A stretch of DNA of 63,972 nucleotides, filler included, from Candidatus Hydrogenedentota bacterium (GTDB taxonomy: Bacteria > JBFMHD01), in assembly GCA_040752395.1 (NCBI GenBank). It is 4 parts of 4 records of this genome, joined end to end, with 100 filler letters (N's around TTAATTAATTAA, not from the genome) between each part and the next. Parts side by side here need not be neighbours in the genome. Positions count along the whole stretch, not along the records: positions 1 to 16,279 come from JBFMHD010000045.1; positions 16,380 to 32,636 come from JBFMHD010000046.1; positions 32,737 to 48,924 come from JBFMHD010000047.1; positions 49,025 to 63,972 come from JBFMHD010000056.1. One strand, given 5' to 3'. This document shows positions 1 to 63,972 of the stretch, piece by piece. The notes under the pieces were generated by a model. That model did not search any database, was not told the DNA's origin, and was given only the letters and a program-made list of their open reading frames with translations. A program made the translations under genes and the position numbers. The stretch's first letter is position 1. Every line of letters begins with the position of its first letter.

Positions 1-88
1 TCTTATCTGTTATTATATAAATTTTAACTTTTTCCCGTTTTCTGTCAAATCTTTTTTTACTTTTTTCACATGTTCTGAGAGATTACTT

Positions 89-3000
89 TTAAAACAAAGT
101 GGTCTGGTCTGTTTCAGGAATGGTTTTAAGTATACCTGCGTGCTTGAAATTTTCAAGGATTGTTTTATTGAGTAACGTCCGCTTTTTAAAATCCTCTATT
201 GATCTGAACTCACCGTTCTTCCGTTCCTTGACAATCCTCTCAGCAACAGTATACCCCAATCCCTCAACTGCCATTAATGATGGTCTTATATATGGCTCTT
301 CTATTTTAAAAAACAGGGTATCAGATTTCATCAAATCTATATCAAGTAGTTTTATGCCTATTAGAAACATCTCAAAGAGTATCGCAAGATTTACATATAA
401 TTTTTTTTCTTTTTCAGTTGCTATGTTTTCCTTTTTCTTTTTTTCAATTTCAGTCATTAGCTTATATACTCCATCAGCGCCACTGCGTGCAATCGCCATT
501 GGGAAATTATCTGTCTGGGTACTGAAATACGCCGAGTAAAAAGCCAGAGGATGATGAACTTTAAAATATGCGATTCTAAAAGAGACGAGTGTATAAGCGA
601 CGGCATGTGCTTTTGGAAATAAATACCTTATTTTTTTACAACTCTGTATATACCAGTCCGGGACCTTGTTAGATTTCATCTCTTTTATATATTCATCTTT
701 AATTGCTTTACCCTTTCTAACGGACTCCATAACCTCAAAGGCGGTATGCTGGTTCACACCTTTATCTATCAGCTGATTCATAATATCTTCACGTACGCAA
801 ATAATCTGGTCAAACCTTGCCCCGCGTTTAATTAAATCATTCGCATTATTCAGCCACACATTTTCACCGTGAGATAAACCGCTCACACGAACTAAATCAG
901 AAAAGGTTTTAGGTTTAATGCATTCTAACATATCGCGTACAAAACTCGTTCCGAATTCAGGGATCCCCAGTGTTCCAACTTTTTCTTGATAACGACTGTC
1001 AGAAATCTTAAAAATACCATTTGAACTAAAAATAGAAAGCGTGTCACTGTCATCAAGCGGAACATCAGCTGGCTCGATACCTGTATAGTCTTTTAGAAGT
1101 TTTAATATTGTTGGCGTATCGTGACCAAGTATGTCAAGTTTTACAAGCTGGCTCTCCATCTCATGATAATCAAAATGAGTTGTTGGTATTTTATCATCCT
1201 CGTTCGCCGGTATCTGGATTGGTGTGAAATAATATATATCTTTATCCGGTGGTATTATTATCATTCCGCCGGGGTGCTGTCCTATGGTTCGTTTTGAGCC
1301 CTCACATTTATTAGAGACCCTTCTTTTAGAAGCCTCATTGTAAACCAATTTTATATCTTTTGCATACTCATTAACAAAATTTTCTGCATTTTTTTTACCT
1401 AATCCAACTATTGTTCCTGCTCTATAAACTTTATCTTTGCCAAACATCTCAAGGACAGATTTGAATATTTCATCCTGATATAGACCCGAGAAATTTAAAT
1501 CGATATCCGGCACCTTTTTGCCATCAAACCCGGTAAAAGCTTCAAACGGTATATTGAACCCCTCACGGCTCATTTCAACACCGCATCTTTCACATATCTT
1601 CTTTTTTAAATCCATCTCACAAAAGCCCTGTCCCCAGGTAACAGATTTACAACAAGGACATCTGTAATGCGGTGGGAGTGGATTGACTTCTGATATTCCT
1701 GTAAGGAACGCGATAATCGAGGAACCAACAGAACCACGCGAACCAACAGGGAACCCCGCAACCAAACTCTTGTCCACTAATCTTTTTGCTGCCAAATATA
1801 ATACTGCAAACCTATTTTTTCTTATTCGTTCCCACTCAAAATTTAATCGCTCATTTATCTTATTATCCGGATTCTCACCATAATACTTTTTTAAACCTTC
1901 TTTTACTAATAAATACAATTCATCTTCAGCATTATTTAAATGTGGTGGATAGAAGCCATCAGGGATTGGTGAGAAATCTTCTATATTTTTCAATATTTTT
2001 TCAGAGTTTATATAAATAATATTTTTTTGTTGTTCTTTATCTAAAAAGAAAAATTCTTTTTCCATCTCCTCAGCGCTTCTGATATACAAGGATTTTGCGT
2101 TTAAGCTATCTCTATGTTCGTTTTGATAATACAGAACTTCTCGCGATTCCTCGTCTTTTTCATCAAGATAATGAACATTACCGACTGCTACAACAGGTTT
2201 ATTCATTTTATCAGCTAAACTGATGATTCTTTTTAATACATCCTGTATCTGTTCTACTGAATCAAACTTTTTTTCTTTTATAAGTTCAAGCAGAGTAGAA
2301 ACAGGCACCACTTCAACAAAATCATAAAAACTCAATATTTCACATAGTTCTCGCTCGGATTTGTTATCAAATAAAGCCTGAAACAGTTCGCCCTGTGTAC
2401 AGGCTGTACCAAGTAAAAGACCTTCTCTGTTTTCTTCTAATATGGATTTTAATATTTTGGGTGTTCTATAAAAAAAGTTTATATGAGAGAGACTAACAAG
2501 CTTGTATAAATTGTAAAGCCCTTTTCTTGATGAAACAAGAATGGTGATATGATAAGGTGGCTGCTTATGATGATTAATCTGTGGGATTAAGGCATTTAAT
2601 TCGTTAAATGTTTTAGCAGGTGCTGTCTCAATAATTCTTATAAAAATTTTCGTTAAAGTTTTTGCATCCGGGAGTGCCCGATGTTTGTTTTTTTCATCAT
2701 ACGGGATATTTAAATGTTTTGCTATACTGGATAATTGAAAACTTTTTAACTCCGGTAATAAAGCTCGAGATAATAAAAGATTATCTATTACTGGATTTTC
2801 TATATCCTGATTAAATATTTTTCTTAAAAATCCAATATCAAATTCAGCATTATGAGCAACCAATACACTATCATTACAGAACTCTTTAAACCTTTTAACA
2901 GCCTCTTCTTTTTTGATACCCTTTTCTTTAATTTCTTCATTGGTTATACCTGTAATTTTTATAGTATTATCATCTAATGGTTTATCCTGTTTCATAAGCA

Positions 3001-4312
3001 GATTAAACTCAGATATTATCTTTCCATTCTTCAGTTTACAAGCACCGATCTCAATAACCTCACCCGTAAGCGGGCAGAGTGAGGTTGTTTCAAGATCGAA
3101 AATAACCATCGTGTCATCTTTAACATTTTTTTTGTCATCAATACTCTTATAAATCAGTTTTTTATCATCGATAAAATATCCTTCCATACCCAAAATAGGT
3201 TTTATTGAATGCTGTTTCATAATTTTATAAAAGGGATGGAAGAGATGTACGACGCCGTGGTCAGTTAAAGCCACTGCTTTTATGTTTTTCTTTTTTGCAT
3301 ACAAAGCAAGTTCATTAATATCTACTGTGGAATCAAGTGCAGAAAGTTTTGAATGCAGATGTAATTCGATTCTTACTTTCTCTAAATCCTGTTTTATCTC
3401 TTCATCTATAATCCTTATATTTTTAGGATATAAAACAAGTTCATTATTAATATACTTATCCTCTCTTACCGCACCCCTCCATAAGTATTCTTTGCTTTTT
3501 TGCAGGTCTATCTCTTCTCCATATTTTAAAAATAATTTAACAAACATGGCTGAGGTTTTATCATAGATAACAAAACTGAATATCTTAACATCCTTTTTCT
3601 CTGTTATCTCTATATCAGAATCTATCTTTGCTTTTACTGTTATGTCCCTCTTTCTGCTTTTGATGTTAGAAAGAAAAGTAGGTTCATCAAAACTATCTTC
3701 ACCAAAAATCACATTTTTGTTAGCTGACGATTTCTGCAGGATGTTGTTTGCTACAATTAAATTGTTATTTGTTATTTTTGTCTGTTCTTTTATCTCTTTT
3801 AGTAAATCTTCATTAATATTTATTCTAAATTCCGGGACTTTATTAATTCTCTGTTTTATCTTTTCTCTGAGACAATCAATAAGCCCCAGTCTGTGCAGCT
3901 CATTTTCAAGAGCTCTATCCGGGATATTTATTTCTATAACATTTTCTTTCAACTCAGGTTTCAGATAATCAATCACACTCTGGATTACCTTATTTTTGTT
4001 GCATATAGTTTTGCATGCCTCTCTCCAGAACTCATCAAAAAATTCTTTTAATTCTCCTTTCTTTTGAATAACTGTTATATCTTCAATCTCTTCAAAATGA
4101 TTTATAAAATAGTGTTTTATAATAGAAAGAGTTTTATCCGAGAGTTCACCATAGGGAGAACTGATTTCGATATCAAGTCTTTTATCCCGCTCTTTTAATA
4201 CTATCGATTCTATACTTGCTCTCTCAATAATCTCTTTTTCGGTCTCATCTATCTGGGTTTTATCTAATAATATTGTAAGCGGTTTACTGGTTTTGATTTT
4301 TATCGAGCTCAC
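89..4312 (-). CDS. polC: DNA polymerase III PolC-type (OB fold, PHP domain with inserted 3'-5' exonuclease, Zn finger)
   Basis: 1407 aa; ELHLHSKLS and LTDHG PHP motifs, inserted FDLETT/VAHNAEFD/HRALPDA exonuclease, VGSRGSVGSS, HYRCPCC..CERC, KVPDIDLNFSG, YLFPKAHA; GTG start overlaps the proS TGA. Confidence 0.96.
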   Translation of the reverse strand: MSSIKIKTSKPLTILLDKTQIDETEKEIIERASIESIVLKERDKRLDIEISSPYGELSDKTLSIIKHYFINHFEEIEDITVIQKKGELKEFFDEFWREACKTICNKNKVIQSVIDYLKPELKENVIEINIPDRALENELHRLGLIDCLREKIKQRINKVPEFRININEDLLKEIKEQTKITNNNLIVANNILQKSSANKNVIFGEDSFDEPTFLSNIKSRKRDITVKAKIDSDIEITEKKDVKIFSFVIYDKTSAMFVKLFLKYGEEIDLQKSKEYLWRGAVREDKYINNELVLYPKNIRIIDEEIKQDLEKVRIELHLHSKLSALDSTVDINELALYAKKKNIKAVALTDHGVVHLFHPFYKIMKQHSIKPILGMEGYFIDDKKLIYKSIDDKKNVKDDTMVIFDLETTSLCPLTGEVIEIGACKLKNGKIISEFNLLMKQDKPLDDNTIKITGITNEEIKEKGIKKEEAVKRFKEFCNDSVLVAHNAEFDIGFLRKIFNQDIENPVIDNLLLSRALLPELKSFQLSSIAKHLNIPYDEKNKHRALPDAKTLTKIFIRIIETAPAKTFNELNALIPQINHHKQPPYHITILVSSRKGLYNLYKLVSLSHINFFYRTPKILKSILEENREGLLLGTACTQGELFQALFDNKSERELCEILSFYDFVEVVPVSTLLELIKEKKFDSVEQIQDVLKRIISLADKMNKPVVAVGNVHYLDEKDEESREVLYYQNEHRDSLNAKSLYIRSAEEMEKEFFFLDKEQQKNIIYINSEKILKNIEDFSPIPDGFYPPHLNNAEDELYLLVKEGLKKYYGENPDNKINERLNFEWERIRKNRFAVLYLAAKRLVDKSLVAGFPVGSRGSVGSSIIAFLTGISEVNPLPPHYRCPCCKSVTWGQGFCEMDLKKKICERCGVEMSREGFNIPFEAFTGFDGKKVPDIDLNFSGLYQDEIFKSVLEMFGKDKVYRAGTIVGLGKKNAENFVNEYAKDIKLVYNEASKRRVSNKCEGSKRTIGQHPGGMIIIPPDKDIYYFTPIQIPANEDDKIPTTHFDYHEMESQLVKLDILGHDTPTILKLLKDYTGIEPADVPLDDSDTLSIFSSNGIFKISDSRYQEKVGTLGIPEFGTSFVRDMLECIKPKTFSDLVRVSGLSHGENVWLNNANDLIKRGARFDQIICVREDIMNQLIDKGVNQHTAFEVMESVRKGKAIKDEYIKEMKSNKVPDWYIQSCKKIRYLFPKAHAVAYTLVSFRIAYFKVHHPLAFYSAYFSTQTDNFPMAIARSGADGVYKLMTEIEKKKKENIATEKEKKLYVNLAILFEMFLIGIKLLDIDLMKSDTLFFKIEEPYIRPSLMAVEGLGYTVAERIVKERKNGEFRSIEDFKKRTLLNKTILENFKHAGILKTIPETDQTTLF

Positions 4313-6024
4313 TTTATACCCTCATATTTTTCTTTCAAAAAATTAAGCAGTTCTTCTTCTTTTAATAAAATACTCTCTTTTGGTCTGCGGATTTTTAATT
4401 CGTATTTGCCTGTTTCCTTGAACTTTTTACCGAGAGCGATCTGAAAAGGGATGCCTATTAATTCAGCGTCCGCAAATTTATAACCCGGGCGGTAATCTCT
4501 ATCATCGAGTATAACTTCAAAACCTGCAGATGTTAATTTTTTAGAGATCTCAATACTTTTATCAAATACAAGGCCTTCCTTTTCCAGTGGTAAAACAATC
4601 ACATCAAAAGGTGCGATTGGTAATGGCCAGATGATACCTCGTTCATCATTATTCTGCTCTATACTTGCTGCAACTATCCTGCTCACACCTATACCATAAC
4701 AACCCATAATTATCAGTTTATCTTCACCATTTTCGTTCTGATATATAGCATTCATTGCCCTGGAGTATTTAGTTCCGAGTAAAAAGACATGACCCACTTC
4801 GATCCCACGCTGGATTTTTATATTATTATTACACTCAGGGCAGATATCCCCTTTTTTTGCATTTCTAATATCAGCAAAGAGATCAACTTTGAAATCTCTA
4901 TCAAGGTTTACGTTTATTATATGAGTATCTGCTTTCTGAGCACCTGTAACCCAGTTTCTCTTTCCCCGGATACTATTATCAGCTATAATTTTAATATCTT
5001 TGAGTCCACAGGGGCCAGCAAATCCAACTGGTGCATTAGTTATTCTTTCAACATCTTTAAAAGAAGCCATCTTAATCGAGCCTGTCTCTAAAACCTTTTT
5101 TATTTTTTCTTCATTTAGTTCTGAGTCTCCGGAGATAAGCAGAGCAAAAAAACCTTTTTCGGTCTCAACGATTAATGTTTTTAATAATTTTTCAGGTTTA
5201 ACTTTTAAAAATTCGCTTACCTCTTCAACTGTCTTTCTATCTGGTGTCAATATCTCCTGGACCTGATTCATAGGTTCATTATCTTCGATATAATTACTTA
5301 TAGCTGGTGCCAGTTCCACATTAGAAGCGAAATTACATTTTTCACAGAGTGCGATTTGAGACTCACCTGTATCTGCAAGCACGATGAATTCATGTGAGGA
5401 TTTTCCGCCGATGGCACCTGTTGCAGCCTCACAGGCTCGGTATCTCAAACCACAGCGTTCGATTACCCTGCAATACGCTTCATAATGGAGGCTATAACTC
5501 TTCATAGCAGATTCTTCGTCTTTATCAAACGAATAAGCATCTTTCATAAGGAACTCTCGACATCGCATAATCCCGAATCGTGGTCGAATCTCATCACGAT
5601 ATTTCCAGTTGATCTGGTATAAAGTAATGGGGAGCTGTCTGTAGGATTTAATCTCGTTTCTTATAATATGTGTAACAACCTCTTCAGCAGTAGGTGCAAG
5701 CCCGAACTCACGATTATGCCTGTCTTTAATCTTCATCATTTCCTCGCCATATAAATCCCATCTGCCTGTTTCATCCCAGAACTCTTTGGGCTGTATAATA
5801 GGCATTTTTATTTCCTGATCCCCTATTCTATCCATCTCTTCTCTTACAACCTTCTCTACTTTATTTAATACTCTGAACCCAAGTGGTAAAAAGTTGTAAA
5901 TCCCGCTTGCAAGTTTTCTTATAAAGCCTGCACGTAACATAAGTTTGTGACTTATCACTTCTGCTTCTTTGGGCTCTTCTTTGAGCGTTGGTATCAGATA
6001 ATTAGACATCCGATATAAAGTCAT
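4309..6024 (-). CDS. proS: Proline-tRNA ligase (bacterial long form with INS editing domain)
   Basis: SHKLMLRAGFI, RDEIRPRFGIMR, GIEVGHVF, MGCYGIGVSR; ATGA overlap with ispG. Confidence 0.97.
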   Translation of the reverse strand: MTLYRMSNYLIPTLKEEPKEAEVISHKLMLRAGFIRKLASGIYNFLPLGFRVLNKVEKVVREEMDRIGDQEIKMPIIQPKEFWDETGRWDLYGEEMMKIKDRHNREFGLAPTAEEVVTHIIRNEIKSYRQLPITLYQINWKYRDEIRPRFGIMRCREFLMKDAYSFDKDEESAMKSYSLHYEAYCRVIERCGLRYRACEAATGAIGGKSSHEFIVLADTGESQIALCEKCNFASNVELAPAISNYIEDNEPMNQVQEILTPDRKTVEEVSEFLKVKPEKLLKTLIVETEKGFFALLISGDSELNEEKIKKVLETGSIKMASFKDVERITNAPVGFAGPCGLKDIKIIADNSIRGKRNWVTGAQKADTHIINVNLDRDFKVDLFADIRNAKKGDICPECNNNIKIQRGIEVGHVFLLGTKYSRAMNAIYQNENGEDKLIIMGCYGIGVSRIVAASIEQNNDERGIIWPLPIAPFDVIVLPLEKEGLVFDKSIEISKKLTSAGFEVILDDRDYRPGYKFADAELIGIPFQIALGKKFKETGKYELKIRRPKESILLKEEELLNFLKEKYEGIK

Positions 6025-7085
6025 AGTAAAGATTTAACCTCTTTAATCAATTCATCAACTGCTTCTTTGATATCAATTTTTTTACAGGGTCTGCCTTTTT
6101 TAAAGATCAATGCGGTATCTCTACCAAATGCGATACCTATATCAGCATTTCGTGCTTCGCCAGGGCCATTAACTTCGCAGCCCATAACTGCTACGGAAAA
6201 ATTCTTTTTAATATTTTTAAGAGAATCATTAATTTTCTTTGCAATACTTTCAAGGTCTATTTTCGTATTTAATCTTCCACAGGTCGGGCAGGAAATAAGA
6301 TGTGGTCTGTTTTTAGACTTTAATCCGAGACTCGATAGGATTTCGTAGGCTGTTTCTACCTCCAGCACCGGGTTACCTGTAATAGAGACACGAACGGTAT
6401 CACCAATACCCTCACTTAATAATATTCCGAAACAGGTCGCAGAGCGAATAGCTGCATCAGGATAAATCCCTGCTTCGGTAAGTCCAAGATGTATCGGATA
6501 ATCTCGCTCTTTTATATATAATCTATTTGCTTCAATCGTCTCCATAACCTCACTTAATTTTAAGGATACTTTGATATTTTTAAATTTTTCTTTCTCAAAT
6601 ATTTTTAAATTTTCTAAAAGCACAGCCACCATCGCTTCGGCTCTGTTTTTTGTATTTCTATACTTTTTTGGTAAAGAACCAACATTCACGCCGATCCTTA
6701 CAGGGATCTTATATTGAAATAAACATAAGATGATTTCTTTAACTTTATCTTCTCCACCTATATTCCCTGGATTTATTCTTATGCAATCTGCCCCTGCTTT
6801 TATAGCTTCGATTGCTATACGGTGATCAAAATGAACATCCGCAACTACAGGGATAGGTGATTTCTCAATAATCTTTTTCAATCTTTGTATATACTCAAGT
6901 TTAGGGATAGCAACTCTAACTATCTCACAGCCACAACTGGCAAGTTCATAGATCTGTTTTAATGTTTTATTAACATTCTTGGTATCTGTATTTGTCATTG
7001 ATTGTACAACTATTGGGTTATTACAACCGATAGGAATTTTACGCACATAAATGACCCGTGTCTTTTTTCTATAAAAAGTTTTCAT
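6021..7085 (-). CDS. ispG: 4-hydroxy-3-methylbut-2-en-1-yl diphosphate synthase
   Basis: VQSMTNT, VADVHFD, RINPGNIG, HLGLTEAG, SCPTCGR, VMGCEVNGPGEA. Confidence 0.97.
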   Translation of the reverse strand: MKTFYRKKTRVIYVRKIPIGCNNPIVVQSMTNTDTKNVNKTLKQIYELASCGCEIVRVAIPKLEYIQRLKKIIEKSPIPVVADVHFDHRIAIEAIKAGADCIRINPGNIGGEDKVKEIILCLFQYKIPVRIGVNVGSLPKKYRNTKNRAEAMVAVLLENLKIFEKEKFKNIKVSLKLSEVMETIEANRLYIKERDYPIHLGLTEAGIYPDAAIRSATCFGILLSEGIGDTVRVSITGNPVLEVETAYEILSSLGLKSKNRPHLISCPTCGRLNTKIDLESIAKKINDSLKNIKKNFSVAVMGCEVNGPGEARNADIGIAFGRDTALIFKKGRPCKKIDIKEAVDELIKEVKSLL

Positions 7086-7373
7086 ATATATATATTAAAA
7101 CATTTTTTATTTCAATTTTCAAACTTCTGTTTTTTATTTTCCTTTAATTTATCTTTTTGTCAACAAAAAATTAAATAAATCTTTTAAAAAGGTATACGAT
7201 GTCTGTAAACTTCCTGAAATAAATTTAATGAATTTGTTCACATCTAAATTAAAAACTGCATAAACATAAAAAAATTAGAAAAATTATAGGGGGAAGACTT
7301 GTCAAATTATTTATTCAACAAACCATAAAGTTTTTGACACTACCGTGATTTAAAAGTCGCCGAGCAAAATGTC

Positions 7374-7451
7374 GCTTAACGAACAACCCTTGCCGCACGC
7401 CAAAGGCGTGCAGAGAGTGCGAATGCACTCTCCGTCAAGAGTAAGTTACAC
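7374..7451 (-). other. attC site 1
   Basis: Minus strand GTGTAAC...GTTAAGC, 78 bp; internal hairpins AGAGTGC-ATTC-GCACTCT and GCACGCC-TTT-GGCGTGC. Confidence 0.85.
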
Positions 7452-7469
7452 AAAAACGGGGCAAATCTT

Positions 7470-8408
7470 TTATAATTCTTCATAAGATTTTATTCTATTC
7501 TTTCTACGAGCCAATTCACTGGCATAACGCATTCCTAAAATCGATGAATTTTCTCTTGCCCATTCTGATAATTTTGTTTTTCCAGTGGGTGATGATTTTG
7601 TAAACAATAAATCTGTTCTTAATCCTTGAATCTCATCTTCAGTTATAACAACATCATCTACGATAATCCCAATAATCCTTCCGAATAAATATCCAATAAT
7701 ATCCGGAACAGAGATAATAGGTCTCTTTTTAACAATTATTTTTCCTATCATATTAACTAATTCTCGATAGGTAAATGTCTCTGGTCCAATAGCATCAATT
7801 ATTATATTATTTCTTTCTATGCCTTGCTCAACTGCTAATTTTGCTAAATCATCTACATGGATTGGTTGTAATCTATAACTTCCGTCACCGAATATACAGA
7901 ATACTGGGAATTTTCTGAGCATCCATGCTATATTATTTATTAAAATATCTTCTTTTCCAAACAAAACCGCGGGACGAAGTATTGCATACGAAATACCTGA
8001 TTGAATAAGTGCGTTTTCTAAAATTGCTTTTCCGCGAAAATATTCTAAATGAGATTTTTCATCTGGGTTTGTAATACTCATATGAATAATTCGTTTAATC
8101 CCGGCTTTTTTTGCAGCGTCAAATAATATAAGCGTATTTTCTACCGCAGTGGAATGCTTAAAATTTCTGTGATTAAATCTAACCCAGTATGTATTATATA
8201 GAACATCAGCACCTTTTAATGATTCTGTTAGTTTTTCAGGATTATCAAAATTATAAGGAAATATTTTGATTTTATCTCTAAAAGGATTTGCTCGGTTTTG
8301 AGAATTAGTCAGGGTTATGACTTTACATCCTGCTTCTAATAATCTTTGTGCAATATATTTCCCGGAATATCCAAAAGCTCCAGTCACAACGTGTATATTT
8401 TCAGACAT
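7470..8408 (-). CDS. NAD(P)-binding atypical SDR / epimerase (NDUFA9-like), cassette gene
   Basis: VVTGAFGYSG Rossmann motif, YFRGK, ILRPAVLFG, LQPIHVDD. Confidence 0.85.
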   Translation of the reverse strand: MSENIHVVTGAFGYSGKYIAQRLLEAGCKVITLTNSQNRANPFRDKIKIFPYNFDNPEKLTESLKGADVLYNTYWVRFNHRNFKHSTAVENTLILFDAAKKAGIKRIIHMSITNPDEKSHLEYFRGKAILENALIQSGISYAILRPAVLFGKEDILINNIAWMLRKFPVFCIFGDGSYRLQPIHVDDLAKLAVEQGIERNNIIIDAIGPETFTYRELVNMIGKIIVKKRPIISVPDIIGYLFGRIIGIIVDDVVITEDEIQGLRTDLLFTKSSPTGKTKLSEWARENSSILGMRYASELARRKNRIKSYEEL

Positions 8409-8448
8409 TAATATAATTCCTTATTTTTTTGTTTTTGCCCCGTTTTCC

Positions 8449-8531
8449 GTGTAACGAATAATGCTTTCTGACGCCGAGGGCGTCCCGTCAGGGTCACGGC
8501 GAATGCTGTGAACAGAAAGCATCAGTTATAG
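8449..8531 (-). other. attC site 2
   Basis: Minus strand CTATAAC...GTTACAC, 83 bp; ATGCTTTCTG/CAGAAAGCAT stem. Confidence 0.88.
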
Positions 8532-8551
8532 GACGTGCCCCGAACATTCTT

Positions 8552-8824
8552 TTATGCATTAAGCTCTTTAATTACTCTTTCTGATAAATACATCTTAACT
8601 AATGATTGATAAGGTATATCTGTTTTATTTGCTAATAATTTTATAGAATCTAATAATGATTCAGGCATCCTTATCGAAATAGTTTTTACAGATGGCTTCA
8701 AATTCGGGAATATTACTCTTTTGCTTTTGGAATAATCAATATATTCTGTAGAATCTTCTTTCGCCCAAAAACTTCTTTCCTCGTCTTCGTTTCTAAATTT
8801 TGGTATCTTCTTCTTTATACTCAT
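8552..8824 (-). CDS. BrnA/CopG-like antitoxin
   Basis: IPKFRNEDEERSFW N-terminus and C-terminal RHH (ISIRMPESLL..IPYQSL); overlaps the upstream toxin. Confidence 0.85.
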   Translation of the reverse strand: MSIKKKIPKFRNEDEERSFWAKEDSTEYIDYSKSKRVIFPNLKPSVKTISIRMPESLLDSIKLLANKTDIPYQSLVKMYLSERVIKELNA

Positions 8825-9107
8825 AATAATCCTTCCTTTCTTTACGGTTCATATCTCTTGCTGAAATAATTCTGATTTTATTTTTACGCGGAGTAAATAC
8901 AACAAATAATAATCTCCCGCTATTTGATTTACCTAATACATAATGTCTTTCCTCTTTAATTGAATGTTTTTTATCAACTTCTGAGATTAATGGAATATTG
9001 AAAAATACTTCCTCGCATTCAGTATCTGAAACCTTATGATTTATCCAATTTTTATTCCTGTTTCCTTTATCCCAATCGAAGCCAATAAAATTTCCAATAA
9101 TTTCCAT
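8793..9107 (-). CDS. BrnT family toxin
   Basis: FDWDKGNRNKNWINHKVS, EERHYVLG, KIRIISARDM; start set at ATG 9107. Confidence 0.9.
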   Translation of the reverse strand: MEIIGNFIGFDWDKGNRNKNWINHKVSDTECEEVFFNIPLISEVDKKHSIKEERHYVLGKSNSGRLLFVVFTPRKNKIRIISARDMNRKERKDYYEYKEEDTKI

Positions 9108-9121
9108 TTTATATTTCCATG

Positions 9122-9161
9122 TGTATATATTTATTATATACAATTAATTCTATCTTGTCAA
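9122..9161 (-). promoter_or_regulatory. Sigma70 promoter with palindromic operator of the brnT-brnA cassette
   Basis: TTGACA-N17-TATAAT; overlapping inverted repeat TGTATATA..TATATACA. Confidence 0.75.
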
Positions 9162-9199
9162 CATTAATTTCTTCGTTTTTTTATTTTTCGGGGCATGTC

Positions 9200-9296
9200 A
9201 TTTAACGCCCACGGACTGCCACCACCGCCGCCGATAATAATGTTATCGGCGATGGTAGGCCGAGCGAATGCGAGGCCCGGCAGTCTGAAGTTAAGC
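9200..9296 (-). other. attC site 3
   Basis: Minus strand GCTTAAC...GTTAAAT, 97 bp; GACTGCC/GGCAGTC stem with two internal hairpins. Confidence 0.85.
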
Positions 9297-9545
9297 GCCA
9301 CAATCAACTAATTGAAATGACTCTAACATATATTTGAGCTCTTCCCATATTATAACTGGTTGTTGTGTTTGCGGAGAATAAGCAATATCAACAATAAAAA
9401 AATACTTTTTGTTTTCAGTAAATAACCATAAACGTTCGATCTGAAAATCCTTTATAGTTCCATTAATTTTAACATTATAATTATTGAAAGATAAATATGC
9501 AACAATACCATTATAAATTCCCCATCCAGCTATAAAAATAGCGAA
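9291..9545 (-). pseudogene. 3' remnant of a cassette gene (frameshifted)
   Basis: Reads FIAGWGIYNGIVAY...ENKKYF, then continues in another frame IVDIAYSPQ...LESFQLVD and ends at attC3; 5' part missing. Confidence 0.45.
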
Positions 9546-9627
9546 ATTCAGGTTTTAAAAAATAAAAATCAAATATAAAAAAGAGCCGGGCACTATTTTA
9601 TCCAGAAAGGAAAGGTTTGATAAATTG

Positions 9628-10167
9628 TTACGAAACAGATCCCATCAAAAGATCAAAAAAATCATCAGGAAGTTTAGCACAGGCTCGGTCAAGTAATCGT
9701 TTACTTGCTGGCAATTCTTTACCACGATTTTCATAAGGTTCAATATCAAGTATAACTCGTTGTTCCTCATTTCGTACCAACTGCAGACAGCAAACATAGT
9801 GATGAGCCATAACACTGCCATCTACAATACCGATACGCAAATGTTTATTCCCAAGTTGATAGGTGTAATTGCCTGCTGTACACATCCGGTAATTCATACC
9901 ACGAATCTCATCGGGTTTGAGTCCACTTAATACTCGCACCATATGCGTATCTGATACTCTACCACCAAAATATTTCTGTACCCATGGTAACCGTAACTGC
10001 TCGTCAATCTCAAGCAAACTGCCAGCCCCGTTTAAAGGTAGAAACATAATACTTCCGACAATGGTCCCTAATGCAATCCGTGGCTGCTTCCGCGGATCAC
10101 TTAAATCTTTATCATACTGATGTGTGTCCCTGATATAATCTGCGAATTCTTTGGTTAATCTTGACAT
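9628..10167 (-). pseudogene. Truncated DDE transposase (IS4/ISAs1-like superfamily)
   Basis: LSDPR N-terminal motif, SDTH..RVL, GIVDGS (first Asp), GKELPASKRLL; stops about where the second Asp is expected. Confidence 0.7.
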
Positions 10168-10454
10168 CTTGTACTACCTCCTTTATTGCTTCGATTAATC
10201 TTCAAATTTTACTATTTTGTTTACTATGATATTTATGAGGCAACTGATAGTTTTTTCTATATTTTCAAATAACAAAAACCCATTTTAAAAAGAAAAGAAA
10301 AGAAAAACGGCAAAGAGGTTTATCAGCTACCTCACTTTATATATTGTATCATTTTTCCTATTTTTTTATAGAGTTATTTTTTGCTTTTTTATTGGATGGG
10401 GAATTTATATAAAAAATATAATTATTTCGTTTTTGTGTTTTTTGGGGCTATGGC

Positions 10455-10536
10455 ATATATCGGCTCCAGCATAAAAGAAGTTTTTGCGAAGCAAATTTGG
10501 GCGAAGCGTAGCGAAGCCTTTTATCTGCTGTTAGGC
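10455..10536 (-). other. attC site 4 (core GAT instead of GTT)
   Basis: Minus strand GCCTAAC...GATATAT, 82 bp; ATAAAAG/CTTTTAT stem. Confidence 0.75.
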
Positions 10537-10574
10537 GAAGTTAAACACAACCCATACTTGCCGGATGAAGCTAT

Positions 10575-11486
10575 TTATTTTAGCTTGCTTCCGTCGAATA
10601 GGTCATCGGTAAGCCCGGTATTAATTGTTACTTTCTTAACCTCGGTAACCTCTCCACCTCCACTAATCATCTTTTCCATCATTTCCATCTGCGGTTTCAT
10701 CATTTTCTCTGCCATCTTACGCTGCTCTTGAGGCATTTCTTCCAGCTGTTTCTTCATTTTTGCATATCCTTCGCGCATTTCTTGTTCCTCTTCTGGAGAT
10801 AGCTTTGGAATTCCTTCCCCCATAGTCATCACTATACGATAGGGAAGGAGTAGACCATTGACTTTACGAAAGTCCTTCATTTCGGTAATAATTTTTACAA
10901 TTTCCTTCTTGCCCGCTTCATCCACACCTTCCATATCTGTTTCCATTTTTCTAATAACCCAATCTTTAGCATCAACCCAAATCTTACCACTGACTTTAGC
11001 TTTTTCTTTCTTTATCTCTTTCTTTTCCTGTTTAGTAACGCCCATCAGCTTAGTCATATCTTTGATGTTCAGAATATAGGTTTTATAGCCATCAACCTTT
11101 TCAGTTCCTCCATACTGGGTCTCAGCAGTCTTCAAATTTTCCATCATATCAAATGGATTATAATCAATTGGTGCCTTTGTCACTTCTCCAGATACAGGGT
11201 CTTTCTGCCATAGGTATTTACCATCATAGATAGAGACAAACTTTTTGCCCAGCATCTCCATTTCATGACGAGTTTTGCACACTGTTTTTTCATTGATAGT
11301 TGTCCATTTCTGATAGGTTACCCACTTATCAGTAACTGTAGTAATATCCTTCACCCCTTTTATCTGCTTCTGATAGTTATCCACAAAACTTTGTATAACT
11401 TTCTCGGCTGTCATTTCCGCTACTATTGAAAAAGCAGGAACAATGAGAGAAACAACCATCACCCAATAAAATAATTTGCTTTTCAC
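10575..11486 (-). CDS. Secreted LolA-like / outer-membrane lipoprotein-sorting fold protein, cassette gene
   Basis: Signal peptide; YDGKYLW, GTEKVDGYKTY, KIWVDAKDW, DFRKVNGLLLP, INTGLTDDLF. Confidence 0.65.
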   Translation of the reverse strand: MKSKLFYWVMVVSLIVPAFSIVAEMTAEKVIQSFVDNYQKQIKGVKDITTVTDKWVTYQKWTTINEKTVCKTRHEMEMLGKKFVSIYDGKYLWQKDPVSGEVTKAPIDYNPFDMMENLKTAETQYGGTEKVDGYKTYILNIKDMTKLMGVTKQEKKEIKKEKAKVSGKIWVDAKDWVIRKMETDMEGVDEAGKKEIVKIITEMKDFRKVNGLLLPYRIVMTMGEGIPKLSPEEEQEMREGYAKMKKQLEEMPQEQRKMAEKMMKPQMEMMEKMISGGGEVTEVKKVTINTGLTDDLFDGSKLK

Positions 11487-11586
11487 TGTTTTTACCTCCT
11501 TTTTTGAGAGTCATTTCTTCATAAAGAATTCATCCTTCTTTATTTCTAATTTCTTGTCATTGTCATCACCTCCTTATTTTAATTTT

Positions 11587-11664
11587 GCCTATCGAACAGG
11601 CACGGCCGTCCGCCGAAGGTGGACAAGCCGAACAAATGTGAGGCTCGGCTGTGGCAAGTTAAAG
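11587..11664 (-). other. attC site 5 (core GAT instead of GTT)
   Basis: Minus strand CTTTAAC...GATAGGC, 78 bp; branched GC-rich palindrome. Confidence 0.8.
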
Positions 11665-11689
11665 GACGTATAAAAAAATTTCCTTATTT

Positions 11690-11938
11690 TTATACTGCTT
11701 TTTCTAAAATTTGTTGGTTTTGTACGATTATTTTGGGATTAGGATTTTTAGGAGGAATCGTTAAGTTTCTTTTTTTCAATAATTCAACATGTTCAATCAT
11801 TCCCCACTTTGCCTTATATAAGCAGTCCTCGATGGAATGACCAATACCTGAAAATCCTTCTAAATCTGGAGAATAAAATCCAAAATAATCTGGCTCGTTT
11901 GTTGCTTCTATAACTAGTGAATAATTTAAATCTATCAT
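11690..11938 (-). CDS. hicB: HicB family antitoxin (short form)
   Basis: YSLVIE..YFGFYSPDLEGFSGIGHSIEDC; ATG 11938 overlaps the hicA TGA. Confidence 0.85.
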   Translation of the reverse strand: MIDLNYSLVIEATNEPDYFGFYSPDLEGFSGIGHSIEDCLYKAKWGMIEHVELLKKRNLTIPPKNPNPKIIVQNQQILEKAV

Positions 11939-12133
11939 CTTTTTACTCCTTTTAATCCAGCTGCTTTTAATATTGAATAACAAGTCCCAGTTGGCACTTC
12001 TTTTGATCCATGAAAATCTAATCGGATTAATCCATTGAAACTTGTCTTACCATAATATCGGATTGAACCTTTTTCTTTAACTATTTTAAATTCCGTTCTT
12101 TTCAAGTAATCTAACTAATTCACTGAATTTCAT
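11935..12133 (-). pseudogene. hicA: HicA family toxin, frameshifted
   Basis: MKFSELVRLLEKNG, one extra A, then FKIVKEKGS...FHGSKEVPTGTCYSILKAAGL. Confidence 0.85.
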
Positions 12134-12191
12134 TTTTTATATAATAATTTTACATCATTTTTATAATAAAATCTATTATTTTTTATATGTC

Positions 12192-12258
12192 CTTTAACGA
12201 ACAAGCACTCCTGTTTTAACACCGAGCGAATGCGAGGTGCGGGAGTGCCCAGTCATAC
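12192..12258 (-). other. attC site 6
   Basis: Minus strand GTATGAC (AAC>GAC)...GTTAAAG, 67 bp; GCACTCC/GGAGTGC stem. Confidence 0.8.
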
Positions 12259-12273
12259 GAAAAGGCGACAATT

Positions 12274-12679
12274 CTATTTTTTAATCCAATTCTCAATTTT
12301 AAGTTTTTTAATTCTTCTAAATTCTTTTTCGTTATTTGTTACCAAAATGAGATTTTCTGATAAAGCATGAGCTACAATAAGTAAACCCATAGCTCCTATA
12401 ATCTTACCCTTTTTTTTCTAGATCAGCACGTATGATACCATATTGTTGTGCCACTTTATCATCATAATTTAATATTTTTATGGGAGCAAGGAACTCGGCA
12501 AGAGCAATTTTGTTTTTTTCTGGAAAACTGCTTTTCTGAACGCCATATTCTAACTCACTTAAAGTGATAGAAGATATTGCTACATCATTTACATTTTGAT
12601 TTATAAGATAATTTAAAACTTCAGGAGGCTGTTTTTTTATTATATATATGCATGTATTTGTATCTAATAAATATTTCAT
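12274..12679 (-). pseudogene. vapC: VapC PIN-domain toxin, frameshifted
   Basis: YLLDTNTCI..ITLSELEYG; A8 tract at 12410-12417 shifts the frame; continuation GKIIGAMGLLIVAHA..LVTNNEKEF..ENW. Confidence 0.88.
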
Positions 12680-12907
12680 TTATATTTCTTCCCTTAATTG
12701 CAATTTTAAATTATTTCTATTTATCATAAAGTCATCTGTAAATTTATTCAGACTATTAATCAATGATTTCCATGGATTATTTTTAGGGATCAAAATTACG
12801 ATATCTTCAAATTTTTTTATATAAACATCACTACCTTCAAACCTAAATTCTTTAGGCAATCTTATTGCTTGACTGCGTCCATTTCTAAATATTTTAGCTG
12901 TTTGCAT
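12680..12907 (-). CDS. vapB: VapB antitoxin (AbrB/MazE type)
   Basis: MQTAKIFRNGRSQAIRLPKEFRF; GGAGG RBS. Confidence 0.92.
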   Translation of the reverse strand: MQTAKIFRNGRSQAIRLPKEFRFEGSDVYIKKFEDIVILIPKNNPWKSLINSLNKFTDDFMINRNNLKLQLREEI

Positions 12908-12926
12908 AAAAATTACCTCCATAAAA

Positions 12927-12965
12927 GATATATATCATGATATATATTAAATGTTGATTCGTCAA
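12927..12965 (-). promoter_or_regulatory. vapBC promoter/operator
   Basis: TTGACG-N17-TATCAT overlapped by the palindrome ATATATATCATGATATATAT. Confidence 0.65.
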
Positions 12966-12987
12966 GTCTTTTTTTGTCGCCTTTTTC

Positions 12988-13062
12988 GTATAACGTCTTG
13001 CGGATAAAAGAAGTTGCCACAGGCAATTTGGGGAAATCTTTGATTTCCCTTTTATAGTATAA
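12988..13062 (-). other. Partial attC (or attI-like) site at the head of the array
   Basis: Core GTTATAC and ATAAAAG/CTTTTAT stem as in attC4, but no recognisable inverse core. Confidence 0.55.
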
Positions 13063-13193
13063 ATTTTTTTAGACTGCAATATTTTTAAAATTGTCCAGCG
13101 GCCGTAAAGCTCGTCAGTGCAGGACCGCCTCACCATTGGCAAAGGCCGGACACCACCATTGCTGAGCGTGCGCCGTTTGTATATACTTAAGTT

Positions 13194-13369
13194 TAGTACC
13201 TTACAAATAAAATCTTGACATTTTCAGCAAAAATATTTTACCACTGAAACACAGAATATTTTTCTGTATTTCAATAAAATTCAATCCGATAATGCTGGAA
13301 TGATCCCGTGTCTGGTGTTTTTCCGATTATTCCGTGGTAAAATTTCTTTTCCGATTTATTCGGGTCAGG
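13194..13369 (+). repeat. 176-bp repeat, left copy (inverted relative to 15022-15197)
   Basis: Reverse-complement match to 15022-15197 with about 5 mismatches; partial third copy at 22911-22959. Confidence 0.95.
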
Positions 13370-13416
13370 AGTTCGTAATAATAGATACGAGCTCCGAACT
13401 TTTTCGAAGGAGTCGT

Positions 13417-13507
13417 CATGAGCGCGGTTTTCGCTCTACACTATTGGGTTCTTGGGTTATTGGGTTATTGCGTTTTTGCGCTCTACACAAAGGATGAAAA
13501 ACCAGAT
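13417..13507 (+). repeat. 91-bp repeat upstream of moeB (direct copy at 14421-14511)
   Basis: CATGAGCGCGG...GGGTTATT units...GCGCTCTACACAAAGGATGAAAAACCAGAT; related copies near 26870, 28945 and 49098-49172. Confidence 0.9.
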
Positions 13508-13534
13508 GTTTGTTTATCTTGCCTCTTGCTTCTA

Positions 13535-13571
13535 CTTGATATTATTATAGTTACAATGTTTTTCGAAGGGG
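13535..13571 (+). repeat. Conserved RBS-supplying repeat module
   Basis: CTTGATATTATTATAGTTACAATGTTTTTCGAAGGGG just upstream of the moeB ATG. Confidence 0.85.
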
Positions 13572-13580
13572 ATGTATTTT

Positions 13581-14399
13581 ATGAGTTTTACCGAGGAACA
13601 GATTGAACGATATTCAAGACATATCATACTTCAGGAAATAGGTGAGGAAGGTCAAAAGAAGATATTTGATTCAAAAATATTAGTTGTAGGGCTTGGTGGA
13701 CTTGGTAACCCGGCTTGTCTCTATCTCGCAGCTGCAGGTATCGGCACCCTCGGAATCCTTGATAGTGACGCTGTAGAACTATCAAATCTTAATCGACAAA
13801 TTTTACATACTACAGAAGATATAGGTAAAGATAAAGTTATATCTACCAAGGAAAAAATTAATAAACTCAATAAAGATGTAAAAGTAATTACGCATAAAAC
13901 AAAGTTTACCGTGGATAATGCTATGGAGATAATCAAAGATTATGATTTTGTAATAGATGGTTCGGATAATTTTTCAACCAAGTTTTTAATCAATGATGCT
14001 TGTGTACTTTTAGACAAACCGTTTTCTCATGCGGGTGTTTTAAGATTTGATGGTCAGAGTATCACAGTGATACCCAATAAAACGCCGTGTTATAGATGTA
14101 TCTTTCCTGATATGCCGCCACGAGACGTTATTCCAACATCTCAGCAAGCAGGCGTTTTAGGTGTTGTACCCGGTGTACTTGGAACGATACAGGCTCTTGA
14201 AGCTTTAAAATTTGTTCTTGGCAAAGGAGATTTACTTACTGGCAGGTTATTTGTTTTTGATGCTCTTAAGTTAACAGTACGAATTATAGAGATAAAGAAG
14301 AATGAAAACTGTAAGATATGTGGCAATGGGCCTGAAATCTTGAGATTAGAAAGCAAAAATTATATAGAGAAAGTTTTATACTGCTCTCCTGAAACGTGA
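13581..14399 (+). CDS. moeB: MoeB/ThiF family E1-like adenylyltransferase
   Basis: RYSRHIIL, VVGLGGLG, SNLNRQILH, DGSDNF, PCYRC and CKIC Zn motifs. Confidence 0.9.
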   Translation: MSFTEEQIERYSRHIILQEIGEEGQKKIFDSKILVVGLGGLGNPACLYLAAAGIGTLGILDSDAVELSNLNRQILHTTEDIGKDKVISTKEKINKLNKDVKVITHKTKFTVDNAMEIIKDYDFVIDGSDNFSTKFLINDACVLLDKPFSHAGVLRFDGQSITVIPNKTPCYRCIFPDMPPRDVIPTSQQAGVLGVVPGVLGTIQALEALKFVLGKGDLLTGRLFVFDALKLTVRIIEIKKNENCKICGNGPEILRLESKNYIEKVLYCSPET

Positions 14400-14420
14400 G
14401 ACACTTTAAAGGGGAGTACT

Positions 14421-14511
14421 CATAAGCGCGGTTTGCGCTCTACGCTATTCGGTTCTTGGGTTATTGGGTTATTGCGTTTTTGCGCTCTACACAAAGTATG
14501 AAAAACCAGAT
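14421..14511 (+). repeat. 91-bp repeat downstream of moeB
   Basis: Near-identical to 13417-13507. Confidence 0.9.
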
Positions 14512-14557
14512 ATTTTTCTTTAGTTTTAACTTTTAACTTTCTATGTGATGTTTTTTT

Positions 14558-14995
14558 ATGCTGAGTATATCTCAAAAACTACTTGATGATATGTTAAATC
14601 ATTGTAAAGGTGATTATCCTTATGAAGCCTGTGGGCTTATCGCAGGAGTAAATTGTAAAGCAATTAAAGTATATCCAATGAAAAACATCTCAGACACAAA
14701 AGAGACCTGTTATAAAATAGACCCACAAGAACAATTAAAAGTATTTAAAGAAATACGAGAACAAAATTACGAGTTATTAGCTATATACCATTCTCATATC
14801 AACACAAAAGCATACCCTTCAATCAAAGATATCTCACTTGCTTTTTATGAAGAAGCTTCTTATATTATTATTTCTCTGAAAAATAGAGAAGTTTTAGATA
14901 TACAATCATTCAAAATTAAAGAGACTAACATTACTAAAGAAGAACTTAATATAATAGAAGGAGGAGCGAACGATTGGTATAAAGATTTATCTTAA
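14558..14995 (+). CDS. JAB/MPN (M67, Mec-like) metallopeptidase
   Basis: YPYEACGLI and IYHSHINTKAYPSIKD (HSH..PS..D). Confidence 0.92.
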   Translation: MLSISQKLLDDMLNHCKGDYPYEACGLIAGVNCKAIKVYPMKNISDTKETCYKIDPQEQLKVFKEIREQNYELLAIYHSHINTKAYPSIKDISLAFYEEASYIIISLKNREVLDIQSFKIKETNITKEELNIIEGGANDWYKDLS

Positions 14996-15026
14996 TGGTT
15001 AGGAAGAACAAGTTGAAAAACCCTAA
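14970..15026 (+). pseudogene. ThiS-like sulfur carrier N-terminal remnant
   Basis: GGAGG, then ACG (mutated start?)-IGIKIYLNG*EEQVEK, cut by the inverted repeat. Confidence 0.5.
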
Positions 15027-15197
15027 CCCGAATAAATCGGAAAAGAAATATTACCACGGAATAATCGGAAAAACACCAGACACGGGATCATTCCAGCATT
15101 ATCGGATTGAATTTTATTGAAATACAGAAAAACATTCTGTGTTTCAATGGTAAAATATTTTTGTTGAAAATGTCAAGATTTTATTTGTAAGGTACTA
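15022..15197 (-). repeat. 176-bp repeat, right copy
   Basis: Inverted copy of 13194-13369; its outer end is the TAG stop of the heptosyltransferase gene. Confidence 0.95.
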
Positions 15198-16187
15198 TTT
15201 CTCTTTTTTATTAATTAACTCCTCAAATTGAGTATAGACGTAATCTGGGGTAATAGATTTCATACATTTGAAATGTTTTCCCGGGCATTTATTTGGTCCG
15301 TGGGGAGAACAGGGTCTGCAGTATAAATCAGTCTCACAGACTATAGAATCAGAATACAATGGATAAAATCCGAATTCTTTAACTGTTGGTCCCATAACAC
15401 AGATACTCGGAACATTAAGACTTGATGCGATATGAACATTTGCAGAATCATTCGCTATAACTACTCTTGCTTTAGAAATTATAAACATTAAATCAGAAAG
15501 ACTTGTTCTACCACACATATTTAATACCCTGTCTTTTATATTAATAATATCCTCTGTCTTCTTACAAATTTCTTCTTCAGATTTTTCACCTGTTATTACA
15601 ACAAAAATACCGTAGTTATTAATAATTTTTCTTCCCAGCTCACCGAACCTCTCAAACGGCCAGCGTTTTGTAGCCCATTTTGCGCCTGGTGAGATAACAA
15701 TAAAATCCTCTGGCAATTTTATATCTTTATCTTTGATAAAATCTGTATTTCTATAAGAAAACTCTCTTATATACTGGTATTTATCACCAAGTAAATCAAA
15801 ATTTCTATCTATTTCATGTATATTATATCTATACTTTATTTTTTTAGTATAAAATAGTTTTCCGCCGCCTTTACAAAATCCTATTCTTTCAGGTATACCG
15901 CCCCAAAAAGCGATTGCACCTGAGCGAAACGATCTGTGCGGCATATATGCGATATCATATTTTATAAGTCTTATTTCTTTTATAAGTTTTATAGTCTCGC
16001 TTATACTTTTCTTATCAAGTTCAAAAATATTATTGATCTCTTTTACCGTCTTGAATAGATCCGATAACCCCTTTTTTATAATAATATCCAATCTCGAATC
16101 AGGAAAATTAAATCTTAATGTATAAATAAAAGGGAGCATAAGAACGAGATCACCTGCAAAAGCTGTTTGGATCACAAGTATCTTCAT
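15195..16187 (-). CDS. waaF: GT9 LPS heptosyltransferase II-like
   Basis: MKILVIQTAFAGD, SPGAKWATKRWP, GRTSLSDL, NDSANVHIA, CRPCSPHG. Confidence 0.75.
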   Translation of the reverse strand: MKILVIQTAFAGDLVLMLPFIYTLRFNFPDSRLDIIIKKGLSDLFKTVKEINNIFELDKKSISETIKLIKEIRLIKYDIAYMPHRSFRSGAIAFWGGIPERIGFCKGGGKLFYTKKIKYRYNIHEIDRNFDLLGDKYQYIREFSYRNTDFIKDKDIKLPEDFIVISPGAKWATKRWPFERFGELGRKIINNYGIFVVITGEKSEEEICKKTEDIINIKDRVLNMCGRTSLSDLMFIISKARVVIANDSANVHIASSLNVPSICVMGPTVKEFGFYPLYSDSIVCETDLYCRPCSPHGPNKCPGKHFKCMKSITPDYVYTQFEELINKKEK

Positions 16188-16210
16188 TAGCAATGCCTTG
16201 GTTATATATT

Positions 16211-16279
16211 AGAAGCAAGAAGCAAGAAGCAAGAAGCAAGATAACGGAAAGAAAGATAACGAAAGAAGCAAGAAGCAAG
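16211..16279 (+). repeat. AGAAGCA heptamer tandem tract with AAGATAACG units
   Basis: Seen directly; same family at 32737, 35155, 47317, 58737, 59694 and 63891. Confidence 0.9.
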
Positions 16280-16379
16280 NNNNNNNNNNNNNNNNNNNNN
16301 NNNNNNNNNNNNNNNNNNNNNNNTTAATTAATTAANNNNNNNNNNNNNNNNNNNNNNNNNNNNNNNNNNNNNNNNNNNN
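16280..16379. other. Scaffold gap with artificial linker
   Basis: N run containing TTAATTAATTAA. Confidence 0.98.
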
Positions 16380-16591
16380 ATATTTATAAAATGCAAGATT
16401 AATTTTTCGATTACTGTATTCCCTCAGTTTTCGGTGGGATTCCGTAATCTTGCTTCTTGTTTCTAAAGTATAAGTTCTACTGCACCAATAACTGAGGCAT
16501 TACCGATTACCGAACTTAAGAACTCCTTCGAAGACTGAATGGATACATTTTATAATTGATTTTTTATTGAAAGAAATATACATTATTAATT

Positions 16592-17947
16592 ATGGTAAAA
16601 ATACTTATTGTTGAAGACGAAAAACGGATTATAGATTCTCTTCTTGATGCTTTCAAGCTCGAGGGTTATTTTGCCAAAGGTTCTAATACCATAAAAGAGG
16701 CTCAGATGAATTTATATAATGAGCCATTTGATATAATTCTTCTTGATCTATGGTTGCCTGATGGTGATGGTATGAAACTTATCGAAGAGCTTAATAAAAA
16801 CGAGATAAGACCAGATATTATTGTTATGACCGGTCATGGCACCATTGAAAAAGCGGTTAATGCCATAAAACTTGGTGCTTTTGATTTTATTGAGAAACCG
16901 TTAAACCTTAACAGAGTTTTAGTATCTATAAAAAATTGTATAAAACTAAGAAAAACGACCTGCGAAAATATTGAAATAAAAAACAGAGGAGATGAAACAG
17001 GAGAGATTATTGGTGAATCGAGGGCTATAAAGGACGTTCTTCAAATAATTGACAAAGTTGCAAAAACCGATGGGAGGGTATTAATCACTGGAGAGAATGG
17101 TACGGGTAAAGAGTTAGTAGCAAGATTGATACATCGAAGGAGTTTAAAAAAGGATCAGCCATTTATTAAAGTTAATTGTGCTGCTATACCAAAAGAATTG
17201 ATTGAGAGCGAGCTCTTCGGTTATGAAAAAGGTGCATTTACCGGAGCCGTTGGTTTAAAATACGGTAAATTTGAACTGGCGCATAAAGGGACAATATTTC
17301 TTGATGAAATAGGTGATATGGATTTATCGCTGCAGGCTAAAATACTGAGAGTTTTACAGGACGGCGAATTTGAAAGAGTTGGTAGTAATAAAACGATAAA
17401 AGTTGATGTGAGGGTTATATCAGCAACAAATAAAGACATAAAAAAGGAAGTCGATGAAAAACGCTTTAGAGAAGACTTGTATTATAGATTGAACGTGATA
17501 CCGATTTATGTACCACCTTTACGTGAGAGGAGAGAAGACATAATTCTTCTTGTGAATTATTTCTTGAATAAATTCTGTATCAAAAACAACAAGAAGTTAA
17601 AAACTATTGAAACCGAAGCCTGTAAATTTCTTATGGCGTTAGAATGGAAAGGGAACGTTAGAGAACTACAGAACATTATTGAAAGGATAGTAATATTATC
17701 TTCAGACGAAATAATACGAAAAAAAGATGTGGAAAATATTATTGGACATAAAGAAATAAATATTCAAGAATATCATGGCGAACAACTTAGAGCCCTTGTA
17801 GCTGAATTTGAAAAAATGGTGATTTTAAAGGCACTGCAATATTCTGATGGAAGCATTCAAAAAACAGCTGAACATTTAGGATTGGAACGCACAGGACTAT
17901 ATAAAAAGATGGAAAGGTTAGGGATAAAGAAATGGAGTGAGCGATAG
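16592..17947 (+). CDS. Sigma54-dependent response regulator (NtrC/NtrX family)
   Basis: REC domain (LLDLWLPD), GENGTGKE, GAFTGA, WKGNVREL, Fis HTH. Confidence 0.93.
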   Translation: MVKILIVEDEKRIIDSLLDAFKLEGYFAKGSNTIKEAQMNLYNEPFDIILLDLWLPDGDGMKLIEELNKNEIRPDIIVMTGHGTIEKAVNAIKLGAFDFIEKPLNLNRVLVSIKNCIKLRKTTCENIEIKNRGDETGEIIGESRAIKDVLQIIDKVAKTDGRVLITGENGTGKELVARLIHRRSLKKDQPFIKVNCAAIPKELIESELFGYEKGAFTGAVGLKYGKFELAHKGTIFLDEIGDMDLSLQAKILRVLQDGEFERVGSNKTIKVDVRVISATNKDIKKEVDEKRFREDLYYRLNVIPIYVPPLRERREDIILLVNYFLNKFCIKNNKKLKTIETEACKFLMALEWKGNVRELQNIIERIVILSSDEIIRKKDVENIIGHKEINIQEYHGEQLRALVAEFEKMVILKALQYSDGSIQKTAEHLGLERTGLYKKMERLGIKKWSER

Positions 17948-18478
17948 ATGGATTTAAGTAAAATTGAGACACTTTTAAGTGAAAAAGAGATTTCGAATAA
18001 GATAAAAGAGTTAGGCGAGATTCTGAATGAGCATTATAAGAATTATAAATCAGTTTATGTAGTTGGTATTTTAAATGGTTGTTTTGTTTTTCTCTCAGAT
18101 ATTATCAGGTATCTCAGGTTCCCGTTACTTTTTGATTTTATGACTGTTAGAAGTTATGGAAAGTATGTGGAATCAAGTGGCGTAGTACAAATAATTAAAG
18201 ATTTAAATGTGTCTTTATATAATAAAAACGTACTTGTAATTGAAGATATAATTGATACACGATTATCGTTGATGACAATAGATACAATGCTAAAGACTCG
18301 GCAACCACGTGAAATTAGATACTGCGTACTTCTTGATAAACCCCAGAGAAAAAAAATCGATATGTTTGTTGACTGGATAGGTTTCAGTATCCCGGACGTA
18401 TTTGTTGTGGGTTATGGGCTTGATTATGCTGAAAAATATAGAAACCTTTCTTTTATCGGTATATTAAAAAATGGATAA
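17948..18478 (+). CDS. hpt: Hypoxanthine phosphoribosyltransferase
   Basis: VLVIEDIIDT PRPP motif, FVVGYGLDYAEKYRNL. Confidence 0.93.
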   Translation: MDLSKIETLLSEKEISNKIKELGEILNEHYKNYKSVYVVGILNGCFVFLSDIIRYLRFPLLFDFMTVRSYGKYVESSGVVQIIKDLNVSLYNKNVLVIEDIIDTRLSLMTIDTMLKTRQPREIRYCVLLDKPQRKKIDMFVDWIGFSIPDVFVVGYGLDYAEKYRNLSFIGILKNG

Positions 18479-19046
18479 TAGTGATTATTGTGAAATTACA
18501 GATTTAAAATTATTAACCAGAGCAGAACTGAGGGAATTCTGTTTACAGATAGTGTATCAGAAATCAGGTGATAAGAGGTTTGAGAGGGTTATTAAATTTT
18601 TGACTGATCTTGCTATATGGCTCCAGAAGAAAGACCTTACTTTTAAACAACTTAAAGCTTTTCAGAAGATAATAGATAATCATAAGCTTGGCTATATCAG
18701 GGTTGGTTATCTTAAAAGGAGCAAGGATGATTTATCCCGCAGTATAGAAAGAACAAAATTTTATCCTACCAGCCCCAAGCACAAAGAAGACTCGACCTAT
18801 AAATATGAGAAGATACGAAGATTATTTCTTGAAGTCTTTGAGATAGCTGATATCACAGGCGTAGAGATCTTACAACAGCTTGAACAATTGAGTAAAGATT
18901 ATTCATACGAAGAAATAGAAGATGCATTCTTAAGATTAAGAAGTTACAGGATGGGGAAAACCATCTCTTCTATAATTAAAATTATTCATAATGCAAGAAG
19001 TTTGCTTGCTTCAAAAACAAATAGAGGTGAGAAGATAACTACATAA
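18471..19046 (+). CDS. Hypothetical protein, possibly with a DnaD/DnaB_2-like C-terminal domain
   Basis: 191 aa overlapping hpt; YSYEEIEDAF..TISSIIKII loosely resembles the DnaD domain. Confidence 0.5.
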   Translation: MDNSDYCEITDLKLLTRAELREFCLQIVYQKSGDKRFERVIKFLTDLAIWLQKKDLTFKQLKAFQKIIDNHKLGYIRVGYLKRSKDDLSRSIERTKFYPTSPKHKEDSTYKYEKIRRLFLEVFEIADITGVEILQQLEQLSKDYSYEEIEDAFLRLRSYRMGKTISSIIKIIHNARSLLASKTNRGEKITT

Positions 19047-19138
19047 TTCGTTATTGCGTTATTGCGTTCTAAATTCCGTCTGCTGACCACAGATTTCTGC
19101 ATTTCGCATTCTGACTTTTTTAAAGGATGTTGTCCTCA

Positions 19139-19256
19139 GGCTCCAGCCGGCTGTAGTCCGTAGCCTGTAGCCTGTACCCTGTCCTGATACCTCTCACTTC
19201 TTCCGTTATCTTGCTTCTACTTGATATTATTATAGTTACAATGTTTTTCAGAGGAG
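19139..19256 (+). repeat. Composite intergenic repeat (GGCTCCAGCCGGCTGTAG module + RBS module)
   Basis: Matches the reverse complement of 35118-35262 apart from the heptamer content. Confidence 0.9.
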
Positions 19257-19258
19257 AT

Positions 19259-20047
19259 ATGGAAAAAATAGAGAAGATAATAACAAAAATTGAAATGATA
19301 AAAGACTTATCAGAGGAACTGAAACAAGATAAAGAAGCGCAATGTAAATTATGTAATGATACAGGATGGATATTCAAGAAGGATTACACACTGCAGAGAT
19401 GTACACATCTTGAAGCAGAAAATTTTATTAATACACAAAAAAGTATTGAGAGTTTTCTTGATGAATTGAGAGTAGGGATGCCGGAAAGATTCAAACCTGA
19501 TCAGATACCTCAATGGGATCTTGAACTTATCTCTTATGAGTATCAGAAGATAATGCTCAACAAAATACAGGAACTTAGCCAGGGACAAAGAAGTAATATA
19601 GGTCTTTTTTTGTACGGACCCCCGGGTGATGGTAAAACCTACTCTGTATGTTTTATTATAAATTCATTAGTAGAGCCGAGGATTATGCATTGTGCTTTTT
19701 TTAATTATCCCCGTCTTTTAGCCGCTATCAGAGATAATTTTCATAATTATGATGTGCTGGATAGATTAAAGGAATTGTTATTTGAAACGGATCTGATTGC
19801 CCTAGATGATCTCGGCATGGAAAGGAAAGTAGAAGACCCGGATACCTCATGGTCCATTGATTTATTATACCAGGTCATTGATTACAGGTGCGATAATTTT
19901 AAACCTGTACTTATAACTTCAAACAGGGACCCTGATGAACTCGAGGATCAGATTAAAAAGGGTATATGGTCAAGAATCCGGGGGATGTGTGATATCCATA
20001 AAATGCCTGCTGATGATTTAAGACATCTAAAAAAAGATGAGAAGTGA
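19259..20047 (+). CDS. DnaC/DnaI/IstB-like AAA+ ATPase (helicase loader-like)
   Basis: CKLC..C N-terminus, GPPGDGKT, IALDDLG, LITSN, SRIRGM. Confidence 0.8.
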   Translation: MEKIEKIITKIEMIKDLSEELKQDKEAQCKLCNDTGWIFKKDYTLQRCTHLEAENFINTQKSIESFLDELRVGMPERFKPDQIPQWDLELISYEYQKIMLNKIQELSQGQRSNIGLFLYGPPGDGKTYSVCFIINSLVEPRIMHCAFFNYPRLLAAIRDNFHNYDVLDRLKELLFETDLIALDDLGMERKVEDPDTSWSIDLLYQVIDYRCDNFKPVLITSNRDPDELEDQIKKGIWSRIRGMCDIHKMPADDLRHLKKDEK

Positions 20048-20630
20048 GGTTATAGGTGTAACAGGGTTACCCTGTGCTGGGAAAACAACTCTCTGCAATT
20101 TTTTAAAAAGAAGATTAAATGCAGTTTATTTTTCCGCTGATTCTGAGATACACCGTCTCTTTACACTTGAGTGGATAAAAGAGAGAATAAAGCGAATGTT
20201 CGGTGACACTGCGGTTGTTGCGGGAATGGTAGACAGGAAGTTTTTGGCTTCGGTATGTTTTGAAGACAAAAAGAAGATTTTGCTTCTTGAAGGATTACTG
20301 CATCCTTATGTGATTGATGCATCCTTAAAAATAATATATCTCTGCAGACGGATGAACAAACATTTAGTAATGGATGTACCTTTACTGTTTGAGAGCAGGA
20401 TGAATAAACTTTGCGATAAGATAATTTTTATACGCAGTTCACAGAAAGAGAGAATCAAAAGAAAATCACCACTAATAAGTATTGATAACTTCTTAAAACG
20501 TGAAAAAAGATTTATTAATGATAATTATAAAATTGACAGAGCTAATTGTATTATTTATAATGATAAAAGAATAGATTATATCTTCAAAAAAGTAGAGAGA
20601 TATATTGATGGAAGATGTTACCCGAATTAG
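20037..20630 (+). CDS. coaE: Dephospho-CoA kinase
   Basis: IGVTGLPCAGKTT, VDRKFLA, LHPYV, DVPLLFE. Confidence 0.9.
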   Translation: MRSEVIGVTGLPCAGKTTLCNFLKRRLNAVYFSADSEIHRLFTLEWIKERIKRMFGDTAVVAGMVDRKFLASVCFEDKKKILLLEGLLHPYVIDASLKIIYLCRRMNKHLVMDVPLLFESRMNKLCDKIIFIRSSQKERIKRKSPLISIDNFLKREKRFINDNYKIDRANCIIYNDKRIDYIFKKVERYIDGRCYPN

Positions 20631-21465
20631 AAAGGTTATAGAAAAAATACAAAAACTTCCAACATTACCTAATGTGGTTCAGAATGTTTTAAAAATCGTT
20701 GAAAATCCTAAAACAACGGCTAAAGATATAAATAGGGTGATATCCCAGGACCCTGCACTCTCATCAAAGGTACTTCGACTTGTAAATTCTGCGTTTTATG
20801 GGTTCCCAAGGAGAATATCTACTGTAACTGATGCTATAATCATACTCGGGTTTAATACTGTAAAGAGTCTTGCATTATCAGCGAGCGTTTTTGATGTTTT
20901 CAAAGGAGAGAGTATATTTTTTGATAGAACCGCTTTCTGGCAGCACTCGATCGGCGTTGGTGTCGCCGCACAATTAATTGCTAAAAGAGTTAGATATGCT
21001 AAAGTTGAAGAAATTATGATTGCTGGTATCCTTCATGATATAGGTAAAATAGCACTGGACCAATATGCTCACGAAGAATTTAACAAGATTCTTGCTACTG
21101 TTAAAGAAAAAAATATGGCTTTCTTAGAAGCTGAAGAACAGGTGACTTCCTGTAATCATTGCGATGTCGGTAAATGGATGGCTGATAAATGGAATTTTCC
21201 ACAAGTAATTTTAGAGCCCATCGCATTTCATCACTTTCCTGAAAAATCTGTTGAATTTTCTAACATTACAGCAATGATTCATCTCGCTGATATCATATGT
21301 AAATCCCAGAATATAGGTTATAGCGGTGACAATATAATACCAGAATTAAATAAAAAAGCCTGGAATGACCTCGCCATAACTAAAGATGATATCGAACATA
21401 TTATCAGTGAATTAAAAGATGAGATTAAAAAGACCGAGGCATTTTTAAGTTTAGCAAGAGGATGA
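20608..21465 (+). CDS. HDOD domain protein
   Basis: LPTLP, DPALSSKVLRLVNSAFYG, FWQHS, GILHDIGK, KWNFP. Confidence 0.93.
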   Translation: MEDVTRIRKVIEKIQKLPTLPNVVQNVLKIVENPKTTAKDINRVISQDPALSSKVLRLVNSAFYGFPRRISTVTDAIIILGFNTVKSLALSASVFDVFKGESIFFDRTAFWQHSIGVGVAAQLIAKRVRYAKVEEIMIAGILHDIGKIALDQYAHEEFNKILATVKEKNMAFLEAEEQVTSCNHCDVGKWMADKWNFPQVILEPIAFHHFPEKSVEFSNITAMIHLADIICKSQNIGYSGDNIIPELNKKAWNDLAITKDDIEHIISELKDEIKKTEAFLSLARG

Positions 21466-21926
21466 TTTTTATGGAGACAGGTGGATTGATACTTACTAAA
21501 ACTCAAGCAAAAATTGCGCTTATCCTGATTGTCTTAATCTGGATTATTACTTTTTTTCTCGGCCATAGGGTTGGTAGATATGCTAATACTAATTATAAAG
21601 AAAAAGAAATAACACAAGCTGATAAATCAGAAACAGAAAGCTCGTCACACTCCGATAAAGAGACGCTCCCTGTAAAAGAAAAATTTTATACTATTACACT
21701 CGGCTGGGAAAATGATTTAAAACGAGCTGAAGGAATAAAAAAAAGGTTTGAAGAAAAAGGGCTTTCCGGTGTTATGATTCTTGAGATGCCAGCTAATGAA
21801 AAAATAAAATATAGAATCACTCTTGGGAAATTTATTGATAAGACAGATGCGCTTAAAGCTAAAAAAACATATACAGAGACCAGGAAATTATCAGATGATG
21901 TCTGGGTTTATTATTACGAAAGATAG
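21462..21926 (+). CDS. Membrane-anchored SPOR domain protein
   Basis: N-terminal TM; FYTITLG..A, YRITLGKF..A pattern. Confidence 0.7.
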   Translation: MIFMETGGLILTKTQAKIALILIVLIWIITFFLGHRVGRYANTNYKEKEITQADKSETESSSHSDKETLPVKEKFYTITLGWENDLKRAEGIKKRFEEKGLSGVMILEMPANEKIKYRITLGKFIDKTDALKAKKTYTETRKLSDDVWVYYYER

Positions 21927-22010
21927 AGTCTCGAATTGTAAATTGTAGTTTACTTCTTACGTTATCTTGCTTCTTGCCTCTAAATAAAGGCAAATAAATT
22001 TGCAATTTAC

Positions 22011-22037
22011 TAAAGTCTAAAAAAAAATAGCCGATAA
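22011..22037 (+). promoter_or_regulatory. Sigma28 (FliA-type) promoter
   Basis: TAAA-N15-GCCGATAA, exact consensus. Confidence 0.75.
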
Positions 22038-22087
22038 TATTAATGGAGAAAGGGATTCTCCAAAATTAGTGCCAAGGAGGGACTACG

Positions 22088-22789
22088 ATGGCTTCCACAT
22101 CAATCACATTAAATTATGAATTAACCGCAATAAAGTATCAGCAGGTCTATGAACAAACCAAATATCTGACTCAAGACCAAAACAATGAAAAGAGTATTTT
22201 AGCCAGAGATAACAGGCTAAATTTACTCCCGGCCGTTGTTAATGACGATGATGATAAATTATCAATAGGTAATCATTATTATGAAAATATACATCAAGAA
22301 ACAGTCTATCAGGTTATCCAGGAAAGAATATCTCTTACAGTAGAGGGTAACTTTAGTGAAGAAGAGATAGAGAATGTAAGAAATAAGTTTGAAGATTTTG
22401 TGGATAATTATTTTAGTCCGCAAGCTGTTGCTAAAAGGATAGTTGACTTTTCTACGGGTTTCTTTGAAGCTTATGCACAAAGAGGGGACAATCTTCCAAA
22501 ACCGAAAAATGAGGTTGTTGATGGTTTTGAAAAACTCATAAGAGGTGCCATAGATGAAGCGTTCAGACAGGCACGTGAGATACTTGGCGGTGTTTTTGAA
22601 CAGGGCAGTTTACCTACAAACATAAAAACCCTTATTGATGATACTTACAGTGAGGTGCAAAAAGGCTTAAAAGAGTTTTTTGATAAGCTCCGAGAGGAAC
22701 TTTTGGAACCTAATAAACCATCGGAAAAAGAGAATGAGATGGTAGAAGGTTCGCTCCCACCCCAATACGAATTGGCTTCCACGACATAA
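22088..22789 (+). CDS. Hypothetical protein, DUF5610-like
   Basis: FSPQAVAKRIVDFSTGFFEAY..AFRQAREIL..IDDTY pattern; AGGAGG RBS. Confidence 0.6.
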   Translation: MASTSITLNYELTAIKYQQVYEQTKYLTQDQNNEKSILARDNRLNLLPAVVNDDDDKLSIGNHYYENIHQETVYQVIQERISLTVEGNFSEEEIENVRNKFEDFVDNYFSPQAVAKRIVDFSTGFFEAYAQRGDNLPKPKNEVVDGFEKLIRGAIDEAFRQAREILGGVFEQGSLPTNIKTLIDDTYSEVQKGLKEFFDKLREELLEPNKPSEKENEMVEGSLPPQYELASTT

Positions 22790-22850
22790 TTTAAATCCTA
22801 CAAGCTTTCTCACCAGGTTTTAGTCCATTCACAAAACAAGGGCCGGGGTA

Positions 22851-22875
22851 ACTTTTGAGGGAAAAGTCCCCCGGC
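22851..22875. terminator. GC-rich hairpin between convergent genes (full stem 22842-22875)
   Basis: GCCGGGG..ACTTTT / AAAAGT..CCCCGGC; no strong U tract. Confidence 0.4.
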
Positions 22876-22979
22876 TCCTCACCTAATTAAATATGATTGT
22901 TTAACATTCATTCCGATTATTCCGTGATAAAATTTCTTTTCCGATTTATTCGGGTTAGGGAATCTATAAACTATCTTAT

Positions 22980-24152
22980 TTAAAAGTTTAAAGTGTTTTT
23001 GATTGCATCTACTATCATTTCTGGTTTTATAGCTATCATACAATAATTCCTGCCGCGCTCACATTCATCACGCTTGTAGTAGAGCTCACACGGAGAACAA
23101 TAAAGGTTAGAATATAAATGTTTCCCGTTCACATAATCAGGATAGCCGCTTTGTTTAGGGGAGACAGGACCAAAAAGAGCTATGTATTTCTTTCTTAAAG
23201 CATAAGCAAGATGCATTGTAACGCTATCGAGAGAGATAACCAAGCAAGATAAATAAACACACGCGGCAAGTTCAAATATGTCGGTTCTTAAATCAATAAT
23301 GCCCGGCACTTCTTTAAGGAGTTTGGGTCTTAGTTTTTTTTCAAATTCGCCTGTTGCAAGGATTAAATTAAATTTATCAAGAGATATTAATTGGTTTAAT
23401 AATTCGACCCAGTAGGTAGCAGGCCATAATTTAGGCTGCCATTTGGTACCAGGATGCACAAGTATCAGTGGTTTATTATCTTTATTTATCTGTAATAATT
23501 TAAGTTTCATACTTTTTATAGCTTGTTCTGGCAGAGTTATCGTGTAATCAGAATTCGGTTGCGCACCTACATCTAAAGTAAGGGTGTTCAAATTATGCAT
23601 AATATAATTACCATTTATTAATGAAAGATTTATATTGGGTTCAGTCGAATGGGTATACAATGAATGAAACCGGGGTAGAACTGATTTTCTTGTAAGTAAA
23701 AGCGATTTTGAGAATCCTGTTGTGTAAGTCGTTTTACTGAATAATGAGGCGAGTTTTGTTAAATATGCTGAATATATCGAACCGGTAAAATCTATAATTA
23801 TATCATATTTTTTAAAAATAAAGAAATATTTGATATATGATTTCAGTATCGAAAAAAACGATTGAGTATTTGTGTGATAGACATAATCGAATTTATGCTG
23901 GAGTAGATATACGGTTTTTAGATTTTTTGTTAATACACAGATATCTATTTTAGCAGAGGGGTATCTTTTAAATATAGAATTTATGGCAGGTGATGTCATA
24001 AGGAGGTCGCCTATCGCATTAAGCTGGATTAAGAGTATGTTAGTGACAGGGCTATCAGCCTGTTTTACGACTCCAGACTTTTTCATTGAAGATAATAACA
24101 AGATTAAGATATAATGAAATATATATAAAAACATTTTTAATATTTTTTTCAT
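22980..24152 (-). CDS. GT9 family glycosyltransferase
   Basis: IQLNAIGDLL, HPGTKWQPKLWP, LDSVTMHLA, LFGP, CSPC. Confidence 0.85.
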   Translation of the reverse strand: MKKILKMFLYIFHYILILLLSSMKKSGVVKQADSPVTNILLIQLNAIGDLLMTSPAINSIFKRYPSAKIDICVLTKNLKTVYLLQHKFDYVYHTNTQSFFSILKSYIKYFFIFKKYDIIIDFTGSIYSAYLTKLASLFSKTTYTTGFSKSLLLTRKSVLPRFHSLYTHSTEPNINLSLINGNYIMHNLNTLTLDVGAQPNSDYTITLPEQAIKSMKLKLLQINKDNKPLILVHPGTKWQPKLWPATYWVELLNQLISLDKFNLILATGEFEKKLRPKLLKEVPGIIDLRTDIFELAACVYLSCLVISLDSVTMHLAYALRKKYIALFGPVSPKQSGYPDYVNGKHLYSNLYCSPCELYYKRDECERGRNYCMIAIKPEMIVDAIKNTLNF

Positions 24153-25210
24153 TTAATCATCTCCATCTTGCAGCACCCGATACATACCGGATAAACCTTA
24201 TTACAAAAGAGTTTTCTAAACCTCCTGTAGCTATTATTATTTATCAACTTATACAGAGGACTTTCCTTTAGATTACCAATTTTGAAATTAAGACAGGGAT
24301 AGATATCGCCGTAAGGTGAGATACGGGTAGAGGTGTATAGCATATCACAATAATAATTTTTTGTATTAAAAGAATAATTATAGTAATTGAGCACGTCATC
24401 GAGTTTTATATTTGGAGAGAATGTAAATAAGAGGTTCAGTTCCTGAGTCTTATTTAATATTTTAATTAATTTTTCTTTTAATAATTTTATGTCTATTCTG
24501 GGTAAATCATTTAGCGGTGATATAGAGAGGTCAATCTTATTTTTCAAACGTAATGCTGACCTTTCAAAAGACGGGTCAAGTAATTGAAAAGAGAGAGAAT
24601 CACAGCCAGCTGATTTTACTATATCAGGGATCATATCAAGTACAGATACATTTTCTTCCAAAATGACTGAATTAACATTAATGATAGGGTAGGAGCCCCC
24701 GAGTTCTTTTTTTAAATTAGCCAACATTTTTATAGCATTTATAGCTTTTTCAAATGAAAGATTATTATTCCGAATTTTGTTATGTGTCTTCTCGTCACCA
24801 TCTATTGAGATACCGACAGCATTAATTTTCAAATCGATTAATTTTTTTGCTATCATTTCCGTTATAAGATACCCATTTGTTCCAATCACTATATTAAATC
24901 GTTTAGCTGCAAATTCGAGGAGTGTAATAAATTCTTTTTTAACAAAAGGTTCGCCGCCTGTAAAAGCTACATTACTTTTGTAAGGGAATTGTTTTAATAT
25001 ATTTAGCCACTCAGCAGTCGACAATTCTTCTCTACTCTGGATCTCACTCTGTTTTTTATAAATCTCCTGTAAAAAACTGCACATATTGCAGTTTAGATTA
25101 CATCTATAAGTTATTTCTATTGTATAGTTTCGGCAGGGCAGCACGTAACCAGTATTGATGAATTTAGGGAAACCATAGTAAATAGTTTTGAGAATAGATT
25201 TGAGAAACAT
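24149..25210 (-). CDS. Radical SAM protein with SPASM/Twitch domain
   Basis: CNLNCNMC, TGGEP, ISIDG, C-terminal C..GDIYPC..IGN..CIGCC. Confidence 0.9.
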   Translation of the reverse strand: MFLKSILKTIYYGFPKFINTGYVLPCRNYTIEITYRCNLNCNMCSFLQEIYKKQSEIQSREELSTAEWLNILKQFPYKSNVAFTGGEPFVKKEFITLLEFAAKRFNIVIGTNGYLITEMIAKKLIDLKINAVGISIDGDEKTHNKIRNNNLSFEKAINAIKMLANLKKELGGSYPIINVNSVILEENVSVLDMIPDIVKSAGCDSLSFQLLDPSFERSALRLKNKIDLSISPLNDLPRIDIKLLKEKLIKILNKTQELNLLFTFSPNIKLDDVLNYYNYSFNTKNYYCDMLYTSTRISPYGDIYPCLNFKIGNLKESPLYKLINNNSYRRFRKLFCNKVYPVCIGCCKMEMIK

Positions 25211-25213
25211 ATT

Positions 25214-25639
25214 TTAGAAACCCATAATAATCAGGTATATCCAGATAGCAAATATTAAAACCACAAAAAGAGATAATATGATTTTTGAATCTTGGGCTGT
25301 AATATTTACGATTCTGATTCGAGGTAATTTAAATAATAAAACTATCAAAGAATAAACGATAAATAAAACAATAAACAAATAAATAAAGAAGAATAAAGGA
25401 TTATACAAAAAGGCAGAAATAAAGTTAAGATTAATAAATTGTTCAAATGAACGTGTCATACCGCAGGAAGGGCAGGGAAGAGAAGTTATAGTTTTGAAGG
25501 GACATATAAATAGTGACGAGAAGTAGAAAAAATATTTTTTAAATATCAATATTATCATACCGAGCCCGATAAATATTGAGGTATAAATGAGTTCTATATC
25601 CAGTTCCCGGTCCTGTTTATATTTTAATATAATTTTCAT
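25214..25639 (-). CDS. DUF2752 family membrane protein
   Basis: CPFKTITSLPCPSCGMTRS..AFLYNPL. Confidence 0.85.
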   Translation of the reverse strand: MKIILKYKQDRELDIELIYTSIFIGLGMIILIFKKYFFYFSSLFICPFKTITSLPCPSCGMTRSFEQFINLNFISAFLYNPLFFFIYLFIVLFIVYSLIVLLFKLPRIRIVNITAQDSKIILSLFVVLIFAIWIYLIIMGF

Positions 25640-25652
25640 AAATATATTTTGA

Positions 25653-26720
<1,068 letters not shown>

Positions 26721-26868
26721 AAAGTAAAGAGATAGAGGTAAGAAGCGCACTGTTCTATTGTCCTGGCTGCTTTATGTGGCCAGGATAATAGACAGCCGGG
26801 AATAGTCAACATTCTTTCGAGAGGTCTCTTTTAAAACCCTGTTTATCGCATCTAAAGATGCTCACTAC

Positions 26869-27060
26869 TTGCGCTCTACACAAAGGATGAAAAACTAAAG
26901 ATGATATGAAAAGAGTCGTGAGTCACAAGTCGCAAGTCGTGAGTCAAAACAGGACTCAAGACTCAAGACTTTTCAGCAGGCTTTTGGCTTTTGGCTCCAG
27001 CCGGCTGTAGTCCGTAGCCTGTAGCCCGAATTATTAGAGTTACAACGTTTTTCAGAGGAG
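26869..27060 (+). repeat. Composite intergenic repeat
   Basis: 26869-26966 is an inverted copy of 49025-49122 (one mismatch), followed by the GGCTCCAGCCGG module and the RBS module. Confidence 0.9.
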
Positions 27061-27065
27061 CTATT

Positions 27066-27347
27066 ATGGAATGGGTTATAACAATGATGACGCTTGTAGC
27101 AGGCTGTGTTACAATAGCCTGGTTTATCCGTGATGTGAGAAAAGAGAATAGTAAAATATTAAAATCTATGCTTGATGTTCAGAAGACGTCACTCGATGTT
27201 CAGAGAGAAATGGCCCAAATACTGGTAAAGATAGAGGAGGGGCAACGAGAAGGGTTCAGGATGTTAAGTGAAGATATGACAAAATTGGGTGCGATATTTG
27301 AAAGAGTGTGTGTGATATTTGAGAGGGTGTCACTTGCAGATAGATAA
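27066..27347 (+). CDS. Small hypothetical protein (TM + coiled coil) between gap and pgk
   Basis: 93 aa; GAGGAG RBS supplied by the repeat module. Confidence 0.65.
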   Translation: MEWVITMMTLVAGCVTIAWFIRDVRKENSKILKSMLDVQKTSLDVQREMAQILVKIEEGQREGFRMLSEDMTKLGAIFERVCVIFERVSLADR

Positions 27348-27460
27348 ACATATTGAAAGATTAAAAGATTAAAAGATTGAAAGAATACGGCGGAGTTAGA
27401 AGTTAGGAGTTCGTAATAATAGCTCCGAACTCCGAACTTTTTCAGATGAGGTGAGATGAT

Positions 27461-28723
27461 ATGGATAAAAAGAGTGTAAAAGATATAGATATAAGAGATA
27501 AACGAGTTATTATGCGAGTTGATTTTAATGTTCCTATGAAAGATGGGATAGTTCAGGATGATACTCGGATTAAAGCCTCGCTACCTACAATAAAATATAT
27601 CCTTGAACAGAATGTAAAGAGTTTAGTGCTTATGTCTCATTTAGGTGACCCTAAAAAGGATAAAGAAAAAGCTAAAGAGAAAGCAGAAAAAGAGGGGAAG
27701 CATTTTGATGAAAAGAAGTATTTAGAGTCGAAACATATGATGGCGCCTGTTGCAAAGGTACTTTCTCAACTCATTAATAAAGAAGTGAAATTAGCGCCTG
27801 CTTGCATCGGTAAGGAAACAGAGACAATGGTTAATTCGTTAGAACCAGGTGAAATTCTTCTACTTGAGAATACGCGGTTTCATAGAGAAGAGACATCAAA
27901 AGACGAGACTGAACGTAAAAAGATGGCTCAGGCTCTGGCTAAATATGGTGATATTTATGTTAATGATGCGTTTGGAACTGCGCATCGACCACATGCATCA
28001 ACCGAGACCATTGCTTTGTATCTCCCAGCAGTTGCAGGCTTTTTAATGGAGAAAGAACTCGAATATTTACAAGAAAAAGTAGTTAAGAATCCTGTAAAAC
28101 CCTTTGTTGCGATTATAGGTGGTGCTAAAATTTCCTCGAAGATAGCTGTGCTTGAAAGCCTGCTTTCTAAAGTTGACCATCTACTTATAGGTGGTGGTAT
28201 GACTTATACATTTTTAAAATCACTGAATATATCAATCGGGGACTCATTAGTAGAGGATGATATGCTCGAGATTTGTAAAAATATTTTAGAAAAGGCAAAA
28301 GAGAAAAGAGTAAATCTGGTTTTACCGCTTGACCACGTAGTCGCAAAAGAATTCTCAAATGAAGCTTTATCAGAACAGACAGAGACAGAATCAATAGAGC
28401 CCGGCTGGATAGGTATGGACATCGGACCAAAAACTTTAGAAAAGTTTAAAAATATAATTCAGAGCGCAAAAACAGTTTTCTGGAACGGGCCTATGGGTGT
28501 ATTTGAGTTCCCGAAATTTGCGACCGCGACAAATACAATTGCCAGGATTTTAGCTGAACTTAAGGGAGCAACCACAGTAATAGGTGGTGGTGATTCTGTA
28601 TCAGCGGTGAACCAGGCTGGTGTAGCAGATAAAATGTCCCATATCTCAACAGGTGGTGGTGCATCACTTGAGCTTGTTGAAGGTAAAATTCTACCAGGGG
28701 TCGCAGCACTGAATGATAAATAA
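27461..28723 (+). CDS. pgk: Phosphoglycerate kinase
   Basis: RVDFNVP, SHLG, LLENTRF, NDAFGTAHR, STGGGASLE. Confidence 0.98.
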   Translation: MDKKSVKDIDIRDKRVIMRVDFNVPMKDGIVQDDTRIKASLPTIKYILEQNVKSLVLMSHLGDPKKDKEKAKEKAEKEGKHFDEKKYLESKHMMAPVAKVLSQLINKEVKLAPACIGKETETMVNSLEPGEILLLENTRFHREETSKDETERKKMAQALAKYGDIYVNDAFGTAHRPHASTETIALYLPAVAGFLMEKELEYLQEKVVKNPVKPFVAIIGGAKISSKIAVLESLLSKVDHLLIGGGMTYTFLKSLNISIGDSLVEDDMLEICKNILEKAKEKRVNLVLPLDHVVAKEFSNEALSEQTETESIEPGWIGMDIGPKTLEKFKNIIQSAKTVFWNGPMGVFEFPKFATATNTIARILAELKGATTVIGGGDSVSAVNQAGVADKMSHISTGGGASLELVEGKILPGVAALNDK

Positions 28724-28724
28724 T

Positions 28725-29060
28725 TGAATCGTAAGTCATCAGTATTTGACTTACAACTTATTGACTGATTTTATGACTCTTGACTCTAGACTTTTCAGCA
28801 GGCTACAGACTACAGACTTCAGATTGGAGACTACAGGCTCTTCAGGCTTCAGGCTCCGGGCTTTTGGCTCCAGCCGGCTGTAGTCCGTAGCCTGTAGCCT
28901 GTACCCCGAATTATTAGAGTTACAATGTTTTTCAAAGGAGTCATCATGCGGTGTGTTGCACCGCTACACAAAGCCTGAAAAACCAGATTCAGACGTTTTC
29001 TTGCCTCTTGCTTCTTGCTTCTACTTGATATTATTAGAGTTAGAATGTTTTTCAGAGGAG
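28725..29060 (+). repeat. Long mosaic intergenic repeat between pgk and tpiA
   Basis: GACTCTT, CTACAGA and GGCTTCA heptamers, GGCTCCAGCCGG module, two RBS modules (28911-28940, 29024-29060), TTCTTGC heptamers. Confidence 0.88.
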
Positions 29061-29065
29061 AAAAA

Positions 29066-29818
29066 ATGAGAAGACCTGTGATTGCAGGTAACTGGAAGAT
29101 GTATAAGACAATAAGTGAGGCACTCGAACTTGTTCGTCAGCTTAAAGTGAGGGTTAGTGATTGTAAAGACAGAGACATTGTTGTCTGCCCTTCGTTTACT
29201 GCGCTTCGGTCTGTTTATGAAATTATTAAAGATTCAAATATAAAACTTGGTGCACAGAATTTATATCCACAAAAAGAGGGTGCGTATACAGGTGAGATAT
29301 CACCGGTTATGTTAAAAGATGTAGGATGTGATTACGTGATTTTAGGTCATTCTGAGAGAAGAACTTACATTAAAGAAACAGATGAATTTATTAACAAAAA
29401 GGTTAAGATCGCTCTTTCTATCGGGTTAACACCGATTGTGTGTATAGGCGAGACACTGGAACAAAGAGAAAAAGGTCTAACAGAATCGATTGTAAAAACA
29501 CAGTTTGAAGGTTCTTTTGCTGGACTTGATAAAGAGATGGTTTTGAAAATAATTATTGCTTATGAGCCTGTATGGGCAATAGGGACCGGGAAGACCGCTA
29601 CTCCGGAAGATGCTGATTATGTTCAGGGGTTTATAAGGGGATTGATAAAAAACAGATATGATGAAGAGACAGCGGCAAATGTCAGAATACAATATGGTGG
29701 TAGTGTTAAACCTGAGAACATTGATGAATTGATGAAAAAAGAGAACATAGATGGTGTTCTTGTAGGTGGTGCGAGTTTGAACTTCGAATCTTTTGTAAGG
29801 ATAGTGAAGTTTCAGTAG
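29066..29818 (+). CDS. tpiA: Triosephosphate isomerase
   Basis: AGNWKM, GHSERR, AYEPVWAIGTG, YGGSVK, VGGASL. Confidence 0.98.
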   Translation: MRRPVIAGNWKMYKTISEALELVRQLKVRVSDCKDRDIVVCPSFTALRSVYEIIKDSNIKLGAQNLYPQKEGAYTGEISPVMLKDVGCDYVILGHSERRTYIKETDEFINKKVKIALSIGLTPIVCIGETLEQREKGLTESIVKTQFEGSFAGLDKEMVLKIIIAYEPVWAIGTGKTATPEDADYVQGFIRGLIKNRYDEETAANVRIQYGGSVKPENIDELMKKENIDGVLVGGASLNFESFVRIVKFQ

Positions 29819-29896
29819 TGAGGGTCACAAGACCCGAAGAAGAAGTAATAATATGTTTTGACTTTAATTACATGTATATGTATTAACAGATTATTT

Positions 29897-30220
29897 ATGC
29901 AGGAAATAACTATAGATGAAATAACTCGGGAGTTCTCAGATACATTAAAAAGACAACTAGGGAGCCATATTAAAAACATAATTTTATTCGGTTCAAGAGC
30001 GAGGAGCGATTATAGTAATTGGTCTGATTATGATTTTTTAGTAATTGTTGACAAGAAAAATAAAGGGATGAGGGAAATATTACTGGATAATGCTGTTTTT
30101 ATTATGAATAAATACTATGCTTTAGTCTCATGCCTACTATGGGAAGAAAAAGAATGGGAATTTAAAAAAAATATACCCATAGGTCTAAATATCTTAAAAG
30201 AGGGTATAATTTTACGATGA
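29897..30220 (+). CDS. Minimal nucleotidyltransferase (MNT) antitoxin-like
   Basis: ILFGSRARSDYSNWSDYDFLV (GS-X10-DXD). Confidence 0.88.
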   Translation: MQEITIDEITREFSDTLKRQLGSHIKNIILFGSRARSDYSNWSDYDFLVIVDKKNKGMREILLDNAVFIMNKYYALVSCLLWEEKEWEFKKNIPIGLNILKEGIILR

Positions 30221-30633
30221 CAGATGCTACATACATAAAGCCTTTGATAAAGAAGGCTTATGAAAAATTATTAACATCAAAAATTGATTTAGAAAATAAT
30301 CGCTATGAGGATTCGGCATCAAGAGCCTATTATTCAGTATTTCATTCTATATCATCAGTTTTATTATCAAAGGGTTTGCATTTTTCCTCACATAAAGAAG
30401 TTATTGGTGCTTTTAATAAAGAGTATATTCACGGTGGAGAATTTCCCGTATATTTTATCAAGAAAATTCAAAAATTATTTGAAGATAGGCAGATAGGAGA
30501 TTATGATATAGAGGAAATAATTGATAAAGAGACAGCAGAAGAAGATTATAAAAGTGCCGAAGAAATTGTTAATAAATGTGTAGAATATCTTACAGAAATA
30601 TACCAGGTGGATCAAAATTTCTGGAAAACATAG
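30217..30633 (+). CDS. HEPN domain protein
   Basis: SRAYYSVFH, SSHKEVI..F, RQIGDY; ATGA coupling with MNT. Confidence 0.88.
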   Translation: MTDATYIKPLIKKAYEKLLTSKIDLENNRYEDSASRAYYSVFHSISSVLLSKGLHFSSHKEVIGAFNKEYIHGGEFPVYFIKKIQKLFEDRQIGDYDIEEIIDKETAEEDYKSAEEIVNKCVEYLTEIYQVDQNFWKT

Positions 30634-30706
30634 AATAAAAGCAGGGGGTATGGAATAATAAAAAAATAATTAAAAGAAGAAAAACTTTTCAAAGGGTGGT
30701 GTTAGT

Positions 30707-30976
30707 ATGAAAGTAACAAAATTAATTCTTGCCGCTTTGGGGATATTGTTTACTTTTACCTATAATTTAATAGCTACTCCGGGTCAAGACTTGACGTACT
30801 ATCTTGACAGGGACAGCTACGAGGCTAAATTATGGGGTGCTACTGCGATTCTGAATGAATTAATGGGACAGGATTTGAGTAATGAGGACAAAACGCATAT
30901 AGAGAACGGGAGACAAAGACTAATGGATTCCCTTATAACATTAAGAAATACGAAGAGTCAGCAGGTCAGGAAATAG
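30707..30976 (+). CDS. Hypothetical secreted protein (possibly a fragment)
   Basis: Signal-peptide-like N-terminus, 89 aa. Confidence 0.5.
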   Translation: MKVTKLILAALGILFTFTYNLIATPGQDLTYYLDRDSYEAKLWGATAILNELMGQDLSNEDKTHIENGRQRLMDSLITLRNTKSQQVRK

Positions 30977-31027
30977 ATTATTTAATTTATTTCCAGCTAA
31001 TAGACAGCAAGTGGAAGATATCACAAT

Positions 31028-31969
31028 ATGAAATATAAAATAAATTTACAAAGATTATTAATTATTTTTTCTTTCTTATTGTGTTATACTTGTATTTTTT
31101 ATTATGCAGATTTTGTGGAGAAGTGTGGGGAAGAAAAATCGGTTTCGGGGGTATTAGGTATAGCGCAAGAGTATGGAATAAACACAAGCGAGCCCATAGA
31201 GGCAGGACTATTCGGCGAGTACTGGACCAGTAGCGGGGAAAACGGAATAGCAAGGATAATAAACAGCAACTTCTTTTCGCCTGATACGATAAGGCCGTTT
31301 GGGGACGATGAGTATCCGAGTCCGAAGTATCCTTATAATGTATTAGAACAACCTGCTTTGCCGCAGAGCTATACTGTGTTAGGAAATCAGACGCAGGCAG
31401 GTCCGATATTAACGGGGTTATATTTAACACATAAAAACTTGTGCTTAGGTGGTCGAAGAATGAAGCTAGCGAGGCCAGGATATTATACCACGTTTTTGTC
31501 ACCAACCATCAGCTATCCTGAAGGCCGCACTGCGTTCAACGCAAGCTGGATGTTATCGCACGACGTGCTTGACGATTATTTTACGGTGCAGTGGCCTTTA
31601 GCCGTACGCGCAAGTGCCGGAGTTTTAAATTACTTTTTCCCGGGATGGAGTATTGAAGCAACGGCGGAATATAAAGATAATGAATTAACGATACAAGGGA
31701 ACATAAAACATAATAAAGAGCCGGAAGTATTAAAATGGAATGATTTAAAAAACAACGGAACGTCTATTGCCAAAATATATTTTAAAGATATACCAGATAC
31801 TGAAATAATCAAGATAGATGTTTCAAATAGTGATTTCATAATTACCAAAGATAAATTTCAATTTGATGCTATCTTTGATGCTATCCCCGAAACAGTAATT
31901 ATCAGTATAACTATAGGCGCAGAAAGATATGAGAAGGCGATACCGGTCTCTGCCGAACACGCAGTTTGA
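31028..31969 (+). CDS. Hypothetical exported protein
   Basis: 313-aa ORF with a hydrophobic N-terminus. Confidence 0.55.
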   Translation: MKYKINLQRLLIIFSFLLCYTCIFYYADFVEKCGEEKSVSGVLGIAQEYGINTSEPIEAGLFGEYWTSSGENGIARIINSNFFSPDTIRPFGDDEYPSPKYPYNVLEQPALPQSYTVLGNQTQAGPILTGLYLTHKNLCLGGRRMKLARPGYYTTFLSPTISYPEGRTAFNASWMLSHDVLDDYFTVQWPLAVRASAGVLNYFFPGWSIEATAEYKDNELTIQGNIKHNKEPEVLKWNDLKNNGTSIAKIYFKDIPDTEIIKIDVSNSDFIITKDKFQFDAIFDAIPETVIISITIGAERYEKAIPVSAEHAV

Positions 31970-32636
31970 GGCATCAGTACCGTTTCCGCTTGAGGTTGCT
32001 GTTGATAATGAAAATGGAAGCATTTATGTTTCTGAGACAGTAAAATGGGGGGTTCAGATTTTTGATAAAAATGGAAATGTTTTTGGGATGATAGATAGTA
32101 ACATATCATCTCGTTATAAAATGTGGCCACTCGGGTTGGATGTTAATTTCATGGGTGACCTTATTATAGCAGATGTATATAATAATCGTGTATTAAGAAT
32201 ACCAGCTAAAAAGATTGATGAGATTATAGAAGCATACAGTGCAGGTAATACGAACTTTAGTACATCAAAGCTATCTGCGATAGAGTCTAAGGTATCAGAT
32301 GATGTGAATACGTGGCAATTTATAGTTAATCAGTATCAGGAGAGCGGTAAGCTTGTTAAAAGCTATAATCTTAAGTATGAAGAAGTATGCCAGAAACCGG
32401 TATCTTTTTATAGTTTTGCGAATAACAAAGTGTATTTTTTACTTAAAGATGAAGATAAATATTACATAGAATTAGGACCAATTTCAGGAAGAGTTGGCGG
32501 GTTCTGGATAGAAAATGGAGATATTCATTTATTAATGGCTGAGACATTGCAACTGAAACCAAACATAGAGATAACACCTGAGATCACAGTAGTAAATAAA
32601 GAAATAAGATTGACAGTTAAAGTAGAAAGAACTAAT
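31929..32636 (+). CDS. NHL-repeat protein, partial (runs into the gap; probable frameshifted continuation of the upstream ORF)
   Basis: PLEVAVD..GSIYVSE, VQIFDKNG, WPLGLDV..GDLIIADVYNNRV. Confidence 0.6.
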
Positions 32637-32736
32637 NNNNNNNNNNNNNNNNNNNNNNNNNNNNNNNNNNNNNNNNNNNNTTAATTAATTAANNNNNNNN
32701 NNNNNNNNNNNNNNNNNNNNNNNNNNNNNNNNNNNN
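32637..32736. other. Scaffold gap with artificial linker
   Basis: N run containing TTAATTAATTAA. Confidence 0.98.
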
Positions 32737-32836
32737 GAGGCAAGATAACGAAAAAGAAAGATAACGAAAGAAGCAAGAGGCAAGAAGCAAGATAACGGAA
32801 GAAGTGAGAGGTAGCAGGACAGGCTACTATAGTTTT

Positions 32837-34315
32837 TCATCCTTCAAGTGCTCTTAACCCTATGCCAAGAGCAACAGGTAAACTACTGATTATTCCGGTA
32901 TACTTATCTGAATCACCATTGTTTTTAATTAGAAAAAAATCTTTTATATTCAAACGTTCCACAGGGATACCTAATCTTTGGGATAAAAATTCAAATAAAC
33001 CCTCAATATTTGAAGAACCGCCAGTAATAAACATCCTTGTTATTTTTCTACCCTTATTCTGTGATTCATAATAATTCATCGACCTTGTTATATCATTAAT
33101 AATCTGTGGTAGCAATAAAGAAAGCACAATACCGATATCAGCTACAATTTCTTCTTCCTTTATATTTTTAATATCTACTATTTTTCCTGAGCCACCTTCA
33201 ATGGATGGTGGCTTTTTTATCCTACCTATTTTTATAAATATATCATCAATGGCTTTTGGTTCGGATTTTGTTTCAGCTGCGATATCTGAAACAAGATGTT
33301 TAAAATCACCATCTATTTTTTGTGGTGGTGGCGGAGGCGATGGAGTCAATATCAGTGGTTTCTTACTCTCTTGTTCCTGCACTTTTATCTCTTTAACAGG
33401 TTCGGTTTCCTTTATCACTGCTGGTTCTGGCTTTATTATAGGTTTAAGCCTTGATGAGGGGATTGGTATTTTAGGAATTATCTGGGGTTTAGGTTTGGCT
33501 GTAATGATATCGAGGTCAAGGAGACTCTTTTTTGCTATTTCAGGTTTTATTTTAGCATACTTTTTTTTGAATGTTTCAGCATTTAAAAGACCGCAGGAGA
33601 AATCGTTTTCAATTATTTTTGTTATATTATCTCCGCCTAATCCTATATCACGCGAAAATACAGGCTGGTCTTTATCAAAAAGAATAAGTACTGTATTAAA
33701 TGCACCGATATTAATCAACGCTACAATATCGTCTGATTCTTTATATGGTTTTATCACTCTATAAAGATTACTTAAAGCTGAGACATCAGTATCTACGGCA
33801 TACGGATTCAGCCCGGCAGATTCTATAATCTCAAGATATTGTTGAATAACAAACTTTTTGCCCGCTGCCATTATGATATCCATTTTTGAGGAATCGTTTT
33901 TATTGCTGGCCGCGACTATATCAGCAGATATGACCACATCATTGATATTGAATGGTATGTATTGTTCAGCTTCATTGATGATGGCCTGGTTCAGCTCTGC
34001 TCTATCCATTTTTTGAAAAGCAATAAATCTTATTACGACAAAATCGCCGGAAATAGAAAAAATTACATTCTTAATATTCGATAATTTAGCTTCTTTTATC
34101 GTTTTTCGAATAGTTTGAACATAAATTTCCTTGTGCTTTAACGGGTTTGATTTATCTATTTCAGCAGGCGGCAGAGGCGAGATAGCTAATCTTTCAACTA
34201 CATAGTGGTTGTTCTGATTAGCTAATGATAAACATTTTATAGAATTTGTACCTAAATCTAATGCAAAAACCTTTTTAGCAGCCATATACTTATCAAATAG
34301 CGACCTTTTCGACAT
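32837..34315 (-). CDS. pilM: Type IV pilus assembly protein PilM with Pro/Lys-rich insertion
   Basis: ALDLGTNSIK, EAEQYIPF, LINIGA, IGLGGDNIT, ITGGSS, VALGIGLR. Confidence 0.85.
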   Translation of the reverse strand: MSKRSLFDKYMAAKKVFALDLGTNSIKCLSLANQNNHYVVERLAISPLPPAEIDKSNPLKHKEIYVQTIRKTIKEAKLSNIKNVIFSISGDFVVIRFIAFQKMDRAELNQAIINEAEQYIPFNINDVVISADIVAASNKNDSSKMDIIMAAGKKFVIQQYLEIIESAGLNPYAVDTDVSALSNLYRVIKPYKESDDIVALINIGAFNTVLILFDKDQPVFSRDIGLGGDNITKIIENDFSCGLLNAETFKKKYAKIKPEIAKKSLLDLDIITAKPKPQIIPKIPIPSSRLKPIIKPEPAVIKETEPVKEIKVQEQESKKPLILTPSPPPPPQKIDGDFKHLVSDIAAETKSEPKAIDDIFIKIGRIKKPPSIEGGSGKIVDIKNIKEEEIVADIGIVLSLLLPQIINDITRSMNYYESQNKGRKITRMFITGGSSNIEGLFEFLSQRLGIPVERLNIKDFFLIKNNGDSDKYTGIISSLPVALGIGLRALEG

Positions 34316-34766
34316 TTTTTCTGTATTTATAAAAAACTACGGTGGTCCCCTGATTGTTAAGGTACGGTTTTATCTCAAGATGGTCAGCTAATTGGGACAT
34401 AAGATATAAACCGCGGCCACGTTTCTCAAGTATGGTTTTGTTAATATCAACAAGTGAAGTGATACTGTAATTTTTCAGTATCTCGTCCTTTGTTAAATGT
34501 AAATCACCCCTACCCTCGTCAATGACCTCAACCATTAATTTTTCATAATCAATAAAAATATTAACAGTAATTTTATTATCACTATATTTCGGGGAGCCAT
34601 GTTCAATAGCATTTGTGCAAGCCTCATCAAGCAGGGTTTCGATAACATGTGCATCGGCTTTGTCAAATCCAACACTTTTCGAGAGTTCAGAAATGAATAA
34701 TCTTATTGGTCTTATATAAATATATCTTGCTGGAAAAATAAACTGAAAATAGTCTGCTTGTGACAT
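34293..34766 (-). CDS. Anti-sigma factor / Ser kinase (RsbW/SpoIIAB-like)
   Basis: EACTNAIEHG, VIDEGRG, RGRGLYLM, GTTV. Confidence 0.88.
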   Translation of the reverse strand: MSQADYFQFIFPARYIYIRPIRLFISELSKSVGFDKADAHVIETLLDEACTNAIEHGSPKYSDNKITVNIFIDYEKLMVEVIDEGRGDLHLTKDEILKNYSITSLVDINKTILEKRGRGLYLMSQLADHLEIKPYLNNQGTTVVFYKYRKNVEKVAI

Positions 34767-34769
34767 AGT

Positions 34770-35108
34770 TTATTTACCAATAATATCCTCAATAGAGTTA
34801 TAAATATTAAAAATCTGGGTGCCACCAAGTATGTTGAAAATCATCATATTATGTTCAGATAAAGAGCATATTTTTATGCTGCCTCCCATCCCGGAAAAAA
34901 CCTGATACCTATGAACAAGAATTCCAAACCCTCTGCTGTTTATATGACCCAAATCTTTTAGATTAATTATTAAATTAATTTTACCCGAGTCCTTTAACTC
35001 ATCAAGCGTTTTACCAAGCTGGGTTACATTAGACGCATCTATATCACCTTTTATATTTAAGATTGTGAGTCCCTTTCTTTCTTCAATATCAAAAATTAAA
35101 TCAGCCAC
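34770..35108 (-). CDS. STAS anti-anti-sigma factor (RsbV/SpoIIAA-like)
   Basis: KGDIDA, INSRGFGIL with the conserved Ser; GTG start. Confidence 0.88.
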   Translation of the reverse strand: MADLIFDIEERKGLTILNIKGDIDASNVTQLGKTLDELKDSGKINLIINLKDLGHINSRGFGILVHRYQVFSGMGGSIKICSLSEHNMMIFNILGGTQIFNIYNSIEDIIGK

Positions 35109-35117
35109 CTCTTAAGC

Positions 35118-35262
35118 CTCCTCTGAAAAACATTGTAACTATAATAATATCAAGTAGAAGCAAGAAGCAAGATGCAAGATAACGAAAAAAGTAAGAAGTA
35201 AGAAGTGGGAAGTGAGAAGTATCAGGACAGGCTACAGGCTACGGACTACAGCCGGCTGGAGC
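35118..35262 (-). repeat. Composite intergenic repeat ending in the RBS module
   Basis: Reverse complement of the 19139-19256 architecture with extra heptamers. Confidence 0.9.
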
Positions 35263-35285
35263 CTGAAGCCAACATATCATCTTTA

Positions 35286-38200
35286 CTAACGCCTTACCTC
35301 GCGCATAGAGCCAACAAACCAGTTGGTTGTCTTGGCTAACGTACCCTGACCTATCTCAGATAATTTCAAATTCTGCGGATGATTTATAACCAGCTTTGAG
35401 CCTTGATTAATGATGAGCTTTTTGCAAACAATCGAGCCAAGACCTGTTATCTCTACATCTGCATCTGAATTAAGAATAATATTATTATTTGAAAAAATAA
35501 CACCTGTGTCAATCCTAATCACACCTGAGATCGTTATATCACCACCAAGCGCAAATAAATCAAAGATACCCGAATCAACAGATATTGCTAATGGTATGTT
35601 CACACTAATATTTCCATCACAGACAATGGCGCCATCCGGGTTGTCAGGGATATCTGTTACTGTAGCATCACCTGACACATAATAGAGTTTATCAACAGGA
35701 TCAGTATTATCAAAGGTATAATTACCTGAGATGCTTTTTTCAGTTATTTCTTTGAATACATCATCATAAGTGAATTGCGGGATATTCTTATATACATCGC
35801 TACCAGTATTCCATCTTGATGTATCACTCACAGCATAATCAAATGGATAGATGGGTCCAAAAAATGCTTTTCTGACGCCATTAACATCAGCTGTATCAGT
35901 ATATATAGCGGGGTATGATTTACCAAGAAGTTTTCCTGGTTGTGGTGCGGCTGGTGTATCGTTTGGTCCAAAATATGCCGATGGATTGGCATTGGTCAAT
36001 ACATCGCCTGTGATGCTTACAATACCTGGTCTTAAATCTATCGTATCTTCACTTGCTAAAGCACAGAAATCAAATACACTGAGCGGCGGTTTTTTATATT
36101 GGAATAAAGCTACTATTGAATGAGTCTTATCTTTTATTTTTCCAGTTGAGGTAACTTTTACTCTGCTCTCAAATGGGAACTTGAAAGGTTCCGAGGCTTC
36201 ACCCTCATCGCCGATTGAATTAAAATATACAGTGTCTGCATTATCAGTTATACCATTCTGAAAAATAAAGAGACTATTATCATTAAGTTTTATATAATAT
36301 TCAATAGCGCCCCCGGTATAATTGAAATCATATCTGTAATAATACTTATTACTGCCGGTAAATTCTTCAATCCCTGGTGGTGCATTAAAATTTTCAGGTG
36401 GTTGCCATGCTTCACCAATTTTTCGCCACACAAGCTGAAACTGGGCATCTTTTCTACCTATAACACCTGCAAAGAATTTTACCGTACCCTGGGCTGTTGG
36501 CCAGGCAGGGCTACGCATAGTATATTTTGTAGGGCTTCCTGTAGATTCAACAGCTTCTTTGCTAACCGGGTTATGCCAGCAAGCAAGTAAATCACGCTTT
36601 TGAATAACAAATCGGAACGGGCTTTTTATCGCATCAGACCAGGCACCTATTCTATATCCTGTTATGCCATTATCATCATAAGCATAGAGGAATCGACGTT
36701 CTGCCCGGGTTAAAAGATAATTACTTCCTGGCGCTTCATAAGGATTATTTATCTCAAAAAAGTATTCGATGGTATCACCAACATTAGCATTTAAATACCT
36801 GACACCAGCTGTACCACCTGTACCTAAATTTACACCCTCGTATTTATATAACCAGGCATTACCATAATCAATGTTACCAAAAGTACGCCAATAATTGAAA
36901 GTATCAGAAGCATCAGATTGAGGAGTATACCATTTGATACTGCCATCAACATAGTATTCATCGTCACCAACTAAAACTTTATAAGAGTTGTTCCAGTTAG
37001 CATCATAGGTAGCGTGTCCAACTCGGTTGACTCTTATAAACAAAAGAATATTTAATATTTCATTATGAGATGTATGAACGTTGTTAGTTGCATCAACCAC
37101 TTTATAGAAATGGTCTTGCGGGTCACCAGGCGGGACATCGTAGGCACCGACAGAAAAGTTTACGTCTGCGTTTTCTTTGGGTTCACGGTTAGCACGCATT
37201 GTTTCATTGGAGTTTTCCCAGGATTTGTAATAAAACGTATATGGGTCGTGCCAGATAGGATAATCTATCGGTATCACGACTGTTTGCGAAGCAGCACCTA
37301 ACATACCACGTCTATCACGTGCCCAGATTCTTAGATAATATGTCTGACCTAAACTTAATATAAAATTCTCGCTGCCATCACCATTCGGGACTGTCCAGGA
37401 AGTTTGTGGTAAGTAGTTGTTATGATATACAACAGTATTAACAGGACCTGCACCTGTTTGTGAGCTGTTAATCACCCAGTTTGATTGCCATTGTAAGAAA
37501 CCGTTACCATCAGTATTTGGAGAGGTACTTATCTGGATATAATAACCAAGTATAGAATCGCCAGAATCACCGTCAGGCGATACAGGGTTCCAGGTTATAA
37601 CAGGGTTATTTGTAAGAATAGTATCACCACTACTTCGCCAGATACCAAAAACGCTGTCATAATATCTGATATTTGAAGGTGCGGATGGTAGACGCGGGTT
37701 TAGAGCATCACCATCAAAATCAAATGCGATATCAATATAAGAAAATATATTACCATCGCTTAGTTCATCCTTCCATTCAGTTGAGGTGCTGTATAGTCCA
37801 TAACTCAGTGCATCTAAAATATCAGAGGCAGAATTTGCGATATCAGCTGTCTTGTCCACTGTTTGTGGGTCTCCACCAATACGTTTAGCAGTTGCAATGG
37901 TTAATCTAATACGGTCAGGCCGCTTTGAGAATTTTAAATCGCTCCAGGATACCCGGGCTTCCATAAAATTATCATTAACGTTTATAGCAACAGCTGAGGC
38001 AGCGGATAATACCCAGCCAGAACCAGGATTGTAATAATCATAAATATATACGCCATCTATATCCATAATAATATTTTTCTCCGAGTACTGTTCTGTCCTA
38101 CCAAGTAGGGTGCTTGGCTGGATGCCATCAGACCGCGATTCATCACCTATCCAGTCTAATCCCAGCGTACCGCCCTCGGGATTAGAATTAATGTGGGTAT

Positions 38201-39701
38201 CCATAGCTACGTTGAACTGAAACATATTAGCACCGTTAACATTATCTAAATCATCTGCTCTAACAAAGAAATATAAATAATAAGTATCAGCTATTATATG
38301 GATATCCCTGATATCGTATGTAGGTCCGTCTCCGAGAACAGTCGTTTCATCGTACAACTTATCTCTCCAAACCCATTCTGTATCAATTTTATTTGTTGCA
38401 AGTATTGCTGTGTTACCGATATAAGGCAGGGTATCAAACCAATCAGATTTGTTACCATCTATGGTACGCTTGTATTGTCCAAATGTAATTATTACGGTCG
38501 AATCAGTGGCATTAAAATTAGTGCTGGTAGCCTTAATTTCTACGGTACCACCTATAGTTGATCTAATATGAACCCTCGCAAACCCGTGTGCATCTGTCTG
38601 ATCAACGCTGTCAGAAATATCACCACCAAAAAAAGAAGCTTGTCCGCTAATAATTGAGAACGTGACGTTTTCTATAGATTTCGGATAACCATTAGCATCA
38701 GCTACATAAACATAAATCGTTGAAGAGTCAGTACCATTAGCTAAACAGCTATATTTAGATGCATCTATTCCTTCGATTACATAGCGAAAATAAAATTCGG
38801 GGGGGGCTCCTGATGGCGGTGTTCCCAATGTTCCCCAGGTGGTTGCGGTATCTGATGCGTTGTTTCTATAAACATAAACATCATTAGCATCACTATCATC
38901 ACGGAAATGGATGTGATAATTAACTATCCCGGGCGTACTGAAAGTCAATTGCGTGTACCAGATGTCATAACCGTACTGTGAGTCATCCCATACATGGGAC
39001 CAGGTATTTGCAGAAGTCGACCAGCTACCACCATTATAGTGATACCAGGTCCTATACTGATACCAGAACTCTATCTGGTCAGCGTCGTCGCGTGCCTCAC
39101 GATAATATATCTTAACTGTAGAATCAGTAAATACCTGCTGGGGCTGACGCTGGAGTCCTGTAATACCCCACTGATTGTTCAGATTGGGATTATGACCGAC
39201 TTTATCCCATTGGATATTATCATCAGAGCCGCCATCTTTAATAGTAAATTGTATTTTATCTGCTGGATCCATTCCTGCACCATCAGTATATTTATCATCA
39301 TTACCATCAGTTCCTTCGCCATGAGCATACCATTTTATTGTGGCATTGGGTGTAAAAGATGGTAAAACATATTGAAAATTATCATTGTTGCCAGCCTGGG
39401 AATCAAATGTCATATTTTGTTCTGAGGCCTGCCAGGAACCATTAACAGACCAGTTTATATAACAATAAGAATTTTGGCCTGCAGGGGGTGTAGTAACACT
39501 TCCCAGATCATCATAAAACTCAACCCAGACCCTGACCCTTTCCCAGGGCATACAATAATTATCATAACTGAGTCCGGGGTTCCACCCATTTCCACCACTC
39601 CAATATATTTCCTGCCAGGTCGCTCCTATCCATGGTGCGGAATAAATCGCTTTTACATTAACTATAAAAAATAGAATCAAAATTAATTTAAAAATCTTCA
39701 T
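35286..39701 (-). CDS. Giant secreted multidomain protein (Ig/Big_1, DOMON/CBM-like, Fn3) with a PilX-type C-terminal region
   Basis: Signal peptide; ANGTDSSTI..VADANGYP..TDAHGFA (Big_1), TIDGNKSDW..DIRDIHI..YLYF (DOMON-like), YYLRIWARD (Fn3); C-terminal VKVTSTG followed by beta-helix-like text. Confidence 0.7.
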   Translation of the reverse strand: MKIFKLILILFFIVNVKAIYSAPWIGATWQEIYWSGGNGWNPGLSYDNYCMPWERVRVWVEFYDDLGSVTTPPAGQNSYCYINWSVNGSWQASEQNMTFDSQAGNNDNFQYVLPSFTPNATIKWYAHGEGTDGNDDKYTDGAGMDPADKIQFTIKDGGSDDNIQWDKVGHNPNLNNQWGITGLQRQPQQVFTDSTVKIYYREARDDADQIEFWYQYRTWYHYNGGSWSTSANTWSHVWDDSQYGYDIWYTQLTFSTPGIVNYHIHFRDDSDANDVYVYRNNASDTATTWGTLGTPPSGAPPEFYFRYVIEGIDASKYSCLANGTDSSTIYVYVADANGYPKSIENVTFSIISGQASFFGGDISDSVDQTDAHGFARVHIRSTIGGTVEIKATSTNFNATDSTVIITFGQYKRTIDGNKSDWFDTLPYIGNTAILATNKIDTEWVWRDKLYDETTVLGDGPTYDIRDIHIIADTYYLYFFVRADDLDNVNGANMFQFNVAMDTHINSNPEGGTLGLDWIGDESRSDGIQPSTLLGRTEQYSEKNIIMDIDGVYIYDYYNPGSGWVLSAASAVAINVNDNFMEARVSWSDLKFSKRPDRIRLTIATAKRIGGDPQTVDKTADIANSASDILDALSYGLYSTSTEWKDELSDGNIFSYIDIAFDFDGDALNPRLPSAPSNIRYYDSVFGIWRSSGDTILTNNPVITWNPVSPDGDSGDSILGYYIQISTSPNTDGNGFLQWQSNWVINSSQTGAGPVNTVVYHNNYLPQTSWTVPNGDGSENFILSLGQTYYLRIWARDRRGMLGAASQTVVIPIDYPIWHDPYTFYYKSWENSNETMRANREPKENADVNFSVGAYDVPPGDPQDHFYKVVDATNNVHTSHNEILNILLFIRVNRVGHATYDANWNNSYKVLVGDDEYYVDGSIKWYTPQSDASDTFNYWRTFGNIDYGNAWLYKYEGVNLGTGGTAGVRYLNANVGDTIEYFFEINNPYEAPGSNYLLTRAERRFLYAYDDNGITGYRIGAWSDAIKSPFRFVIQKRDLLACWHNPVSKEAVESTGSPTKYTMRSPAWPTAQGTVKFFAGVIGRKDAQFQLVWRKIGEAWQPPENFNAPPGIEEFTGSNKYYYRYDFNYTGGAIEYYIKLNDNSLFIFQNGITDNADTVYFNSIGDEGEASEPFKFPFESRVKVTSTGKIKDKTHSIVALFQYKKPPLSVFDFCALASEDTIDLRPGIVSITGDVLTNANPSAYFGPNDTPAAPQPGKLLGKSYPAIYTDTADVNGVRKAFFGPIYPFDYAVSDTSRWNTGSDVYKNIPQFTYDDVFKEITEKSISGNYTFDNTDPVDKLYYVSGDATVTDIPDNPDGAIVCDGNISVNIPLAISVDSGIFDLFALGGDITISGVIRIDTGVIFSNNNIILNSDADVEITGLGSIVCKKLIINQGSKLVINHPQNLKLSEIGQGTLAKTTNWFVGSMREVRR

Positions 39702-39803
39702 AAAATATCTTCAAAGTTAAGTTTTCGGTTATCCGACCTCAGCACTTCGGCACTGGTGTCTTTCTTGCCTCTTGCTTCTATAATACCACCTATAACTAAG
39801 TGG

Positions 39804-40211
39804 TTACATAAAGGGTTCAATAGTTACTGTAATCTGGCCGCCTTCGAAATTTATCGTTCCTTGTGCAGGTTGAGTATCAAAGGGGTTTCGTTGACCAGTT
39901 ACAAGGTTTTCAATCTCAGTTGAGAAATTATGATCAGTATTAAGTTTTTGAAGCGTGAGCTCAAGCCCTGTTTCAGCAAGATGTCTGTCTTTAGCTATAA
40001 ATCTGTAAAAGATAGTTGTGAGTGATTCCTGTTGATGCGAAAAAGTTATAGCGAGCGCCATAATAAAAGCTATAACAAGAAGAACGATAGCAACGACAAT
40101 AGCGGCGCCACCACGCATGGATCGAAGCGACAATTGGCGACTTTCTGCGAATGTCGACATCTTATCTACCTCGCTTGTAATTCGTGATTGCAGTAATCCT
40201 TGTTTCTTCAT
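39804..40211 (-). CDS. PilX N-terminal-like minor pilin (short)
   Basis: RGGAAIVVAIVLLVI hydrophobic segment lacking E5; HLAETGLE; true start may lie downstream of 40211. Confidence 0.7.
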   Translation of the reverse strand: MKKQGLLQSRITSEVDKMSTFAESRQLSLRSMRGGAAIVVAIVLLVIAFIMALAITFSHQQESLTTIFYRFIAKDRHLAETGLELTLQKLNTDHNFSTEIENLVTGQRNPFDTQPAQGTINFEGGQITVTIEPFM

Positions 40212-40854
40212 AGATATCTGGCATATTTCTTCTGAAAAATCCCCGTTTCTTTTTTCTTATAGATAACGTAATGGCGATACGATCAATGGGTACATCTTTT
40301 TCAAAATTAAATAAAGTATTATCATAATCAGATGCGACGAAAGTATTGCCGTCAACGTTATGGATAGAAAAATTCCAGGAAAAAGTATCACCGGTTTCAA
40401 TAGAATCAAGGTTAAAAATTCGGGTAATTTCATAATCTGAATTATTATATTTATCGACCTCACGAAATATTCTGCGATTCTGCAAACGATAAACAAAGGT
40501 ATCAAAATCATCATCTTCAGGATGGTTTTCCCAATCATCAGTATCCTTTGGGTCATCAGCACATATAAAGACAAATTGGGTAGCATTGCTCAGTATATCG
40601 AAATTTCGCTGGGTCTGAACAAAACCTGTGAAATCTTGTTTAAACCAATAAGTTATATTCTTCAAATCTCGCTGAATCCTCAATCTTTCTTCTGATTCCT
40701 GATATGCGATATAGATAGCGCCAAAAATTTTATTCAATGCAAAGATTACAGCTGAGATGATAGCAACTACTACAAGAAGTTCAACAAGAGTAAACCCATA
40801 CATAAAGACTTGAGACTTGTTAGGGCATCTACTCTGTCTTTGGTAAAGTTTCAT
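40162..40854 (-). CDS. Prepilin N-methylation domain protein (PilW/GspJ-like)
   Basis: GFTLVELLVVVAII. Confidence 0.85.
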   Translation of the reverse strand: MKLYQRQSRCPNKSQVFMYGFTLVELLVVVAIISAVIFALNKIFGAIYIAYQESEERLRIQRDLKNITYWFKQDFTGFVQTQRNFDILSNATQFVFICADDPKDTDDWENHPEDDDFDTFVYRLQNRRIFREVDKYNNSDYEITRIFNLDSIETGDTFSWNFSIHNVDGNTFVASDYDNTLFNFEKDVPIDRIAITLSIRKKKRGFFRRNMPDIYEETRITAITNYKRGR

Positions 40855-40870
40855 AATCTTGCCTCTTACC

Positions 40871-41326
40871 CTATCTTTTCAATCCGTGTCTTGTAATAAC
40901 ACAGACCACAGTTTCTGATCTTGTATTTTTTTCTACTGTCCAGCATACTACAGTTTCAATCTTAATAAAATCTGTTGGAATATCAGCTAATGCTGCATCT
41001 GAAAGACTACCATTAGCATTCTGTTTTTGATATCTAATGAATGTTTTTCTTGAATAAATGCTTCCGGGCAATTTACCTTCATCAAACGAAGCAGAAAGAT
41101 TATAAGCGAGCGAGTCCGCCTCAATCTTACTGAAACCATAAGACCTTAATTCTTCAAGTTTCTCAGCAGCAAGATGGCTTGAGCAAGCAACAGTCCCGAT
41201 ATGAAACGTATTCATCTCGAGCCTGTTTAACGCAAGAACAATCGGTAAAAGCCCTAAAGCTAAAATAGATAATGCTATGAGAAGCTCAATTAAAGAAAAG
41301 CCGTTACGCCTATGTTCTGGATTCAT
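40871..41326 (-). CDS. Prepilin N-methylation domain protein (PilV/GspI-like)
   Basis: GFSLIELLIALSILALG; LAAEKLEELR. Confidence 0.87.
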   Translation of the reverse strand: MNPEHRRNGFSLIELLIALSILALGLLPIVLALNRLEMNTFHIGTVACSSHLAAEKLEELRSYGFSKIEADSLAYNLSASFDEGKLPGSIYSRKTFIRYQKQNANGSLSDAALADIPTDFIKIETVVCWTVEKNTRSETVVCVITRHGLKR

Positions 41327-41384
41327 AGACCCCTTTGAAAAAAGTAAGAAGTAAGAAGTGAGAAGTATCAGGACAGGCTACAGA

Positions 41385-41484
41385 CTCCGGGCTTCGGGCT
41401 CCAGCCGGCTGTAGTTCGTAGCCTGTAGCCTGAACCCAACTTCCTTTAAAAAATTCAGAATTCGGAAATAATCTTTGAATCTTT
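41385..41484 (+). repeat. 100-bp direct repeat downstream of pilC
   Basis: Two mismatches versus 42759-42858. Confidence 0.93.
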
Positions 41485-41519
41485 GTGCCTCTGTGCCTTT
41501 GGGCTTCTTGCTTCTTGCC

Positions 41520-42731
41520 TCAATGTATCAGATCAGCAAGACTAAGTATCGGTAAAAATAAAGCGATTATAACAAAACCAAGTACAATACCCAGAAAGAC
41601 AATGAGTATAGGTTCAATAAGAGAAGAGAAGGCTTCTACAGCAACATCAACCTGCTCTTCATAAAAATCAGATGCTTTAATAAGCATCTCACCCAGATTC
41701 CCGGTAGATTCGCCAACAGCTACCATTTGAACTACAAGCGGCGGGAAGATACCGCTTTGTTTTAAAGGTTGAGCAAAGGTTTGACCTGAACGGATTGATT
41801 CCTGCACATTAGCAATAGTATCTTCTATGATAAGATTAGCTGCTGTTTTAGTAACAACGTTAAGAGCCTGAATTATAGGTACACCACTTATAGTTAAAGT
41901 GCCAAGTGTTCGGCTGAATCTTGATATAGAAACTTTTAAGATAAGTTCACCAAAAACAGGCATTTTTAGTTTATATTTGTCAATAACTCTACGGATATTT
42001 TCGTTCTTTAACCCTATCCTGTAGATCACATATAAAATTATAAACCCAAGAAATACAAAAAGGTAGTAAACTCTGATTAAATCAGAGATAAACATAAGAA
42101 TTCTGGTGGGTAGCGGGAGATGAGCTCCTGCATGAGCAAAAGTATCAGCAAATTTCGGGACGACAAATGTGAGGATACCCCATACAATGAGTATCGCTAT
42201 GGATGAGACTACAACAGGATAAGTCATAGCACCCTTGATTTTACGCCTTAATCGCTCTGTGTTCTCAAGATACGTAGCAAGTCTTTCAAGGATTACATCA
42301 AGGACTCCACCAGCTTCACCTGAACGTAACATATCCACATACATAGTCGAAAATATTTTAGGGTGTTTAGATAAAGCCTCAGATAAATCTGAACCACTCT
42401 CTATATCATGAATAAGTTTACCGATAATTTCTTTAAAATATTCACCTGACATTTGTTCCTGCAGGGTTCTTAATGAAGTAACAATTGGTAGTCCAGCATT
42501 AATAAGTGTTGCAAACATTCTGGTGAATAGCACAAGTTCTGAGCTTTTGACTTTTTTCTTTGTGAAGATATTAATATAACTCAATATAGATTCTTTGATT
42601 TCTTCAACATTTAAGACGGTTAATTCCTGGGCTCTTAATCTTGTTATAATTTCTCTGGGATTGGCGCCGAGAAGAACGCCCTGAACAAGCTCGCCTGATC
42701 GGTTTTTTGCTTTATAACTGAATTCTGGCAA
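41520..42731 (-). CDS. pilC: Type IV pilus platform protein
   Basis: FTRMFATLINAGLP, SGEAGGVL, AMTYP, VGESTGNL, LIEP; TTG start. Confidence 0.95.
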   Translation of the reverse strand: MPEFSYKAKNRSGELVQGVLLGANPREIITRLRAQELTVLNVEEIKESILSYINIFTKKKVKSSELVLFTRMFATLINAGLPIVTSLRTLQEQMSGEYFKEIIGKLIHDIESGSDLSEALSKHPKIFSTMYVDMLRSGEAGGVLDVILERLATYLENTERLRRKIKGAMTYPVVVSSIAILIVWGILTFVVPKFADTFAHAGAHLPLPTRILMFISDLIRVYYLFVFLGFIILYVIYRIGLKNENIRRVIDKYKLKMPVFGELILKVSISRFSRTLGTLTISGVPIIQALNVVTKTAANLIIEDTIANVQESIRSGQTFAQPLKQSGIFPPLVVQMVAVGESTGNLGEMLIKASDFYEEQVDVAVEAFSSLIEPILIVFLGIVLGFVIIALFLPILSLADLIH

Positions 42732-42758
42732 GATAATACTCCTCTTTCGGGCTTCAGG

Positions 42759-42858
42759 CTCCGGGCTTCGGGCTCCAGCCGGCTGTAGTTCGTAGCCTGT
42801 AGCCTGAAACCAACTTCCTTTAAAAAATTTAGAATTCGGAAATAATCTTTGAATCTTT
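42759..42858 (+). repeat. 100-bp direct repeat upstream of pilC
   Basis: Copy of 41385-41484. Confidence 0.93.
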
Positions 42859-42872
42859 CAATACGACTACCT

Positions 42873-44579
42873 TTATATAAGCGCATCTTCAGTTGCTACT
42901 CGCCATAACTCTTCAACCGATGTGACACCACTTAATACTTTACGAACACCTGCCTGCCTTAAAGTCCGCATACCGTCAGCCAATGCCTGGTCTTTTAGCT
43001 CAGATGATGATGCCCGCTGAATAATTAACCGTTTCAGTTGTTCCGTTACTCTGAGGATCTCAAATATACCTATTCTGCCCCTGTAACCAGTATTACTGCA
43101 ATCATCGCAACCTCTGCCGCGATAGAGTTTTATATTATGATTTATATCTTTAATTTTTAATGCCTTGATAAATTCAGGTGAAGGTGTATATGCTTCTTTA
43201 CAGGATTCACATATTTTACGAACAAGTCTTTGAGCAACAACCATAATCAGTGATGAAGTAATAAGAAACGGCTCGACACCCATATTATCAAGCCGCACAA
43301 TAGCACCTGGTGCGTCGTTTGTATGGAGCGTAGAGAAAACAAGGTGTCCGGTAAGTGCGGCATTAATAGCTATTTCAGCGGTTTCCTGGTCACGGATCTC
43401 GCCTATCATCAGGATATCCGGGTCCTGTCTTAATATAGAACGAAGAGCTGAGGCAAAAGTTAAACCGATCTGGGGTCTTGCTGGCATCTGATTTATGCCG
43501 TGTAAAATATATTCTATCGGATCTTCAACTGTTACAATATTATCTTCCTGAGTATTTATCATATTGAGAGCTGAATATAATGTTGTGGTTTTACCGCTAC
43601 CCGTTGGTCCTGTAACAAGTATGATACCATGTGGTTCTTTTATATAATTTTTGAAAACTCTAAGTTCATCTTCATCCATCCCGAGTTTATCAAGCTCAAC
43701 CATCATTCCGCTTTTATCAAGTATTCGCATAACCACTTTTTCACCGAATGAGGTTGGTAGCGTAGAAATTCTGAAATCTACCTCTTTATCAGCAAGTCTG
43801 ACCTTGAATCTACCGTCCTGTGGTAGACGTCTCTCTGCGATGTCAAGTTCTGCCATAATTTTAATACGGGAGATAATAGCGTTCTGGAACCGTTTTGGCG
43901 GCGGGGTGACTTCGTATAAGACACCATCTATTCTATATCTGACTCTAAAAGTATTTTCATAGGGTTCAAGATGTATATCAGTAGCTTTGGCTCGCAATGC
44001 CTCCATTATAATAAGGTTCACCATTTTGATTATAGGCGTTTCTTCGGATTGCTCTTTAAGTTCTGCAACCGAGGTTTGTGATTGCGAGAGATCAACGAGT
44101 TCAACACCATCCTCATCAATGTTTTCAAGTATCTCTTCCATAGTTCCGGCAATATCATAAAGCTGAGTTATCGCATTTTTTATGGCAGATGCAAAAGAAA
44201 CCATTACTTCAATCTTAGGATAACCCGTAATCATTTTGATATCATCAATGAGATAGATATTAGTAGGGTCAGCCATAATAATCTTCAAAGTATTGCCTTC
44301 TTTTTGAAAAGGGATAACAATTTGTTCTTTGACAATCTGCTCGGGTATAATTTTTTTCAATTTAGGTTCAATGGTATCGATTTTCGATGCATCTATATAT
44401 TTAAGGTTTAACTGTTCGGCAAGTGTGCGTGCTATATCTTCTTCATTTATTATCCCCATTCCCTTAAGGATGTCACCTAATCTGCCGCCCTTTTTCTTTT
44501 GTATCTCCAGTGCATCGTCAAGGTCTTTTTTAGTTATTTTTTTGTTTTCAATAAGAATTTCACCGATGAGTTTTCTCAC
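42873..44579 (-). CDS. pilB: Type IV pilus assembly ATPase with MshEN-like N-terminus
   Basis: IGEIL..RLGDIL, ERRLPQDG, GPTGSGKT, RQDPD, STLHTND, tetracysteine motif. Confidence 0.95.
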   Translation of the reverse strand: MRKLIGEILIENKKITKKDLDDALEIQKKKGGRLGDILKGMGIINEEDIARTLAEQLNLKYIDASKIDTIEPKLKKIIPEQIVKEQIVIPFQKEGNTLKIIMADPTNIYLIDDIKMITGYPKIEVMVSFASAIKNAITQLYDIAGTMEEILENIDEDGVELVDLSQSQTSVAELKEQSEETPIIKMVNLIIMEALRAKATDIHLEPYENTFRVRYRIDGVLYEVTPPPKRFQNAIISRIKIMAELDIAERRLPQDGRFKVRLADKEVDFRISTLPTSFGEKVVMRILDKSGMMVELDKLGMDEDELRVFKNYIKEPHGIILVTGPTGSGKTTTLYSALNMINTQEDNIVTVEDPIEYILHGINQMPARPQIGLTFASALRSILRQDPDILMIGEIRDQETAEIAINAALTGHLVFSTLHTNDAPGAIVRLDNMGVEPFLITSSLIMVVAQRLVRKICESCKEAYTPSPEFIKALKIKDINHNIKLYRGRGCDDCSNTGYRGRIGIFEILRVTEQLKRLIIQRASSSELKDQALADGMRTLRQAGVRKVLSGVTSVEELWRVATEDALI

Positions 44580-44660
44580 TCGTTTATCTCCAGCTAAATC
44601 CTTAATCTTGCACCCCTACCAATTGTCCGTTAAACAAATTTCTATACTTCCTCTCTATAA

Positions 44661-44708
44661 CTGAGAATGTGTGAAGATGCTCACTACAATTTTTTCACAC
44701 GTTCTGAG
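44661..44708. mobile_element. Miniature IS-end relic (MITE-like)
   Basis: TIR GAATGTGTGAA / TTCACACGTTC flanked by TGA on both sides; the same end occurs at 61-79. Confidence 0.5.
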
Positions 44709-44746
44709 GGGTTACAACTAAAACGTTTTAGCTAATTATATTATAC

Positions 44747-46102
44747 TTAAAAATTTATTCTTTTCAAGAGTAATTTTAAATTTTTTTCATCACAGGATTC
44801 TGCAATGATTCGAATAATAGGCTCTGTATTGGACGGTCTGATATGAAGCCAGTATGACGAGGTATAAATTTTAATACCATCACGGGTATCTAACCTCTCG
44901 CCAGGGATAAGTTTAATGGTCTTTTTAATTCTGTTAAACTGGTTTTTTTCTTTAAGTTTTATTTTCTTTTTTAAGGTTCTGTATTTTTTCACAGATTTGA
45001 ATATCTGGGATAATGGCTTATCTTCTTTTGCCATAAGTTCAAGAATTAAAGCCATAGAAATAAAAGAATCTCTACCATAATGCATAGCAGGATGTATAAC
45101 ACCACCATTACCCTCGCCACCTATACAGGCTCTTTTGTTCTTCATCATAGAGACAACAAAGACCTCACCTACTTTTGAATAATAAATTTTACCTTTGTAT
45201 TTTAAGACCTCGTCTCTTACAATGTAAGAGGTTGAGAGATTGGTTACAACGGCTCTATTCTCATTTTCTTTACTTAGAACGTTTCTTACACATAAAGCAA
45301 GTGTCATATCTTCTTGAGGCACCTCACCCTTCTCAGATATCAAAACCAATCTATCAGCATCAGTATCCTGTGCAAAACCGACATCATATTCTCCCTGCCG
45401 AATTATATTAGATGTAATTTTTAAATTTTCAGCTGAAGGCTCAAGAGGATGAAGGAATTCACCGTCCATATATAATCCAGAACCACTAACATCACAGCCC
45501 AATTCTTTTAATAATTTTATACCTATACAGGCGCCAGCACCACCATTAGCATCAAGAAAAACTCTGAACCTCTTTTTTTTAATATTTTTTAAATTGACTA
45601 TCTTCTTTATTTTAGAGATATATTTATCAACCCACGTGTTATCTACCCTGAAGTCACCCCTGCTTTTATTATTAGCCCATTTTAAAGTATCCTTGTTTTT
45701 TAAATAATTACTTAGTTTTGCTATTAACTTTTCATCAAAAAAAGTACCATCATCTTTAATAAACTTTAGACCGTTCCACTCTGGAGGATTATGGCTCGCA
45801 CTTATTACTATGCCACTGGCTGACTTGTAATATTCTACTGCGAACTGAACACAAGGTGTCGGTGCCATACCGATGTCTATTACATCAAACCCGCATAATG
45901 AAATAACAGATGAAATAATTTTTGAAAAATTTAAGCTTGTGTTTCTGGTATCCCTGCCTATGACAATAGTTTTATTTTCTGTTATCCGGACTGTTTTTAA
46001 AAAAGCCCTGACAAGATCATTCACGATATCAGGCGTAAAACTTTCGCCAACTATGCCACGAGCTCCCGAAGGTCCGAGAATAAGACTCATATTACTTCTC
46101 AC
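44747..46102 (-). CDS. Phosphohexomutase (phosphoglucosamine mutase/phosphomannomutase family)
   Basis: SASHNP, DTDADR, GGEGNGG, RPSNTEP. Confidence 0.9.
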   Translation of the reverse strand: MRSNMSLILGPSGARGIVGESFTPDIVNDLVRAFLKTVRITENKTIVIGRDTRNTSLNFSKIISSVISLCGFDVIDIGMAPTPCVQFAVEYYKSASGIVISASHNPPEWNGLKFIKDDGTFFDEKLIAKLSNYLKNKDTLKWANNKSRGDFRVDNTWVDKYISKIKKIVNLKNIKKKRFRVFLDANGGAGACIGIKLLKELGCDVSGSGLYMDGEFLHPLEPSAENLKITSNIIRQGEYDVGFAQDTDADRLVLISEKGEVPQEDMTLALCVRNVLSKENENRAVVTNLSTSYIVRDEVLKYKGKIYYSKVGEVFVVSMMKNKRACIGGEGNGGVIHPAMHYGRDSFISMALILELMAKEDKPLSQIFKSVKKYRTLKKKIKLKEKNQFNRIKKTIKLIPGERLDTRDGIKIYTSSYWLHIRPSNTEPIIRIIAESCDEKNLKLLLKRINF

Positions 46103-46116
46103 TTCTTACTTCTATT

Positions 46117-46452
46117 TTATATTTCTGGTTGCTGAGGGGGTGCTTCTTTAATGAATTGATGTACAGGCTTCCACGAACTACCCTCTTTTTTCCAATTAGC
46201 TAATCTCCAGTTAATTGATTTTAGATTAGGAACCTTTCGTAACTCTTTATCAAGCATTTTCATATGTAGCGGTTTAGAGAACTTATCCTGCTCTCTGTGA
46301 CTCCTTGGAAGTAATACACCAATAATCACAACATCACCCTGAGTTGACGAAATCGTTAAGAGATTGGTATTGATCCCCCTTTTTGTGAGCATCTGCTCTA
46401 TACGAATGTTTATTACTCTATCTTCAACACTCATTTTTTCCCGCCTTTTCAA
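46117..46452 (-). CDS. Hypothetical protein
   Basis: 111-aa ORF co-oriented with the operon; ATG start is probably at MSVED. Confidence 0.6.
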   Translation of the reverse strand: MKRREKMSVEDRVINIRIEQMLTKRGINTNLLTISSTQGDVVIIGVLLPRSHREQDKFSKPLHMKMLDKELRKVPNLKSINWRLANWKKEGSSWKPVHQFIKEAPPQQPEI

Positions 46453-46543
46453 CCTGTTATGAGCCCTTTTTACAACTCATAATGTATAAATTTAAAACAA
46501 TTGTCAAATACTTTTGCTTTCTGGTTCTTTCGCTATCTTGCTT

Positions 46544-47272
46544 CTAATATATCAACGTTGGACTAAAGTAGTTGTTAGTAAATAGGTATTTAGGATTTGA
46601 GACCTCAGTGTATATATCCTTCACATTGTTAAATATTGTGGCGTTATCGTCAAAATATTCTGCGTATCCTTTTCGTAAATCTCTTAAAGCTGTTAATAAT
46701 TCGATGCCCTCGATAGAGGGGATAAAAATATTATGAGTCAACCATTTAATAGTATTATCAATCTTCTCTACAATTTCTTTATACTTACTATTTTTATCTT
46801 TTAATAATTCTATTCTATTTTTAATTTCAGTATCAAAAGTTTTACCAATGAGGTCTGACTCATCTGTGAGCACGTTCATCATTGCTCTGATTCTGAAGAA
46901 ATTTACCATTGCTATAAATTTTCCAAGATTAGATAAGCTCTTTGTCTCAGTGATAAATAAGATATTTCTGAAATAGACAAAGAACGGGGCGGCATCATTG
47001 AATATTTCTGATAAAAGAAATATGCTGTCTTTTTCAGAAATAATATCAAGTAATTTTCTCTTGCTGGATAAAATATCGAGTCCTATAGTCTTATCTTCAC
47101 TTTTATTAATAAATTCATTATTTTTCCATGTGTAAATATCATAACCTTCCTCAATAACCACTTTCTGTCCGGGATGTATTATAGGTAATATAACAGGCTG
47201 TTCAGGGAGAGTTGACTCTTTTTTTTCTTTAATTTTTTGTAGTTTCTGTAATGCTCTTTGTATCTGGCTCAT
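46544..47272 (-). CDS. Hypothetical protein
   Basis: 242 aa; MSQIQRALQK N-terminus. Confidence 0.65.
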   Translation of the reverse strand: MSQIQRALQKLQKIKEKKESTLPEQPVILPIIHPGQKVVIEEGYDIYTWKNNEFINKSEDKTIGLDILSSKRKLLDIISEKDSIFLLSEIFNDAAPFFVYFRNILFITETKSLSNLGKFIAMVNFFRIRAMMNVLTDESDLIGKTFDTEIKNRIELLKDKNSKYKEIVEKIDNTIKWLTHNIFIPSIEGIELLTALRDLRKGYAEYFDDNATIFNNVKDIYTEVSNPKYLFTNNYFSPTLIY

Positions 47273-47376
47273 AATGGTGTTTCTTTAAGTAACTGGTCAG
47301 TTATAGATGATATTATAGAAGCAAGAAGCAAGATAACGGATAAAGAAAGATAACGAATGTCTTCTGTCTTCTATAC

Positions 47377-48846
47377 TTATTCACTACTTATAACTGAGTG
47401 GTTACTAAAATTGTTGGATATCGTTTTACTTTCTTTTAACTGTGTTCTTTCCCCCCACCATCTCTGTATGTCCCCCATTGTTACAAAGATAATCAATGAT
47501 ATTAGAAGTATAAAAAATACATTTTGTAATGCAGCCTGTATTTTGGGGTTTACGGGTATTCGGAATATCGATTCAAATAATAGAAACATAATCCAGCCGC
47601 CATCGAGGACAGGGATAGGTATTAAATTTATAAACCATAATGAGATGGTAAGTAAGGCAACCATTCTAAGTAATTCTTCTATACTCACGGCAGCACGTTC
47701 ACCTGTAAGATGAATTATTCCGAGCGGTCCTGCGAGCTGGTCTAATGATATTTTTCGTGTTATAAGAAGTTTTAATGCCCAGATAGTGCGGTCAACAATA
47801 AATACAATCTCATCATACGAAATCTTCAATGATTTGATAAGACTGAACCTTAATTTTCTGTTTTCTGGATATATACCTATTTGTGAGATAAAGATGTCTT
47901 TTTTACCCTGCTCGATATATACTCTTCCGTTAAAAATAAAAGTATCACCTGTGTATTCTTTAATCGCTTCTGTTGATATTTTTCTTTTCACTGGTTTAAT
48001 CTCTACTTCAAAAATTTCTTGCTTGCGTTTTATTTTTAGTTTTACTTTATCAGTGCGGCTAAAAAATATTTCTCGCTTTACATCAGTAAATTGAGTGCAG
48101 GTGTAATCATTAACGCTTAAAACCCAATCACCTTTTAGTAGTCCTGCATTATAAGCAGGATAATTTTTTATGACTTTACCGATTACGGGCTCTTCAAATG
48201 AGGTAAAACCAACATAGAACTGCTCTGATTTTGGATCTTTTTCAGGTTTTACTTTAAACTCTTTTATTAATCCATCACGCTTAATTTTAAAATTTAGTTC
48301 TTTTCCCTGTGAGTTTCGAATGATTCGCTGGATATCAAAAAAAGTAGTAGTTTTTTCATTATCTATCTCTAATACCTCATCACCCTCTTTTAACCCGGCA
48401 ATCTTAGCTGGTACATCTTTTATTTCACCTGCTGATGTTACGTATTCTAAAATAGTCCCGATTTTAGGAAGAAAACCCTCTGTTGCAGTACCTATAACCC
48501 AGTAAATAAACACAAATAACAAAAAACCGAAAATAAGATTGACCAACGGCCCTGCTATAACAATAATAATTCGCTGATATACAGGTTTGGATGCGAACTC
48601 ATCAGGTGCACCTGTTTTCTGCTCGTTCGGGTCTTCGCCTTTCATTTTCACATAGCCACCAAATGGTACGGCGGATATTTTATACTCAGTATCATTGTAT
48701 TTCAATCCAATTAATTTAGGGCCGAACCCGAGTGAAAAGACTTCTACTTTTACTTTAAAAAGTTTTGCAAAAATAAAATGACCGAACTCATGAATGAAGA
48801 TTAATATACCAAGAAAAAATACAGCGATAAGATAATTGAAAATCAT
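47377..48846 (-). CDS. rseP: RIP metalloprotease RseP
   Basis: HEFGH, SLGFGP, GGYVKM, AGPLVN, two PDZ domains, NLIPIPVLDGG. Confidence 0.95.
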   Translation of the reverse strand: MIFNYLIAVFFLGILIFIHEFGHFIFAKLFKVKVEVFSLGFGPKLIGLKYNDTEYKISAVPFGGYVKMKGEDPNEQKTGAPDEFASKPVYQRIIIVIAGPLVNLIFGFLLFVFIYWVIGTATEGFLPKIGTILEYVTSAGEIKDVPAKIAGLKEGDEVLEIDNEKTTTFFDIQRIIRNSQGKELNFKIKRDGLIKEFKVKPEKDPKSEQFYVGFTSFEEPVIGKVIKNYPAYNAGLLKGDWVLSVNDYTCTQFTDVKREIFFSRTDKVKLKIKRKQEIFEVEIKPVKRKISTEAIKEYTGDTFIFNGRVYIEQGKKDIFISQIGIYPENRKLRFSLIKSLKISYDEIVFIVDRTIWALKLLITRKISLDQLAGPLGIIHLTGERAAVSIEELLRMVALLTISLWFINLIPIPVLDGGWIMFLLFESIFRIPVNPKIQAALQNVFFILLISLIIFVTMGDIQRWWGERTQLKESKTISNNFSNHSVISSE

Positions 48847-48924
48847 AATGTTGTAAAAAGTATTATGTAACGCCTAAGTCTTCGGTGTAGTTTCTTTAAC
48901 TTGCTTCTTGCCTCTATTTTCTGA

Positions 48925-49024
48925 NNNNNNNNNNNNNNNNNNNNNNNNNNNNNNNNNNNNNNNNNNNNTTAATTAATTAANNNNNNNNNNNNNNNNNNNN
49001 NNNNNNNNNNNNNNNNNNNNNNNN
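48925..49024. other. Scaffold gap with artificial linker
   Basis: N run containing TTAATTAATTAA. Confidence 0.98.
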
Positions 49025-49190
49025 TTGAGTCTTGAGTCCTGTTTTGACTCACGACTTGCGACTTGTGACTCACGACTCTTTTTATATCATCTTTAGTTTT
49101 TCATCCTTTGTGTAGAGCGCAAAAACCCAAAAACGCAATAACCCAATAGTGTAGAGCGCAAACCGCGCTCATGTTGACTCCTTCGAAAAA
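49025..49190 (-). repeat. Composite intergenic repeat
   Basis: Inverted copy of 26869-26966 fused to a relative of 13400-13507. Confidence 0.9.
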
Positions 49191-49264
49191 GTTCTGTCTC
49201 TTTAATATCATTTTTATAATATAAAGGCAAGAAAAATTATTTAAAAAATCTGTATTCCCGAATA

Positions 49265-50047
49265 CTAAAATTTTGTGCCTGCACTTATACGAAAACTCTT
49301 CTGGTCTATGATATTCCCTTCAAGATTTAATATAAGATTAGTCATTCTAAAATCAGCGCCTAATTTTAACGACATATATTCTGTATTTTTACCCGGCGTT
49401 TTGAGGATTCGAATGTTAGAGGTATATAAATCTCCATCTAAGTCATCACGCGTATAACCCACACCTATATAAGGTTTAAGATAGTATAGCTCACGGGGGC
49501 TTGCATATAAAGGTTTGTTAAAATAAATCTTTTGTTCAAGAAATAACCAGGCACCGTATTGAACATTCTTTAAAGCCCCATACTCTACATTTACATTCCA
49601 TCCTGATACTTGAATTTTTCCTCTCAAATTAAGCCCTGTTTTAAATTCGAATAAATCAGCTTCAAGTCCTACTCCCCATAAAAATGAATTTTTGGCTTTA
49701 AAATTTAATGTTCCAACAGTATCACCAAAATTATGATACTCACCTTTCAAATCAGTTATCCCTGTTTCTAAAAAGCCAGCTATGGTTTTAGTAAAATTTA
49801 TTTTTGTTTGTAATGCGAAATTGTTCATATTAATAGTTTGTTTATCTTTATAAAAAGGCAATAAGGTAGCTGTGTCAGTTGTTCTATAATCGAGTTCTAT
49901 ATCTCTTGAGATTCTCTCATAAAGTATAGCAAAAGAAATAAACCTGTTTTCATAGATATTATAATAATCTCTTGCATTTAACCTGGTAGAGAATAATAAA
50001 AATAATGATATAAAAACAAAAAACAGACCCAGCAATCTTTTCATCAA
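49265..50047 (-). CDS. Outer membrane beta-barrel protein
   Basis: Signal peptide, alternating strands, KPYIGVGY, terminal FRISAGTKF. Confidence 0.7.
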   Translation of the reverse strand: MMKRLLGLFFVFISLFLLFSTRLNARDYYNIYENRFISFAILYERISRDIELDYRTTDTATLLPFYKDKQTINMNNFALQTKINFTKTIAGFLETGITDLKGEYHNFGDTVGTLNFKAKNSFLWGVGLEADLFEFKTGLNLRGKIQVSGWNVNVEYGALKNVQYGAWLFLEQKIYFNKPLYASPRELYYLKPYIGVGYTRDDLDGDLYTSNIRILKTPGKNTEYMSLKLGADFRMTNLILNLEGNIIDQKSFRISAGTKF

Positions 50048-51555
50048 TATTCAGACAATGCCTCAATATTATTTCTTGCAATCTCATTAGATGGGTCTAT
50101 CTCCAGTACCACTTGCCACTCTTTTATAGCATTCTGTATATCATAAAGTTTAAGATATGTGAAACCAAGATAAAGATGTACATCAGAGTTTCTTGGCTGT
50201 AAATTGATAGCTGATATATAACTTTCTTTAGCTTTTGAGTATTCTTTAATAGTATAATAACAGGTACCAAGATTATAGAAAGCCCTGAAACTTGACGGAT
50301 AAAACGATGCAGCCTCACTAAAATATTCGATAGCTTTAGTAACTTCACCTCTTAAAAAAGCGAGTTCACCTTCTTGTAAATATTCTTCGAGGTCACGGAT
50401 AACTTTAACTGGTTTAATGGGTTTGACTGATGGTCTCGGAATGGTTTCAGGTGGCGTTAATTTAACAGGGTATTCCTTGTCTCGAACCGGTGGTTTTGGA
50501 ATCTTTTCTTCTTTTTTAACGCCGACCTCTTTTTCAGCCGATTTCTTTAATTGTTCAAGCAACGCCTCTCTTGAGCGTGTGACGACTTTTCTTTCTCTTG
50601 GTTTGCCGAAACTTACAGAAGCACCGATTCGATGAGTTGATTCAAGGTCATCTTTAGGTATGAATGCATAATCAAGCGTAAAGTCGCTATATCTTATACC
50701 AAAACCCACAGAAAACGCTTTTGTTGCATCTCTATTGGAATCATAACCGCACCGTATAGAAAGTGGCTGTAATCCCCAGAACTCACCACCAATATTCAAT
50801 CCTATCTCATCATCATTAATAATCTTTTTAACATCAATAAATAAATTAAGCCGCTCTTCAAAAAGATGGATAGCACATCCTGCCTGTATGGTAATAGGCA
50901 GGTCCTCGTCCTCGACGTCATATTTTAATGAAGAACCGACGTTTCGTATACTCATTCCGAGATCAAACCCTTCAACAGGTGTGTTCCAGATAACCCCAAA
51001 ATCTAATGCAGCGCCACCTGAAGACTGGGTTTCAAGTTTTTCACGAAGGAATTTTAAGCTACCACCAAAAATCCAGTAAGGTAGCGGTCTCACACCATAA
51101 GATAAAGTAAATAAAAAATCATTGCCGCTAAATGTTCCGATGCCACCATAAGGGTTTGCTAATGTTGTTCTTTGAATATCACCATAATCAATCCACGTTA
51201 TGCCGGTTCCAAATATACCCTGGCCAAGTGGAACACTGTATGATAGGAAGTCCTGATAAATATCTTCAAAAAGGGCATGATGCATAAAATATACATTATG
51301 TCTTGTGTTACGTTCAAGACCTGCGGGATTCAAAAATAATGCGGTTGCTATATCACCTGCTTCAGCTACACCACTACTACCAAGTGCTGCTGTTCTTGCG
51401 CTCGGGTTTATGTTCAGGAATAAAGCTGAGTTTCGACCCGCATCGTTTGTAGCATAAGAAAGAGAAGCAAGAAGCAAGAAATAAGAGACAAGAAAGCTTT
51501 GAATCTTTAAATCTTTAAATCTTTGAATCTTTGAATCTTTCAATCTTTCAATCAT
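50044..51555 (-). CDS. PorV/PorQ-like outer membrane barrel with Pro-rich linker and C-terminal TPRs
   Basis: FLNINPSARTAALG, LFLNPAGL, ALDFG, IRNVG, LDYAF..THRIG; TPR motifs AFYNLGTCY and VHLYLGFTY. Confidence 0.8.
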   Translation of the reverse strand: MIERLKDSKIQRFKDLKIQSFLVSYFLLLASLSYATNDAGRNSALFLNINPSARTAALGSSGVAEAGDIATALFLNPAGLERNTRHNVYFMHHALFEDIYQDFLSYSVPLGQGIFGTGITWIDYGDIQRTTLANPYGGIGTFSGNDFLFTLSYGVRPLPYWIFGGSLKFLREKLETQSSGGAALDFGVIWNTPVEGFDLGMSIRNVGSSLKYDVEDEDLPITIQAGCAIHLFEERLNLFIDVKKIINDDEIGLNIGGEFWGLQPLSIRCGYDSNRDATKAFSVGFGIRYSDFTLDYAFIPKDDLESTHRIGASVSFGKPRERKVVTRSREALLEQLKKSAEKEVGVKKEEKIPKPPVRDKEYPVKLTPPETIPRPSVKPIKPVKVIRDLEEYLQEGELAFLRGEVTKAIEYFSEAASFYPSSFRAFYNLGTCYYTIKEYSKAKESYISAINLQPRNSDVHLYLGFTYLKLYDIQNAIKEWQVVLEIDPSNEIARNNIEALSEY

Positions 51556-52448
51556 CGTATCACCATTAATTTACCAGTTTTCTTTTCACCTGTTGCTGAT
51601 GTTACAGTATAAATATATAAACCACTGGCAACTTCGTGGCCTTTATCGTTTTTTACATCCCAGTTATATTGGGCGCCACCTGAAAAATTTATCACGCGAA
51701 CAAGCTCACCTGAGATGGTATAGATTCTTATTTGAACAGGATTAGTTAAACCGGCGAAGACAATACCTGATGTTGGATCACTGCTTGAATAGGTTTTACC
51801 AGTGTTTGCATCACCATCATTTGGTCTATATGGATTTGGATAGACCGTAAAATTACTCAAACTGCCTTGAGCCTGGGCAAGTGTTAATGATAATAAATTA
51901 TATGAGTTTATAGATATGGGAACAGTATCTCTTTGATAAATATCATCCAGGAAAAATAAATATATATTACTTAAGGTTACAGTTGTTGTTGCGCTTGCTT
52001 TGGTTCTGAATTTAAATGTTGTCATCATACCTTCGCCAGTTAAACTATCTTTTTCATCTTTTACACAGCAAAATACCTCTATAACACCATCTCTTATAGT
52101 ATCAGCAAAAACTGTACTGTCTGCATTAAGAGGTACCCCATATATAAAAAACCAGCTCTGAGAAGGAGCTGAGATCAATTCAAGTATCGAAGTGGTATAA
52201 TTTAAATTAAAACTATAAGCCCATAATTGACCAGATATTGTATCAGCATAAACACCAAGATCAATCTCCTGGCCTAACTGTAAATCTGTATAAGTTACAG
52301 TATCTACTATCATATCCTGGCCGGTAATAGGTGTAACTGACTTTGTAATCCCAACTATACCTGTATCATCAGCAGATAAATTAATGCTTAAAATTAGTAG
52401 GTTTAAAATTAAAAAAATATGATTTAACTTTTTAGTTACCATATCCAT
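51552..52448 (-). CDS. Secreted cohesin-like domain + T9SS-CTD/FlgD-Ig C-terminal domain protein
   Basis: Signal peptide; YSFNLNYTTSILEL..LTGEGMMTTFKFR (cohesin-like); VYPNPY..IRIYTISGELVR..WDVKN..VASGLYIY..GKLMVIR. Confidence 0.75.
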   Translation of the reverse strand: MDMVTKKLNHIFLILNLLILSINLSADDTGIVGITKSVTPITGQDMIVDTVTYTDLQLGQEIDLGVYADTISGQLWAYSFNLNYTTSILELISAPSQSWFFIYGVPLNADSTVFADTIRDGVIEVFCCVKDEKDSLTGEGMMTTFKFRTKASATTTVTLSNIYLFFLDDIYQRDTVPISINSYNLLSLTLAQAQGSLSNFTVYPNPYRPNDGDANTGKTYSSSDPTSGIVFAGLTNPVQIRIYTISGELVRVINFSGGAQYNWDVKNDKGHEVASGLYIYTVTSATGEKKTGKLMVIR

Positions 52449-55400
52449 ACCGTATCATTAACTCTATCATATCCCACGAATCAATTTTGTTTGTACTATC
52501 GATGCTTATACCATTATTAAAAGTTTTAGTCTTAACAATATCATACTTATAAACAGTGCTGTCCCACAAACTAACATTATCGCTTCTTCTCATCCCGAAA
52601 TATTTCAACATATTACTTAAATCATTATCATCCACGTCACCATCAGCATCTAAATCTCCAGCTAAAATTGTATCACCTATTGTTACCTTAACATCAGTAT
52701 TTGTTTCACGATTACCTACATAATCCTGAGCCCTGACAGCAAAAGTAAATGTTTCACCAAAATTTATGGCAAACGGTATTGTGTAAGAAACATCGAATGT
52801 ATTTCCTATTGCTGAATCATAATTTACAACACCGTATGTGCCTTTGTAATTTATACCACCTGTATCAGAGAAGATATAGTAAGAGATAGTGTCTGTTGAA
52901 ACAGAGGCTGACCAGGATAATGTAACTGTTCCGGACTGATTTACAGTATATATAAGATTCGTTGGTGCCAATGGGTCTTTATTATTAATAATAACTCTAA
53001 CCGTACCTGAAGATGAAGTATCAACACTGTCCCTGTATTGATATCTGATATCTATTGGGATTTCATCTACTTCTGAGGGCGAAATTAATATTGTATAAGA
53101 AGCGGTATTAGAAAAAGTTTGCCATGATGCAGTGGTAAATACATCAGGACCCCATATACCTATATAGCTGAAAGAATCCTGACCGAATTTTATTTCAAGC
53201 CCCTGTGTATCACCGTTTAAAACACCAAAATGTAGAATAATACTGGTATCAACTGATAGAGAGTCACCTCTTACAGTAGTATCAGCCTCTAACCAGACAT
53301 AGGGATTGGGTGGTCCAAGTGGCAGTACTGTATCAAGTACTACGGTATCATAACCAGCTTGTCCCTGTAACCCAGCTGAGTCAATCAAGAACGCATAAAC
53401 ATATTTGACCCCATTAGTTCCGATTAATCTCACTTGTGTAGTTGTACCAGTTGATGTTGTTAAAGTTATTGTATTACCGTAAATATCTGTGCTATAAATA
53501 GTGCAACCTCTGATATCAGTATCAATCGCGGTATCGAAGGCGATTGTAACATTTACATAAGTGGTTCCTGTATAATCCCGGCCGTTTATTGTGGAGTCAG
53601 AACTTAAAGTGACTGTTGGTGCCTGAGGTTCGTCCTGGTCTAATATTATACTATCGCTTATTAAAACTATATTACAGGTATCGCTTGTCGGGTCAACATT
53701 GTCACGTAATTGAACATATATGGTTTTAATTCCGTCAACAGGTCCTAAGTTAAAAGAGACTGTTGTCTCCATATCCACGCCTGCAGCAAAAGGGAAATCA
53801 TTCCAGGGGATACCAGGTATCACAAGGTCAGAAAGCGACTCGCTCATCCTGTAATATGTAGCAGCACGAGAAGTAATTTTCACAGAAACCAGAGTATTGG
53901 TAGTATATAAAGCACCATTATTTATAATCATAGAATTATTAATTGGTGGTCCACCATTAATACCAAATGGATTCTTTCTATCAAGTATAAGATAAATCGA
54001 ATCATTCTGTAAATTAGACCGGTTCCCGGATAAATCTTCAAAATTGATATAAAATAAATATTTCGCATCACCATTAACATCATTGAGATTAAAGGTTGAA
54101 TTATTAGCATAAGTAACAAAATTTGTAGGAGGATAATAAGTATCAATAGACATTAACACCGGCGTGTCACCATACGTACCTGTATCACTCGCATAAATAG
54201 AATCAAAATTAATATTTGTATTTGTTATGAATGTCCCTGTAGTTATACCAAAATAAATACATCGTGGTTTATTACTATCAATAATAGTTATTGTGCCAGT
54301 AGCTGTAATGGTTCCATCAGTAAATGTAATTGTTAACGATTGTTGAGGATTTATATCCACTTTTGTTTTGATGATTAAAGTTTTATCTAATACACCAGAT
54401 ACCCAGCCACCTAAATTAGCAGGACTCACAACATAGCTATTATCCACGCTAACTGTTACACTTGTTCCATAAGACATATCAATATAGCCGCCAAAATCAA
54501 GTGCGGTTATTGTTATAGAAAATGAGTCGCCTGCCTGGACAGTTGCTTGCGGTAAACTTAAACTGAAACTTTTAGCAGGTCCATACGTGCAGGATACAAT
54601 AATAGTATCATATATAACATAATTTTCATCTCGAGCAGTGATTACTATAGTGCCTGTTTTATTAATCGAGACATAAGTAGTTGAATAACCGATACCTGTA
54701 AAAGTATTAGCACGAGAAGGTAAAATAGTTCCTCCTTCTGAAATCTCAAGATACGGACTGAAACTATTTGAATCATAAGTTATATTACCCTCTCTATCGT
54801 AAGCTGTGATATATAAAATAAATGGTACACCGACAGAGACATTTGAGCTTGAAGCACTTAATACAAATGAATCGGTCTTCCCCGGGGTTACGGTTATTTG
54901 TGTCGTACCTGTAATGTTCAGGGTACAGGCTGAAATAGTTACAACTGCTGGCCGATTTATAGATACATTTGTTTGAGAGACACCAGCACCTGTAAATTGT
55001 GTAGAAACCCATGGGATTATCGTACCTGTATCAACATTAATAGCAAAGGTGCAGGAAGTACCATTGGAATCAGGCGAAACATTTTCACCTAAATCAAGCG
55101 CAGTAACTGTTAAAGTAAATGACTGTCCCACAGAAACAATTGATTGTGAAGTTGATAAAACAAAAGAAACCCATGCCCCCGGTGTTACGGTTATAGCAAC
55201 AGTACCTGTATGATTGCTTCCATCATGAACTGTTATTACAATATTACCTGCTCGGGTTACTGAAACAACAGCAGTGGTTGTACCACCATTAAATACACCT
55301 GAGACATAGGGCACAATTGTTCCAGAAGATATATTAAATAAAGCCTGGTTACCATCAAACATTGTAGTAATAGTCTCTGAACTATCATAAGCGGTTATAG

Positions 55401-57687
55401 TCAAAGTAAATGCAACACCAACAGATACACTCGATACTGAAGAAGACATAATAAAATGATCAAGAGCACCAGCACCAAGCGAGACAGTAGTGGTACCTGT
55501 AACGGTTCCATTACGGGCTGTAATAACAACCTGACCTGAAGCTGTTATTGTAACCATCACTGTGATAACAGAATCAGTAAAAGCAACACTGTCAGGTACA
55601 ATGATCCCACCACCACTCACAGATAATAAAAGTGTATCACCTACAGCACTATCATTTGTTAAATTTAATGCAGCATCTACTGATGTAATTGTAAGATAAA
55701 AACCAATACCTGATGTTTGGTTTGTAGAAGCAGGACTAAGCAAAAATCTGTTCAATGGTCCAGGTGTGATATAAACACCAACAGTATCAAATATCGAACC
55801 ATCATACACAGTTATAATCTGTGAACCAATCTGCGTAAGTGTAACACTTACCTGTCTTATTCCATTAACCCATCCCGTACCAACACTCGTAGGCTGCATA
55901 GTAAGATCAGTACTTGTACAGGGGATATCAGAGTCATAACTATTATAAATTAAACCGAACTGGTCATACGCAGTAATAGATAAAATAAATCCAAAACAGG
56001 CACTGTCCTCAGCCGGTGCAGAAATATAAAGTTGTGCTAATTTTTGATTAACTTGAAAAGTATCTGTAGTAGACCAGCCAGTGGTATTCCCTAAATTATC
56101 TTGCGAAAACATTCTCCAGTAATATATAGCTGAATCAAGATTTGATGCTGTACACGATGTCGCAGTAGAATCTAACCATAAGTCACTATCTGTAATCAAC
56201 GCAAAACTTGGGTCAGTTGATAATTGTATCCTGTATTTATAAAGTCCTGAGATAGTATCAGACGAAGCAGACCAGGTTAATAAAATAGTTGTTTCAGTAG
56301 TATCAGATATATCCGTAAGCCCTGGCATTGTAGGTGGCCAGTAATCCACCATAAATGATGTATCAACAGTTAGAGTGTCTGAAAACTGGCTGTAATTGGT
56401 TGCTGTGTCCTGGGCTATTATCCTGACATAATACGTGTCACATCTTGAAAAAGTGTACCATACCTTTGTGTCACCATATACCCATGTATCAAGATAGGTA
56501 TTATTAAAATTCGGGTCAGTATCAACTTCAACGCGGTATCTCTTAAGTCCGCTCATCGTGTCACTTGAAGCAACCCATTGGAGATAAAAACTTTGGGCTG
56601 TTGTATCTATTTGGGGAATAAACTGAGGTGTAGACGGCGAGGTGCGGTCTACACATACTTTCGTATCTATTGTACCTGTGTCTGAATACCTTACATTAGT
56701 AGCACTGTCAACCGCAAGTATCCTTATATAATATGTATCCTCTGCTGGCGATGCTATTGTCTGGAATGTATCACCATACACCACTGAGTCCGCAAATAAA
56801 CTTGAAAAATCTGGTGTGTTATCTACCTGAACCCGATAGTAACTCACCCCGGATTGTGTATCAAATGAACTAACCCAGGTTATGTATAAATCCCCATTCG
56901 TATCAGAATGCGGGATTAAAACTGGCTGTGATGGCGGCACTCGGTCTACACATACTTTCGTATCTGTAGTAATAGTGTCTGAATAATCACTTAACTGAGC
57001 CGAGGTATCTTCAGCTCTAATTCGGATATAATAAGTATCTTCAGGCGGAGAAGATATTAATAAATAGGTATCACCGTAAACTGACGAATCAGCAAAAGGG
57101 CTTGAAAAATTAGGGGCATTATCTACTTGTACTTGATAACGTTTTACACCACTTACTGTATCTATAGAGGCTACCCATCTAATCAACAAAGAAGCATTAG
57201 TATCAGATAGAGGTATAAGCGAGGGTGTTGTAGGTGGTTCATAATCTGCCCACATGGTTGTAAAGCCGGTATCACCTGCATCATCAATGTCAACATATAT
57301 TTTAACAGAGTCTCCTGAATTAATTTGTATTGTTTGAGAATCTGTTGGTGGAGCGGATGAAATTTTAATATATGCAGAGAATATCCCATCATTATATGTG
57401 GTATCACCTGTAATTGGTGGGGCTCCTGTAACAGTATCAGCAAGCCCGATCTCGATAGTATCAATGCCGTAAGCAACGCTGAATCGAGTTACGGCGTTGG
57501 TATCAACTGTGTCAGTGGTTACACTGTCATAAGCTTTAATCCATACAGTATCACCATCATTGAAATATATTGAAAAATTAAATGCATCACTATCGCGGTA
57601 AGTATTAACATTGTCAACTACTGCAAATAGTTTATAAGGGATGATACATAATATAATAATATAAACTAATACCTTATAGGTTTTCAT
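52432..57687 (-). CDS. Giant secreted Fn3/Ig-repeat surface protein with a C-terminal dockerin-like domain
   Basis: Signal peptide MKTYKVL..LFA; tandem Fn3-like and Ig-like units; terminal GDLDADGDVDDNDL..YD..NKIDSWDM. Confidence 0.75.
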   Translation of the reverse strand: MKTYKVLVYIIILCIIPYKLFAVVDNVNTYRDSDAFNFSIYFNDGDTVWIKAYDSVTTDTVDTNAVTRFSVAYGIDTIEIGLADTVTGAPPITGDTTYNDGIFSAYIKISSAPPTDSQTIQINSGDSVKIYVDIDDAGDTGFTTMWADYEPPTTPSLIPLSDTNASLLIRWVASIDTVSGVKRYQVQVDNAPNFSSPFADSSVYGDTYLLISSPPEDTYYIRIRAEDTSAQLSDYSDTITTDTKVCVDRVPPSQPVLIPHSDTNGDLYITWVSSFDTQSGVSYYRVQVDNTPDFSSLFADSVVYGDTFQTIASPAEDTYYIRILAVDSATNVRYSDTGTIDTKVCVDRTSPSTPQFIPQIDTTAQSFYLQWVASSDTMSGLKRYRVEVDTDPNFNNTYLDTWVYGDTKVWYTFSRCDTYYVRIIAQDTATNYSQFSDTLTVDTSFMVDYWPPTMPGLTDISDTTETTILLTWSASSDTISGLYKYRIQLSTDPSFALITDSDLWLDSTATSCTASNLDSAIYYWRMFSQDNLGNTTGWSTTDTFQVNQKLAQLYISAPAEDSACFGFILSITAYDQFGLIYNSYDSDIPCTSTDLTMQPTSVGTGWVNGIRQVSVTLTQIGSQIITVYDGSIFDTVGVYITPGPLNRFLLSPASTNQTSGIGFYLTITSVDAALNLTNDSAVGDTLLLSVSGGGIIVPDSVAFTDSVITVMVTITASGQVVITARNGTVTGTTTVSLGAGALDHFIMSSSVSSVSVGVAFTLTITAYDSSETITTMFDGNQALFNISSGTIVPYVSGVFNGGTTTAVVSVTRAGNIVITVHDGSNHTGTVAITVTPGAWVSFVLSTSQSIVSVGQSFTLTVTALDLGENVSPDSNGTSCTFAINVDTGTIIPWVSTQFTGAGVSQTNVSINRPAVVTISACTLNITGTTQITVTPGKTDSFVLSASSSNVSVGVPFILYITAYDREGNITYDSNSFSPYLEISEGGTILPSRANTFTGIGYSTTYVSINKTGTIVITARDENYVIYDTIIVSCTYGPAKSFSLSLPQATVQAGDSFSITITALDFGGYIDMSYGTSVTVSVDNSYVVSPANLGGWVSGVLDKTLIIKTKVDINPQQSLTITFTDGTITATGTITIIDSNKPRCIYFGITTGTFITNTNINFDSIYASDTGTYGDTPVLMSIDTYYPPTNFVTYANNSTFNLNDVNGDAKYLFYINFEDLSGNRSNLQNDSIYLILDRKNPFGINGGPPINNSMIINNGALYTTNTLVSVKITSRAATYYRMSESLSDLVIPGIPWNDFPFAAGVDMETTVSFNLGPVDGIKTIYVQLRDNVDPTSDTCNIVLISDSIILDQDEPQAPTVTLSSDSTINGRDYTGTTYVNVTIAFDTAIDTDIRGCTIYSTDIYGNTITLTTSTGTTTQVRLIGTNGVKYVYAFLIDSAGLQGQAGYDTVVLDTVLPLGPPNPYVWLEADTTVRGDSLSVDTSIILHFGVLNGDTQGLEIKFGQDSFSYIGIWGPDVFTTASWQTFSNTASYTILISPSEVDEIPIDIRYQYRDSVDTSSSGTVRVIINNKDPLAPTNLIYTVNQSGTVTLSWSASVSTDTISYYIFSDTGGINYKGTYGVVNYDSAIGNTFDVSYTIPFAINFGETFTFAVRAQDYVGNRETNTDVKVTIGDTILAGDLDADGDVDDNDLSNMLKYFGMRRSDNVSLWDSTVYKYDIVKTKTFNNGISIDSTNKIDSWDMIELMIRYGYGN

Positions 57688-57916
57688 TATATATAACTGC
57701 ACCAAGTAAACTTCCACACCCTATGCTCATCCACACACATAAGCTACCGCCACCAACGTCCTGGCTGTGCGGAGTAATCATAGGTGTGTGGGCTTATGCC
57801 CGGGGTGTGGTGGTAAAAAACTTTTTATTAATTAATTATTATATACAATATCGGTAAAAAAACAAGCTTTTCTTTAATAATATTTAACATCTGGTTTAAG
57901 GCATAAAGACACAAAG

Positions 57917-58705
57917 TTAAAGTGTCTTTGAAAAGTATAAAGAGAAAAAATTGGCTGGATTTTTAGGTACAAACCCTTTTATATCACTACCTTCAAGAAC
58001 TGATTTAGGGTTATCATAGACCAGAATTTCCGCCATTTTCTCTCCAACAATTTCTGCAGCTTTATCTCTTGCTTGAGAAAGAACTGGTTTTCTTGTTGTT
58101 GTGTTATGCGAGTCGGTCCCGATAAAATGTATAAGTCTGCATTGTAATAATTTAAAAGCAAGTTTTTGTATATCCTTGCCAAAAACACCGGTTATACTTG
58201 GTGCATCCATCTGGCATAAAACACCCTTTATAACTAAATCATAAATAATAGAAGGGTCTTCAATGACTGTTTTAATACGCTCTGGGTGACTTAATACTGG
58301 TATAATCCCGTCAATAAGGCATTGGAAGATCAATAGTTCAGCCCAGTCAGGGATATTATATAAAGAAAACTCGATTAATAAGTATCTGTTATTTTTGTTT
58401 AGAGGCAAGATAGTTTTTTTCTGTAATAAATGTTTTGTCATATCTTCAGATGCCATATTTTCAGATGCAGGATGAAGCTTAACATTTATCTTTTCATTTT
58501 CTGCTATTTCGTTTAGAAGACTGACATTAGAATGTATTAATTTTACTTTTTCTTTATCTACACTATTTGTGAGTAGATGCGGTGTAGCTATTATATCAGT
58601 GATACCATCCTGTTCTGCGATACGCATCATTTCAAGCGAGGTTTCAAAATCATCTGGTCCATCATCAAGATTTGGTAATATATGAGAATGTATGTCAATC
58701 ATACT
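57917..58705 (-). CDS. PHP-family protein tyrosine phosphatase (CpsB/CapC/YwqE)
   Basis: IDIHSHILPNLDDG, ATPH, HPER, GTDSHN..RKP. Confidence 0.9.
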   Translation of the reverse strand, partial: SMIDIHSHILPNLDDGPDDFETSLEMMRIAEQDGITDIIATPHLLTNSVDKEKVKLIHSNVSLLNEIAENEKINVKLHPASENMASEDMTKHLLQKKTILPLNKNNRYLLIEFSLYNIPDWAELLIFQCLIDGIIPVLSHPERIKTVIEDPSIIYDLVIKGVLCQMDAPSITGVFGKDIQKLAFKLLQCRLIHFIGTDSHNTTTRKPVLSQARDKAAEIVGEKMAEILVYDNPKSVLEGSDIKGFVPKNPANFFSLYFSKTL

Positions 58706-58765
58706 CATCATCCTGATTCGTAATCCCTCAATGGTTAGATAACGAAAGAGGCAAGAAGCAAGAAG

Positions 58766-59683
58766 CTAACGTGGTTGATATCCTTTTAAGAGTTCAGTAT
58801 CAGTCATTATTCTTTTTCCGGGTCGCTGAATAACATTTAATCTTATAACCGCATCTTTACATTTTATAAACAGACCCTTTTTAACATCTGAGATTACAAT
58901 ATCGCCACAAGAGAAATTATTGCAATTAATATTATTGTAAACTTCAACTTTAAGTATCTTCCATACCTCATTTCTAATTTGTAAATGAGCAGCTGGTTGC
59001 GGTGACAATCCTCTTACTTTTCCTAATATTTTGTTTGCTTCTTGATCCCAATCTATAAAGAAATCGTCTTTCCGTAATACCCTTGCGTATGTTGCTTTAG
59101 AATCGTCCTGTGGTTGTGGCTTGATATTATCAATATTATTTAAAACATCAATCAGTAAATCAGCACCTGTTTCAAACAGCCGTAAAGATAGAGATAGATA
59201 ATTGTCGGAAGGATCTATTTTAACATTGGTTGATGCAAGTATATCGCCAGCATCCATTTTAAGAGCAGTGTAATGTATTGTTACACCTGTCTCTGCTTTA
59301 TTATCAAATAACACATAACGTACAGGAGCTGCACCCCTGTATTCAGGTAATAGAGATGGATGAACATTCAAGGTTTTCAAGCGCGGGAATGAGAATAATA
59401 TTTCAGGTATATATAAACCGAACGAAGCTACAACCCCGATATCAGGATTTAAATCTTTAACCCAATTATAGACTTCATCAGAATTAAGTTTCAGAGGATG
59501 AATAACATTTATATTATTACAAAGACAGAATTGTTCAACCTCGGTTGGGATGATATGTCTTCCCCTACCCCGGGGTTTGGCCGGTTTCGTAATACAGCCA
59601 CATAATATAAAATTTTTATTGTTAAAAAGCTTTTTTAGAATTATAAGTGAATCCGAACCAGAGCCATAAAAAAGTATCTTCAT
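58766..59683 (-). CDS. fmt: Methionyl-tRNA formyltransferase
   Basis: PRGRG, LNVHPSLLPEYRGAAP, MDAGDI; start set at MKILFYG. Confidence 0.93.
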   Translation of the reverse strand: MKILFYGSGSDSLIILKKLFNNKNFILCGCITKPAKPRGRGRHIIPTEVEQFCLCNNINVIHPLKLNSDEVYNWVKDLNPDIGVVASFGLYIPEILFSFPRLKTLNVHPSLLPEYRGAAPVRYVLFDNKAETGVTIHYTALKMDAGDILASTNVKIDPSDNYLSLSLRLFETGADLLIDVLNNIDNIKPQPQDDSKATYARVLRKDDFFIDWDQEANKILGKVRGLSPQPAAHLQIRNEVWKILKVEVYNNINCNNFSCGDIVISDVKKGLFIKCKDAVIRLNVIQRPGKRIMTDTELLKGYQPR

Positions 59684-59779
59684 AAGTAATAATAAGATAA
59701 CGAAAGAAGCAAGAAGCAAGAAACGAGAAGAATTAGAAAGTAAGATTAACAAACTCCGCTTCAAAACTGAGGGATTAGT

Positions 59780-60295
59780 TTAAAATTTGTAATCTTTGAC
59801 AAAAATTTTTTCTATTCTTTCCCTCTCCTCTTTATTAGCTATATGATCAATCAACAATATACCATTAAGATGATCAATTTCGTGTTGTATAGCTCTTGCT
59901 ACGAGGCCAGAGGATTTAAATCTATTTTTTTTACCTGTGATATCTAATGCTTCAGAGATAATCGTATCAGGTCTGAATATTTTTACGTAGACACCTGGGA
60001 AACTTAAACAACCCTCTTCAAATTCCTGTTTTTCTTTAGATTTTTTAATTATAGACGGATTAATTAAAGCTGTTCTGAATCTTTTGTTGTTTTCGAGCGG
60101 GACATTGAGTACTATAATACTTTTTAATGCTCCGGTTTGTTGTGCTGCTAAGCCTATGCCCCTGGATTGGTCTAAAAGTGAAAACATAGAGTCAACGTAT
60201 TCTTTAATTCTTTTAGAGACTTTTGTCACAGGTTCTGATTTTTTTCTTAACACCGGGTCAGGATATATCCTTAAAGTTAAGACCAAGTTTGTCAT
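59780..60295 (-). CDS. def: Peptide deformylase
   Basis: GIGLAAQQ, EGCLS, QHEIDHLNG. Confidence 0.96.
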   Translation of the reverse strand: MTNLVLTLRIYPDPVLRKKSEPVTKVSKRIKEYVDSMFSLLDQSRGIGLAAQQTGALKSIIVLNVPLENNKRFRTALINPSIIKKSKEKQEFEEGCLSFPGVYVKIFRPDTIISEALDITGKKNRFKSSGLVARAIQHEIDHLNGILLIDHIANKEERERIEKIFVKDYKF

Positions 60296-60325
60296 CCTCC
60301 AGGGTTGTATTCCCGCGGTTACGAA

Positions 60326-62248
60326 TCACGGTATTTTTAATACTGGTTTCGAGTATTTGGGGATCTCTTTCTTGATACTTGATAAATCAGGATTAATAAT
60401 TTCTTCTTCCTCGACGCCTTTACCCACAATGTGTGGTGTTACAAATATGATAAGTTCCTGATTGAGTTTTTCCTGTCTTTTCCTTTTAAATAAATTACCA
60501 ATTATCGGGATATCACCAAGTAGCGGTGTTTTTGCCTCTTCTTCTTCTATCTCTTCTCGCAGAAGACCACCTATCGCGATGGTTTTATTATTCATAACAT
60601 CAAGTATCGTGGATGCATTTTCACTTGAAATAAGAGGATAGTCTATCGCATCAATTGTTTGATTACCATGAAAACTCCGTACCGATGGATATATCTCCAG
60701 GTTGATTATTTCATTTTCTTTTATACGTGGTGTAACTTTTAAAACGATCCCGATATTAGGTATCTCACTTACGGTTCGTGTTGTAATAACGTTACCCTGA
60801 TTATCAAGTTGTGTAGTTTGAGCCGAGATATACCAGGCATTGGTTACAACAGACATAACAGCCATCTCATTATCAAGTACTAAAACCCTTGGTTTAGATA
60901 AAATTTTAGCCGTACCCTGGGAAACCAGGAATTCAATAAGATTTGTAATAGTAAAATTTTTAAACTTACTATTTATGGTAATATCTGTAGAAGAGAGATT
61001 TAAATCAAGGTCAATGGTTCCTGTATATAACGGATTTCGTCCTCTGTTATCAGCTACTGTCCAGTCTATACCCATATTTTTAAAAGCATTGGTATTAACT
61101 TTTAAAAAGTATGCTTCAATAAGTATCTGTTTTTTAGTGGTATCGATCTTTGAAATGATGTCTTTTTTAAATTGTTCAATCACATAAAATGTTGATGTAA
61201 CAATAACACTGTTGGTTTTAATATCTACGGAGAGACTACTTGTAATGCCAGATGGAGTAATATTAGTTAATAACTGGCTAAGAATTGGCACGATATAACT
61301 TTGTTGCGGCTCTATCTCACGACTGATACTACTCCCCACAGGGGTTACTTGCTGTACAGGTGATTTAGATAAAGAGATATGCTCTAATCTTATAACCTCG
61401 GTTACAAGGAAATTTATACCAACAGAGATTTTATCTTCACTCTCGAGCATTGAGGTTTTCAAAGTTTTAACAACTTCTTTTAATGCGTCACAGGGTTCTA
61501 AATCTTTTAGAGGAAAATTTATTTCAAAACTTCTTTCAGATGGTGCAACTATTATAGGCTTATTAATCTTATCAGAGATAAAATCACAGAATTGACCAAG
61601 ACTTAATGTGTCACTGCCAGTAACATCGTAATAGATACAATTGTCTTTAACTTTTATTTTGGTTAACCTGTCGAACATCTTTTTATTCTTGTTTATCTCA
61701 GCTTTATACTGATTGTATTTTAGATAATCTATTATTTCAGTTATCTGCTCAATATTTTCAGGATAATCCTTTATAACAACGGTTCGGGTTGCATCGTAGA
61801 TAGTAAATTTACCTGATGTTGAAATCATATTATTAAGAATATTATTTAATATATCAGCATCCAGATCACCGATATCAATGGTAACGGTCCGAGCTTTTAA
61901 ATGTGCTGGTACTTGTTGAGAGAGCGAGGGGTTTTCAATGAAATAAATATTATCATATTTGTACAGCCGTAAATCAAGTGAGTTACATATAGTCCAGAGA
62001 GCCTGTTCCGGGGTTACATTGTCAAGATTTATGTTAACGTATAATGGTTCATTATAACTTTTATTTGCATCCATACCAGCATTCTTTCCAAGCACGATAT
62101 TTAATCCGCTCTGTTCAGATATAGCCCTTATAACATCCTCAAGCTTTGCGTTTTCAAAGTCAATATTTAAAGTATTTGATAGTGGTGAAGAAAGTACAGT
62201 GGAATAAATAAAAATCAGTAATAATAATATAAAACTTCTTTTGAACAT
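60326..62248 (-). CDS. pilQ: Secretin (PilQ/GspD family)
   Basis: QILIEA, LGIDW-like MGIDW, ILSKPRV, IAIGGL, KTPLLGDIPIIGNLFK, ELIIFVTPHI. Confidence 0.9.
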   Translation of the reverse strand: MFKRSFILLLLIFIYSTVLSSPLSNTLNIDFENAKLEDVIRAISEQSGLNIVLGKNAGMDANKSYNEPLYVNINLDNVTPEQALWTICNSLDLRLYKYDNIYFIENPSLSQQVPAHLKARTVTIDIGDLDADILNNILNNMISTSGKFTIYDATRTVVIKDYPENIEQITEIIDYLKYNQYKAEINKNKKMFDRLTKIKVKDNCIYYDVTGSDTLSLGQFCDFISDKINKPIIVAPSERSFEINFPLKDLEPCDALKEVVKTLKTSMLESEDKISVGINFLVTEVIRLEHISLSKSPVQQVTPVGSSISREIEPQQSYIVPILSQLLTNITPSGITSSLSVDIKTNSVIVTSTFYVIEQFKKDIISKIDTTKKQILIEAYFLKVNTNAFKNMGIDWTVADNRGRNPLYTGTIDLDLNLSSTDITINSKFKNFTITNLIEFLVSQGTAKILSKPRVLVLDNEMAVMSVVTNAWYISAQTTQLDNQGNVITTRTVSEIPNIGIVLKVTPRIKENEIINLEIYPSVRSFHGNQTIDAIDYPLISSENASTILDVMNNKTIAIGGLLREEIEEEEAKTPLLGDIPIIGNLFKRKRQEKLNQELIIFVTPHIVGKGVEEEEIINPDLSSIKKEIPKYSKPVLKIP

Positions 62249-62249
62249 T

Positions 62250-62702
62250 TTATAAGCTTTTAATCCTTAGTTCGAATATTTTACCTTCAGGCGTAATCAA
62301 AACTACCCTGTCTTCACAGATTTTAATATTATAATTATCCGTCAAGACAGGATACACTATTTTATCTTTTATAGCAATCCATTTTTTATTGTTTGAGGTA
62401 TAAATCAATGCCACAGGATTATATTCATCCCAGATTAAACCGCCGAGTCTGTAGTCAACAGAGGCTTGAGTTGTTTGCACTTCGTAATCTATATTCTGAA
62501 CAAACGATTGTACCGGGATAAAAGGGTCTCGTAAATTGTATGACTTAAATTCGTATGATTCTCTTTTAAACTTTTGAGTATCTACATCGGCTTGTAATAA
62601 GATATCTTTTGTAATAACGGCTTTATTCACCTCGACACTCTTTCTGCTGCAGCTTATTAGTGCGATAACAGAAATTAAAAGCAATAATAAAAGATTTTTC
62701 AT
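62250..62702 (-). CDS. pilP: PilP-like lipoprotein
   Basis: Lipobox LISC, RDPF motif, LGGLIW..PVALI; lies between pilO and pilQ. Confidence 0.7.
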   Translation of the reverse strand: MKNLLLLLLISVIALISCSRKSVEVNKAVITKDILLQADVDTQKFKRESYEFKSYNLRDPFIPVQSFVQNIDYEVQTTQASVDYRLGGLIWDEYNPVALIYTSNNKKWIAIKDKIVYPVLTDNYNIKICEDRVVLITPEGKIFELRIKSL

Positions 62703-63253
62703 CTTGATACCCTGTATGTTGATAAATCCAGTGTAAAACTTATAGATGATTTTTTCTCGAGTTTGGAAACGATTTTTATATTGATGACTTTAACCAATCT
62801 TTCAAGTTTGGTTATCTCGGAAAGAAATAAGCCAAGTGACGGGAACCCGCCTGTTCCTTCAATATGTATCGGTACCTCCATATATTCTCCTTTGTTACCT
62901 TCCTGTGTCGGCGTGAATACATTCATTTTTATTCCAAAATTTTGCGCTAATTTTGAGAGGTTCTCAAGTATAACCTCGATCTCTTTTTCTGTGGGAAGCA
63001 CCTGTTTCGCTATCTCAAGTTCCTTTTTTAAATTATCTAATTGACCTTTAATAATAGCCTCTTTATTAGCAATGGTTTCTGCTTTATTTAGCTCTTCCTG
63101 TTTCTGATTGATTGTCTGAATCTTATTCTGGATGTCCAGCCAGAGGGGAGATAAAAAATATAGGTAGTATATGTAAATAGAACCCGCGATGAGTAAAGAT
63201 ATATAAATCGTTTTGTGCTTTTTTGGTATCTTGTCCCATCCAAGATTTAACAT
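62699..63253 (-). CDS. pilO: Type IV pilus protein PilO
   Basis: TM, coiled coil, LPTEKEI, EVPIHIE..G, LERLV. Confidence 0.9.
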   Translation of the reverse strand: MLNLGWDKIPKKHKTIYISLLIAGSIYIYYLYFLSPLWLDIQNKIQTINQKQEELNKAETIANKEAIIKGQLDNLKKELEIAKQVLPTEKEIEVILENLSKLAQNFGIKMNVFTPTQEGNKGEYMEVPIHIEGTGGFPSLGLFLSEITKLERLVKVINIKIVSKLEKKSSISFTLDLSTYRVSR

Positions 63254-63257
63254 ACTA

Positions 63258-63282
63258 CTCCTCTGAAAAACATTGTAACTCT
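63258..63282 (-). repeat. RBS-supplying repeat module upstream of pilO
   Basis: Minus strand AGAGTTACAATGTTTTTCAGAGGAG. Confidence 0.85.
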
Positions 63283-63290
63283 TGAATCTT

Positions 63291-63848
63291 TCAATATGTT
63301 TTCAACCTGCATCTTAAAAGGAAAGCGAGTTCCACGGTTTGGAGTTCTTCTTTGATTTTTCTAAAAGAAAAATTAACATCCTCGAAGACACCCGAACTTT
63401 TAACGCGAGATATGTATTGCACAAGGTTCTCTTCAGCACCTCGCTGGCTTGTTGATACAACTCTGCCATCAATATATATGCCACCAGCATCATTGTAAAA
63501 AGAAGCGAAATAAACGCCATCACTGATAGTCATATTCAAATCATCGAGAACCCGGGGCCATAAAGCCTGACCCTTTAATAACTCTTCAATAAGTAATACT
63601 TTCTTTTTTAATATATCTCTCTCTGTCTCAACTTTTTTAAGGTTTTCAACCACGGGCTTCAATTCATTCAAACGTTTATCTATTCTGGCAATTATATTAT
63701 CGAGATTAAAATTATAATAATAAATCCCCAAAGAAAAAAGTAATATACTGCTAATAGCGCCAAAAATACCTGCAATAATGAAATTTTTCCTTAGTCTTTC
63801 TTTTTTTCTTATATAGAATTCTTGTGGTAAAAGATTAAGTTGTAGCAT
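63291..63848 (-). CDS. pilN: Type IV pilus protein PilN
   Basis: LNLLP N-terminal motif, TM, coiled coil. Confidence 0.88.
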   Translation of the reverse strand: MLQLNLLPQEFYIRKKERLRKNFIIAGIFGAISSILLFSLGIYYYNFNLDNIIARIDKRLNELKPVVENLKKVETERDILKKKVLLIEELLKGQALWPRVLDDLNMTISDGVYFASFYNDAGGIYIDGRVVSTSQRGAEENLVQYISRVKSSGVFEDVNFSFRKIKEELQTVELAFLLRCRLKTY

Positions 63849-63852
63849 TATA

Positions 63853-63972
63853 CTCCTCTGAAAAACTTTGTAACTATAATAATATCAAGTAGAAGCAAGA
63901 AGCAAGAAGCAAGATAACGAAAAAGAAACATAACGAAAGAACCAAGAAGAAAGAGGCAAGATAAAGAAAGAG
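63853..63972 (-). repeat. RBS module plus heptamer tract upstream of pilN
   Basis: Minus strand TTCTTGC repeats, then CTTGATATTATTATAGTTACAAAGTTTTTCAGAGGAG. Confidence 0.9.

Follow-up and report, generated by a model that had tools for sequence, protein, structure and literature searches.

The closest described counterparts of the repeat analyzed here are REP2 (CREN) of Neisseria and the IR-A/IR-B repeats of Borrelia plasmids. As PMC3184786 describes them, these are dispersed intergenic repeats without terminal inverted repeats that carry a promoter and a ribosome-binding site and directly precede unrelated ORFs, in the orientation of the gene; REP2 is 120-150 bp long and present in 23-26 copies, with the ATG inside the repeat and two internal stem-loops near its 5' end. 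A 150-bp CREN before nhba is described as present in some strains and lacking in others (PMC9031163). The TAACTGA heptamer is described from marine Beggiatoaceae, cyanobacteria and Bacteroidetes as forming intergenic tandem arrays, many of which lie within a few nucleotides of the start codons of functionally unrelated genes; each array consists of this one heptamer, and one genome has 169 sets of them in spacers reported to be poor in canonical ribosome-binding sites; polymerase slippage is given as the proposed source of tandem heptamers (PMC4679880, citing Mrazek et al. 2007). PeSL cassettes of T4-type phages are described as a promoter plus hairpins between genes, acting as recombination sites that reshuffle genes (PMC2839356).

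We analyzed a window of 63,972 nt, in which four contigs are joined by N spacers (16280-16379, 32637-32736 and 48925-49024), together with the 2.84-Mb draft genome it comes from (349 contigs, 93.84% complete). The host is an uncultured bacterium, and its genome is the only one of its phylum among those covered here. The initial annotation had found that no named system fits the repeat, which is too strong, since REP2 and the Borrelia IR share its logic (PMC3184786). Compared by description, these two are the closest known kind: like them, the module is dispersed, intergenic and co-oriented before unrelated ORFs (299 of 373 copies; seven of eight in the window) and carries a ribosome-binding site (AGAGGAG). 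However, it is far denser and more modular, with at least 373 copies in 2.84 Mb rather than 23-26, and its constant part is 23-36 nt instead of 120-150 bp and forms one end of a variable mosaic of heptamers. Moreover, whereas REP2 includes the ATG, similarity among module copies stops at GGAG, and the spacing to the start ranges from 0 to 12 nt and beyond.

The mosaic, not the end module, resembles TAACTGA arrays and long simple-sequence repeats in its head-to-tail heptamers enriched in intergenic DNA, but it strings together many heptamers and ends in a unique module with a canonical Shine-Dalgarno sequence. PeSL cassettes are likewise short repeated intergenic units that combine promoter and hairpin, but the module's promoter is putative, and PeSL are phage-borne with demonstrated promoter and terminator activity, whereas the module lies in a cellular genome and its activity is predicted. 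MITEs and REP/REPIN-RAYT systems are also high-copy, short, non-coding intergenic repeats, and parts of the mosaic form hairpins as well; in contrast to them, the module has neither terminal inverted repeats nor a RAYT gene, is strictly co-oriented with the downstream gene, and ends at the ribosome-binding site. Pneumococcal BOX elements are composites in which head and tail are fixed and the repeated units between them vary, and mycobacterial MIRU are repeats between operon genes that touch their translation signals. Unlike these, the 23-36-nt unit is not tandemly repeated, has no frame bridging stop and start, and belongs to a system with far more kinds of module.

Copies in the window and across the genome

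We counted matches to the core AGTTACAATGTTTTTCAGAGGAG with up to three mismatches in the window and up to four genome-wide, and scored a copy as lying at a gene start if an ORF began no more than 25 nt downstream and either had a length of at least 60 aa or was cut off by the contig end. All eight copies given in the initial annotation were located in the window (Table 1), compared to none in 100 dinucleotide-preserving shuffles. The core is present in all eight; the TTATTAK part, which had been included in the full module, lies upstream of it in seven and is absent from the copy at 63258. Seven copies end just before a start codon in the orientation of the gene, as had been claimed, at a measured 0-9 nt; the eighth (core at 28918) has no gene behind it but, 5 nt downstream, an ATG-hairpin module (about 28946-28990). 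The core-only copy lies in the 37 nt that separate pilO from the pilN-position ORF, and the TGA stop of that ORF falls within a ATATTGAAAGATT-type module. Since the window is built from four contigs, a mid-operon position can be judged only inside a single contig.

Table 1. Module copies, sibling pieces and mosaic blocks in the window
Feature	Position	Strand	Core match	Context
Type A end module	13535..13571	+	13549	CTTGATATTATTAT + core, Shine-Dalgarno variant CGAAGGGG; GGAG ends at 13571, 0 nt to ATG 13572 or 9 nt to ATG 13581 of ThiF/MoeB-family gene; mosaic block 13342-13571
Type A end module, exact core	19220..19256	+	19234	2 nt to ATG 19259, IstB-like/DnaC-like ATPase gene; mosaic block 19116-19259
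Type B end module	27025..27060	+	27038	CCCGAATTATTAG + core; 5 nt to ATG 27066 of 93-aa ORF; mosaic block 26820-27060 with heptamer arrays GAGTCGC, GACTCAA, GGCTTTT, CTGTAGC
Type B end module	28905..28940	+	28918	pgk-tpiA spacer, away from any gene start
Type A end module	29024..29060	+	29038	5 nt to ATG 29066 of tpiA
Type A end module, exact core	35118..35154	-	35118	9 nt to GTG 35108, STAS-domain gene; mosaic block 35117-35285
Core-only copy, exact 23 nt	63258..63280	-	63258	4 nt to pilO ATG 63253
Type A end module	63853..63889	-	63853	4 nt to ATG 63848 of pilN-position ORF; mosaic beyond it (AGAAGCA heptamers, + strand) reaches contig end 63972
Family 2 module	27392..27455	+		(TAGGAGT)n - TCGTAATAATAG - (CTCCGAA)n - CTTTTTCAGATGAGGTGAG; 5 nt, then pgk ATG 27461
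Family 2 end piece CGAACTTTTTCGAAGGAG	13396..13413	+		5 nt, then ATG-hairpin module, no gene
Short end piece TTTTTTCAAAGGGG	41330..41343	-		Fused to (ACTTCTT)n heptamers; 3 nt to ATG 41326 of ORF 40871-41326 (151 aa, PilV-like in the initial annotation); mosaic block 41337-41521
Mosaic block at contig start	49025..49194	-		Family 2 end piece TTTTTCGAAGGAG at 49180, then ATG-hairpin module

Pfam matches downstream of the window copies (ThiF/MoeB family, IstB-like or DnaC-like ATPase, TIM, STAS and PilO) agree with the names MoeB, DnaC-like, tpiA, STAS and pilO; neither the ORF in the pilN position nor the 93-aa ORF had a Pfam match. That the genes are functionally unrelated was confirmed, with 13 different families found among the 13 of 15 examined module-preceded genes that had a match. 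Native gene starts are retained downstream of the module: the profiles begin at residue 4 (TIM), 7 (STAS) and 14 (ThiF) of the products, and the TIM match from residue 4 means that the native N-terminus of the tpiA product is kept.

Genome-wide, we found 373 copies, of which 98 are exact, on 206 of the 349 contigs, and the module directly precedes about one gene in eight. An ORF start follows within 25 nt in 299 of the 373 copies, compared to 2610 of 20000 random positions (13%) and 2145 of 10769 other GGAG sites; spacing was 4-12 nt in 254 of the 298 spacings tallied. As 74 copies lie away from a gene start, some of them ahead of an ordinary TTGACA-type promoter or of a distinct native Shine-Dalgarno sequence, landing on the Shine-Dalgarno position is a strong tendency, not a rule. 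An extended -10 box resembling a promoter is present as well in most copies.

The boundary of the module is sharp. Through the last G of GGAG, identity is 94-100%, and one base further on it is down to 43-49%, which holds for both type A and type B copies (see below). Core positions 9-22, comprising the U-tract and the purine tract, are 90-100% conserved, as is AGAGGAG at positions 16-22. A GGAG lies 4-12 nt before the candidate start of 744 genes, 206 of which owe it to the module; TTTTTC lies upstream of only 34 of the 538 non-module sites, so the U-tract belongs to the module and is not organism-wide. Mean spacing to the start was slightly shorter for the module (7.4 nt) than for non-module GGAG (8.1 nt), a difference not expected from a pure overlay on native ribosome-binding sites. 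Exact 36-mers occur 45, 42, 28 and 23 times, and as many as 20 exact copies were counted for 60-mers. The copies derive from copying, that is, shared ancestry, and not from convergence.

The heptamer mosaic upstream of the module

The module had been described as a dispersed element. It is indeed a copied non-coding unit at Shine-Dalgarno positions, but it is not free-standing: it is the constant, gene-proximal 3' end of a heptamer-based mosaic intergenic repeat. Among intergenic bases, 25.3% lie in 16-mers present at least 10 times, compared to 0.7% of coding bases, and autocorrelation at lag 7 is 0.340 in intergenic and 0.276 in coding DNA. Exact tandem duplications number 6064 for 7-mers, compared to 381 for 6-mers and 82 for 9-mers, and TRF gave period 7 in 38 of 98 rows for the window. 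Many different heptamers, and some octamers, recur in a set order within the mosaic, and folding predicts hairpins in parts of it upstream of the end module. The tandem heptamers are a property of the mosaic, as the end module itself (23-36 nt) is non-repetitive.

The mosaic also has sibling modules (Table 1). The shorter versions noted before pgk and the PilV-like ORF proved to be end pieces of a sibling kind, TTTTTCAGATGAGG and TTTTTCAAAGGGG, which are attached to different modules of the mosaic.

Predicted expression signals

The module consists of the 23-nt core plus an upstream box of 8-14 nt, by which 237 copies (about two thirds) are type A and 115 are type B; about 6 of the 373 are core-only. 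The type A box, TTGATATTATTAK, contains TGn followed by TATTAT, whereas the type B box, CCCGAATTATTAG, lacks the TG. In type A, the T-G at -12/-11 and T,A,T,(T/C),A,T at -9 to -4 are 99-100% conserved, except at hexamer position 4. The flank type is linked to an internal dinucleotide, AT in 142 of 237 type A copies and GC in 70 of 115 type B copies. Context did not differ clearly between the two types: among type A copies 24 of 124 had a divergent gene upstream, and among type B copies 7 of 65.

Since the TGnTATTAT box is conserved in type A, these copies probably supply a promoter beside the U-tract and the ribosome-binding site, and the chances that this predicted extended -10 promoter is active appear to us about even. 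A scan for the sigma-70 consensus passed over the module, as a good -35 is missing at 16-18 nt. Transcription from type A would probably start within the first few core bases, and type B and core-only copies probably give a leader and Shine-Dalgarno sequence only; that the Shine-Dalgarno sequence (AGAGGAG) serves in translation is very likely. Should the module act as predicted from its sequence, roughly one gene in eight would be translated, and might also be transcribed, from one copied start signal, and expression of some 300 unrelated genes would be uniform by descent instead of tuned singly. Such a module would be an extreme natural "standard part" and lets one ask how repeats come to sit at ribosome-binding sites.

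We also note a promoter look-alike, TTGATATTATTAAAATTACAAT, directly before two tRNA-Pro genes (CGG and GGG), of which a third tRNA-Pro (TGG) keeps only the ATTAAAATTACA part. PF00940 (T7-like RNA polymerase) had 0 matches in this genome, but the control was likewise positive in none of 14 genomes, so this zero carries no weight with regard to a promoter of the single-subunit, phage-type polymerase.

Origin and spread of the module

We lean, with slightly more belief than doubt, towards a portable gene-start cassette, in which the constant end module of the heptamer mosaic spreads by copy-and-paste through junctions of GGAG microhomology. Its transcribed part would be a short 5' leader with the U-tract and the strong Shine-Dalgarno AGAGGAG, 4-12 nt before the native start codon, and type A would additionally bring the putative extended -10 promoter. 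New module-gene junctions might be made by illegitimate recombination or template switching among slippage-prone heptamer arrays and guided by microhomology at GGAG, which would account for landing on ribosome-binding sites with the gene left expressed. Two tRNA genes bear on this point: tRNA-Ser(TGA) and tRNA-Tyr(GTA) begin at the module's own GGAG, with 5' ends on which ARAGORN and the Rfam tRNA model agree, and both fused copies are type B. The module is thus fused to two of the four tRNAs that start with GGAG and to none of the 39 others, these being two cases noticed post hoc; they weakly hint that junctions formed by microhomology at the Shine-Dalgarno sequence. They are also the one direct hint for the initial proposal that the unit inserts at or replaces Shine-Dalgarno sites, for which no empty site was found, this genome being the only one of its phylum.

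The foremost rival, which we consider unlikely, is a selfish mobile element of a non-autonomous kind (MITE-, REPIN- or PATE-like). An enzyme acting in trans, with a target preference at or beside GGAG, would move it, and its expression signals would be a by-product that lets insertions survive. The high copy number with many identical copies, the strict orientation and sharp end at GGAG, and the two tRNA fusions all agree with this, as do the 114 of 698 contig ends that break in and point out of the repeat, as expected of a recently expanded family. However, the left boundary is variable, a unit of 23-36 nt is very small for a transposon, and in the three window spacers searched, the end module formed no inverted repeat with the opposite end of the mosaic. 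The repeat also lies, as had been thought, outside catalogued families: a profile search of the 93.84% complete genome gave no match to Y1/RAYT (PF01797, 0 matches, with the control positive in 6 of 14 genomes), RVT_1, rve or TnpB, and Rfam 15 matched none of the repeat copies at E up to 1, its sole window hit being elsewhere and at chance level. Three DDE_Tnp_1 genes sit on short contigs without a module copy, two of which (C205 and C261) contain no mosaic 16-mer, and no ORF of at least 100 aa is found in three or more copies, barring frames that overlap the mosaic. Since multi-copy IS elements are often lost in assembly, the missing enzyme genes weigh only weakly against a mobile element.

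We give still less credence to an RNA-level signal, a site for a global post-transcriptional regulator or for processing that selection and gene conversion keep uniform; as a processing site, it would leave many mRNAs, along with two tRNA precursors, with a common 5' end. The U-tract and purine tract are the invariant part, the module lies within operon-like arrays (pilN-position ORF/pilO, pgk-tpiA) and a tRNA cluster, and PMC4679880 describes start-codon-proximal TAACTGA heptamers in Beggiatoaceae as proposed targets of S1, Csp or CsrA-type proteins. In contrast, the 23-nt core by itself is unstructured, no Rfam family matches, and predicted masking of the Shine-Dalgarno sequence by upstream CT-rich heptamers was equalled by shuffled flanks (unpaired probability 0.21 vs 0.18). 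Moreover, none of our results points to a regulator or RNase, and this reading does not account for the conservation of DNA that lies before the likely start of transcription.

Similarly doubtful is a "Shine-Dalgarno-homing" cassette, in which a process of this lineage would base-pair the GGAG end of the module with any genomic GGAG, such that every insertion rebuilds a working gene start. The landing pads would be ribosome-binding sites, the universal translation signal, and incidentally also GGAG-starting tRNAs, and the heptamer arrays would be a by-product or substrate of the same templating machinery; if true, it would add a new way in which prokaryotic repeats choose their targets.

An assembly or binning artefact (chimeric contig ends or collapsed repeats) might be suspected in a fragmented 349-contig draft with many contigs ending in the repeat and a window of four N-joined contigs, but is hardly credible, since seven of eight window copies lie deep inside contigs, flanked by unique intact genes with profile-matching N-termini, and the core is on 206 contigs in copies that differ by ordered sub-variants. 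In practice, the repeat breaks the assembly, at the 114 contig ends given above, and also marks contigs that belong to this genome.

A repeat unit that ends at the Shine-Dalgarno sequence

We found that the 23-nt core AGTTACAATGTTTTTCAGAGGAG, which ends in GGAG, matches the window eight times (≤3 mismatches), at each position where the initial annotation had placed the module (core plus upstream box), compared to no match in 100 dinucleotide-preserving shuffles of the window. A TTATTAK box lies upstream of the core in seven of the eight copies. As had been claimed, seven of the eight copies also lie just before a start codon in the orientation of the gene, with a measured spacing of 0–9 nt between module end and start, while the element that follows the copy at 28918 is another repeat module and not a gene. 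The gene names given to these sites held in part: Pfam supported ThiF/MoeB, an IstB-like (DnaC-like) ATPase, TIM, STAS and PilO, but neither a 93-aa ORF nor the ORF at the pilN position had a Pfam match. Since the Pfam profiles start within residues 4–14 of the module-preceded genes, the native N-termini are kept. The "shorter versions" described before pgk and a second ORF are likewise present, as sibling end pieces to which other modules are joined. The window joins four draft contigs (C290, C291, C292 and C302), and mosaic repeat is found at several of the joined ends.

Positions of repeat copies and associated features (window coordinates unless a contig, C, of draft genome G000 or a locus fetched for comparison, L, is named)
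Feature	Position	Strand	Remark
Module copy	13549	+	
Module copy	19234	+	
Module copy	27038	+	
Module copy	28918	+	inside pgk-tpiA spacer
Module copy	29038	+	
Module copy	35118	-	
Module copy	63258	-	
Module copy	63853	-	
ORF preceded by sibling end piece	40871-41326		
ATG-hairpin module	13414-13520		
ATG-hairpin module	28941-28990		10-codon frame from ATG 28946
ATATTGAAAGATT-type module	63281-63296		contains stop codon of pilN-position ORF
Also noted with the preceding feature	27348-27384		
N spacers	16280-16379; 32637-32736; 48925-49024		
tRNA-Ser(TGA)	G000:C28:157-267		L092
tRNA-Tyr(GTA)	G000:C175:3078-3181		L093
DDE_Tnp_1 gene with inverted ends	G000:C205:460-2250		
pgk-tpiA spacer of a metagenome relative	L014:4264-4536		

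The placement seen in the window extended to the draft genome (2.84 Mb, 349 contigs, 34.8% G+C, 93.84% complete). A motif scan yielded 373 core copies (≤4 mismatches; 98 exact) on 206 of the 349 contigs, and an ORF start (ORF ≥60 aa or running off the contig) lay within 25 nt 3' of the core in 299 of the 373, compared to 2610 of 20000 random positions (13%) and 2145 of 10769 other GGAG sites (20%). The core-to-start spacing was 4–12 nt in 254 of 298 tallied copies. The claim that the downstream genes share no function was borne out by eight further module-preceded genes with eight different products (a tRNA methyltransferase, a sigma-54 activator, an IF-2B-family protein, a GGDEF protein, an ABC ATPase, a PilZ protein, a DeoC aldolase and ribosomal protein L11). 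Identity among modules is 94–100% through the last G of GGAG and 43–49% one base further. The unit thus extends exactly to the Shine-Dalgarno sequence and excludes the start codon.

GGAG occurs 4–12 nt before the candidate start of 744 genes and is module-derived in 206 of them; the TTTTTC preference is absent at non-module GGAG sites (34/538). Landing on a Shine-Dalgarno sequence is not a strict rule: 74 of the 373 copies lie away from gene starts, and some of these precede an ordinary promoter or a distinct native Shine-Dalgarno sequence. The mean GGAG-to-start spacing of modules (7.4 nt) is also slightly shorter than that of native sites (8.1 nt). An inward-pointing core lies within 400 nt of 114 of the 698 contig ends. 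Thus, the repeat breaks the assembly, and 373 copies is a lower bound.

The heptamer mosaic and the spread of its end module

We observed that the module forms the 3' end of an intergenic heptamer mosaic, as a constant piece that is itself not repetitive. Assembly of frequent 14-mers gave a composite of about 260 bp, nearly all of it tandem heptamers with some octamers, in which the order of the parts is fixed and each part is optional. The lag-7 autocorrelation of intergenic DNA was 0.340; values at lags nearby were about 0.28–0.29, and coding DNA gave 0.276. Exact tandem duplications numbered 6064 for 7-mers, 381 for 6-mers and 82 for 9-mers; in the window, 38 of 98 TRF rows had period 7. 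Several heptamer arrays form inverted pairs predicted to fold as long hairpins, with a predicted fold of z = -4.4 for the pgk-tpiA spacer. The 16-mers with at least 10 occurrences cover 25.3% of intergenic bases and 0.7% of coding bases. Mosaic 16-mers are present on 302 of the 349 contigs, and since the other 47 (183 kb) have none, the repeat could mark contigs for bin checking.

The two commonest forms of the module differ in their left flanks, (TCTTGCT)n-TCTAC-TTGATATTATTAK in type A (237 copies) and (GTAGCCT)n-GTACCCCGAATTATTAG in type B (115 copies); 21 copies have something else to the left, about six of these being core-only, like the pilN-pilO copy. In the genome, an exact 36-mer can recur as often as 45 times and an exact 60-mer as often as 20 times, and the left flank of a copy goes with its internal dinucleotide, with some recombinants. 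The copies thus stem from copying with occasional recombination, not from convergence.

Two other parts of the mosaic touch on coding signals. A hairpin module starts with an ATG 5 nt past the module Shine-Dalgarno sequence and follows 36 of 106 copies of the sibling end pieces (family 2) genome-wide; its arms vary between copies (GAGCGC...GCGCTC or GCGGTG...CACCGC) with complementarity kept. It could serve as a decoy start or be translated as a mini-ORF, or its role could be structural. At the other end of the spacers, (AAGATTx)n arrays often start 1–25 nt past a stop codon, and a stop codon also falls within a module in the window. Thus, in some spacers the whole stretch between the stop codon and the ribosome-binding site derives from repeats. 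A general anchoring of the mosaic's left end at stop codons was rejected, since 93 of 132 (AAGATTx)n matches have no nearby ORF end.

The one direct clue to spread comes from two tRNA fusions. In both tRNA-Ser(TGA) and tRNA-Tyr(GTA), the first four mature bases are also the GGAG that closes a type B module, and ARAGORN and the Rfam tRNA model concur on these 5' ends. These are two of the four tRNAs that begin with GGAG, compared to a core within 150 nt upstream of only one of the other 39, itself downstream of tRNA-Tyr; the hypergeometric estimate is about 0.007, for a test chosen after seeing the data. The fusions point to junctions formed through GGAG microhomology, which would put the module onto ribosome-binding sites and so would explain its landing there. 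The tRNA-Tyr copy lies within a tRNA cluster, where a further tRNA is found about 310 nt upstream and tRNA-Gly follows after 39 nt.

We did not find a mobile element behind the family. There is no inverted repeat between the end module and the mosaic's other end; searches for RAYT, reverse transcriptase, rve and TnpB gave no match in the genome, although positive controls matched; and there was no multi-copy gene among the assembled contigs. The proposed gene family enclosed by modules was not recovered either: no ORF of at least 100 aa occurs in three or more copies, save nine short frames overlapping the mosaic. Three DDE_Tnp_1 genes are present, all on short contigs lacking a module copy. 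Two of these contigs, C205 and C261, have zero mosaic 16-mers and may be foreign to the organism, and C205 may be a binning contaminant. The C205 gene lies between inverted ends of about 44 nt containing GCGTTTTTCA and TTTTTCAGG; their likeness to one module variant is limited to a T-rich stretch of 10 nt and was judged to be chance. A link to an IS was rejected. On the features tested, the family belongs neither to MITEs nor to REPIN-RAYT systems.

Relatives and known systems

The 40 compared "relatives", related at domain level only, contain no module copies; among the species genomes compared, the phylum is represented by this genome alone. The best metagenome Pgk relatives are 68–69% identical, and the one with a tpiA junction (Pgk 68% identical, 56% G+C) has an unrelated 270-nt spacer, which carries its own long, perfect-looking inverted repeat, unrelated to the module. 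Exact-match scans for the core gave no match in metagenome contigs or in viral contigs. In other genome contigs the exact core occurs at a minimum of two loci, both of which, among the matches listed, are single copies in their genomes.

The module family is real and striking, a variant within the class of expression-signal repeats. The initial annotation knew of no named system that fits, but Neisseria REP2 (CREN) and Borrelia IR sequences, as far as the cited accounts describe them, have the same logic: they lack terminal inverted repeats, carry a promoter, a site for ribosome binding and an ATG, and lie directly before unrelated genes (PMC3184786; PMC9031163). They are the closest class. 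Compared to what these accounts report, the present family has more than 10 times as many copies, stops before the ATG that theirs includes, has a much shorter constant part, and forms the terminus of a heptamer mosaic. Heptamer arrays in spacers by start codons are described for Beggiatoaceae, cyanobacteria and Bacteroidetes; each of those arrays is of a single heptamer, and canonical ribosome-binding sites are reported to be rare in those spacers (PMC4679880). The T4-type PeSL, as outlined in PMC2839356, serve as a working analogue: these regulatory cassettes are repeated and drive recombination as well. A literature search of limited coverage turned up no paper describing a heptamer mosaic of this kind.

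Expression signals

Use as a Shine-Dalgarno sequence is the safest functional inference for the module, because spacing, orientation and the intact native starts fit. A promoter role for type A is plausible from its sequence. Its T-G, one base, T-A-T-(T/C)-A-T is conserved at 99–100%, hexamer position 4 excepted, and could be read as an extended -10, in which case transcription would start within the core's first bases and give a leader of about 25–35 nt. A close look-alike of this box directly 5' of two tRNA-Pro genes (CGG, GGG) favors such a role; against it, there is no usable -35, a sigma-70 consensus scan makes no call at the module, and type B lacks the TG. Enrichment of type A at divergent positions, where a promoter is obligatory, was not apparent (24/124, compared to 7/65 for type B; no clear difference).

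We rejected the idea that, on read-through RNA, the CT-rich heptamers upstream specifically mask the Shine-Dalgarno sequence. The predicted unpaired probability in type A is 0.21 in a long RNA and 0.54 in a short one, but shuffled flanks give 0.18, and the effect is thus due to composition and not to a specific hairpin; type B has no such masking. TACAAT inside the core as a -10 fails on its last base, variable in type A (T 60%; C in 65 copies and A in 30), and a leaderless mini-ORF starting at the core's own ATG was rejected on the same ground. Rfam gave no match to known RNA families on the repeat copies, a pattern search of the genome for the 16S 3' end gave no match, and a search for a phage-type RNA polymerase gave none in the genome or in the control genomes.

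The type A box look-alike lies directly before three tRNA-Pro genes, on contigs C5 (L094), C304 (L095) and C97 (L096), in full (TTGATATTATTAAAATTACAAT) at the CGG and GGG genes and with its last part only at tRNA-Pro(TGG). These may be truncated module copies or a native promoter ancestral to the module. Arrays of (TTTACAA)n lie just upstream of tRNA-Lys(CTT) on C329 and of tmRNA on C281, and also occur on C201 and C293. With at least four units, TTTACA falls exactly 17 nt before TACAAT, and thus the array alone is, by sequence, a near-consensus sigma-70 promoter.

Follow-up and report, generated by a model that had tools for sequence, protein, structure and literature searches.

Do two consecutive genes of a pilus operon encode a single tip pilin in two pieces? 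The question is raised by a stretch of DNA of 63,972 nucleotides (hereafter the window) from a Candidatus Hydrogenedentota bacterium, in which an initial annotation had seen the N-terminal part of a PilX-like pilin in a 135-aa ORF and the missing part at the C-terminus of a giant secreted protein encoded by the next gene. The analysis reported here makes it probable that this conserved two-gene module encodes one tip minor pilin of the ComZ/PilX type (GspK family) in two pieces, the halves of which would rejoin, with tip display as the outcome.

Layout of the locus

The two genes lie in an operon that is encoded, like all the features described below, on the minus strand. It opens with a PilB/GspE-type assembly ATPase (568 aa, 42873–44579; Pfam T2SSE E 7.6e-148, plus MshEN) and a PilC/GspF-type platform protein (403 aa, 41520–42731; Pfam T2SSF E 3.5e-62), followed by two minor pilins with a canonical prepilin motif: one of the PilV/GspI type (151 aa, 40871–41326; N_methyl E 6e-8) and one of the PilW/GspJ type (230 aa, 40162–40854; N_methyl E 3.5e-5). 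Their NCBIfam matches (PilV 7.8e-5 and GspI 6.9e-4 for the former, PRK10557 1.1e-6 and GspJ 4.2e-4 for the latter) are all below cut-off. The small pilin comes third, after these I-type and J-type minor pilins, both here and in three related loci (L001–L003), and the giant gene follows. The last gene of the minus-strand block encodes PilM (492 aa, 32837–34315; PilM_2 E 3.8e-44). Another block of the window (60326–63848) encodes a PilN-like protein (PilN 0.0015, below cut-off), PilO (5.4e-25), an unassigned 150-aa ORF and a secretin (E 1.7e-41), and points to an outer-membrane channel for the pilus. A motif scan of the window disclosed neither a major pilin nor an additional prepilin motif, and no Rfam family was found across its whole length.

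The 135-aa ORF (39804–40211) consists of a membrane helix, the AETGLE helix, a loop and a first β-hairpin; it includes RGGAAIVVAIVLLVIAF and HLAETGLELTLQKL, and its C-terminal end is GGQITVTIEPFM, directly followed by the stop. The true start is likely the ATG at 40160, which lies 1 nt past the stop of the upstream gene, is preceded by GAGG and gives a protein of 118 aa. A 102-nt spacer (39702–39803) separates the pilin from the giant ORF (35286–39701, 1471 aa), which in the window is in the same reading frame. As anticipated in the initial annotation, the giant protein appears to have a signal peptide of its own: its N-terminus (about aa 1–21, 39639–39701), MKIFKLILILFFIVNVKAIYS/APW, is signal-peptide-like as judged by eye, and comparable n/h/AxA N-termini are present in L001–L003 and in the related protein P0003.

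Between the signal peptide and the C-terminal pilin-like part (hereafter the C-half), the giant carries a passenger of ~1140 aa (about 870 aa in its relatives). More specifically, the passenger comprises an N-terminal extension (aa 22–407, 38481–39638), specific to the window copy and absent in P0003 and L001–L003, and a conserved core (aa 408–1163, 36213–38480) that is 48–51% identical to that of L001–L003. The extension contains a Big_1 Ig-like domain (aa 314–407, Pfam E 4.4e-11) and gives an Atlas lead to Alpha-amylase_N, with a score of 0.85 only; when the giant was searched in four pieces with E up to 10, Pfam returned only Big_1 and related Ig-like models. The ~760-aa core, used as a four-sequence profile, matches no Pfam family and has no significant match in the PDB (one at E 0.087); its Atlas leads are Glucodextran_C (0.85) and CBM9 (0.81). 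Since all Atlas look-alikes score below 0.9, which is sub-threshold, they are leads only. Thus, of the Ig/DOMON/Fn3 passenger first described, the Ig-like part stands in the form of one Big_1 domain, whereas DOMON and Fn3 are represented only by sub-threshold Atlas leads; the proposed glycan binding draws on such leads as well and is at present a lead only. In agreement with the idea of display without PilY1, no PilY1-type domain, in particular no PilY1/PilC β-propeller, was detected by Pfam in the 1471-aa giant, searched whole and in four pieces with E up to 10.

The C-half corresponds to aa 1164–1471 (35289–36212). It starts with a linker, PFKFPF, which is followed by predicted strands 3 and 4 (nt 36099–36170; the ESRVKVTSTGKIKDKTHSIVALFQ stretch starts at giant aa 1178, nt 36170), a predicted β-solenoid and a conserved tail (nt 35289–35354).

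Homology of the two products to single-chain pilins

As a reference, we used a profile of 43 single-chain PilX-like sequences (A1), which by its domain content is a real pilin family: PilX_N is found in 15 of the 43 members and DUF7305 in 10. The AF2 model of one single-chain relative, P0006 (pLDDT 91.7), displays a helix (residues 13–71), four sheet strands (100–142), a solenoid (153–329) and short terminal strands. Its best PDB matches by Foldseek are three ComZ chains of Thermus (E 1.5e-7 to 3.1e-6), with low TM-scores (0.30–0.34) and an rmsd of 12.8–14.7 Å; ice-binding proteins are matched with E 1e-4 to 1e-3, and the ComZ sequence match has an E of 0.0015.

The small-pilin family (A3) aligns with columns 18–120 of this profile (hhalign, probability 96.5, E 7.7e-10), and the window's small pilin gives an agreeing result by its own sequence. 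The match persists when the membrane helix is left out (E 4.8e-6; reversed control, 0.36); the isolated hairpin is not significant (E 0.089) and is placed at the expected columns 107–120. In the P0006 model, strand 2 ends at column 120, so that the small pilin lacks a complete pilin β-sheet, in keeping with the initial view of this ORF as the N-terminal part of a PilX that ends after the first β-hairpin. Note that the curated models (Pfam PilX_N, NCBIfam GspK) do not reach their cut-offs with the window's small pilin: Pfam assigns no family to the 135-aa protein, GspK scores 18 bits where its cut-off asks for 130 (E 0.0016, profile positions 3–93 of 307), and PilX_N matches weakly two of the four small-pilin family members (best E 0.0023).

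The C-half family (A4) takes over at column 122 and extends to column 339 (hhalign, probability 97.3, E 2.6e-11); the window's last 321 aa alone cover columns 122–340 (probability 96.7, E 4.7e-10), and phmmer relates the C-half to full-length P0006 with E 4.6e-6. The two matches abut without overlapping, and the PilX-type homology of the giant begins exactly where the small pilin stops, as had been claimed. Placed on the P0006 model, the break coincides with the predicted turn that links sheet strands 2 and 3. It is the solenoid that makes the C-half match significant (E 5e-10, with 0.013 for the reversed control), and solenoids can look alike. Pfam matched none of the six C-half family members. 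When the C-half was modeled alone, from an alignment of only six sequences, the overall pLDDT was 51.4; the solenoid core (residues 160–280) was the only confident part, with pLDDT values of 62–90, and strands 3–4 and the tail, which was drawn as a helix, remained below 50. In a low-confidence alignment, the invariant Trp of the tail matches the W-x-E-[IL] motif at the end of the single-chain proteins.

The same turn accommodates insertions in one-chain members of the reference family from Omnitrophota: DUF2341 and Laminin_G_3 domains are inserted there in P0094, and an extra solenoid in P0017 and P0020. As regards fused forms of the module itself, such distant one-chain relatives with a passenger at the split site do exist, but an exhaustive search of 1.84 billion representatives (five hits with E ≤ 0.001) retrieved no protein in which a pilin helix is joined to a close relative of the C-half. 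A search with A3 for longer, fused forms was also negative, a result to which the tool itself attaches little weight, and a word-based homologue search with the 135-aa query found only the query itself.

Could the small pilin instead be a self-sufficient minimal PilX, to which the giant would attach in the manner of PilY1 and MshQ by its extreme C-terminal strand, the solenoid and the strand 3–4 hairpin being part of the adhesin body? The donation of a single strand is a documented mode of attachment in the available text of PMC12918778; within the C-half, conservation is highest in the tail (66% mean pairwise identity, to be compared with 62% for the globular part of the small pilin, both above the 42% of the solenoid); and the strand 3–4 hairpin taken in isolation is not significant (E 0.093). 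However, this hairpin is still best placed at its expected columns, 122–146, strands 3–4 of the single-chain model come right after strand 2 to form a four-stranded sheet, and the small pilin would be left with a helix and a single hairpin. These features, together with the passage from one product to the other between columns 120 and 122, make an attachment by the terminal strand only rather unlikely. Docking of the C-half on the small pilin in trans, as part of a split pilin fold, is in our analysis well motivated because the homologies abut, the split is conserved (see below) and passengers occupy this very turn in one-chain relatives. The two-piece reading is also favoured by the lack of a close fused relative in the exhaustive search, and by a conservation that is higher in the tail and in the small pilin's globular part than in the solenoid.

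Conservation of the split in related loci

Similarly split homologues, the search for which had been suggested, were found: the truncated pilin and the giant gene are kept as a pair in all three related loci with upstream DNA (L001–L003), L004 being left out of this count since a contig end cuts the locus. The three small pilins terminate with GGxITVxIEPxx, their stop codon overlaps the ATG of the signal-peptide-bearing giant gene, and the two genes of each pair do not share a frame. In the window, the two are instead set apart by the 102-nt spacer, which only this genome has and which counts against the two-piece reading. The gene order (ATPase, platform protein, two minor pilins, small pilin, giant) is common to the window and L001–L003. 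Both ORFs are intact in the relatives, with 37–51% identity to the window copies and GC contents of 35% versus 57–60% among the genomes.

These data bear on the possibility that the two products have no physical link, the giant being secreted or surface-exposed in its own right, or a cargo of the machine, with a pilin-derived solenoid, and the small pilin a degenerate remnant. A passenger without a recognizable family in Pfam and PDB sequence searches would fit such a protein, yet a remnant would hardly be expected to stay intact over this range of identity and GC content, to keep a globular part conserved at 62%, or to have its stop overlap the start of the giant gene in all three relatives; we regard this explanation as very unlikely.

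An assembly error does not account for the split, because the truncated pilin and the overlapping giant gene recur in three out of three related loci; on these comparative grounds, the break within 39700–39810, the region singled out for verification, is probably genuine. A large PilX gene broken by misassembly, a frameshift or a stop, or continued in another frame through the spacer, could account for the two ORFs being in one frame in the window and for the +1 frame being open over the spacer (39698–39823, its TGA overlapping the giant's ATG), but it is already contradicted, and hardly credible, given the three further in-frame stops beyond the pilin's TAA in the spacer, the shared stop position and different frame of the giant gene in L001–L003, the signal peptide at the start of all giants and the probability of 0.15 obtained for the alternative-frame peptide against the PilX profile. 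Read-through of a single broken gene was rejected on the first two of these observations. A small pilin prolonged by a frameshift into 39698–39823 was rejected as well, since the relatives end at the same residue and the peptide scores so low. The spacer was also considered as an RNA element, and this candidate was rejected: it folds into one 8-bp hairpin with a z-score of −1.76, 7 of 200 shuffles were at least as stable, and no Rfam family was matched. Promoter and terminator scans found nothing within the spacer.

A proposed tip pilin in two pieces and its counterparts

The assembly that we propose for the split pilin runs as follows. The first gene would provide a membrane-anchored pilin helix with the first two β-strands, and the second a Sec-exported protein of 1471 aa whose last ~308 aa would give strands 3–4, the β-solenoid cap and the C-terminal strand. 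Once in the periplasm, the C-half would dock on the anchored N-half, thereby rebuilding a complete PilX-like fold. The heterodimer would then join the PilV/GspI-like and PilW/GspJ-like minor pilins encoded upstream and prime the pilus, the growth of which through the secretin would carry the passenger outside on the tip. The module would thus fill the role of PilY1/PilC or MshQ, which donate one strand, with the passenger as a presumptive adhesin. As to its origin, we suggest more tentatively that a passenger-bearing PilX/ComZ-type pilin could have been split by gene fission at the apical turn of the sheet, its distal piece gaining a Sec signal peptide, which would make the module an intermediate between cis and trans arrangements.

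If the two-piece reading is true, the principle of strand donation extends to half a pilin fold plus a solenoid cap, and the module supplies evidence at the sequence level for a pilin ancestry of the donated part. If the fission scenario is also true, one pilin fold is made of two polypeptides, each of which enters the periplasm by a route of its own, and PilY1 and MshQ could share such an origin, their donated C-terminal strand being a pilin remnant; the evolutionary route on offer is an insertion followed by fission and then by a separate adhesin. The module would also constitute a compact natural fold-complementation system, made of a soluble small-pilin fragment of ~75–80 aa and a partner of 308 aa, and it suggests a way to recognize tip-displayed proteins in uncultured phyla without PilY1.

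Several known systems can be compared with this module. Kingella PilC1 and PilC2 are reportedly grouped with the PilC/PilY1-type adhesins that dock on PilK/PilX by strand complementation. How non-pilin adhesins attach to the tip has been explained only recently, by the donation of one C-terminal strand to PilK/PilX: in the available text of Ellison et al. (bioRxiv 2026, PMC12918778), PilC/PilY1 and MshQ complement PilK-family pilins in trans in this way, with ~10 residues donated and a β-propeller in PilY1/PilC. The giant resembles PilY1 and MshQ in that it is a large Sec-exported non-pilin protein whose gene directly follows I-J-K minor pilins and whose C-terminus would enter a K-type sheet. 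It differs from them in the size and nature of the donated part, ~308 aa homologous to pilin strands, solenoid and tail, and, unlike PilY1/PilC, it has no PilY1-type domain detected by Pfam.

In GspK and CpaL, the C-terminal strand of the protein itself comes back to join the pilin sheet in cis, according to the same portion of text (PMC12918778). GspK and CpaL/TadG, as described there, share with the split pilin the character of an apical K-type subunit with an inserted domain, but they are single polypeptides and the inserted domain is another one; the window's small pilin remains at 18 bits with GspK, far below the cut-off. The Omnitrophota proteins P0094, P0017 and P0020 belong to the reference-profile family and have their passenger at the split site, but each is encoded by one gene, lacks an internal signal peptide and carries a passenger that has no relation to that of the window. 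Finally, ComZ of Thermus thermophilus (PDB code: 6QVI) and cyanobacterial PilX have, in the available parts of PMC6561018 and PMC13759059, a GspK-like fold interrupted by a large triangular β-solenoid of the ice-binding type, and are proposed there as tip or cap pilins of systems without PilY1. ComZ is the protein that P0006, the single-chain relative, matches best by its fold and weakly by its sequence. As far as these sources describe them, ComZ and the cyanobacterial PilX each consist of one chain, in which the solenoid precedes the last strand and follows the penultimate one, whereas in the window the chain is interrupted after strand 2 and its second piece has, ahead of the remaining pilin part, a Sec signal peptide and a ~1140-aa passenger.

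Homology of two gene products to parts of one PilX-like family

The small pilin, a 135-aa ORF (39804–40211, minus strand), displays a GspK/PilX-style hydrophobic N-terminus, the AETGLE helix and the C-terminal end GGQITVTIEPFM directly before its stop codon; its true start is likely the ATG at 40160, 1 nt past the upstream stop and with GAGG ahead, giving 118 aa. It has no Pfam match and, in NCBIfam, only a sub-threshold match to GspK (profile positions 3–93 of 307). The neighboring giant, a 1471-aa ORF (35286–39701, minus strand), starts with a signal-peptide-like N-terminus; ESRVKVTSTGKIKDKTHSIVALFQ begins at its aa 1178, and its last 301 aa, within the C-half, have no Pfam match. With these 301 aa as query, an exhaustive phmmer search of 1.84 billion representatives returned five proteins at E ≤ 0.001: the giant itself; P0003 (1115 aa, 40% identity across the domain), with a signal peptide of its own; the 226-aa fragment P0004; the repeat protein P0005, taken as spurious; and, at E 4.6e-6, P0006 from Candidatus Omnitrophota, which is PilX-like and complete in a single chain of 360 aa. 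P0006 has 94 relatives, 43 of which (query coverage of at least 83%) were hand-picked for a reference alignment, A1, leaving out fragments, near-duplicates and long insertion-bearing forms; PilX_N, DUF7305 and Ice_binding are matched by 15, 10 and 4 of the 43 members, respectively.

The 135 aa of the window matched columns 63–96 of A1 (probability 65.6, E 5.8e-5) and the small-pilin family (four sequences) columns 18–120 (probability 96.5, E 7.7e-10), which bears out the PilX-type helix and AETGLE motif of the initial annotation. The last 321 aa of the giant matched columns 122–340 (probability 96.7, E 4.7e-10) and the C-half family (six sequences) columns 122–339 (probability 97.3, E 2.6e-11), in agreement with the claim that the remainder of PilX sits at the giant C-terminus. 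Minus its membrane helix, the small pilin matched columns 64–120 (E 4.8e-6; reversed control, 0.36), and the β-solenoid part of the C-half alone gave an E-value of 5e-10 (reversed control, 0.013); the isolated hairpin pieces of the N-half (E 0.089) and C-half (E 0.093) were not significant and were placed on the expected columns, 107–120 and 122–146, respectively. The statistical weight is thus carried by the N-half helix and loop and by the C-half solenoid, while collinearity, placement and motif suggest the assignment of strands 3 and 4 to the C-half. In these profile comparisons, and more sharply with the family alignments, the small pilin and the C-half map side by side, without overlap, within a single protein family.

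Within the C-half, conservation peaks (67% mean pairwise identity) at residues ~81–150 (about 35763–35972), around KAFFGPIYPFDY...WNTGSDVY, a region that the one-chain PilX-like family lacks. The last 22 residues of the giant are the most conserved bar one insert (66% versus 42% for the solenoid), and their invariant Trp may correspond to the W-x-E-[IL] at the end of one-chain family members, the alignment being of low confidence. Folded alone with the six-sequence alignment, the C-half reached an overall pLDDT of 51.4 and was confident in the solenoid core only.

Position of the break in the pilin fold

The AF2 model of P0006 built with A1 (pLDDT 91.7, pTM 0.72) comprises a helix (residues 13–71), strands 1–4 of the pilin sheet (100–104, 107–116, 119–128 and 131–142), a solenoid (153–329) and short terminal strands (349–352 and 358–359). 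Its top Foldseek matches in the PDB are three ComZ chains from Thermus thermophilus (E 1.5e-7 to 3.1e-6, with low TM-scores of 0.30–0.34), with ice-binding solenoids ranking next; by sequence, A1 matched ComZ with an E-value of 0.0015. On this model, columns 120/122 correspond to the turn, two residues long, that links strands 2 and 3, and the break is inside the pilin sheet. Given the meander of strands and a solenoid that departs from the end of strand 4, this turn should be apical, on the same side as the solenoid, as judged from topology and not from coordinates.

A search for fused homologues, advised in the initial annotation, revealed no close C-half relative fused to a pilin helix (phmmer, 1.84 billion representatives) and, as weak evidence, no longer protein containing the small pilin; distant one-chain relatives do exist. 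P0094 (584 aa) contains, in this order, the helix, GNGTYAIWVPG, a DUF2341 domain (224–287) and a Laminin_G_3 domain (351–512), VTIYARGTASGLSRIITQSVVI and a terminal RDWDDLKW, and P0017 and P0020 carry an additional solenoid between strand 2 and strands 3–4. All three are single chains with a passenger at the very turn where the pilin of the window is split. The turn is thus a recurrent insertion site, which offers a simple evolutionary route to the split: an insertion may have been followed by passenger growth, then by fission and the gain of a signal peptide.

Conservation and setting of the gene pair

Among 185,579 species genomes, four related loci were found, L001 in a Candidatus Hydrogenedentota MAG and L002–L004 in uncultured MAGs (GC content of L002, 57–60% versus about 35% in the window). 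L004 ends at a contig edge, and the upstream comparison covers L001–L003. All three display the same gene order (ATPase, platform, two minor pilins, small pilin, giant), a small pilin ending in GGxITVxIEPxx, an overlap between its stop codon and the giant ATG (ATGA in L001, TGATG in L002 and L003), and giants with n/h/AxA-type signal peptides; identity to the window is 43–48% for the small pilin, 37–41% for the C-half and 48–51% for the passenger core. This recurrence of the truncated pilin and giant pair in three of three relatives shows that the split is no assembly artefact. Specific to the window is a 102-nt spacer, with three more in-frame stops beyond the pilin TAA. A +1 frame of 41 codons (39698–39823, minus strand) is open across it, its TGA overlapping the giant ATG; since the encoded peptide does not resemble the PilX profile (probability 0.15) and lacks a counterpart in the relatives, which manage without it, we discarded a continuation of the small pilin there and consider this frame probably due to chance.

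The passenger, ~1140 aa between the signal peptide and the C-half, had been described as a series of Ig, DOMON and Fn3 domains. Of these, an Ig-like domain, Big_1, is the sole one established; the conserved ~760-aa core matched no Pfam family and, by sequence, nothing in the PDB at a significant level. Big_1 lies in an N-terminal extension of ~385 aa (38481–39638, minus strand) that is absent from P0003 and from all four relatives and represents modular growth of the passenger. The Atlas look-alikes (Glucodextran_C, 0.85; CBM9, 0.81; Alpha-amylase_N, 0.85) all fall below 0.9, the level above which a match counts as more than a lead, and putative glycan binding is therefore just a reasonable guess.

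The operon, on the minus strand, also encodes a PilB/GspE ATPase (42873–44579), a PilC/GspF platform protein (41520–42731), a PilV/GspI-like minor pilin (151 aa, 40871–41326), a PilW/GspJ-like minor pilin (230 aa, 40162–40854) and PilM (492 aa, 32837–34315); a motif scan of the entire window found the canonical prepilin motif in the 151-aa and 230-aa proteins only. Outside it, genes for a PilN-like protein, PilO and a secretin (60326–63848, minus strand) equip the organism with an outer-membrane pilus channel.

A partner-switching pair lies within the operon, between the giant gene and pilM (34293–35108, minus strand): a STAS anti-sigma-antagonist of 112 aa and an anti-sigma-factor kinase of 157 aa. 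No such pair follows the giant gene in the L001–L003 ORF lists. PilM is unusually long, with a Pro/Lys-rich insertion of ~150 aa amid its actin-like fold. Close to the secretin cluster, 50044–57717 (minus strand) encodes more large surface-type proteins: a second giant ORF (1761 aa, fn3 and ASH matches), then a cohesin/FlgD_ig protein (298 aa) and a TPR protein (503 aa). Elsewhere, nucleotidyltransferase (120 aa) and HEPN (138 aa) genes with overlapping ends (29858–30633, plus strand) look like an MNT/HEPN-type toxin–antitoxin module, and a PolC-type DNA polymerase III alpha subunit whose PHP domain is interrupted by an exonuclease (89–4312, minus strand) shares the window with a secretin and a heptosyltransferase (22980–24152).

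Proposed assembly and known systems

The gene pair is conserved and tightly linked, and its products have complementary homology. We propose that the C-half, once exported by Sec, docks onto the N-half, which is anchored in the membrane, and completes the pilin fold. The resulting pair would then prime the filament together with the I- and J-type minor pilins, and the passenger would be carried outward on the pilus tip. Literature searches on split, bipartite or truncated PilX/pilin, and on Hydrogenedentes and type IV pili, returned no relevant report.

By analogy, docking fits the strand complementation described recently in PMC12918778, where PilC/PilY1 and, in models, MshQ use ~10 residues at their C-termini to complement the sheet of a PilK-type pilin in trans, and where GspK and CpaL supply the strand in cis. 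Unlike GspK and CpaL, the window's pilin would be complemented in trans, and, whereas PilC/PilY1 and MshQ donate ~10 residues, the C-half would bring half a sheet, a solenoid and a tail. ComZ, the best PDB fold match of P0006, is a single chain; its pilin-plus-solenoid build recurs in cyanobacterial PilX, proposed as a cap replacing PilY1 (PMC13759059). Complementation of a K-type tip pilin in trans by a large downstream-encoded protein is thus already known; the extent of the donated part (half sheet, solenoid and tail), its demonstrable pilin ancestry and the conserved fission appear undescribed.

Follow-up and report, generated by a model that had tools for sequence, protein, structure and literature searches.

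A candidate surface-display cassette with cohesin, dockerin-like and T9SS-type modules in a Candidatus Hydrogenedentota genome

The window, that is the whole stretch of 63,972 nucleotides analysed here, is made up of four contigs, with runs of N between them, from one MAG of an uncultured bacterium, Candidatus Hydrogenedentota. The assembly consists of 349 contigs with 5450 ORFs and is 93.8% complete. On a contig of 14.9 kb lie four minus-strand ORFs (P0001, P0002, P0003 and P0004), the ends of which overlap in a coupled layout. The overlaps between consecutive genes are 17, 4 and 1–4 nt, with ATGA at the P0002/P0003 junction and TGATG at the P0003/P0004 junction, and the contig ends 240 bp downstream of P0004. 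All four proteins possess an N-terminal signal peptide, that of P0002 having been called by inspection. The features of the locus are as follows:

52432..57687, minus strand: P0001, a secreted, non-catalytic giant made of repeats, 1751 aa when started at ATG 57687
52432..57717, minus strand: longer frame of P0001, open from the GTG at 57717, 1761 aa
52456..52680, minus strand: dockerin-like module of P0001, residues 1680–1754 of the 1761-aa frame
51552..52448, minus strand: P0002, candidate secreted adaptor, 298 aa, with signal peptide, cohesin and T9SS type-A C-terminal sorting domain (CTD)
51957..52358, minus strand: cohesin of P0002, residues 31–164, from the cohesin HMM
51558..51845, minus strand: CTD of P0002, residues 202–297, of the T9SS type-A/FlgD_ig kind
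50044..51555, minus strand: P0003, 503 aa, with signal peptide, PorV/PorQ-family barrel, Lys/Pro-rich linker and three TPRs
50605–51438, minus strand: barrel of P0003, residues 40–317
50056–50388, minus strand: the three TPRs of P0003 (Pfam TPR families), residues 390–500
49265..50047, minus strand: P0004, outer-membrane beta-barrel, about 260 aa (weak OMP_b-brl match; ESM Atlas)

Upstream of the cassette the contig also carries genes for a secretin and PilO, and the neighbouring contig has genes for T2SS E/F and pseudopilins. The locus had been assigned to a PolC-bearing organism; PolC is encoded in the same MAG, on a different contig from the locus.

P0002 was matched by the Pfam Cohesin model (PF00963) with 21.3 bits (E 3.2e-4), under the cut-off of 24.1, and is missing from the six-frame scan of the genome with this model. 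A phmmer search with P0002 of 1.84 billion representatives gave 10 other matches at E ≤ 6.4e-4, and nine of these 10 remote relatives contain a Pfam Cohesin domain above the cut-off. An HMM built from 17 cohesins, P0002 being left out, matched residues 31–164 (E 2.1e-14), and this was the sole match among the 5450 ORFs of the assembly. A cohesin profile dominated by cohesins other than P0002 gives only a remote match with solved cellulosomal cohesins; the single-sequence AF2 model of P0002 failed, with a pLDDT of 35.9. On the strength of the profile matches P0002 carries a genuine cohesin. Its C-terminus is matched by TIGR04183 (residues 203–296 of 298; 26.4 bits, cut-off 23) and by FlgD_ig (28.1 bits, cut-off 27), while Por_Secre_tail stays below its cut-off (14.6 bits versus 27). 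The best NCBIfam match of this CTD is to the C-terminus of PorZ (51 bits), and it is 50% identical to the CTD of a 4752-aa protein on contig C317.

The NCBIfam model for the PorV/PorQ family (NF033709) covers residues 43–316 of P0003 with 166.5 bits (cut-off 90). P0003 scores under both equivalog cut-offs, with 60.8 bits against 250 for PorV (NF033710) and 116.5 against 220 for PorQ (NF033711), the PorQ score being the higher of the two. P0004 has a weak match to Pfam OMP_b-brl (E 0.014) and is placed among outer-membrane β-barrels by the ESM Atlas (features 0.98; structure TM 0.76). It has no NCBIfam match and no paralogue in the genome.

Besides its signal peptide P0001 has Fn3-like and Ig-like repeats as well as other beta-rich domains, and it ends in a dockerin-like module. 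Four to five Fn3-like repeats of about 100 aa each occupy residues 160–553 and six Ig-like repeats residues 575–1140; in a Pfam search of the protein fn3 gave one match above the cut-off, and no catalytic family was found. The preliminary description had read the locus as four overlapping, coupled genes for a non-catalytic Fn3/Ig protein of about 1750 aa, a secreted cohesin-like protein ending in a sorting-type domain, a PorV-like barrel with TPRs and a second barrel; the ORF coordinates and the matches above agree with it on every one of these points, for P0003 at the level of the PorV/PorQ family.

The same description gave P0001 a dockerin-like pair of EF-hands, which stands for the first repeat and is less clear for the second. 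The first F-hand (EF-hand loop and helix) is canonical, GDLDADGDVDDNDL; the second, with its Ca loop, is degenerate, ISIDSTNKIDSWD, and the linker between the two contains a 17-aa insert. Pfam Dockerin_1 (PF00404) does not match the 94-aa tail up to E 10, nor is the tail among the three Dockerin_1 matches of the six-frame genome scan. A custom HMM made from 29 Pfam-passing dockerins of other genomes aligned both repeats (E 0.008) and ranked the tail fourth of 5450 ORFs, below three clear dockerin tails and above noise which starts at E 0.8. All three Asp columns that are invariant in the dockerin alignment are kept in the tail, as is the near-invariant one, the second loop being degenerate. 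Using phmmer against the PDB, the natural matches were mostly dockerins (E 0.04–2.2) and involved the first repeat only. The AF2 model computed with a 32-row dockerin alignment has a pLDDT of 79.2 (>90 over both repeats); since the input alignment consists of dockerins, its fold is partly imposed. With this alignment-biased model the best Foldseek match in the PDB was 2y3n_B (E 0.021, TM by target 0.82), 23 of 24 among the matches listed were dockerin or cohesin-dockerin entries, and none reached E ≤ 0.001. The ESM Atlas score of the tail, 0.89, is a lead only. We regard the tail as dockerin-like, most likely a divergent dockerin, and the call as marginal.

The three tails ranking higher in the custom HMM search belong to giant proteins encoded elsewhere in the assembly:

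C284, 12550–16854: giant with clear dockerin tail, PLD + LTD
C284, 17824–24531: giant with clear dockerin tail, LTD
C112, 17292–24335: giant with clear dockerin tail, M6 peptidase + GH18

P0002 might be a general cohesin anchor which serves these three giants in addition to, or instead of, P0001, giving a minimal enzyme display such as has been proposed for Ca. Stygibacter, with the P0001 tail acting as a Ca-binding stabiliser or binding something else. There is one cohesin for four dockerin-type tails in the assembly, the three others score far better than that of P0001 (E 5e-10, 2e-8 and 1e-4 versus 8e-3), two of them lie above the Pfam cut-off in the six-frame scan, and dockerin-bearing GH18 and peptidase enzymes are described in PMC8542988. 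We nevertheless think this unlikely: the three genes are on other contigs with no cohesin alongside, and nowhere else in the assembly do a dockerin gene and a cohesin gene adjoin as do P0001 and P0002, which overlap by 17 nt. At a completeness of 93.8%, moreover, the assembly may lack further cohesins.

The best cohesin locus of each of 29 other genomes was taken for comparison. In 11 of the 29 a cohesin and a CTD occur in one ORF, and seven of these 11 contain a dockerin too; the Pfam check of such fused architectures covered 8 ORFs. The order dockerin-cohesin-CTD is found fused in a single chain in other genomes, and because the same modules are fused elsewhere a gene-fusion argument can be made for a functional link between the P0001 tail and P0002. 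Separate genes occur as well: at one locus (L126) a 394-aa cohesin-CTD gene is followed by a PorV-family gene, at another (L119) a dockerin-ended gene is followed by a small cohesin gene, and stand-alone small cohesin-CTD proteins measure 301–394 aa. Other genomes also show a CTD gene followed by a PorV-family gene: seven of their nine best-CTD loci have this order, and so does a WOR-3 MAG. The combination of cohesin-dockerin and T9SS CTD is frequent in the sampled genomes. The joining of cellulosome-type with T9SS-type parts is not without precedent, having been proposed earlier for Ca. Stygibacter (PMC8542988). The four genes together, in this arrangement, had no homologue in other genomes, which counts against the surface-display explanation. 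Since similar combinations occur in other genomes, the cassette is an interesting variant of these and not a novel type of system.

The fused proteins bear on two further explanations. Their module order equals that over P0001 and P0002 together, as would be expected if these were a single dockerin-cohesin-CTD gene broken by a frameshift or by misassembly, and the MAG is fragmented into 349 contigs. We hold this to be very improbable; the stop codon of P0001 follows a complete module, P0002 begins with an ATG of its own and a hydrophobic signal peptide of typical form, a sequence that would be out of place in an internal linker, and the stand-alone proteins mentioned above exist in other genomes. 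The second explanation is that there is no cohesin-dockerin pairing at all: P0002 would be a small CTD cargo, Ig-like or sugar-binding, on its private barrel, P0001 an adhesin secreted independently, for example by type II/IV pilus-type machinery, and the two would share an operon only as surface proteins. The marginal dockerin call is in keeping with this, as are the secretin, PilO, T2SS E/F and pseudopilin genes on the locus contig and its neighbour, and cohesin- and dockerin-like modules outside cellulosomes reportedly often have no known partner, a point ascribed to Peer et al. 2009. Against it are the strong cohesin homology of P0002, the retention of the invariant Asp of both loops in a P0001 tail placed, as in dockerins, at the extreme C-terminus, and the recurrence of dockerin, cohesin and CTD fused in the same order. 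Weighing these, we find an absence of pairing doubtful.

It had been stated that no other T9SS gene was in view. This appearance results from the window having been stitched from four contigs; genome-wide there are, in addition to P0002 and P0003, 19 further CTD proteins (20 in all), 22 further PorV-family ORFs (23 in all) and a SprA/Sov-like protein. The last, an ORF of 1915 aa which fills contig C85, matches TIGR04189 with 173 bits (E 5.6e-51; equivalog cut-off 200). The search of the genome for sprA and porKLMN that had been suggested earlier thus revealed a SprA-like gene, and porKLMN were not found: GldK, GldL, GldM and GldN (TIGR03525, TIGR03513, TIGR03517, TIGR03523) had no match in the 93.8%-complete genome. 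Neither an FGE-sulfatase domain nor GldM_1st was detected in it, while both were in the positive controls, two Flavobacteriaceae MAGs; the GldL and GldN profiles were run without such a control. The body of PorZ was not found in the genome, and neither was that of PorU (NF033707), the 12 matches to which all lie at model positions ≥956 of 1095, the CTD part, with none over the cut-off. The PorP_SprF model gave only weak cross-matches, on two of the PorV/PorQ-family barrels. Going by this gene content (no GldK/FGE-sulfatase, GldL, GldM, GldN or PorU body found), the system is not an ordinary full T9SS. Known T9SS require the PorLM motor for the release of cargo, and that none was found here is a point against the surface-display explanation, as is the lack on P0001 of a CTD that would take it across the outer membrane.

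In favour of surface display is the gene order itself: P0002, with the only cohesin detected in the assembly, directly follows P0001 with its dockerin-like end and is in turn followed by its own PorV/PorQ-family barrel. The fused proteins of other genomes, the pairs of CTD cargo and barrel in this genome and elsewhere, and the precedents of PorZ on PorQ and PorU on PorV, both described below, also speak for it. We infer the following steps from homology and gene order. Because each protein bears an N-terminal signal peptide, all four would be exported by Sec, and P0003 and P0004 would insert into the outer membrane. The type-A CTD of P0002 would take it across that membrane through the SprA/Sov-like translocon and, without a PorU sortase, would be neither cleaved nor lipid-linked. 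Through the uncleaved CTD P0002 would stay bound non-covalently to its cognate barrel P0003, much as PorZ on PorQ and PorU on PorV in Porphyromonas, and its exposed cohesin would capture the C-terminal module of P0001, a divergent dockerin of calcium type. P0001 would then be displayed as an adhesin-like fibre. The TPR tail of P0003 would be periplasmic, perhaps linking the barrel with the translocon, the wall or incoming cargo. That P0002 is an adaptor tethering P0001 to P0003 by a cohesin-dockerin joint is plausible, and we judge the arguments for and against to be about equal in weight; the same even balance applies to the cassette as a whole being a surface-display device that combines a T9SS-type anchor with a joint of cohesin and dockerin.

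A parallel exists in the clostridial anchoring scaffoldins, in which a short protein made of a cohesin and a surface-anchoring module tethers a large dockerin-bearing protein. Those systems are Gram-positive, have an S-layer-homology anchor or a sortase anchor, and bind a scaffoldin loaded with enzymes; here the proposed anchor is a CTD with an outer-membrane barrel. In the T9SS attachment complex of P. gingivalis PorQ anchors PorZ and PorV anchors PorU, each 1:1 (PMC5562754). There too a PorV/PorQ-family barrel holds a surface protein, probably via an uncleaved CTD, and the resemblance to PorQ-PorZ extends to the CTD of P0002, which matches the PorZ tail best, and to P0003, which scores better with the PorQ than with the PorV model. 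P0003 differs in falling below both equivalog cut-offs and in having a TPR tail; there are 23 barrels and not two, and PorU, the PorZ body, PorK/L/M/N and an A-LPS attachment step were not found in this genome. In Bacteroidota the genes for type B CTD cargo are linked to their own PorP/SprF-like barrel, needed for secretion and surface anchorage, as with SprB-SprF and PG1035-PorP-PorE (PMC9143113 and PMC12618676). There the periplasmic TPR domain is supplied by PorE, whereas in P0003 the TPRs are fused to the barrel and the NCBIfam PorE match is weak; the CTD of P0002 is also type-A-like, and the barrels are of the PorV/PorQ family.

The nearest precedent is the cellulosome-like system with a CTD-bearing cohesin scaffoldin which was proposed in 2021 for Ca. 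Stygibacter (Cloacimonadota; PMC8542988). Both are from Gram-negative uncultured lineages, and the present genome also encodes an M6/GH18 protein with a dockerin end. The scaffoldin of Ca. Stygibacter has 3755 aa with tandem cohesins and CBMs, as against the 298 aa and single cohesin of P0002; the neighbouring candidate ligand here is a giant non-catalytic repeat protein, and the adaptor has a private TPR-tailed PorV/PorQ-family barrel and a second barrel in its operon. Both systems are proposals. With one cohesin in the assembly and an adjacent candidate ligand in which no catalytic family was found, the locus does not encode a cellulosome in the sense of a multi-cohesin scaffoldin gathering enzymes. 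Small proteins with a cohesin and PEP-CTERM (P0041, P0047) have the layout of the stand-alone cohesin-CTD proteins, namely a signal peptide, a single cohesin and, at the C-terminus, a signal for sorting or anchoring; among the small cohesin proteins examined none had a dockerin-ended giant directly upstream, or a TPR-tailed barrel and a second barrel.

Should the adaptor work as proposed, the sorting tail and the cargo of a T9SS need not be one polypeptide but can be two, connected by cohesin and dockerin, and the cassette would provide a ready template for modular surface display in diderm bacteria. A bolder reading, which we offer as speculative and on balance improbable, makes the whole system a relative of the T9SS that does without the motor, has a SprA-like pore and provides every cargo with a private PorV/PorQ-type barrel, which would be a permanent anchor and not a shuttle; it would hold for this deep-branching lineage and probably for many non-Bacteroidota lineages. 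In the present cassette the CTD "ticket" would have been split from the 190-kDa passenger and rejoined to it by cohesin and dockerin. The adaptor would either take its folded passenger, held non-covalently, along through the pore (piggyback secretion) or pick it up outside. Were this true, the system would be a naturally modular, swappable one for display on Gram-negative surfaces.

The wider genomic context may matter more than the cassette. Most of the 20 CTD proteins adjoin barrel genes as cargo-barrel pairs: 14 of the 23 PorV/PorQ-family barrels have a type-A-like CTD protein directly upstream on the same strand, or 15 if the pair on C337, with a 125-aa ORF in between, is counted, and three more barrels start at contig ends. 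This occurs in a genome in which PorKLMN and PorU were not found, and raises the question of how secretion is powered and released if the known motor is lacking. The linkage of barrel and cargo was also seen in unrelated sampled genomes and contrasts with the Bacteroidota, in which a single PorV is said to serve all type A CTDs (PMC12618676). No paper describing such a case turned up in literature searches, which is no proof that there is none. In the paralogous cassettes of this genome the giant protein bears its own CTD, whereas here the CTD is on a separate adaptor. Lastly, the distances between CTDs and those between barrels co-vary over the 15 pairs (Mantel r 0.64, reached by 8 of 5000 permutations), and therefore the cassettes duplicate and diverge as units.

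The assembly of the genome (2.84 Mb in 349 contigs, completeness 93.8%, contamination 0.45%) contributes four contigs to the window, separated by N spacers at 16280-16379, 32637-32736 and 48925-49024. Since these spacers are contig joins, the gene neighbourhood cannot be read across them. The contigs and the four genes of the cassette, in window coordinates, are:

1-16279: contig C290
16380-32636: contig C291
32737-48924: contig C292
49025-63972: contig C302, 14,948 bp, holding the entire locus
52432-57717, minus strand: P0001, Fn3/Ig giant; gene call from the ATG at 57687 gives 1751 aa
51552-52448, minus strand: P0002, cohesin-CTD protein, 298 aa; start overlaps the P0001 end by 17 nt
50044-51555, minus strand: P0003, PorV/PorQ-family barrel, 503 aa; ATGA overlap
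49265-50047, minus strand: P0004, second barrel, 260 aa; TGATG overlap

These overlaps bear out the preliminary description of four overlapping, coupled genes. By inspection, all four proteins begin with a hydrophobic, signal-peptide-like segment. C302 stops 240 bp past P0004, so the operon may extend further; the 199 bp preceding P0001 occur nowhere else in the genome. The organism had also been called PolC-bearing. A PolC gene is indeed present, but on C290, so that its association with the locus on C302 depends on binning. Each comparison genome (sets of 40 and 200) is akin to this one at the "same domain" level only, which makes this a lineage without close kin among the genomes compared.

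The claim that P0002 combines a cohesin with a T9SS C-terminal sorting domain (CTD) was confirmed. Against Pfam Cohesin it scores 21.3 bits, slightly under the 24.1 cut-off. A HMMER search of 1.84 billion representatives with residues 27-196 yielded 10 further proteins at E <= 6.4e-4; nine carry Pfam Cohesin above cut-off and the tenth was discarded as a low-complexity false match. Among these relatives are a CBM3-X2-cohesin scaffoldin and two proteins with cohesins and Por_Secre_tail. With an HMM built from 17 cohesins, P0002 left out, P0002 was the sole match among the 5450 ORFs of the genome (E 2.1e-14), and it is therefore a cohesin, with no second one detected in the assembly. A profile search against the PDB is not counted as independent support, since nine other cohesins dominate its alignment. 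The C-terminal 100 residues exceed the NCBIfam type A sorting-domain cut-off, with the PorZ C-terminus as best match. Full-length searches returned relatives at the CTD level only (query coverage 32-59%), and a single-sequence fold was unusable (pLDDT 35.9). The 4752-aa protein of contig C317 was considered as a cohesin-CTD fusion and ruled out, its BLASTP similarity being confined to the CTD.

P0001 proved to be a giant Fn3/Ig protein, as described. Pfam gave one fn3 above cut-off and no catalytic family, and phmmer segment searches delineated, at residues 160-553, 4-5 Fn3-like repeats of ~100 aa each and, at 575-1140, six Ig-like repeats. Other giants of the genome share the same repeat types at 25-35% identity, but those giants have a terminal CTD of their own.

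The weakest link in the adaptor reading is the dockerin identity of the P0001 tail, which held up in part. Pfam Dockerin_1 does not match it at E up to 10, a six-frame scan of the genome with this model lists three other tails without it, and a word-index search for relatives returned P0001 itself and nothing else. An HMM built on 29 Pfam-passing dockerins from other genomes and run unfiltered on all 5450 ORFs placed P0001 fourth (E 0.008), behind three clear tails (5e-10, 2e-8 and 1e-4) and ahead of noise starting at E 0.8. The alignment extends from residue 1680 to 1754, covering the two repeats and a 17-aa insert in the linker, and in a MAFFT alignment with dockerins the three invariant Asp and a near-invariant Asp are retained. 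Dockerins were among the top natural phmmer matches in PDB sequences (E 0.04-2.2), for the first repeat only, and the nearest ESM Atlas clusters were dockerins (0.89), which serves as a lead only. An AF2 model reached pLDDT 79.2, exceeding 90 across both loop-helix units, its fold being partly imposed because the input alignment was made of dockerins. Foldseek with this model gave no match at E <= 0.001; dockerin entries filled 23 of the 24 rows shown, the best being 2y3n_B (TM by target 0.82, rmsd 1.8). We read the tail as a probable divergent dockerin whose second calcium site is degenerate.

Similar domains recur in other genomes. Cohesins are present in 50 of 201 sampled genomes. For 29 other genomes the best cohesin loci were compared; at 11 of them a single ORF encodes both cohesin and CTD, and seven of these ORFs include a dockerin too, dockerin-cohesin-CTD being the usual order. 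In a Pfam check of seven ORFs with complete match lists, cohesin and CTD were found in all and a dockerin in one (locus L098). On sequence grounds, the P0001-P0002 pair reads as a split form of this recurrent end, and the fused version provides a gene-fusion argument for the P0001 tail and P0002 acting together. It is unlikely that the two genes are a frameshift or split-gene artefact; stand-alone cohesin-CTD proteins occur in genomes G088 (301 aa, inside a cluster of five cohesin genes) and G002 (394 aa, followed by a PorV-family gene). At locus L119 a gene with a dockerin end precedes a small cohesin gene. The G088 cluster (L132, contig C6, ~51.9-62.6 kb) encodes successive cohesin proteins of 1924, 328, 857, 301 and 193 aa, four of the five with a terminal CTD; within 20 kb the cluster has no PorV-family gene.

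P0003 scores 166.5 bits against the PorV/PorQ subfamily model NF033709 (cut-off 90) and carries, beyond the barrel and a Lys/Pro-rich linker, three TPRs by Pfam, in agreement with its description as a PorV-like barrel with TPRs. It falls under both equivalog cut-offs, the PorQ model scoring higher than the PorV model. A contig search with P0003 returned 23 loci, only one of them, in a WOR-3 MAG, with a true barrel relative (27% identity). The others were dismissed as relatives, the match being a short Lys/Ile/Gln-rich N-terminal peptide. This peptide, the first ~20 residues (window 51495-51555), is encoded by a short AAAGATT-type direct DNA repeat and has counterparts of 50-85% identity in numerous unrelated MAGs, most of which are Bacteroidota. 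A widespread short repeat is one possible explanation, an artefact of the start region another, and the real start could be a later TTG. P0004 has neither an NCBIfam family nor a paralogue in the genome; its placement among outer-membrane β-barrels by ESM Atlas upholds the second barrel.

The pairing of CTD protein and barrel is repeated throughout the genome. The PorV-family model has 23 matches, 18 above cut-off, and iterated in-genome HMMs gave 20 CTD proteins and 23 PorV-family ORFs. A CTD protein lies immediately upstream on the same strand of 14 of these 23, or 15 including contig C337, where a 125-aa ORF intervenes; of the remainder, three begin at the end of a contig, and the ORF upstream of the other five is not a CTD protein. 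The CTD cargoes are mostly giants, up to 4752 aa. CTD distances and barrel distances vary together over the 15 pairs (Mantel r 0.64, reached in 8 of 5000 permutations), which shows that the cassettes duplicate as units, specificity not being proven thereby. Most of the paralogous barrels have a charged Lys/Glu/Pro linker and a presumably periplasmic C-terminal domain of ~100-250 aa, varying in kind, with TPRs in 3 of 23. Canonical PorV is without such a tail. On contig C284 (12550-34532, loci L032 and L033) four genes stand in series: a 1434-aa PLD-like/LTD protein and a 2235-aa LTD protein, both with dockerin ends, a 2726-aa CTD giant, and the PorV-family barrel of that giant. The row may be a second meeting point of dockerin proteins and a CTD anchor; the cohesin HMM found no cohesin in it.

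The statement that no other T9SS gene was in view does not extend to the genome, which besides the barrels and CTD proteins has a SprA/Sov-like ORF of 1915 aa filling contig C85 (E 5.6e-51; 173 bits, under the 200-bit equivalog cut-off). Nor does the genome show an ordinary full T9SS that would explain the locus. Model searches found no GldK, GldL, GldM or GldN; the FGE-sulfatase domain and the GldM first domain, both matched in two Flavobacteriaceae MAGs as positive controls, are absent from its matches; the PorU model matched CTD positions only, and PorP_SprF gave weak cross-matches to two PorV-family ORFs only. A porKLMN operon could lie on one missing contig. PorV-family genes (E <= 1e-25) were found in 15 of 41 genomes, all of them within the 16 with CTD matches; this genome has the most copies (18, others up to 15), and TIGR03517, one of the PorK/L/M/N models, matched in none of the 41. 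Elsewhere, too, a PorV-family gene follows the CTD gene: this order was found at 7 of the 9 best-CTD loci from other genomes, as well as in a WOR-3 MAG.

The observations on the locus thus stand, and the interpretation of P0002 as an adaptor tethering P0001 to P0003 is supported in part. All four proteins would be exported by Sec, and P0002 would pass an SprA-like pore by means of its CTD. That CTD, uncleaved, would remain bound to P0003 as cognate barrel; the PorU model found no sortase in the genome. The P0002 cohesin would then bind the P0001 dockerin and display the repeat fibre. Three giants with clearer dockerin ends (PLD+LTD; LTD; M6+GH18) may share this single cohesin. PorU:PorV and PorZ:PorQ sub-complexes have been shown and the barrels concluded to anchor PorU and PorZ (PMC5562754), all type A CTDs are said to use PorV (PMC12618676), and cargo with a type B CTD has been shown to bind, and to depend on, cognate PorP/SprF-like barrels that are genetically linked to it (PMC9143113, PMC12618676). 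For Ca. Stygibacter, a 3755-aa scaffoldin with cohesins and a CTD for cell-surface attachment has been proposed, on which dockerin-bearing GH18, GH57 and peptidase enzymes would dock (PMC8542988). No relevant report of PorV-type barrels paired with cargo beyond the Bacteroidota came up in literature searches.

On C302, secretin and PilO genes are found at 60326-63253, upstream of the locus, and on C292 (window 35286-44579) pseudopilin-like (N_methyl), T2SS-F and T2SS-E genes have downstream of them a gene for a 1471-aa Big_1 Ig-like protein. Such T2SS/secretin-type genes might give surface giants without a CTD another export route. The other contigs also carry, at window 29858-30633 and 13572-14995, a toxin-antitoxin-like nucleotidyltransferase/HEPN pair and a ThiF/JAB pair.
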